A DNA stretch of 24,630 bases from Calditrichaceae bacterium (GTDB taxonomy: Bacteria; Calditrichota; Calditrichia; Calditrichales; JBFXGD01): NCBI GenBank assembly GCA_050178385.1, contig JBFXGD010000038.1, positions 1 through 24,630 of the forward strand, given 5' to 3'. Shown here piece after piece: positions 1 to 24,630 of this stretch (its first letter is position 1; every line of letters begins with the position of its first letter). The notes beneath the pieces were generated by a model. The model was not told where the DNA came from. It made no database searches and saw only the letters and a list, made by a program, of their open reading frames with translations. Position numbers and translations under genes: made by a program.

Positions 1-219
1 TACCTACTCCATGACACGATTACAGGATTAACATATAAAATTGTTGGTTTCTGATTTAAATCCTAAATTCATCTCGTCAATCCTGTTATCATGTCAAATA
101 TAGCAAGATTTTTTTTACCTTCTCTATGACACGATTACAGGATTAACATATAAAATTATTGGTTTCTGATTTAAATCCTAAATTCATCTCGTCAATCCTG
201 TTATCATGTCAAAATATAG
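1..219. repeat. Tandem near-identical duplication (period 115 bp; copies ~1-103 and ~116-219). Each copy carries an ~85-bp palindromic REP/MITE-like unit with 21-bp imperfect terminal inverted repeats
   Basis: ATGACACGATTACAGGATTAAC...GTCAATCCTGTTATCATGTCAAA occurs from 11 and from 126, with one internal substitution. The inverted repeats are 12-32 vs 76-96 and 127-147 vs 191-211 (18/21 complementary). Confidence 0.93.
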
Positions 220-1510
220 ACCCATAAATTAAGCCGCTTATTGTAGCCATGATAACAACCAGGGACACATAAACCGCTGTTTTCTGTGTGCCAATCACTC
301 CGCGGATAACGAGCATGTTCGGTAGAGAAAGCGCCGGTCCGGCCAACAGCAGAGCCAGTGCCGGTCCTTTGCCCATTCCCGCCTGAATGAGTCCCTGCAA
401 TATCGGAACCTCGGTTAAAGTGGCAAAATACATAAATGCACCCACAATCGAAGCAAAAAAATTTGCCCCTAATGAATTGCCACCGACAAATCCGGATATC
501 CATTCGTTCGGGATGATTCCCGCGCCGCCTGTTTGAGAACCAAGAAGAAAACCCGCCACAACCACACCCGCGGCAAGCAACGGCAAAATCTGCTTGGTAA
601 ATCCCCAGGTCTCCGACATCCATTCCTGCGGTTCACCGGGAACGACAGATATGATAACACTCAGAGCTATGATGCCGACAATAAAAGGAATCATCGGATT
701 ATCCGGTATAAGAATATATGATACAAAAGTCAGGGTCATCCCGGCTATGACGTACCATTTATTCAGTTTTAATATATATATAAGCGAAAGACCAAGAAGC
801 ACACCAAAAAAGGATGTTATCACCCATTTATAGTGAAATAAATTGTACCAGATTCCCGAGGTTGTATCCGGTTTTCCCCAGTTCGCGAATACAAGAATAA
901 ATACCAGAACAAAAAAATGAAATGAGGTTTGCCAAAGCGGGCGCGCTTCTTCCGGTTCCGGCATCGCCAATTGGGCATCAGCCTTAGCGGCTTCTTCTTT
1001 TCTATAGATAAAATGCATGATCAAACCGATCACAACAGAAAACACAACAGCTCCTACAACACGGGCGATACCAAGTTCCAGACCCAAAATTCGGGCTGTG
1101 AGAATGATCGCCAAAATATTGATGGCCGGACCTGAATAAAGAAAAGCAATGGCCGGACCCAGTCCCGCTCCCCGTTTATGAATTCCTGAAAATAGCGGCA
1201 AAATTGTGCAGGAACAAACCGCTAAGATGGTTCCTGAAACAGACGCGACCGCGTATGAAACCCATTTTTTGGCATTGGCGCCAAAATACTTAATAACAGC
1301 AGCCTGACTTATAAAAACCGCTATAACACCCGCGATAAAAAATGCGGGAACAAGACACAAAATAACGTGTTCCTGAGCATACCATTTGCTTAATTCCAAT
1401 GATGAATTAATCGCTGTCCTAAAGACAGGATCATTAACCGGCATGAGATATGCGAACGCAAAAAAACCAAGAATCCAGAGAAGATTCTTATATTCATCTT
1501 TCCAGCTCAT
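209..1510 (-). CDS. DUF318 / ArsP_1-family permease (ArsP-like metalloid/metal efflux-associated membrane protein)
   Basis: 433 aa, multi-TM. Family motifs include EHVILCLVPAFFIAG, LAVCSCTILPLF, GLGPAIAFLYSGPAIN, MYFATLTEVPI and GPALALLLAGPALSLP. It lies directly downstream of an ArsR gene. Confidence 0.88.
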   Translation of the reverse strand: MSWKDEYKNLLWILGFFAFAYLMPVNDPVFRTAINSSLELSKWYAQEHVILCLVPAFFIAGVIAVFISQAAVIKYFGANAKKWVSYAVASVSGTILAVCSCTILPLFSGIHKRGAGLGPAIAFLYSGPAINILAIILTARILGLELGIARVVGAVVFSVVIGLIMHFIYRKEEAAKADAQLAMPEPEEARPLWQTSFHFFVLVFILVFANWGKPDTTSGIWYNLFHYKWVITSFFGVLLGLSLIYILKLNKWYVIAGMTLTFVSYILIPDNPMIPFIVGIIALSVIISVVPGEPQEWMSETWGFTKQILPLLAAGVVVAGFLLGSQTGGAGIIPNEWISGFVGGNSLGANFFASIVGAFMYFATLTEVPILQGLIQAGMGKGPALALLLAGPALSLPNMLVIRGVIGTQKTAVYVSLVVIMATISGLIYGSIF

Positions 1511-1561
1511 ATTAAATCCAATTTTTTATATTTCGTTTGATCCCGTATTGATATACAAATA

Positions 1562-1906
1562 TCAAACACCACAGAGATCGTTTCTATTAACTATTTTCAC
1601 TTTGTTCTGATCATTTTTTATCGTTTGCTCATCCGGCAGCCATGTGCGGATTAACGGCAGTAAATGACGGATATATTCGTTTGTCTGATGGGTGTTTAAA
1701 TAATAATTTACCCATTTGCCATCTTTTTCATCTATAATAAATTCGGCGTCCCGTAAGATTGACAGGTGTTTTGAAACCGTAGACGCCGCCAGTTGAAGAA
1801 CCGATGTTATTTCACAGACACAAAGCGGTCTTGTTTCCAGCATTTTTAATATACGTATTCTGTTGCTGTCCGATAAGGCTTTAAAAGTTTTGACAATCAC
1901 TCTCAT
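1562..1906 (-). CDS. arsR: ArsR/SmtB-family metalloregulatory transcriptional repressor
   Basis: 114 aa: FKALSDSNRIRIL, LCVCEI (CxC metal site), HTH STVSKHLSILR, wing KDGKWVNYYL. GGAG RBS at 1912-1915. Confidence 0.93.
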   Translation of the reverse strand: MRVIVKTFKALSDSNRIRILKMLETRPLCVCEITSVLQLAASTVSKHLSILRDAEFIIDEKDGKWVNYYLNTHQTNEYIRHLLPLIRTWLPDEQTIKNDQNKVKIVNRNDLCGV

Positions 1907-1915
1907 AAATACTCC

Positions 1916-1935
1916 ATTTCGTTATATGGCGAAAT
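1916..1935. promoter_or_regulatory. Putative ArsR operator (imperfect 10-10 palindrome)
   Basis: ATTTCGTTAT|ATGGCGAAAT is 8/10 symmetric. It lies between the -10 element and the RBS of arsR and overlaps the predicted -10/TSS. Confidence 0.7.
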
Positions 1936-1961
1936 ATAATAATAAAGATTGCGTTGTTCAA
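1933..1961 (-). promoter_or_regulatory. Sigma70-type promoter of the arsR-permease operon
   Basis: Minus strand: TTGAAC (1961-1956), 17-nt spacer, TATATT (1938-1933). Confidence 0.65.
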
Positions 1962-2259
1962 GAGAATTTTAAATAAATGGGATAATGAAATTTTGAAGCG
2001 GAGATTTTAGAGGCATGGCCGAACAAACTGTTAAAAAATTTATTTAAATATCCTTAGACGGTATTATTATTTATTCATCCGGTTTACTTTATTTTTTCAT
2101 TAAGCTTTTTCGTGTACCCGAACGGAACAATCACTCGTATCCTCTTTCGCTCCATGAAAATATTTAACCGCGGCATTTTGTCATGTAGTTCCTGATTTCA
2201 AGAATTTTAAATTCAAATCAGATTCCAATAATATCTTATGTGTCATAAATTTTTATAAT

Positions 2260-2329
2260 AAAAACAGCAGGCGACCAGGTACAAATTTACAATTTAGATA
2301 TATTGAAGCAATTCTGCCTGACCACCTGC
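2260..2329 (-). terminator. Long-stem intrinsic terminator-like hairpin ending the large operon
   Basis: On the minus strand GCAGGTGGTCAGG pairs with CCTGGTCGCCTGC (13 bp, 3 G-U pairs), with an extendable inner stem. It is followed by TGTTTTT and starts ~30 nt after the stop at 2361. Confidence 0.6.
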
Positions 2330-2360
2330 CATCTACTTCTATTTGATCACAAACGTCTTA

Positions 2361-4295
2361 TCAATTCTTTGTAACGATTGTCCCCTTTTCCGGGAATTTG
2401 AAAGGATTCAGTTTCTGACCGGTTTTGCCATTCGAGTAATGTACCGTCAGCGTATCCGCGGTAATTATGGAAAACAAATCGCTTTCGCTTACTTTTTCAT
2501 TTACAAAATAAACATTCGCGTATGGTTTATCTTTATATACTGTTTCAAACCGTACAATCATGCTATCCGTCGAAATATGGCTCACCAAAGACATAATACT
2601 GCTTCTTAGGGCAGGATTCATGGCCTGAGGCATCGGGATCTCATAAACCGAAATCATATCGGGACTGTAAGTTGTATATTCATTAAAACTGATGTCAAAT
2701 GGTGAAAACATTTCACGCATAAAATCAAGTCTGCTCATTTTTTTTACTTCATCTGAGATATAAGCCACTCCGAATTTCAGACTCTGAGTATATTCTTTTC
2801 CCTTGGTTGTATATGTAACTTCAGGCTTTTCAATGACTGCTTTAATCTGCTGGGGAGTTATTTTACTTTCATCAAAAAATATACTAGCGTGTACAGGTTC
2901 ACCAAATTCTGTCGCAAAACCCATAATACCTTCTGTCTGACGGAGCTGCTGCGTCAAATAAAATGAATCGTATGTATCAAATAGTTTTTCTATCCCAAGA
3001 TCAACCGAGGACAGCATCGCAACTGATGCATCCGGATTACGAAGCAGAGTACGTGTGGGACTGAATACAGATTTTTTTACATCTTCTTCGCTCAGTTTGT
3101 CTTTATCATAAAATATTTTGACAGAATGGGATTGGACATAAGTCTCTACTCCCAGAACCCCATCTACCTTTTTCATTTTTGTGGCAAATGACGAGGAACT
3201 GCCGAAGCACTTGATATTTTTTAAACCTGCCTGAGAAAAAATTGCCGCCTGACTTATTTGATTTTCGCTACCCCACCGTTCATTTATAGTTGGAAGCTCG
3301 ACTGTTGATGCAAGGAAAATTCCCACAGCGATAAGAACAATAGTTGCTGATGCCGGCGCCCAGCGGATTTCCCGTTTATTTATTTGCAGAACTTCTTTTT
3401 CCGGGCAGGAAACGATACAATCGCCGCATAAATGACAATCAATATGATTAACAGTTTCGACACTTGAAATATCAATCGCCATTGGGCAGGCTTTATCGCA
3501 TTTTTTGCAATTTGTGCAGGTATCAACATTGCGGGTAATTTTCAGCGCCGGAAACACCCAACCCTGAAGACGGGTGGTTTCCATCAAATAACCAAGAATC
3601 GAGATAACCGCTAAAGGCCAAACCCAGCTAATCTCGAGATTAAATGCCAACAATATAAAATATACCGCCAACACCGCGACAAACATAATGACATTTGTGA
3701 AAATATTGGTGGCGGCGCCTAGCGGACACAAATATTTGCACCAAAACTGGCGAATAAATATCGCGCCCAAAATCATTATCGCAACAGCGGGAATCGCGTA
3801 CCATAGGAAAACATCATGGCCAAATCCGCTGAAAATGGCATAAAAAGGATCATATTCACGACAAAACAGTTCACTCGCGCTGACCGTAAAATAAAATGTG
3901 GCAAACAGCAGCGCATATTTCAAAACCCTGAGAATTCTGTCTGCCATACCTTTGATAGTATAACGCATTTTCCATTTATCGCCGATTTTACCCAGCCATT
4001 CCGTAAACGTGCCTATGGGACATATATAGCTGCAAAAAAGCTTGCTAAAAATAATCACACCTGCAAGCAAGCCTAGTCCCATGAAGATTTGTGTCTCCGT
4101 CATACTGCAGGCCAGCGTGTTGTTTACTATAAAACTGCTGAATGCCAGCATCCCGCCAAACGGACAGTATGCTTCAAAGTCAGCTATATAATTCTGGTCG
4201 GTAAACAAGCGCACAACCATATATCCCAACAAAACCACAATTGTCCATTGCAGGATAATGCGGTAAGTGTTTAATTGTTTCTTTTTTCTAGCCAT
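2361..4295 (-). CDS. Membrane-bound 2x[4Fe-4S] polyferredoxin (NapH/MauN/YccM/NosR-like) with C-terminal HMA-like domains
   Basis: 644 aa. The N-terminal TM region carries CPFGG, FCSYICPIG and WCKYLCPLG. Ferredoxin motifs are CTNCKKCDKACP and CHLCGDCIVSCP. A further TM is followed by a soluble region beginning with HMA-like GLKNIKCFGS...GVLGVETY...VKIFYD. GGGAG RBS. Confidence 0.85.
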   Translation of the reverse strand: MARKKKQLNTYRIILQWTIVVLLGYMVVRLFTDQNYIADFEAYCPFGGMLAFSSFIVNNTLACSMTETQIFMGLGLLAGVIIFSKLFCSYICPIGTFTEWLGKIGDKWKMRYTIKGMADRILRVLKYALLFATFYFTVSASELFCREYDPFYAIFSGFGHDVFLWYAIPAVAIMILGAIFIRQFWCKYLCPLGAATNIFTNVIMFVAVLAVYFILLAFNLEISWVWPLAVISILGYLMETTRLQGWVFPALKITRNVDTCTNCKKCDKACPMAIDISSVETVNHIDCHLCGDCIVSCPEKEVLQINKREIRWAPASATIVLIAVGIFLASTVELPTINERWGSENQISQAAIFSQAGLKNIKCFGSSSSFATKMKKVDGVLGVETYVQSHSVKIFYDKDKLSEEDVKKSVFSPTRTLLRNPDASVAMLSSVDLGIEKLFDTYDSFYLTQQLRQTEGIMGFATEFGEPVHASIFFDESKITPQQIKAVIEKPEVTYTTKGKEYTQSLKFGVAYISDEVKKMSRLDFMREMFSPFDISFNEYTTYSPDMISVYEIPMPQAMNPALRSSIMSLVSHISTDSMIVRFETVYKDKPYANVYFVNEKVSESDLFSIITADTLTVHYSNGKTGQKLNPFKFPEKGTIVTKN

Positions 4296-4323
4296 AATTC
4301 CAACTCCCTAAATCGATGATTAG

Positions 4324-5559
4324 TTACCTGTCACTCTTTTCGAGTATCAGAATTGCCAGGAATCCATAGATCCCCGTGATAAGCACTACCAGAATGTCGC
4401 CTAGCGAACTACCCATATTTATTTTCCGGCGTCGATAAAGAAAAATCGTCATGAGAATCAGTACAATATTCAGACCAATACTTTTTATGCTGATTGATTC
4501 GATATTAAAATCAAGATACATACTGCTGAAAGTATCCAAATCAAGGGTAAACGGGAAAATATACGCTCCGGCAAGAGCCGCACTTGATTCAGATTTTCCG
4601 GGCCAGGATTCTTCATAAGTATCTATAAGTACATATTCCCTGTTCATGACATAAGTTTTGATATGATCTTCAGAAACTACGGAAACAACCCGGTAGAAAA
4701 GATTGCCTACGACAACAATCTGATCGGTTTCAGGATCATAGCCATCTATGGGTAATTGCTGAGGGCGATAATTATCATATGTTAAAAAATAGAACCTGTT
4801 ATCTTCAGAAACGAGATAGCCATAGAACTCTTTTAATGATTGTTCCTGAAGAAAAAACTGTTTGATCTTCAGATCATCAGGAAAATTCGTATTTTCGCAA
4901 GACGGCTTTCCTTTAATCATTTTTATCTGGAAGAAATCATCATTATTGTCTATCAGAAAATAGCCTTCGTCAAAAGGTTTTCTGGTCGTGGGATTTCCAA
5001 AAATCCGCTTACAGGGAAAAGTGAATCCCTTTTCGGAAAGGGCCTGATTAAATGAATCAGAGATTTCTTCATCAACTTCATTGGTTGTGCAGTTAAGAAC
5101 ATCCATTCGGTTTGTCATCCGGAAGAAAATATCGGGCATCTCCAGTTTTAGTCTTGGCGGCTTTGATTCAAACATAGGGTATACCTGAATCTGGGGCGCG
5201 CTGAATTGATACGGGCGAAATCTCTGCATAAAATTATTTTTTCGGACATCATCCAGTTCAACCTTAATGCCGGCAACAGAATCGGGCATAATACTTTTTG
5301 CGGCAAGAAGACGATAATTCATGAAAGGAAGCAGCGGATCGGTCTCCTCTCGTGTATATTGTTTGTTATCTGAATCATACCAGTTAAATGATTTACCATC
5401 ACTTTTACCGATGATAAACTTTTCAATAACCGGGCTGTAGTTGACCATCGGCGCGCTTGTTCTTTCGCTAAAGATCAGCCAGTAAAGCTGCGGCAGATAT
5501 ATGGAGGCTACAATTACAACAATGACAATAAGCAGCCAGCGACTTAATTTTATTAACAT
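4324..5559 (-). CDS. DUF4857-like membrane protein with a large extracytoplasmic domain (probable ABC transporter partner subunit)
   Basis: 411 aa: one N-terminal TM, a ~310-aa soluble domain (YSPV, LLPF, GNPTTRKPFDEGYF) and two C-terminal TMs. The start overlaps the upstream stop (TAATG), and there is an AGGAG RBS. Confidence 0.75.
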   Translation of the reverse strand: MLIKLSRWLLIVIVVIVASIYLPQLYWLIFSERTSAPMVNYSPVIEKFIIGKSDGKSFNWYDSDNKQYTREETDPLLPFMNYRLLAAKSIMPDSVAGIKVELDDVRKNNFMQRFRPYQFSAPQIQVYPMFESKPPRLKLEMPDIFFRMTNRMDVLNCTTNEVDEEISDSFNQALSEKGFTFPCKRIFGNPTTRKPFDEGYFLIDNNDDFFQIKMIKGKPSCENTNFPDDLKIKQFFLQEQSLKEFYGYLVSEDNRFYFLTYDNYRPQQLPIDGYDPETDQIVVVGNLFYRVVSVVSEDHIKTYVMNREYVLIDTYEESWPGKSESSAALAGAYIFPFTLDLDTFSSMYLDFNIESISIKSIGLNIVLILMTIFLYRRRKINMGSSLGDILVVLITGIYGFLAILILEKSDR

Positions 5560-6236
5560 TATCTAACTCCTTTTCGAAAACGATCAGCTGAATATAAAAT
5601 GGAAATGATATAGAATATGCTGAAGAGAGTAAATAGCGGCAGCGCGTGTTCGTATTGATTGTACCCGCCATTGCTCGGAGAGATAAGCAGTGTGCTTACA
5701 AATCCCGCCGATACTATCATCATAAATATTCTCTGCCACCATCTCGGTTCAACGAAAATCATACCCGTGGCAAGATAGATCACCAGTCCCGCGAGGAACC
5801 ATGCCGCCGTGGTGATCCACAGACTTACGAACACTTCCATTGGATAGAAATTCAGGGTGATTGCGGAGACAATTGTCATAGTAGTGAGATAAATAATCAA
5901 TAACATGGCCACCCCGATCGCCACCATGGTAAGCAAAATCGTATTTGTTTTCATTGGCAGATGCAGAGTGAGTTTTAATCTGCTGGCGTTTATTTCCGGA
6001 TAGAATTGAACAATACCCAGAATAAACCCCGAAATCAGCGGAATTGCCAATATGGATGAATAGAATATCTGATGGCGGAAAATCACATAATACCAGCTGT
6101 TTTTGGGTGTCATCATTCTCATATCATAAGCAATATTTAATGCAATCATAACCAGAATCAGAACCGAGAAAATTAAAATCGCCAGAAAAGCCCAGCGAAT
6201 TTTTAACCATTCTTTAAATATTAATGCTCTAATCAT
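5559..6236 (-). CDS. ABC-2-like transporter permease subunit (about 6 TM)
   Basis: 225 aa, hydrophobic, with an N-terminal 'ALIFKEWLKIRW' and an internal 'QFYPEINASRLKLTLHLP' coupling-helix-like motif. It follows the ABC ATPase. Confidence 0.75.
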   Translation of the reverse strand: MIRALIFKEWLKIRWAFLAILIFSVLILVMIALNIAYDMRMMTPKNSWYYVIFRHQIFYSSILAIPLISGFILGIVQFYPEINASRLKLTLHLPMKTNTILLTMVAIGVAMLLIIYLTTMTIVSAITLNFYPMEVFVSLWITTAAWFLAGLVIYLATGMIFVEPRWWQRIFMMIVSAGFVSTLLISPSNGGYNQYEHALPLFTLFSIFYIISILYSADRFRKGVR

Positions 6237-6244
6237 TTGAACTC

Positions 6245-7135
6245 CTAGTATTTTCCCGTTAACCCGATAAAGGCATCTTCCAAAGTCATAGTAACTTCAG
6301 TAAAATTATCATATTGGATTCCGCTTTTTTTCAGATAATTTTTGATGTCATCTTCGACACTGTAAGTATAAATTGTGCAATGATCTTTTATAATTTCGAA
6401 GTTTTTGATTACTTCATCTTTAACCAGTTGTACTGAATTTGGTGAATTCAGGGTGATTCTGTATTTTTTGAAACCATCCCTGAATTCTTTTACACCCGAT
6501 GAAAGTAGCACACCGCGATAATCCAGAATGACACAATCATCAATAAAATCTTCCAGGTCCTGAATAATATGAGATGTGATAAAAATCGTTTTATTTTCCG
6601 CTTTGGCATATTCGTTCAGATAATCCAGAAATAACCGCCGATAGCCCGCATCCAGCCCCATGGAATAATCATCAAGAATCATCAGATCCGGATTCTGCGC
6701 CAGAATCAGACCCAGCGCTACCTGTGAACGTTGCCCGCAGGACATTGTTGACAACTTCTGATCCGGTTCAACTTCAAGTTTGGACATCAATTCATAATAG
6801 GCTTCTTTTTTCCACTCAGGGAAAAAGTGCGAATAGAATTTCTCGATCTGATAAATATTCATAAAATTGTGCTGAATATGCCCCTCCATTAAAAACCCGA
6901 TTCTTGCTTTTGTCCGGGGCGGGAGTTTCTGAGAGTCTTCGCCAAAAATGAGACATTGCCCGGCGGCCGGTTTCAGATAACCATTAAGAATATTAATAGT
7001 GGTGGTTTTGCCGGTGCCGTTCTTACCGAGCAGACCGAAAATACTGCCCTTTTTGATATTAAAACTCATGTTCTCATATATGAGTTTTTTCCCGTAATAA
7101 TGCGTCAAATTTTTGCATTCGACCACGTATTCCAT
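6245..7135 (-). CDS. ABC transporter ATP-binding protein (exporter/ABC-2 class)
   Basis: 296 aa: Walker A GKNGTGKT, signature variant MSCGQ, Walker B/D-loop LMILDDYSMGLD, H-loop TSH, C-terminal TLEDAF. Confidence 0.93.
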   Translation of the reverse strand: MEYVVECKNLTHYYGKKLIYENMSFNIKKGSIFGLLGKNGTGKTTTINILNGYLKPAAGQCLIFGEDSQKLPPRTKARIGFLMEGHIQHNFMNIYQIEKFYSHFFPEWKKEAYYELMSKLEVEPDQKLSTMSCGQRSQVALGLILAQNPDLMILDDYSMGLDAGYRRLFLDYLNEYAKAENKTIFITSHIIQDLEDFIDDCVILDYRGVLLSSGVKEFRDGFKKYRITLNSPNSVQLVKDEVIKNFEIIKDHCTIYTYSVEDDIKNYLKKSGIQYDNFTEVTMTLEDAFIGLTGKY

Positions 7136-7177
7136 AACTTTGTTCCTTTGTTATTTCTCAAATATTGCCGGAAACAT

Positions 7178-9979
7178 TTAATTCAGTTTTAGATCCAGTT
7201 TCAAGTTTTCCGAAGCGACTTCAAACTGTCGTAAAAATTCATCATCTTCAATCGGACCAGCCACAACAATGACACTTTTATCAGGATGAAAATACTCCTT
7301 CGAAATTCGTAAAATATCTTCTTTTGTTATTGCATTTATGATATCAAAATAATTATCCAGTTCACCCGGAGCCTTATTGTACCTGATTTGTTGGAATATT
7401 TCTTTCTGCAGATCCTGAGGCGTTTCGATGATCATAGGCATAATGCTTAAAAGATATTTTTTAACATCGGTAAGTTCCTCATCCGATATTGGTTCATCCT
7501 GCATTCTTTTCATTTCCAGTAAAGCGGAAGCCACAAGCTGACCACCGTTTTCAGGAGCCGTTTTTGATTCAATAAACCAGGCCCCTCCATGCTTTCTGGA
7601 TTTGATTCTGCTGTTTACCCCGTATGCAAGACCCTGTTTATCACGTATATTTTTACCCAGACGGCTCGTTAGCGAACTGCCACCGAGGATATGATTTGCC
7701 AGATCGCAAATTTCATAGTCAGCAGCTCCTTTTTCCAAAGTCCCATGTCCTATTCGTATGGTTAACTGTGTATTTTCAGGTTTATTGATGACTATAAGTT
7801 TTGTCTGTCCTATTGGTTTTTGATGAGGATAATCTTCAATCACCGCTCCTTGTTTTGCAAAATACCCGAATTTTCTGTTTAATAGCTCCCACATTTGTTC
7901 ATTTTTAAAATCACCGACAACTACGATAAATGTGCTATCCATGTGGACATATTTCTGGTAATACTCTAGAACATCATCACGGGTTATATTTCCGATAGCT
8001 TCCGCGTTCATGGATGCAAATCTGCTGTATGGATGCCCGTCATAAATCTGTTTGTATAGTTCTTTACTGGCAATCCATCCGGCCTGTTTTTCCACCTGAA
8101 GCAGTTTATTTGTAGTAAGTTTTTTGATTAATTCGAGCTGGTCGGCAGGGAAACTTGGTTCAAACAACTTTTCCTTCATGATATCCAGCGCTTCTTCAAA
8201 TTTGTCGGTCAAGCCGTTCGCTGAGAAGATAATTGATTCGTCCCCGCCGCCGACCATGGCACTCGCCGCCAGGAAATGCAGACGGTCCTGTATTTCCTGA
8301 TATGTTTTTGTTTTTGTCCCGCGGTTCATAACCGACAAAGTTATAGATCCCAGATCCGGCTTGACATCATTAAGCGTGGTGTTACCGATGTATGTTTCAC
8401 CCATAAGACTTATATAAGGAGCGAGATGATCTTCCATTAGAAATACTCTAATACCATTATCAAGCCGCCCTTCTTTGATCCTTTTGCCAACTGGATTAGG
8501 ACGAATAATATCATCGATTGCAAATGAATCATCTTCTCTTTCCGATGTTACCGAAACATCACTATCCCCGTTCTCATCATTCCCATTCTCATCTTCATCA
8601 TCATCACCATATTCATCCGATTCCAGCCGCGATGATTTTTCAGGTTTAGTCGTGGCAGCAATAGTGATCACGTTTGAATCAGGTATGATCACCCCTATCG
8701 TTGCTGTATTTAGATCGAAATACTTTTGAAAAGTATCTCTGATTTTTTCCTGAGTCATGTTTTTAATTTCATCCATGTAGCGGTCATATTCCCGGTAATC
8801 TCCAGCATAAAACTCATAATTGCCAATGCGGTTGGCTACTTCTGACACTTTGAGTTTATTCAGGAATTCACTGGCGCGATAACGGTTTTTTTCCTTTTCA
8901 AGTTCATACTCGCTTACCAGCTCATTTTTTAACCTGTCGATTTCTTCCATGAAAATTTTCAAATTTTCATCTTTGTCAGAACCGGGTAAAACATCAAATT
9001 TTAACGTAATCGGTTTTGCTTCCAGGCCACCGCTTAAACCTATCCTGATATAACTTGCCTTTCTGGACAAAACCAATCTCTTGTATAACCGGTCGTTCGA
9101 ACTGCTTAAAAGAATACTGCGTCCCAGAGTGAGCGCCGCCCTGTCAGGATGTGTTAAATCTATCCCCGGTAGATAAACCAATACACCGGGGTTTTTAACC
9201 TCGGACCGACGCAAAGAAACTTCCTTCTCCGCGATGACCTGCGGTTCTTCAATGCTCAGTTTAGGGATCTCAGGTCCTTTTGGTATATCATTATAGTAAT
9301 ATTTGACTTTTTTTATCATTTCTTCTGTTTCAAAATCACCCACAAGAACCAGAATCGCATTATTTGGAGTATAGTAGGTTTGATAATATTGAAACGCCTG
9401 TTCTCTGGTTAAATTATCCAGATCGTTCATCCAGCCGATAACAGGCCAGCGGTAGGGATGACTTTTAAAGAAGGCAGCGTTCATTTCTTCACCGAGCAAT
9501 GCATCCGCGTTATCCTGCGTACGCATGCGCCGTTCTTCTTTAATAACTTCCAACTCACTGAGGAATTCGTCCGGATCAAAGATGCTGTTCATCATTCGAT
9601 CAGATTCTATTTCCAAAGCGATATCAATCCTGTTTTTAGGCATCTGCTCAAAGTACATAGTCATATCGGTTGATGTGAACGCGTTAAAAACGCCTCCGTT
9701 ACGTTTTATAACTTTTGCCACTTCTCCCTTTTGGAATTTACCGGTTCCTTTGAACATCATATGCTCGCAAACATGCGAAATACCGGTAATGCCCACATTC
9801 TCATTACGTGATCCGACCCGGTAATATAAATTGCTGATGATAATCGGCGTGGTATGCATCTCATACAGATATACCTGCAAGCCGTTATCTAAAGTAAATT
9901 CCTTTACATCCAATGGCTCCGAAGCGAAAAGCGAACCGGCCAGAAAAGTAATCAGAAGGATAAAATTATATTTTCTCAT
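7178..9979 (-). CDS. M16-family (pitrilysin/PqqL/FusC-like) zinc metallopeptidase with fused halves, exported
   Basis: 933 aa with a Sec signal peptide (…GSLFA-). It has the inverted zinc motif HVCEH (9761-9775), NAFTS and EVIKEER. The second half starts LDNGIRV, lacks HxxEH and carries the R/Y pair IRDKQGLAYG. Confidence 0.93.
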   Translation of the reverse strand: MRKYNFILLITFLAGSLFASEPLDVKEFTLDNGLQVYLYEMHTTPIIISNLYYRVGSRNENVGITGISHVCEHMMFKGTGKFQKGEVAKVIKRNGGVFNAFTSTDMTMYFEQMPKNRIDIALEIESDRMMNSIFDPDEFLSELEVIKEERRMRTQDNADALLGEEMNAAFFKSHPYRWPVIGWMNDLDNLTREQAFQYYQTYYTPNNAILVLVGDFETEEMIKKVKYYYNDIPKGPEIPKLSIEEPQVIAEKEVSLRRSEVKNPGVLVYLPGIDLTHPDRAALTLGRSILLSSSNDRLYKRLVLSRKASYIRIGLSGGLEAKPITLKFDVLPGSDKDENLKIFMEEIDRLKNELVSEYELEKEKNRYRASEFLNKLKVSEVANRIGNYEFYAGDYREYDRYMDEIKNMTQEKIRDTFQKYFDLNTATIGVIIPDSNVITIAATTKPEKSSRLESDEYGDDDEDENGNDENGDSDVSVTSEREDDSFAIDDIIRPNPVGKRIKEGRLDNGIRVFLMEDHLAPYISLMGETYIGNTTLNDVKPDLGSITLSVMNRGTKTKTYQEIQDRLHFLAASAMVGGGDESIIFSANGLTDKFEEALDIMKEKLFEPSFPADQLELIKKLTTNKLLQVEKQAGWIASKELYKQIYDGHPYSRFASMNAEAIGNITRDDVLEYYQKYVHMDSTFIVVVGDFKNEQMWELLNRKFGYFAKQGAVIEDYPHQKPIGQTKLIVINKPENTQLTIRIGHGTLEKGAADYEICDLANHILGGSSLTSRLGKNIRDKQGLAYGVNSRIKSRKHGGAWFIESKTAPENGGQLVASALLEMKRMQDEPISDEELTDVKKYLLSIMPMIIETPQDLQKEIFQQIRYNKAPGELDNYFDIINAITKEDILRISKEYFHPDKSVIVVAGPIEDDEFLRQFEVASENLKLDLKLN

Positions 9980-10031
9980 CTTTAACTAATTTCCCAATTT
10001 ATGACTTGAATGATATTGTAAATTTAGTTCT

Positions 10032-12263
10032 TTAAGGCGTCACCGGATTGTTTGCCCCCTCGGTAATCCTGTTTTTGGTCCTTAGCGCCATTATCTTTAA
10101 TTCTTCCTGCGCTTCCGCGTCTGATATGATTTTCCCGCAAAAATTGACGATATTTTGACGATCCTGACTGTAACCAAACCATCCCAGTGCCTCAAGAAGA
10201 GTCACCCGCAGCTCAATCGGCGACCTAGGGTCTTTAATAACATCGATCATTTCCGGAATTGCCTGATGAAATCTGTAATTTCTGAACGTACGCGCGGCGG
10301 TTAGCCGTTTTTTTAACTTGAGTTCGTCGTCTTTAATCTCGGTAATCAGCTCTTCATTTAACCTCTTGACCGTATATTTTAACGAGTTGCTCACTAATTG
10401 AAAAGAAGCTTCACTGGATTCCGTTTGCGGCATTGATTTTGCGATCGACTCCCAAACAGTGATCGCTTCCTCGGGATTAATTTTCTCAATCGCCGATTTG
10501 GCATTAAATCGAACCCTTTTTGACGGGTCCGTGATAAGTTTTTCTAATAATACGGGTAAGTAAGATGATCTGCCTATATCTCCCATCCATGTGACGCTGA
10601 CACGGCGGATAAATTCAGCCGGATCATTGACAGATTTGAACATAATTTCTTCAAATTTATCCGTTCTGAGCACGGCAAGACATTTTAGCGCTTCCATACG
10701 AACATTGAAAGAAGGATCGGTATTATATATCTCGATTAAATCCTGCTCAAATGAAGCGCCCTCCAGCTTGAATAACTTAGCAACAGCCAGATTTCTAAGC
10801 GGTATCTGATCGCTCTTTCTTAACTTATTCCAAAATTTTATATTATTTTCGTTTTCAACCAGTAAGCGATTCAGTTTCTTGTCTGATACATCGCTAAAAT
10901 GAAAGGTGGGATCTCCAATGATATGAGATTCGAGATAATTTTTTGTTTTTTGCCAGTAACCCAATCTAACACCCTGAGACAATAAACCGATTAACTCATC
11001 AGCCCATAAATCCTGAAGTACATTTACCGAGTTTGCCACTCCCGCGACAGTCTTTCCATTTCCAAAAACGTACTTTCCTGATATATATCCCGAATTTATA
11101 AAAGCTCCGTTAAAACATTCGTCAAAAACAATCAGTTTTGCGCCCGGATTTATTTTTTCGATGTCTGTGCTATAGATATCCATTCTCGCGCTCATCACCG
11201 AATCCGCAAGAATGACTGAATCAACAAACACTCCCTCGAACCAGGGAAGAGGTATGCCGTACTTTTCACGGTAATACTCCTGTGCTTCTTCTACAGACTG
11301 TCCTCTGTTTTTCGCCTGCCGTAATTTACTGCGCAGAAATAGTTTGATCGCTTCAACATTCTGATTTATTGATTCTGATGGCTCAAGCCCCAGTAAATAT
11401 TGAGTATCATCCGCTCCATGGGCATGAAAAATGGCCAGATCCAGGTCAGGATTCTGCATTTCCCTGAGAATCACGTCTTTAAGGCCTCGGCTCATGCTAT
11501 GGAAATAATATTTTAGATTGTTTCCCGGCGTAAAAAGATCCGGAAATTGTTCTCTTAGACTGAGAAGATTTGATGACCATGAATCCAGAGATTCAGAATG
11601 ATACCCGTGACCAGCAAAGACCATTGCCTGATCGATTATATCATTCTCTTTTTTTTGATCAGCAACTCTGTTCAGGTATCTCGCTATTATTTCAAATTTA
11701 GTATCATCGTTGACAGGCGCTTTGATACGGCCGCTGTAAATATCTGAATCAACCCTTTGCGGCGAATCGGGTTTTAGTGAATAGTAGTGTAATAACTTGT
11801 TTGAACTATCCTGGCCGATATATTCAAATTTTAAATCAAAATCATCATAAAACCGATCAGACGGAACCGATGTTTTGAGCATTGAATATCTGGCATTTTG
11901 CTGATCAATTTTAAACGCGGATGTCATGTGCTGAGCATCGCGGATCATCGCAACCGGAATTTCTCCAATTAGTACCACTCCCTCCAATTTTGGACTCTTT
12001 GCATATAATTTCAGTATTTCTTCACGAACCTGATCAGGTGTTTCCCAATTATCCGCAACGATATAGGCAGCCAGACCGTCTGACTCAACAGCATCTCTGT
12101 ATTTTATCACTGCTGCTTCTGCTTTCTGAAATGTCTCAGTATCGATGACGATCGCAAAAGCGGTACTGCCCTTTTTTGAGGGAGGAAATATACTCGTTTC
12201 CGCGTTTGCCTGTGCCAGAAAAAATGGAAACAGGATAACAATAGTTAACCATTGTTTGATCAT
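10032..12263 (-). CDS. Exported peptidase C25 (gingipain/clan CD)-like protein with C-terminal HEAT/PBS-lyase repeats
   Basis: The probable start is the ATG at 12263 (GGAG 6-7 nt upstream; signal peptide MIKQWLTIVILFPFFLAQANA) rather than 12353. C25-like motifs: GVVLIGEIPV, SDRFYDD, IYSGRI, AIFHAHG, FDECFNG, HIIGDPT. HEAT-like repeats: DPSFNVRMEALKCL, DPAEFIRRVSV, DPSKRVRFNA, LRVTLLEALG. Confidence 0.75.
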   Translation of the reverse strand: MIKQWLTIVILFPFFLAQANAETSIFPPSKKGSTAFAIVIDTETFQKAEAAVIKYRDAVESDGLAAYIVADNWETPDQVREEILKLYAKSPKLEGVVLIGEIPVAMIRDAQHMTSAFKIDQQNARYSMLKTSVPSDRFYDDFDLKFEYIGQDSSNKLLHYYSLKPDSPQRVDSDIYSGRIKAPVNDDTKFEIIARYLNRVADQKKENDIIDQAMVFAGHGYHSESLDSWSSNLLSLREQFPDLFTPGNNLKYYFHSMSRGLKDVILREMQNPDLDLAIFHAHGADDTQYLLGLEPSESINQNVEAIKLFLRSKLRQAKNRGQSVEEAQEYYREKYGIPLPWFEGVFVDSVILADSVMSARMDIYSTDIEKINPGAKLIVFDECFNGAFINSGYISGKYVFGNGKTVAGVANSVNVLQDLWADELIGLLSQGVRLGYWQKTKNYLESHIIGDPTFHFSDVSDKKLNRLLVENENNIKFWNKLRKSDQIPLRNLAVAKLFKLEGASFEQDLIEIYNTDPSFNVRMEALKCLAVLRTDKFEEIMFKSVNDPAEFIRRVSVTWMGDIGRSSYLPVLLEKLITDPSKRVRFNAKSAIEKINPEEAITVWESIAKSMPQTESSEASFQLVSNSLKYTVKRLNEELITEIKDDELKLKKRLTAARTFRNYRFHQAIPEMIDVIKDPRSPIELRVTLLEALGWFGYSQDRQNIVNFCGKIISDAEAQEELKIMALRTKNRITEGANNPVTP

Positions 12264-12311
12264 TCTAAACTCCACTTCTGATAACGGTTGCATAATGAAA
12301 TTTTTGATTAT

Positions 12312-12346
12312 AAAAGTGGCGTCTCCGAGTTGACGACGCCACTTTT
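12312..12346. terminator. Intra-operon stem-loop (bidirectional terminator-like or mRNA-stabilising hairpin)
   Basis: Perfect 12-bp inverted repeat AAAAGTGGCGTC / GACGCCACTTTT with an 11-nt loop, ~35 nt downstream of the stop at 12382. Confidence 0.72.
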
Positions 12347-12381
12347 GAATCATTGCAGATTAAAAAATTACCGTCATTTTG

Positions 12382-14574
12382 TTATTTAATCAGAATCATT
12401 TTTCTTGTCTGCGCCATAGAATTTACTTTGAGACTATAAACATAAACACCGCTGCTGACTCTGGCGCCCATTTCGTTTCTTCCGTCCCATGTGGATTTAT
12501 GGCTGCCCGCTCTCTGACTGCTGTTTACCAGCGTGCGAACTTTTCTTCCCTGTATATCATAAATAACCAGTTCGACTGATCCGGCCATATCGAGTTCATA
12601 CTTAATTGTCGTGGTCGGGTTAAACGGATTTGGATAATTCGGATAAAGTTTTACTGATACCGGCCTGATTGATTTCGGATCATCTATTGAAGTCACAATT
12701 TCAACCCCTATGATAATCCCGTCCTGCCCAACGATAAAACCGGTAGTTTCATTTACCCAGTCCATACCCTGGAGCGTGTTAGTCAAAAGATCGTCCGGTA
12801 CAGATATCTGTTCCCATGATTCACCCATATCCGCAGTCATATAAAATGCGCCGTCTTCACCGCAGATAAATCCGGTTGATTCGTTTACAAAACTAATCGC
12901 GTACAGATCGGGAACATCGTCAATCGCGTTCAGATTTTCCAACGTATCAGCTGCCACCCAGGAATCGCCCGCGTCGGTGGTCTTAAATATGAAGCCGTTT
13001 GAGGAAACGATAAATCCGGTAGTTTCATTTACAAATACAATATTCCGCATATTCATAGTACCAAAATCAATCACTTCCGCCCAGCCTGTATCGCCTTTGG
13101 TTGTCTTACATATTTTACCGCTGGAACCGACGGCAAAACCTGTAGAATCATTCAGATACATCCCGTCATAAATTGTAAAACTGGCTTCTGCGTATCCTTC
13201 AGTCCATGTTTCACCGCCATCGTGAGTAAACTGCAGTGCTCCGCTGCTCCCACCTGCAAAACCATTCAAGGCGTCCTTGAAAAAGACAAAATGGTAGTAT
13301 TTATTGGACACGCCGAACAGACTGTTATCTTTCAATTCCCAGGACGCTCCGCCATCGGTCGATTTTCCAATATATCCGTCTGCAGCAACAAAAAATCCGA
13401 CATTATCATCAACAAAAGTCACATCTTTCACGCTGCTTGCTTTTGTGGTGTTGATAGGATATGACCAGTTCTGTCCACCGTCAGAACTGCGTGTAACATC
13501 TCCGCCCTGATAGGTAACAGCGATAATATCATTGGCGTTAATTGCATCTATCGCATAATAAGATACGCTTGGCCATGTAAAAATCGGCGTGAAATTGAGG
13601 CCGCCGTCGGTTGTGCTGAATGCCTGGTTATAAGAAGCGAATGCATTAAAATTGTCAACATCGAACACATTAATGCTTTCAATGGTGGTTTTCGTTGGAA
13701 AACTCAGCGTATCCCAGCTGGCGCCTCCGTCCTGAGAATAACAGAACATACCGTTTGTCCCACCGGCCCATACATTATCAGCGTCAATAGCTTTACCACA
13801 GCGGAACTGTTCAAACCCGCCATTTAAAACACCAACATTTTCCCACGTTTTGGCATAATCAGACGTTTTATAAACCGCGCCTGAGTAACCGAAAGAATAT
13901 CCAACACCATCAGGTGATCCGCTGCAGTCATACTGTCTCGCGCTGGCGGCCAAAGGAGGAACAGGCAGCGGCTGTGAGACCCATTTCAGGCTATCGGCAT
14001 CATAATAATGCACCGCGCCGTCGGTTCCGCCGCTTACTGCAAACGCGCGTTCCGCGTCAAATGCGTAGATACCGTAAATATACTTGGGCGCGCCGTCCAC
14101 AACGAGTCCCCAGTTTGATCCACCGTCAGTGGTTTTTAATACTATTCCATATGAACTTCCGCCGCCGGCCGCATAAACGGTGTTCGCGTCAACAGCAGAA
14201 ATACTGTAAAGCGTCTCATTAGTCACCGCGGAAGTTTGTGAAATCCATACTTCTCCTCCGTCGGTGGTTTTCCAGATAATACCGTCATCGCCAACGAGCC
14301 ATCCCGTCATGTTGTCAATAAAATACGCGTCTCTGAAAGTAGTGTCCGCGCCGGCTACATAACTCTGCTCAATCCAGGTATTGCCGCCGTCATCCGTATA
14401 GAAAATACGCGCGTCTGTTCCAAACATCCAGCCTTCATTCTGGGAGACAAAAAAAGTACTGGTCATCCCAATCACTCTGGGATCATCCATTTCCGCAAGG
14501 ATATTTACCTCTGTCTGAGCATAGACCATCCCAAGGGAAAAGAATACCCATGCAAATAGTACAAAACGTTTCAT
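12382..14574 (-). CDS. Secreted YCF48/BNR (Asp-box) double beta-propeller protein with a T9SS type A / FlgD-Ig-like C-terminal sorting domain
   Basis: 730 aa with a signal peptide (…MVYA-Q). It has about 13 Asp-box repeats (e.g. KTTDGGEVW, KSTDGGASW, KTTDAGDSW) and the tail LYPNYPNPFNPTTTIKY…IYDIQGRKVRTL…WDGRNE…SSGVYVYSL…KMILIK. Strong AGGAGG RBS at 14581-14586. Confidence 0.88.
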   Translation of the reverse strand: MKRFVLFAWVFFSLGMVYAQTEVNILAEMDDPRVIGMTSTFFVSQNEGWMFGTDARIFYTDDGGNTWIEQSYVAGADTTFRDAYFIDNMTGWLVGDDGIIWKTTDGGEVWISQTSAVTNETLYSISAVDANTVYAAGGGSSYGIVLKTTDGGSNWGLVVDGAPKYIYGIYAFDAERAFAVSGGTDGAVHYYDADSLKWVSQPLPVPPLAASARQYDCSGSPDGVGYSFGYSGAVYKTSDYAKTWENVGVLNGGFEQFRCGKAIDADNVWAGGTNGMFCYSQDGGASWDTLSFPTKTTIESINVFDVDNFNAFASYNQAFSTTDGGLNFTPIFTWPSVSYYAIDAINANDIIAVTYQGGDVTRSSDGGQNWSYPINTTKASSVKDVTFVDDNVGFFVAADGYIGKSTDGGASWELKDNSLFGVSNKYYHFVFFKDALNGFAGGSSGALQFTHDGGETWTEGYAEASFTIYDGMYLNDSTGFAVGSSGKICKTTKGDTGWAEVIDFGTMNMRNIVFVNETTGFIVSSNGFIFKTTDAGDSWVAADTLENLNAIDDVPDLYAISFVNESTGFICGEDGAFYMTADMGESWEQISVPDDLLTNTLQGMDWVNETTGFIVGQDGIIIGVEIVTSIDDPKSIRPVSVKLYPNYPNPFNPTTTIKYELDMAGSVELVIYDIQGRKVRTLVNSSQRAGSHKSTWDGRNEMGARVSSGVYVYSLKVNSMAQTRKMILIK

Positions 14575-14607
14575 GCATTACCTCCTGTGAATTGTGACAC
14601 GATTTGT

Positions 14608-14628
14608 GAAGCAAGATTCTCCTGCTTC
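14608..14628. promoter_or_regulatory. Short stem-loop in the 5' leader of the propeller gene
   Basis: Minus strand GAAGCAGGA-GAA-TCTTGCTTC (9-bp stem with one G-U). The T-run (14630-14635) follows it only on the plus strand. Confidence 0.45.
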
Positions 14629-14683
14629 GTTTTTTGTATCTGCTGCATCAAATACCGTTCTTCATTCCGTTCATTCTGTATTC

Positions 14684-16207
14684 CTAAAAAACATATAATT
14701 TTAATCTTAACGACATTGCCCAAAAATCTCTGTGCGTTCCCGAACTAAAATGATCATCCGCCAAATGCGTATAATATTGTGAAACGGCTTCTACATCGAG
14801 TAAAGGCAGATAATGAAATATGATCCGCGCCCCGGATATTATTTCCATATTTCCGGAAACATAATATTCCAGTTTTTGTCTGTACAGAACGTCAAAATAG
14901 TCTGTATATGCCTGATTGCTGTCATCCAGATTTTTAGCGTCATAAATACTCACACCACCCCATAAACCTAATTCCCACCGGTTATTTATCTGATAATCCG
15001 CGCCGGAACGGAACCCGTATGTATATATCTGATACCGCCAGTAATTTTCTGTCATCAGATCTTCTCTGGTATCCCAGAAATGACTGTAGATTAAATCAAA
15101 ATACAATGACAACCGGTTGACAATATTAAGCTTCACACCAGTCTGCAGGTTTTGAGTGGCTGATGGTTCCTTTAATACAGTCATCCCGAAATCGGGGTGG
15201 TAGGATGTCAAATTGCTATAATAAAATTTGTAATTAAGATAACTATCCCATAGTGAGCATCTGTACAACAGCCGCATTTCTGTAGATAGAGACTCCACGT
15301 CGAACTCACCCTGCAGCACCCGCTGTGTACCGCCGTCGAACACTTCACTGTGATTAGTCGAATAGTTAGCCGAGATCAATATGTTTATCTTGTCGAAAAC
15401 TGAATTCAGCTGAAGACCAAACCGGTGTGTCCGGAAGTTCACTTCTCTCTCTTCCGAGGTTTTTCCGCGCATGATCACAGGCAAATCTGAATATCTGAAT
15501 TTGTATATGGTCGGCGTAAGCTGTTGATCGAGATTGTATCGCGAGAGCTCCACTTTTTCCTGAGCGTTGTCATAGTGGTATGTAAATCCTAATTTCCAGT
15601 TCTTTTCCGAGTACTGAACACCAGATTTTATGCGAATATCCCTGTGTTTATTAAGCGGTTTTGGAAACACCTGTTTCAATCGTTCGTCCACGTTGTAAAA
15701 AAAGCCAACGCCTGTGAGCCAATTTTCAGAATAGCGATGCGCCCATTCAGCCGACCAGAAAAGACCATTCAGTTTGAAATCACCCTTGCTGCTGTCCCCT
15801 AAAATAAACGGATTTACTTCAAGCCAGCGACTCTGATCCGCCCATAGCACATCAGAATCGATCCTGGAATTATAGCCAAAATATCCCTTAAACAAATCAT
15901 TTTCACTTAGCGGATAAACGGTTAACACCGTGTAATTTTGATCATTGATTCTCTCAGGACTAAATGGCAAATGATATCCACCCGAATAGAGCTGTGTGTT
16001 CTGCCCCATCATAAGCATTTTTGATTTTGCGTCTTCATAGAGAGCGGCGGGATTATCGGCAAAATCATAAAAATTTGACTGATGATGTATCGAATCCATC
16101 AACTGAGGCTGATAATTCCAGACGGTTTCCGGATCAGCGTCAGGAATTTGTCCGGATAGAACCCCGCTTGTTATTATGAAAATGATTATAAATCCTCTGA
16201 TACGCAT
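14684..16207 (-). CDS. DUF6850-like outer-membrane beta-barrel protein (copy 2)
   Basis: Signal peptide, then DNPAAL and NPFILGDSSKGDF, amphipathic aromatic-rich strands, and C-terminal beta-signal LRLKLYVF. The ATG at 16207 is preferred (GGAG at 16213-16216). Paralogous to 20184-21653. Confidence 0.75.
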   Translation of the reverse strand: MRIRGFIIIFIITSGVLSGQIPDADPETVWNYQPQLMDSIHHQSNFYDFADNPAALYEDAKSKMLMMGQNTQLYSGGYHLPFSPERINDQNYTVLTVYPLSENDLFKGYFGYNSRIDSDVLWADQSRWLEVNPFILGDSSKGDFKLNGLFWSAEWAHRYSENWLTGVGFFYNVDERLKQVFPKPLNKHRDIRIKSGVQYSEKNWKLGFTYHYDNAQEKVELSRYNLDQQLTPTIYKFRYSDLPVIMRGKTSEEREVNFRTHRFGLQLNSVFDKINILISANYSTNHSEVFDGGTQRVLQGEFDVESLSTEMRLLYRCSLWDSYLNYKFYYSNLTSYHPDFGMTVLKEPSATQNLQTGVKLNIVNRLSLYFDLIYSHFWDTREDLMTENYWRYQIYTYGFRSGADYQINNRWELGLWGGVSIYDAKNLDDSNQAYTDYFDVLYRQKLEYYVSGNMEIISGARIIFHYLPLLDVEAVSQYYTHLADDHFSSGTHRDFWAMSLRLKLYVF

Positions 16208-16215
16208 CAAATCTC

Positions 16216-17379
16216 CTAATCCGTGGACCCGGGCGTTGGTCTCAGCTGCACCCGAAAATCAAGACTGCTGTTATTATTATCCATTAAAATATTTTGCCCG
16301 TCGATTACTTTAAAAACTTTTCTGGCAATCGATTTACCCTGGTACATTTGCATGCCACCGGTCAGACCCGCGTCGATGTCATCCGACAGGCGTTTAAACT
16401 CGTAGTTGGTGAGATCTTCCTTATATTCGACCCCATCAACAATTTTGGCTTTAGGGACAAGAATGTGTCCCTTCTCGTCATAGGTCAGCACGTCATCAGG
16501 CTCCAGTTTCGCGAGAACAATAGCATCGTTTTTAACCGAATAGAGGAAATCAATGCCAAATTCATGATGCACCTGAATCATATTTATAACAAAAGGATTG
16601 TCAACGTCATTAGACAGACGGTTATAGTATTCAAAATCTACATTTGACAGATCCAGGCTATTCTCATTGTATTCAAGATGGTTTATGGCGTCCTGGGCGA
16701 TCAGTTTAATCTGTCCCGGCTCAACCGGATAATCAGTTCCGTTGCCCGGGAATTTATACAAGTGATCAAAATGCACGAATTCCGGATCATCACGGTAGCC
16801 GTAAACGGAATTACCGATTACATAATTGTCAAGATACTCCACCACGGCAGAGTTATTATAGATCTCAGTGAACTGGTCGTGAAAATAATATCCGGGTGGT
16901 GGCAGAGCTCCGTTATAATATATTTCACTGAGAATCAGAGAAACTCTTGGAACCGGTTTCAGAATTAATGATACGGTGTCGCCGCTTCCTTGTAGTTTCT
17001 GCGAAGCCATGCTGCCAACTAAAGATATTTCCTGAGTAAAACCCAGATATACATTTACCGTATCTTCCGGGTATGTCATCTGGACGCTGATATTATAATA
17101 ATCGGGAACCATCCCATCTATCACGGCAATACCCCGGCCGTCTGTCCACGCCTGATAGGAAACGTTGTAGTTAACCGAAAAAAGCTGCACATTCGCCCCG
17201 ATTACTTTTATATCCTGAGTGATACCTTTAGTCACATAAGAGGTATCAGACACTGAAACCTGTACCGCAAACTGCGCGGTTTCAGTATGGGTAATACTCT
17301 CCTGGCATGTATTCAGGGAGATTATCAGGCCAAATATCAGCAGACCTTTTACTGTTCGATTTTTTAAATAAAAATTCAT
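16216..17379 (-). CDS. DUF4876-like outer-membrane lipoprotein (Ig-like stalk + lamin-tail-like domain), copy 2
   Basis: Lipobox-like IISLNT-C. Motifs LILSEIYYNG, YFHDQFTEIYNN, FPGNGTDYPVEPG, AQDAINH, DNNNSSLDF and PTPG. Confidence 0.82.
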   Translation of the reverse strand: MNFYLKNRTVKGLLIFGLIISLNTCQESITHTETAQFAVQVSVSDTSYVTKGITQDIKVIGANVQLFSVNYNVSYQAWTDGRGIAVIDGMVPDYYNISVQMTYPEDTVNVYLGFTQEISLVGSMASQKLQGSGDTVSLILKPVPRVSLILSEIYYNGALPPPGYYFHDQFTEIYNNSAVVEYLDNYVIGNSVYGYRDDPEFVHFDHLYKFPGNGTDYPVEPGQIKLIAQDAINHLEYNENSLDLSNVDFEYYNRLSNDVDNPFVINMIQVHHEFGIDFLYSVKNDAIVLAKLEPDDVLTYDEKGHILVPKAKIVDGVEYKEDLTNYEFKRLSDDIDAGLTGGMQMYQGKSIARKVFKVIDGQNILMDNNNSSLDFRVQLRPTPGSTD

Positions 17380-17388
17380 ATTTTTTAC

Positions 17389-20145
17389 CTAATATCTTTT
17401 TATATAATCAATAAAATCATCCACTACCGCACTCAACTCTACCCCGTAAAAAATCTCGGGATTTCTTCGTATATAGGATAGGGAACCGCTAGGAACTCTG
17501 TCACGCTTGTATAAAGGCTGAGAATTAAACAGGTTATTTACAAAAAACGATAATTCAGAACCCGGCCATAATTCTTTACTCACCCTCAAATTTACCAGCC
17601 AAAGATTCGGCTTACTTTCCGTGATAAAATAATAATCAGCATAGGTGCGTCGGATCGATTCATATTCCGGATTACCCATATCCTCCTCAGGAATCATGTA
17701 GATCGTACCGTCGCTCTTAACAAACCCCGCGGCAAGTGAATCTTCCAGACCGATATATTTATCTTTCTCCACCGCTACTTGCTCCACTGCAAGCGTAAAC
17801 CATAATTTGAGAGGTTTCACAACGGTATCGAACCGGTAATGTATGATTAATTCTTCTGCCTGCTTGCTTACGGGCTTCCAAAATGGAATTATTTTCTCTC
17901 CCAGGTTTTGGTCAAATCTCTGAGTTGTTGAATAATCATAATAATTATCCTGCCACCAGCTGTTTGTTGAATGAAAAGCGGCATCGATTCGCATGGTTGT
18001 GTTGATATATGGTATTTTTTTACTGGTCACTGCCAGTTCCAGGCCCCGTGTGATCGATTCAACGGAGTTGATCGGCGTTCTGTAATCCAAAATGAGAGTA
18101 TCCCTTGCAACCGCCTCATCCGTGTCAGGCCAGTTTGGATACGAATATTTTTCAAACATGATCGGATTGTACCCGGAGAGTTCAAATCCGTCGTGCATAC
18201 GCTCATAGAATCCGGTTAAGGACAGACCGAAAAAACCAATTCTCTGATCAACGCTCATTTCATATTTGCTGTGCGTAAATGCTTTTAAATTTTCATTTGT
18301 GCGATCCTGAATATATGTGCTGACCACCGCGAGGCGATTCTGCTCATTGGTCGGGTCGAAATACATGGAATCAACTATATCAAAGTAGACAGGATTTGGA
18401 TACAACATACTGATGGGGGGCGCTTTGGCCGTTTTACCATAGCCCAGACGGAATTGGGTGTTTCCAGTAAGATAATAAACAAAATTGATCCTGGGATTCA
18501 GATACGATCCATGATCCGATTTTACGACTTCACCGGAGCCATCCAGATTGATCCCGTTCAATCCGAAAATATCATAACGTAACCCAAACTGGAGAGAAAA
18601 ATCCTTAAACAGATGTCCGGTTATCTCATCCTCGCCATAGAGGGCAATCTGAGTCAAACCGGGGACATCGTCATAGCTTCGCGGCCGGTCACCTTCATTA
18701 TCCGTCAGTCCCGGAGGATAAAGAGGATCAAATTCTCTGCCGGGGCCGTTGTTGAATTCATACCTTACCGTAAATCCGGCCTGCCACTGATGGAGTGTAT
18801 TTAGCAGAAAGTTTTGATTTTCATATTCCAGCTGACCGTAGGTATTCCATTCCCGGCCATTAACATTAAGTCTGGTTGTGTAGGAGCTTACAAAATACCC
18901 TTCTTCCGTTCCGGGTTCCATTCTGGTGCCGATAACACCGATATCCCTGCTGATAATGCTTTTGTAGTACGAATCCTGCCGATTCATACTTCCCGAGAAA
19001 ATCGCTTTCAAGTTCTTCTTTTTTGACCAGTTGTATTGCAGTTTGGACAAATAGCGCGTGGAATAGCTGCGGTTGTAGCGTTCTGTCTGATTTATATCAC
19101 CGTCACGCAGTTCCTGTTCATCAAAAGAACGTGTATAGTATAGACGATTCGTCCAGGCCAGTTTTTCGTCATAGAAGGTGGATTCAAAATTCAACTGTCC
19201 CGCCAATCTGCTGTAGGCATCACCATCAACCCTTATATCTCTCAGGCTTTTTGCATAATTGACATTAAAATTCATCGCGTGATTATTTCTGGCTAACCCC
19301 CCGCTCAGATTTAGTTCTTTGTTTCTCGGATTTGACTTGTATTTCGCGCGGTAAGGGGTGTAGCCGCTTTTGGTCTTTACCAGAACGGCGCCTGATGTAA
19401 GATCACCGTATCTTGCGGGCGGTATTCCGCGAAGAACTTCAATTGAACTGATATTCTCGGCTGGAATCTGACGCAGATCGATTCCAGCGTTTGTAGTAAT
19501 TCTGTAGGTGGCGCCGTCATTTAATCGGGTATCGAGCTGCATATTGGCGTTGTTGGAAATGGGGACTTCGTCCATCAAAATCTGCGTGCCTAAAGACGCA
19601 TTCCTGTCCGCTTCATCGACCGTGCTGATCTGTCTTAGTTCAAGCTGCTTAACATTTTCCAGACCCGGATTCGAAAACCTTTGACCCGGAATCAGTTCCA
19701 TCACATCGCCAAGGCTTGAAGCCTGAATATGTTCAATTTCTCCTGAAGAGATCTGTGTGGTGGTTGCCACCTTGTCGGGAAGAAGTTCTCTCTCGGCTGT
19801 CACCTCTATTCCGCCGATATAAAAATTTTCCCCTTCTTTTGCGGTTCTTTCGAGAAATATCTGGTCAGTCCATTTTTTACCGGGTTCTATGGTGACATTT
19901 AGCAAAACGGTGCGGCCATATCCGGTTGAAAGAAAAGAAATGCTGTAGGTACCGGGCGGAACACTATCGAAACGGTACAATCCAATTGAGTCGGTTTTGG
20001 AAGTGATATCCAATTCGGTAATTTTAACCAGGACTCCGGGAATACCCAATCCGGTTTGTACATTCAGTACAAGCCCCTCTATCCGCCCTGTGTTTTGGGC
20101 AAATGAAAATGTGATTAAAAACAGACTTAGTATAATTCCCTTCAA
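17389..20145 (-). CDS. TonB-dependent receptor with an N-terminal carboxypeptidase-regulatory-like extension (copy 2)
   Basis: 918 aa, TTG start, signal peptide. N-terminal domain GRIEGLV…PGTYSISF; TonB-box-like IEVTA; plug GIDLRQIPAENISSIEVLRGIPPARYGDLTSGAVLVKTK; barrel end FVNNLFN…PEIFYGVEL. Confidence 0.93.
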   Translation of the reverse strand: MKGIILSLFLITFSFAQNTGRIEGLVLNVQTGLGIPGVLVKITELDITSKTDSIGLYRFDSVPPGTYSISFLSTGYGRTVLLNVTIEPGKKWTDQIFLERTAKEGENFYIGGIEVTAERELLPDKVATTTQISSGEIEHIQASSLGDVMELIPGQRFSNPGLENVKQLELRQISTVDEADRNASLGTQILMDEVPISNNANMQLDTRLNDGATYRITTNAGIDLRQIPAENISSIEVLRGIPPARYGDLTSGAVLVKTKSGYTPYRAKYKSNPRNKELNLSGGLARNNHAMNFNVNYAKSLRDIRVDGDAYSRLAGQLNFESTFYDEKLAWTNRLYYTRSFDEQELRDGDINQTERYNRSYSTRYLSKLQYNWSKKKNLKAIFSGSMNRQDSYYKSIISRDIGVIGTRMEPGTEEGYFVSSYTTRLNVNGREWNTYGQLEYENQNFLLNTLHQWQAGFTVRYEFNNGPGREFDPLYPPGLTDNEGDRPRSYDDVPGLTQIALYGEDEITGHLFKDFSLQFGLRYDIFGLNGINLDGSGEVVKSDHGSYLNPRINFVYYLTGNTQFRLGYGKTAKAPPISMLYPNPVYFDIVDSMYFDPTNEQNRLAVVSTYIQDRTNENLKAFTHSKYEMSVDQRIGFFGLSLTGFYERMHDGFELSGYNPIMFEKYSYPNWPDTDEAVARDTLILDYRTPINSVESITRGLELAVTSKKIPYINTTMRIDAAFHSTNSWWQDNYYDYSTTQRFDQNLGEKIIPFWKPVSKQAEELIIHYRFDTVVKPLKLWFTLAVEQVAVEKDKYIGLEDSLAAGFVKSDGTIYMIPEEDMGNPEYESIRRTYADYYFITESKPNLWLVNLRVSKELWPGSELSFFVNNLFNSQPLYKRDRVPSGSLSYIRRNPEIFYGVELSAVVDDFIDYIKRY

Positions 20146-20183
20146 AATTTATCCCGCCCTGTACATGTTAATACACTTTTATA

Positions 20184-21653
20184 TCAAAAATATTGTTTTA
20201 GCTGAACAATTAAATCCATCGACTGCCGCTTGTTACCGGTGTTTACCCCGGAAACAGTACCTTTGAGATCGCTGTAGCGGCCGTAAACTTCCAATTCATA
20301 ATTTTTTAATAACCAGTCTACCCCACCTGTGTATTTAGATCCGCTGAAATCACCATAGTAATTCCATATCTTATCTTCGTTATAGCCTTTGTAGATATAT
20401 CCCGCCTGAAGTTTCCATGAATTCCCGACCCGATACTCAATCCCCGTATGTATTTCCAGATTAGCGATGTCCCCCTGTCTGTAAAGATGCGCCAGATAGT
20501 CTTTTTTATCAGGGGCGCTGGACTGATAATGAATTTCAACAGCCCCTTCCAGTGGAATATCAGAGAATCGGTGGGAAACACCGAGGACACTTCGATGCTG
20601 CCTGTTAAATGAGCGGTAAAACAATAAATCGGCGGCTGCTTCCTTTGCCCAGTCTTCGGTATATTCAAATTCATAGCTAAACGCGAGTGATGTCTGATTC
20701 AGCCGTCCTAAATGTTTCCGAAACGCCATATTCACTGAATATTTCTGGGCCTGATAATATCCGTCATACAAACGTTTTGTTGGATTATCGTATAATTCAT
20801 GCCATTGGTAGTTGTACTCGGCATAAAAAACGCCTTCAAATTTTTCTCCCTTGATGGCCAGCTGAGGTCTTATCTCATACCCCTTATAAATGGCGGTGCG
20901 GTCCTGCGTGCCCGTACTCTTGCGAAACTCGAATTCTCCCCTGTATCTGAACGTCTGCGGATACTGGCCGTCAGATTGGGTCACCAGTTTCGTAATATCC
21001 TGATAATGGTAAGGCAGCACGGAAATTCCGAGAACAATGTTTTCTGAAAATGAATGTACTAGATCAACACTCGCGGTTATTTGGCGGCTTATAATCTCCG
21101 TTTCCGTATAAATATCTTTTAAACCCCGATTAATATTGTAGTTAAAGGATGTACCCCAATACCAGCCTGATGACAATTTATGACTGAATATTACCGTTAC
21201 CTCGGGTCCGAGATATTCAAAATCACCCGAGGTTGAATCCGCCAGGACAAACGGATCGCCGGTATATGGATTTTTCTCGATAGCTCTGTTGACATCCTCA
21301 CGATAATCATAGTTATATTTGATTTCACCAAAAAAGGCCTGATTATCGCCAATGTGCTTAAACCCGCTGAATGAAAGGTAATGAAGATGATTCTCCCTGG
21401 CGTCCCAGTACCTTTTCAGGTCCCCCCAGTCATTATTTGTGAATGTAGTGTACTTCATCCAGTTTAGAGAATCATTGTTTATCAGCCATGCGGAATTTCC
21501 CGCCGCCTGAAACAGATTAATCTGATTGTCCGTATCCGGAACCGAGAGGGATATCCCCCCCATCGCCAATAAGCGATTACTGCCTGCAGTTGAGCTGGAT
21601 ATTCCCCAGCAAAGGAATATGATCTGAATGATTATGAAAAATTTTCTGCTCAT
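20184..21653 (-). CDS. DUF6850-like outer-membrane beta-barrel protein (copy 1)
   Basis: 489 aa with a signal peptide. It has an N-terminal RLLAMGG (FadL/PorV-like start), GNSAWL, DPFVLADSTSGDF, and C-terminal beta-signal IVQLKQYF. The start overlaps the upstream stop (ATGA). Confidence 0.78.
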   Translation of the reverse strand: MSRKFFIIIQIIFLCWGISSSTAGSNRLLAMGGISLSVPDTDNQINLFQAAGNSAWLINNDSLNWMKYTTFTNNDWGDLKRYWDARENHLHYLSFSGFKHIGDNQAFFGEIKYNYDYREDVNRAIEKNPYTGDPFVLADSTSGDFEYLGPEVTVIFSHKLSSGWYWGTSFNYNINRGLKDIYTETEIISRQITASVDLVHSFSENIVLGISVLPYHYQDITKLVTQSDGQYPQTFRYRGEFEFRKSTGTQDRTAIYKGYEIRPQLAIKGEKFEGVFYAEYNYQWHELYDNPTKRLYDGYYQAQKYSVNMAFRKHLGRLNQTSLAFSYEFEYTEDWAKEAAADLLFYRSFNRQHRSVLGVSHRFSDIPLEGAVEIHYQSSAPDKKDYLAHLYRQGDIANLEIHTGIEYRVGNSWKLQAGYIYKGYNEDKIWNYYGDFSGSKYTGGVDWLLKNYELEVYGRYSDLKGTVSGVNTGNKRQSMDLIVQLKQYF

Positions 21654-22786
21654 TCGTGTTGATACCCCGGTGTTGGTGTATTATTGAGAACAAAATCAAG
21701 TGTACTGTTGTTTGTATCAAATCCCGGCAATCTTCGTTCAGTTGATTTTCCACTGTATTTTAATGTTCCGATTCCGGCGAATCCCGCGTCAAGACGGGTT
21801 GTCACTTCTTTGGTTGATTCATCGCTGGAACTGTATTCCACCGCATCAATAACAGTGGAGATGGGGATGTGAATGTACTGTTTGTCACTATTTTCATAGC
21901 TGTCCCCATAATACCAGTCCGATCCGTCCGTGAGAATTACGGCATTGTGGCTTACATTAATCATAAAATCGGAGGTTCTGTCAGGCAGAATGTTATTGAT
22001 GTTTGGGGCGGGATTATTGATATCCGCGCCATACGGATCAAAAAACTCCCAATCCGCGCCGCTTAAATCCACGGCATTTGTGATATATTTTGAATGATCG
22101 AGCGCATCCTGAGCCAGAACGACAAACTGCCCCGGAATAACCGGATATTCTCTCCCTGTCAATGGTTCCCCCGGGAACTGAAACAGGTAGACGCCCTGGA
22201 CGAAATCGATAGTCTCCATCTCCGGGTGCTCTGCCTGACGCGCGCGGCAAACAATCATCCCGTCAAGATAAACCGTATCCTGAGAAGTATTGTACAACTC
22301 CACATACTGATCATAAAAATAGAAAGCGTTATTTACAGGCCCACAGTAGTAGATCTCATTAATAACCAGTTTGGAAGCGACAGAAAGTATGGTCTTAAGC
22401 GTATCCGGGGTTGAATTTGATGCATATAATTCCACCAATTTATTTCCGCGCAGCATGATACCTGTGTTATTCAGGAAATATTCTTTTTCAACAGACATTG
22501 TATATTTTGAAGCGGCAAGTCCGTCAAATACGGCCAGGCCGCTGCTGTCCGAATAAGCGGTATATTTTTTGGCGGCTGATGTTGTCTCATAATAACTTCC
22601 GGAGATCAATGTGATTTCGGCGTTGGGAACCGGCGCGTAACCAAGCGATGAATTATAAGGCACAATATCTGACTGATCCACAACAATGGTTTTTAAAACC
22701 AGATGACCGTCCTTCTCCGTCGGCATTTGTTCTGTACAGCAAATGCATAGCAACAACACGGATAAAATGGCAAAATAATTTTTCAT
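21650..22786 (-). CDS. DUF4876-like outer-membrane lipoprotein (copy 1)
   Basis: The probable start is the ATG at 22786 (MKNYFAILSVLLLCIC-C lipoprotein signal), not 22999. Motifs LVINEIYYCG, FYDQYVELYN, FPGEP…YPVIPG, AQDALDH, DTNNSTLDF and PTPG. Confidence 0.82.
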   Translation of the reverse strand: MKNYFAILSVLLLCICCTEQMPTEKDGHLVLKTIVVDQSDIVPYNSSLGYAPVPNAEITLISGSYYETTSAAKKYTAYSDSSGLAVFDGLAASKYTMSVEKEYFLNNTGIMLRGNKLVELYASNSTPDTLKTILSVASKLVINEIYYCGPVNNAFYFYDQYVELYNTSQDTVYLDGMIVCRARQAEHPEMETIDFVQGVYLFQFPGEPLTGREYPVIPGQFVVLAQDALDHSKYITNAVDLSGADWEFFDPYGADINNPAPNINNILPDRTSDFMINVSHNAVILTDGSDWYYGDSYENSDKQYIHIPISTVIDAVEYSSSDESTKEVTTRLDAGFAGIGTLKYSGKSTERRLPGFDTNNSTLDFVLNNTPTPGYQHE

Positions 22787-22811
22787 TCTTATTAACCCTG
22801 TCATATGAATA

Positions 22812-24630
22812 TTAAAACAGATCATCAAGCTTTGTGCTGAATGCGATCCCCCAGAATATTTCCGGATTTCTCGTCTGGTAATATCCCTGGCGATCCTTGT
22901 AATATCCCTTATCATCAAATATATTCTCCACGAAGAGCGAAATTTCCGCGCCTTTGTATAGGGACTTGCTTGCCACGATACTAAAAATCCATTTATCATT
23001 CGGTCTGCTGTCCGTACTTATATCCAGCGGATCGTAAGTTCTGTCAAGCCCCATCATCTCTGAAGTTGCCGCGTCAATTTCATGCAGGTCACCGTTGGAA
23101 TAATATCCCTGGGCAGCGGACACCGGATCATCTTTTCTTAAATTTTTGTCCCACAATACCTGTTGAGCTTTAAAGGTAAGCCAGATTCCAAGAGGCTTGG
23201 CGATGTAGTCAATATTATAATTGATCACCATTTTCTGCCGCCAGGATGTATAGGGTTTATAATATGGAATAAACTGCATGTCTTCCGGCACAACCCACCC
23301 GGAACTAAGCGTGTCACCACCGGTTAAATAACGCACACTTCCGAATTGTGTATAATCTTTGCTGCCGTATTTTGCGAAATTAAAAGCGGCATTCACATGA
23401 AAACGCATATTGAGCGACTTAATACGGTGCGTTCTCAAACTGAATTCGATGCCGGATGACTCTGTCCAGCCAAGATTATAAGCAAGTTCATATTTTGAAT
23501 CGGTAGTTGTAATGGTCTCATTGACTATTTTACCATCCGGATCAGGCCAGTTGGGCCATTCATAGCGGTAATAGGTAAAAGGTACATAGACGTTTCTCGG
23601 TATGTCCGTTGTCTTTTCGCTATATGTCACAAGGCTCAATCCCACATCTCCAATCTGCTGGTCTACACCCAATTCAAACTTCGTATTTTGATACCCTTTA
23701 AGATTCAGATTACTTTTATCATACAGATAGGTGGAAATCAATGTAATGGTGGTATCTTGCCCGCTTGGATGGGTGGTGGTAGTAAAATCCTGGACATCGA
23801 GATAATAATTTTCAGGATAAATTGAAGACAAGGATGGAATCTTTGAAGATTTACTAAAAGTAAATCGCATCTGGGTTCTTTTGGCCAGTTTGATTTTTAA
23901 GCCCATCCGGGGATTAAAAAAACTTCCCTGATCGGCTTTAAAAATGTCTTTATTCTTAAACAGATTGGAAAAATTGATGCCGGTGGGATTGTAGCTGTCA
24001 ATTCTCAGACCAAAATTTAATGTGTATGGTAATATAAAATCACCGGTGATTCTGTCGTCTGCAAACAAAGCGAACTGTGATGTACCCGGAGTATCGCTAA
24101 AGGAACGCGGGCGCGTTGTCAGAAACCCGTTAGGCGGTTTTAACAGATCAAAGGTTTTTCCCTGACCGGTATTATCATCCGTTTGAAACTCGGCGCCAAT
24201 TAAAAAGCGATGAAGAATTTCACCCGTAAAAAATTTCCTGTTCAATTTTATTTTTGACCCATAACTCCATTCATTTCCTCGTGTAAGAACTTCCGAAAAA
24301 TACGAGGCTTCTTCCGGTATTATACCCTCCTGCGTTCCCGGTGTCTCCCGGTCTGTCCAAACAACCACATCGGGAGTCTCTAATTTACGTTTCCAGCTGT
24401 TCCGACGCTTGAAATCAACATAATTACGGATATACAGATGCGTGACATCATTCCAATCATAGTTAAACTGGTTCGAATAGGTTATGTGATGATCTCTGTT
24501 ATAGGCACGGGTGGCATAGGGATCACTCTCATCATTATCTTCTTCTATTTTCCGGGAATATTTCAAAGAGTGCGCCAGATTTAATTTCCCGTTCAGGAAA
24601 TCGTTATTTGAATTAAGAGAACCGGTGATG
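22812..24630 (-). CDS. TonB-dependent receptor (copy 1), 5' part outside the window
   Basis: The frame stays open from 24566 to the window edge (…ITGSLNSNNDFLNGKLNLAHSLKYSRK). Barrel motifs are shared with 17389-20145: RPRSFSDTPG, NFGLRID, NPR, WPNWPD, FVENIFD, RNPEIFWG. Confidence 0.9.
   Translation of the reverse strand, partial: ITGSLNSNNDFLNGKLNLAHSLKYSRKIEEDNDESDPYATRAYNRDHHITYSNQFNYDWNDVTHLYIRNYVDFKRRNSWKRKLETPDVVVWTDRETPGTQEGIIPEEASYFSEVLTRGNEWSYGSKIKLNRKFFTGEILHRFLIGAEFQTDDNTGQGKTFDLLKPPNGFLTTRPRSFSDTPGTSQFALFADDRITGDFILPYTLNFGLRIDSYNPTGINFSNLFKNKDIFKADQGSFFNPRMGLKIKLAKRTQMRFTFSKSSKIPSLSSIYPENYYLDVQDFTTTTHPSGQDTTITLISTYLYDKSNLNLKGYQNTKFELGVDQQIGDVGLSLVTYSEKTTDIPRNVYVPFTYYRYEWPNWPDPDGKIVNETITTTDSKYELAYNLGWTESSGIEFSLRTHRIKSLNMRFHVNAAFNFAKYGSKDYTQFGSVRYLTGGDTLSSGWVVPEDMQFIPYYKPYTSWRQKMVINYNIDYIAKPLGIWLTFKAQQVLWDKNLRKDDPVSAAQGYYSNGDLHEIDAATSEMMGLDRTYDPLDISTDSRPNDKWIFSIVASKSLYKGAEISLFVENIFDDKGYYKDRQGYYQTRNPEIFWGIAFSTKLDDLF

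Follow-up and report, generated by a model that had tools for sequence, protein, structure and literature searches.

Two paralogous TonB-dependent outer-membrane modules in a 13-gene block of a Calditrichaceae bacterium, with a possible role in the uptake of protein-bound metal

The 13-gene block described here consists of two paralogous, separable outer-membrane modules, and not of one linear 13-gene pathway. It extends from position 2361 to 24630 of the window, i.e., the whole 24,630-nucleotide contig that was analysed (JBFXGD010000038.1). The gene set is recurrent in hundreds of uncultured bacteria, and both modules occur together, in another order, in the genomes G086 and G087. Parts of the system are already known, as TonB-dependent transporters (TBDTs) with DUF4876 proteins as candidate lids and as iron-stimulon loci in Bacteroides/Porphyromonas of the gut and mouth. 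We propose, with about an even chance of being right, that the system captures and imports a metal, probably iron, in peptide- or protein-bound form and then processes it by proteolysis and reduction.

Gene content of the block

The 13 genes share the minus strand and are tightly packed, as the sequence-only reading had it. From the receptor gene at the contig end downstream, the gaps between successive genes are 25, −4, 38, 9, 5, 109, 118, 52, 42, 8, −1 and 28 bp, the largest being 118 bp. Because the window is the entire contig, the 5′ end of the first receptor gene is missing, and the promoter of the block lies beyond the contig end. An unrelated ArsR/ArsP pair starts downstream, after a gap of 454 bp: an ArsR/SmtB regulator beside an ArsP_1 permease with a sub-threshold match to a Cu/Zn efflux family. 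Profile searches and structure models matched the gene and domain content previously read from the letters. None of the 13 genes matched SusD, glycoside hydrolase or solute-binding families in the profile searches, again in agreement with that reading. A TonB-like FusB gene, Nap, Nos or cbb3 partner genes and a cuproenzyme gene were likewise absent from the window.

The outer-membrane genes form two triads. The type-1 triad starts with TBDT copy 1 (22812..24630), a 605-aa open frame running off the contig. It had no Pfam match, aligned with copy 2 over 621 residues at 31% identity (E 5e-90) and shares a BLAST cluster with 70 receptor ORFs of related loci. The DUF4876 lipoprotein copy 1 (21650..22786; PF16215, 6.2e-23) has a lamin-tail domain (LTD, 2e-7). 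Its likely start is the methionine of MKNYF at 22786, ahead of a hydrophobic stretch and a Cys. A 4-bp overlap joins its gene to that of the DUF6850 outer-membrane barrel copy 1 (20184..21653; PF21012, 7.2e-16), which has a signal-like segment at its N-terminus and 23% identity to copy 2.

In the type-2 triad, TBDT copy 2 (17389..20145) had plug (2.6e-12), barrel (1.4e-15) and N-terminal CarboxypepD_reg (1.7e-10) domains. The sequence-only reading had cited FusA and YddB loci as precedents; no sequence match of the receptors to solved TBDT chains, FusA and YddB included, was detected at E ≤ 0.01. The DUF4876 lipoprotein copy 2 (16216..17379; PF16215, 3.9e-31) matched the “putative lipoprotein” PDB 4q1z (2.2e-21), and the lipobox Cys24 of DUF4876 was invariant in all 36 aligned homologues. 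Such lipoproteins were put forward as candidate “lids” of TBDTs, and models of TBDT-DUF4876 pairs have a large side opening of about 20 Å (preprint 10.1101/2023.03.17.533168). The triad ends with the DUF6850 barrel copy 2 (14684..16210; PF21012, 3.4e-29). Its AF2 model (pLDDT 89.5) has ~20 long strands and no plug, and its structure matches were generic barrels only (CymA with Z 18.4, porins and TBDT barrels).

The DUF6850 barrel is probably in complex with its DUF4876 lipoprotein, a contact weakly supported by modelling. The predicted contact scored 0.50 (runs 0.72, 0.00 and 0.50), against 0.02 for the top of three controls, and falls in the range (≤0.60) in which the contact mark was reached by just 18 of the 157 solved complexes but by both passing mismatches. 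At all scores, the mark was reached by 116/157 solved complexes and 2/215 mismatched pairs. Contact agreement between runs was at least 0%, and the partner pLDDT at least 80.

Three exported proteins follow. The first is a BNR/Ycf48-like propeller (12382..14574), with PSII_BNR (2.4e-37) in six stretches and a Sortilin-Vps10 match (1.6e-15). Its C-terminus matched TIGR04183 with 39.6 bits (cut-off 23) and Por_Secre_tail with 30 bits, pointing to T9SS secretion. A motif of this C-terminal domain type, judged by eye, ends 62 of the 63 BNR homologues from related loci, and a PorU-like sortase (818 bits) is encoded in the genome.

The second (10032..12263) carries a gingipain-fold domain (clan CD, C25-like) followed by HEAT repeats (HEAT_2, 4.2e-18). 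In the AF2 model (pLDDT 88.8) the fold takes up the N-terminal 430 residues. Model residues 32–461 matched RgpB (1cvr) with Z 29.4 and an rmsd of 3.0 over 297 aligned residues, and Kgp with Z 28.3; the Pfam C25 profile gave no match at E ≤ 10. H280, H282, G283, C383, N385 and G386 were invariant in 56 sequences, and the corresponding H-x-H-G and D-x-C-x-N-G motifs lie directly behind beta-strands in the model. The protein is probably periplasmic and not surface-exposed, because it has a Sec-type N-terminus, as read from the sequence, and no T9SS C-terminal domain.

The third is a two-unit M16 metallopeptidase (7178..9979; Peptidase_M16 7.5e-32, M16_C 2.4e-57 in two stretches), with the active-site motif HVCEH at residue 69. 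The FusC/PqqL precedent cited in the sequence-only reading was not borne out for this protein. The nearest solved relatives were active/inactive M16B subunits (4nnz, 3.3e-64; 3amj_B, 2e-27 on residues 505–908), as if fused, whereas PqqL and FusC-type chains matched at ~2e-18 with the N-terminal part only.

The inner-membrane genes start with an ABC ATPase of the DrrA/PmtA/GldA (ABC-2) kind (6245..7135; ABC_tran, 1.9e-22), which scored 5.5e-39 with PmtA, 4.2e-35 with DrrA and 4.2e-32 with GldA, compared to 6.2e-19 with FecE. The next gene encodes a permease with six hydrophobic segments (5559..6236) and no Pfam or NCBIfam match, and the one after it a DUF4857 membrane protein (4324..5559; PF16149, 6.5e-89). 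In two genomes these two are fused as one polypeptide (L138, 666 aa; L142, 555 aa). DUF4857 has predicted TMs at 2–20, 356–374 and 388–406, with an extracytoplasmic domain of ~270 aa between the first and second. No solved relative of it was found, and its 27 aligned sequences had no invariant Cys or His. Import across the inner membrane is therefore no more than a candidate role of this unit, whose ATPase is of an exporter type and which has no binding protein.

The last gene of the block encodes a 644-aa NapH/NosR-like membrane polyferredoxin (2361..4295; Fer4_5 2.2e-11, NapH/MauN 1.9e-11, NosR 1.2e-10; CcoG 0.0014 on the Fe-S part), with two CX3CP (88, 186) and two CX2CX2CX3CP motifs (260, 287). 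Seven TM segments were predicted, and the K + R counts of successive loops (5/0/5/1/1/0/10) predict that the Fe-S domain is cytoplasmic and that the tail lies across the membrane from it. This family is kept over its full length (46–93% identity), including the C-terminal 311 residues, a conserved, family-specific tail that is predicted to be periplasmic and matched no named family. C363, G365, S366, F439, D440 and G465–V468 were invariant. The Fe-S part of the earlier description stood, and its metal-binding-fold domains found only partial backing: HMA-type matches were weak (MerTP 1.1e-6, HMA_2 0.071), and CxxC is absent from the HMA-like part, where C363 is the only invariant Cys.

Two separable modules

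A relative of the HEAT protein is encoded in at least 576 of 671 candidate stretches from species-representative genomes. Synteny was counted in the 80 HEAT-centred loci that were kept, with a flank of at least 7 kb required for upstream and at least 5 kb for downstream counts. A full same-strand triad precedes the HEAT gene in 44/48 loci, and this arrangement is thus far beyond chance. BNR was present in 35 of the same 48 loci. M16, the ABC unit and the polyferredoxin were each found downstream in just 5/46.

The two triads keep different company. After a type-2 triad, the BNR propeller and the gingipain-fold/HEAT protein almost always come next. The partners of the type-1 triad are BNR, sometimes M16, the ABC ATPase/permease/DUF4857 unit and the polyferredoxin. 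Among 53 lipoprotein-barrel pairs preceding HEAT, 50 were copy 2/copy 2, three were 2/1 and none was 1/1. All eight pairs typed 1/1 were followed by the polyferredoxin (two), M16 (one) or the contig end (five). Five loci (L108, L110, L113, L114 and L134) contain a stand-alone type-1 module that comprises BNR, ABC-permease-DUF4857 and the polyferredoxin. In a class-level sample of 121 genomes, DUF4857 was found in four, the HEAT protein in nine and both in one, showing that the 13 genes are not one obligatory unit.

The co-occurrence of protease, ABC and Fe-S genes with the triads was confirmed in other genomes. In the 14 Calditrichota genomes examined, the ABC unit comes immediately after BNR or HEAT in 12 and the polyferredoxin immediately after DUF4857 in 10. 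The complete set is present, reordered, in G087 (L128 and L017) and G086 (L129 and L025). Elsewhere the two modules adjoin in varied orders (L014, L019, L021, L027, L029, L060 and G002, besides G086 and G087), and in the window the type-2 module is nested within the type-1 gene set. The single complete linear system first read from these genes thus gave way to two nested, paralogous, separable modules. ECF sigma/FecR pairs lie upstream of type-1 receptors in some loci, and between the modules in some Ignavibacteria.

Known relatives and the iron link

The closest published counterparts are in Bacteroides. PF16215 and PF16149 matched in B. thetaiotaomicron alone among 14 control genomes, and its non-SusC TBDT pairs BT1939/BT1938 and BT3633/BT3632 have an adjacent same-strand DUF4876, as here (preprint 10.1101/2023.03.17.533168). 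The BT3625-33 operon combines a TBDT and two DUF4876 proteins with DUF4857, an ABC ATPase, a hypothetical membrane protein and two PepSY-TM proteins, and in BT1933-39 a HEAT-repeat protein, a candidate counterpart of ours, adjoins the TBDT-DUF4876 pair (PMC10434189). The window differs by its two triads, a DUF6850 after each lipoprotein, the T9SS propeller and M16; in addition, the PepSY-TM proteins of the Bacteroides locus are replaced here by the NapH-like polyferredoxin. What these sources give on the Bacteroides/Porphyromonas loci consists of transcript levels, the conserved proximity of the genes and lid complexes that are predictions (preprint 10.1101/2023.03.17.533168; PMC10434189).

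By analogy with these homologues, the block may respond to iron or heme starvation. In 150 µM dipyridyl, BT3625-33 rose 37- to 128-fold, and increases of 3.5- to 7.4-fold for BT1933-39 (HEAT protein, DUF4876, TBDT) and 20.8- to 214.5-fold for PG1019-22 were reported as well (PMC10434189). PG1019/1020, termed an uncharacterized transport system, were raised in a heme-starved hemH mutant (PMC13096392). Mutants of both DUF4876 pairs of B. thetaiotaomicron had no clear phenotype in the 519 fitness experiments described (preprint 10.1101/2023.03.17.533168). In the divergent locus L138, FeoB, a TBDT, an ABC ATPase and the permease-DUF4857 fusion adjoin a DtxR/FeoA regulator. The metal link suggested earlier is supported by these inductions and by L138; dipyridyl does, however, bind metals besides iron. 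The DNA preceding six related type-1 receptors was searched for an E. coli-type Fur box, a check suggested with the metal link, and no site was conspicuous (the best had five mismatches, a level reached by 5% of shuffles).

FusABCD of Pectobacterium and YddB/PqqL/YddA of E. coli follow a similar logic, with a large TBDT, a periplasmic M16 (~920–930 aa) and an ABC component, linked to iron; such protease-associated import clusters were reported in Proteobacteria (PMC6793856). Here, however, the receptors and M16 have the other affinities described above, FusB is missing, the ABC unit belongs to a different type and the main protease partner is the gingipain-fold protein, with an extra lipoprotein, a second barrel and the T9SS propeller. 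The latter protease shares with RgpB/Kgp (C25) of Porphyromonas gingivalis the two-subdomain catalytic fold, with His-Gly and Cys behind beta-strands. In contrast to gingipains, it has ~100 residues, including a helical insert, between His and Cys, is fused to ~280 residues of HEAT repeats and carries a Sec signal in place of the T9SS C-terminal domain. The polyferredoxin resembles NapH/NosR/CcoG in its Fer4_5 membrane domain, the two CX3CP and two [4Fe-4S] motifs, but is far under the family cut-offs (NapH 44 bits vs 213; NosR 40 vs 1000) and differs by its seven predicted TMs, its tail and the lack of a Nap/Nos/cbb3 partner.

Proposed function and alternatives

The earlier interpretation found partial support, in its gene content and metal link but not as a single line of 13 steps, and we envisage a modular TonB-dependent nutrient capture in FCB bacteria, built on two paralogous outer-membrane units. 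Each unit would combine a large TBDT, a surface DUF4876 “lid” and a plug-less DUF6850 barrel. Cargo would probably be caught extracellularly by the T9SS-secreted double BNR propeller. The type-2 unit may pass it to the periplasmic gingipain-fold cysteine peptidase on its HEAT scaffold, and the type-1 unit may work with the periplasmic M16 peptidase, the ABC-2-type inner-membrane unit and the polyferredoxin. The last could supply its periplasmic domain with electrons drawn from quinol or from Fe-S clusters on the cytoplasmic side. As the most likely cargo we see a redox-active metal, iron being the first choice, bound to a peptide or protein; proteolysis and reduction would free it.

Peptides or small proteins might instead be imported purely for carbon and nitrogen, the propeller and lid catching polypeptides, the receptors importing them and the two periplasmic peptidases cutting them, with the ABC unit and polyferredoxin serving another purpose. 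Two exported peptidases of different classes, the Sortilin/Vps10-type repeats and the ~20 Å side opening of the TBDT-DUF4876 models (preprint 10.1101/2023.03.17.533168) fit this idea. We judge it rather unlikely in view of the tight linkage of polyferredoxin and DUF4857, the PepSY-TM proteins in the polyferredoxin's place in B. thetaiotaomicron, the reported iron/heme-starvation induction of homologous loci and the FeoB and DtxR neighbours in L138. It is distinctly unlikely that the system takes up copper, or a metal other than iron, to supply cuproenzymes, with a receptor importing Cu like OprC/NosA, the polyferredoxin reducing Cu(II), the ABC-2 unit acting as NosFY and DUF4857 in the NosD role. 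CcoG is a cupric reductase and, like NosDFY, offers a parallel. The NapH/NosR/CcoG superfamily membership of the polyferredoxin, the ArsR/SmtB-ArsP_1 pair downstream and a CcoI-like P-type ATPase with cbb3 CcoNO after HEAT in L052 and L054 agree with it. Yet no copper-binding motif emerged, neither CxxC nor a Met- or His-rich stretch being seen among the conserved columns, a cuproenzyme gene is missing from the window, the cbb3 neighbourhood is confined to 2/80 loci, and both the iron chelator used in the published inductions and the FeoB/DtxR neighbour point to iron.

A role in envelope building or export, in which a surface structure is positioned or matured by the ABC unit, barrel and T9SS cargo, with the peptidases as maturases, seems very improbable to us. 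The nearest relatives of the ATPase are exporters (PmtA, DrrA, GldA and NodI), and GldAFG has a layout like that of the ATPase, 6-TM permease and membrane-anchored periplasmic protein here. The T9SS sortase PorU has a gingipain fold as well, and in G002 a radical SAM/SPASM gene lies immediately upstream of the first receptor. Two plug-bearing TBDTs with lid-type lipoproteins are, however, import machinery, the ABC unit is usually absent from the type-2 module, and the reported iron-starvation induction of homologues fits uptake. That unrelated operons sharing only the strand were juxtaposed by accident is hardly credible, even though the modules are separate in many genomes, ECF/FecR pairs part them in some Ignavibacteria loci and gaps of 109 and 118 bp flank the BNR gene: the modules are repeatedly neighbours in differing orders, their components are paralogous, and here one is nested in the other.

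Gene content of the block and its two modules

The 24,630-bp contig belongs to a genome bin of 3.89 Mb that is 94% complete; by the names of its nearest protein relatives, the bin falls in Calditrichota. The contig had 15 long ORFs, every one on the minus strand. Thirteen formed a block that began at the contig end (24630) and reached 2361, with successive gaps of 25, -4, 38, 9, 5, 109, 118, 52, 42, 8, -1 and 28 bp. In transcription order, and according to Pfam and NCBIfam, the first three encoded a 5′-truncated receptor without Pfam match, a DUF4876 lipoprotein with a lamin-tail domain and a DUF6850 barrel (copy 1, the type-1 triad). The next three were a complete TonB-dependent transporter (CarboxypepD_reg, Plug and barrel), a second DUF4876 and a second DUF6850 (copy 2, the type-2 triad). 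They were followed by a BNR/Ycf48-like propeller with a T9SS sorting domain (BNR), a HEAT-repeat protein and a two-unit M16 peptidase, and finally by an ABC ATPase, a 6-TM membrane protein without family (the permease), a DUF4857 protein and a 644-aa Fer4_5 polyferredoxin. This annotation of all 13 genes bore out the inventory of the sequence-only reading. SusD, glycoside-hydrolase and solute-binding families gave no Pfam or NCBIfam match in the 13 genes; with neither a SusD-family lipoprotein nor a glycoside hydrolase, a SusC/SusD PUL was rejected.

The Rfam scan of the window returned nothing at gathering scores, and promoter-like sites were at shuffle level (42 vs 41.5). The terminator-like sites (20 vs 12.4 in shuffles) were uninformative on transcription units, because all lay within coding sequence or outside the block. 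After the polyferredoxin came a gap of 454 bp, then an ArsR/SmtB metalloregulator (1562-1906) and an ArsP_1-family permease (209-1510), both on the minus strand. Below the cut-off, the permease matched SO_0444, a family of Cu/Zn efflux proteins. The two genes probably form a metal-efflux unit of their own. We excluded it from the system because of the gap and because it was not kept beside the polyferredoxin in L108, a related locus on a complete one-contig genome, where a phosphodiesterase and NusG were found instead.

To follow the neighborhood, the HEAT-protein alignment was searched against one-genome-per-species contigs, and in the best 80 loci the ORFs were called, clustered and counted. 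At least 576 of 671 candidate stretches encoded a relative of the HEAT protein, so the core module is widespread in species-representative genomes. The record titles named Ignavibacteria, Neomarinimicrobiota, KSB1, Calditrichota, Balneolales and others. Among the best 80 loci, 48 extended 7 kb or more upstream of HEAT; 44 of these carried a receptor, DUF4876 and DUF6850 there on the same strand, and 35 a BNR gene. Genes downstream were rarer. With at least 5 kb available (46 loci), we found M16 in 5, ABC plus DUF4857 in 5, the polyferredoxin in 5 and a second receptor in 9. Where both flanks were present (33 loci), the polyferredoxin occurred somewhere in 10, often just upstream of the receptor. 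These accessory counts are underestimates, since in genomes G086 and G087 the ABC/DUF4857, M16 and polyferredoxin genes lay just past the 10-kb flank.

G087 (joined with L017) and G086 (joined with L025) carried every family of the window, in another order. In G087 the order was receptor, DUF4876, ABC, permease, DUF4857, DUF6850, BNR, M16, polyferredoxin, BNR, receptor, DUF4876, DUF6850, BNR, HEAT. In G086 it was receptor, DUF4876, DUF6850, BNR, ABC, permease, DUF4857, polyferredoxin, BNR, receptor, DUF4876, DUF6850, BNR, HEAT, M16. The expectation of the sequence-only reading that protease, ABC and Fe-S genes accompany the triads elsewhere thus held in both genomes.

DUF4857 was found in 24 of 86 Calditrichota genomes and in 8 of 151 sampled Bacteroidota genomes. 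Caldithrix abyssi, which is in culture, has the DUF4857 protein Calab_3519. In stretches taken from 14 of the 24 Calditrichota genomes, the ABC unit (ATPase, permease and DUF4857) came directly after BNR or HEAT in 12. The polyferredoxin came directly after DUF4857 in 10; 2 stretches had it at another place in the locus and 2 showed none. No M16 gene appeared in any of the 14 stretches.

Each lipoprotein-barrel pair was then scored against the two copies of the window. Fifty-three pairs led, with an optional BNR between, into HEAT; 50 were copy 2 for both proteins, 3 were of type 2/1 and none of type 1/1. The eight pairs typed 1/1 were followed by the polyferredoxin (2), M16 (1) or a contig end (5). 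Five loci without a HEAT gene nearby (L108, L110, L113, L114 and L134) had the type-1 triad, BNR, ABC-permease-DUF4857 and the polyferredoxin, plus M16 in L134. Of 121 genomes in a class-level sample around G087, 4 had DUF4857 and 9 the HEAT protein; G087 alone had both. The 13 genes had been read from the sequence as one linear pathway; the pair typing, the stand-alone type-1 loci and the 121-genome sample resolve them instead into two modules. The type-1 module consists of receptor, lid (DUF4876), barrel (DUF6850), BNR, sometimes M16, the ABC unit and the polyferredoxin. The type-2 module consists of sometimes BNR, receptor, lid, barrel, sometimes BNR, the HEAT protein and sometimes M16. This split indicates which genes to delete together.

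Both modules occur alone, yet they were often neighbors (L014, L019, L021, L027, L029, L060, G002, G086 and G087). The window and G002 (L115 plus L125) had the type-2 module enclosed by the type-1 module, with the type-1 triad on one side and the type-1 inner-membrane genes on the other. Exceptions to the split were L117 and L118, which had ABC-permease-DUF4857 after HEAT behind a type-2 triad; the polyferredoxin was after DUF4857 in L118 and upstream of HEAT in L117.

Outer-membrane, secreted and periplasmic proteins

Receptor copy 2 matched Plug (2.6e-12) and the barrel (1.4e-15), as a TonB-dependent transporter with a plug and a 22-strand barrel; a sequence search against solved TBDT chains, FusA/YddB included, gave no match at E ≤ 0.01. 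Receptor copy 1 was a truncated paralogue, 31% identical to copy 2. The DUF4876 copies 2 and 1 matched PF16215 (3.9e-31 and 6.2e-23) and were adjacent to their receptors on the same strand, with gaps of 9 and 25 bp. Copy 2 also matched a solved “putative lipoprotein” (PDB 4q1z, 2.2e-21), and its lipobox Cys was invariant in 36 of 36 sequences. The longest ORF of copy 1 (21650-22999) started at 22999, overlapping the end of receptor 1 by 188 bp. Its lipoprotein-type N-terminus began at an ATG inside that ORF, at 22786, which means that automatic gene prediction may make the gene too long.

The DUF6850 gene was directly 3′ of the DUF4876 gene, in the window with a 4-bp overlap in one copy and a 5-bp gap in the other; in the first triad of G087, the ABC, permease and DUF4857 genes were listed between the two. 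The model of DUF6850 copy 2 (pLDDT 89.5) was a barrel of ~20 long strands without a plug. Fold searches (Foldseek and a wide VIA search) matched it to general barrel types only, namely CymA (Z 18.4), an OmpA-like protein of Bdellovibrio (Z 17.9), FhaC, porins and TBDT barrels. In these results neither Slam nor FadL nor any other specific family was prominent, and a Slam-like translocon role is consequently a guess. The sequence search of solved structures gave no match for DUF6850.

For mature DUF6850 with DUF4876, the complex prediction scored 0.50 (runs 0.72, 0.00 and 0.50), the best of three controls 0.02. Of 157 solved complexes, 116 reached the mark for this score, as did 2 of 215 mismatched pairs, and at or below 0.60 lay just 18 of those 157 together with both mismatches that passed. 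The runs agreed in at least 0% of contacts, with a partner pLDDT of at least 80. The prediction lends weak support to a contact between barrel and lipoprotein, which we treat as a lead.

The BNR protein had the C-terminal domain of T9SS type A cargo, with 39.6 bits for TIGR04183 (cut-off 23) and 30 for Por_Secre_tail (cut-off 27). The genome encoded a PorU-like sortase (818 bits vs a cut-off of 420) and ~40 further CTD matches. Among BNR homologues in related loci, 62 of 63 ended in the same CTD-type motif, as judged by eye. L108 had larger BNR proteins of 873 aa and 1116 aa, at 7850-10471 and 16197-19547. The 873-aa protein carried a lamin-tail domain besides the T9SS domain, making the lamin-tail common to propeller and DUF4876 lipoproteins.

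The HEAT-protein family counted 2024 proteins at E ≤ 0.001 among 8000 scored candidates. The 120 relatives listed had 677-756 aa and 45-56% identity, the window's own entry apart. In the AlphaFold2 model, built from 56 sequences (pLDDT 88.8), residues 32-461 matched gingipain R (1cvr) with Z 29.4, rmsd 3.0 and 297 residues aligned (Foldseek E 1.5e-6). The same domain matched gingipain K (6i9a) with Z 28.3, and the next unrelated folds were HEAT-repeat matches with Z < 12. The model thus places a gingipain catalytic fold in the HEAT protein. H280, H282, G283, D381, C383, N385 and G386 were invariant in the 56 sequences. In clan CD peptidases, the His-Gly and the Cys are placed directly after beta-strands; here, going by the strands of the model, the candidate H282-G283 follows strand 276-280 and the candidate C383 follows strand 377-380. 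No Pfam family, the C25 sequence model included, matched residues 1-465 at E ≤ 10, and the sequence search of solved chains with the N-terminal domain gave nothing beyond one chance-level match. With a Sec-type N-terminus and no T9SS domain, the protein is probably periplasmic.

The M16 peptidase had HVCEH at residue 69 (HxxEH), a signal-like N-terminus and four domains. Its best solved relatives were M16B subunits, 4nnz (3.3e-64) and 3amj_B (2e-27 on residues 505-908); PqqL and FusC-type chains matched at ~2e-18, and this just over residues 20-255. The peptidase resembles an active and an inactive M16B subunit fused together.

Inner-membrane proteins and a possible link to iron

The polyferredoxin had CX3CP at 88 and 186 and CX2CX2CX3CP at 260 and 287, all these Cys being invariant. 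It is thus a polytopic membrane protein with the NapH/NosR motif set, two CX3CP and two [4Fe-4S] motifs. A true CcoG or NapH was rejected: the scores were far under the curated cut-offs (44 bits vs 213 for TIGR02163, 40.4 vs 1000 for NF046105) and partner genes were absent. The successive loops had 5, 0, 5, 1, 1, 0 and 10 basic residues. These counts put the N-terminus and the Fe-S domain in the cytoplasm, and the last 311 residues, past the seventh TM, are predicted to be periplasmic. The tail was kept at full length, with 46-93% identity among the 120 proteins listed. It matched no named family, and the ESM Atlas returned its own unnamed family only. There were weak HMA-type matches, and one Cys was invariant, not in a CxxC.

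The ABC ATPase was nearest to exporter types (PmtA 5.5e-39, DrrA, GldA 4.2e-32), with the importer FecE further away (6.2e-19). A binding protein with an importer-type ATPase was looked for, and no binding-protein family was present among the 13 genes. DUF4857 had one N-terminal and two C-terminal TMs and, across 27 sequences, no invariant Cys or His. A sequence search of solved structures gave no match for it, and the ESM Atlas returned its own DUF family only.

The four most divergent Bacteroidota contexts of ABC/DUF4857 were annotated with Pfam. L138 had FeoB, a TBDT, an ABC ATPase and a permease-DUF4857 fusion beside a DtxR/FeoA regulator. In this stretch (830-11475), FeoB, the TBDT (as two ORFs), the ATPase and the fusion (666 aa) were on one strand; the opposite strand encoded a DUF3793 protein and a DtxR-type repressor that carried a FeoA domain. 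L140 and L142 had a TBDT, a c-type cytochrome and an unknown large protein, then the ABC unit. There (L140:1-9396, L142:2-7672) the cytochrome was small and the unknown protein, of 698 or 873 aa, had no Pfam family; IS-type transposases interrupted the locus in L140. In L131 the context was ThiF and a thioesterase. Fusions of 666 and 555 aa show, at the level of sequence, that the permease and DUF4857 work as one membrane unit.

Relatives of the locus in Bacteroides thetaiotaomicron and Porphyromonas gingivalis are among the genes most strongly induced by iron or heme starvation. In BHI with 150 uM dipyridyl, the accessible text of PMC10434189 gives 37- to 128-fold induction for BT3625-33 of B. 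thetaiotaomicron (DUF4857, a hypothetical, an ABC ATPase, two PepSY-TM, a fimbrillin-family protein, two DUF4876 and a TBDT). It also gives 3.5- to 7.4-fold for BT1933-39 (HEAT-repeat protein, DUF4876, TBDT) and 20.8- to 214.5-fold for PG1019-22 of P. gingivalis (DUF4876, TBDT, hypotheticals). As far as the respective texts go, PG1019/1020 were raised in a heme-starved hemH mutant and termed an uncharacterized transport system in a 2026 paper (PMC13096392), and lowered in CdhR mutants (PMC11018363). Among 14 control genomes, PF16149 and PF16215 were detected only in B. thetaiotaomicron. In its locus, PepSY-TM proteins take the position of the window's polyferredoxin. PepSY-TM proteins include periplasmic ferric-siderophore reductases such as FoxB. 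By analogy, the two may be alternative periplasmic reductases for the same job.

A Fur box, which the sequence-only reading had proposed to look for upstream of receptor copy 1, did not emerge in its relatives; the promoter of the block itself falls beyond the contig end. The E. coli 19-mer was scanned over the 300 bp preceding each of six type-1 receptors from Calditrichota. The best match, at a single locus, had 5 mismatches, and 5% of shuffles did as well. At least four of the six regions never shared a 9- or 10-mer. An inverted repeat, GAATA-N(1-3)-TATTC, was seen <100 bp upstream of the receptor start in L111 and L113 (2 of 6 loci); in this AT-rich region it was not significant.

Proposed function and alternatives

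With its plug-and-barrel receptor and an adjacent same-strand DUF4876 lipoprotein, the locus agrees with the DUF4876-lidded non-SusC transporters known from Bacteroides, whose complexes are predicted only. The accessible text of a preprint by Price et al. (10.1101/2023.03.17.533168) places DUF4876, by prediction, on the outer face of the receptor with an opening of ~20 A left. It reports DUF4876-receptor pairs near each other in 81 and 59 genera, and no clear phenotype for them in 519 fitness experiments. Redundancy between BT3625-33 and BT1933-39 could account for this. Protease-associated import systems (Fus / Ydd-PqqL) are described for Proteobacteria in the part of PMC6793856 consulted; their logic recurs in the window locus. 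No TonB-family match, as for a FusB-like homologue, was found among the window's 15 ORFs, whose upstream end is cut. Our literature search returned no functional study of DUF4876, DUF6850, DUF4857 or the BT/PG loci, and the papers' supplements may hold more expression or fitness data.

Building on the parts list, folds, predicted locations and conserved linkage that the analyses establish, we propose the following route. The secreted propeller and the putative surface lipoprotein would bind a cargo, which the TonB-dependent transporters would import, the DUF6850 barrel assisting as lid partner or channel. In the periplasm, the gingipain-fold/HEAT protein (type 2) and M16 (type 1) would cut peptide cargo. 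The polyferredoxin would pass electrons to its periplasmic domain, reducing the released metal or chelate, and the ABC-2/DUF4857 unit would move the product across, into or out of the inner membrane.

By analogy with the starvation-induced relatives, we give an even chance to a cargo of peptide- or protein-bound metal, iron first. Plain peptide nutrition, to be weighed with the two putative peptidases on one side and the polyferredoxin on the other, seems rather doubtful. The case for copper or another metal is weaker again and we consider it unlikely. It includes a possible hint of a copper link in two Ignavibacteriaceae loci, L052 (12307-17052) and L054, where HEAT was directly followed by genes for a P-type ATPase resembling CcoI, with the ATPase-cat_bd domain, and for a CcoN-CcoO fusion of cbb3 oxidase; the FeoB context of a divergent ABC/DUF4857 locus points to iron. 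Export or envelope assembly, to be considered with the exporter-type ATPase and the TonB-dependent receptors, appears quite improbable. Chance juxtaposition would fit the separate occurrence of the modules; next to their repeated linkage, it is very improbable.

A more far-reaching form of the metal-import proposal is an FCB counterpart of protein piracy, more elaborate than Fus, with capture, import and dismantling of a whole metalloprotein and periplasmic reduction of its iron. We regard this as speculative and would not expect it to hold in full. The T9SS-secreted propeller would catch the metalloprotein, and a three-part outer-membrane machine of receptor, lid and a DUF6850 barrel complexed with the lid would import it. 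The HEAT arm would hold the gingipain-fold peptidase under the receptor, with M16 helping to dismantle the protein. On the periplasmic side, a new kind of transmembrane polyferredoxin would reduce the liberated iron, or the iron of Fe-S or heme, and the neighboring ABC-2/DUF4857 unit would move the product. If this were true, DUF6850 would represent an accessory outer-membrane channel of a new class, or else a partner of the lipoprotein.

To the predicted receptor-lid pair the window joins three unstudied parts: the plug-less second barrel, a probably periplasmic gingipain-fold/HEAT protein and a polyferredoxin with a predicted periplasmic domain. What it adds is the nested modules, the paralogue split, a strong gingipain-fold match and the periplasmic-tailed polyferredoxin as a recurrent partner. 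The cargo question for iron-regulated TonB systems is now directly testable in a tractable host, which is of interest for studies of TonB transport and of iron in Bacteroidota and related bacteria.

Some loci carried further genes beside the modules. An ECF sigma/FecR pair was in front of the type-1 receptor in some Ignavibacteria loci. L125 of G002, with the gene order of the window, had a radical SAM/SPASM gene (5433-6533, minus strand) upstream of the first (type-1) receptor, in the same orientation and with 53 bp between the two. It was preceded by an LPG_synthase_TM protein and a GT2 glycosyltransferase, and another radical SAM/SPASM gene was oriented the opposite way. The corresponding part of the window's locus falls past the contig end. 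In two KSB1 loci, L012 and L028, an N-acetylmuramoyl-L-alanine amidase (Amidase_3) ORF was immediately next to the receptor downstream of HEAT, on its far side; in L028 (6556-7185) it separated that receptor from the DUF4876 gene.
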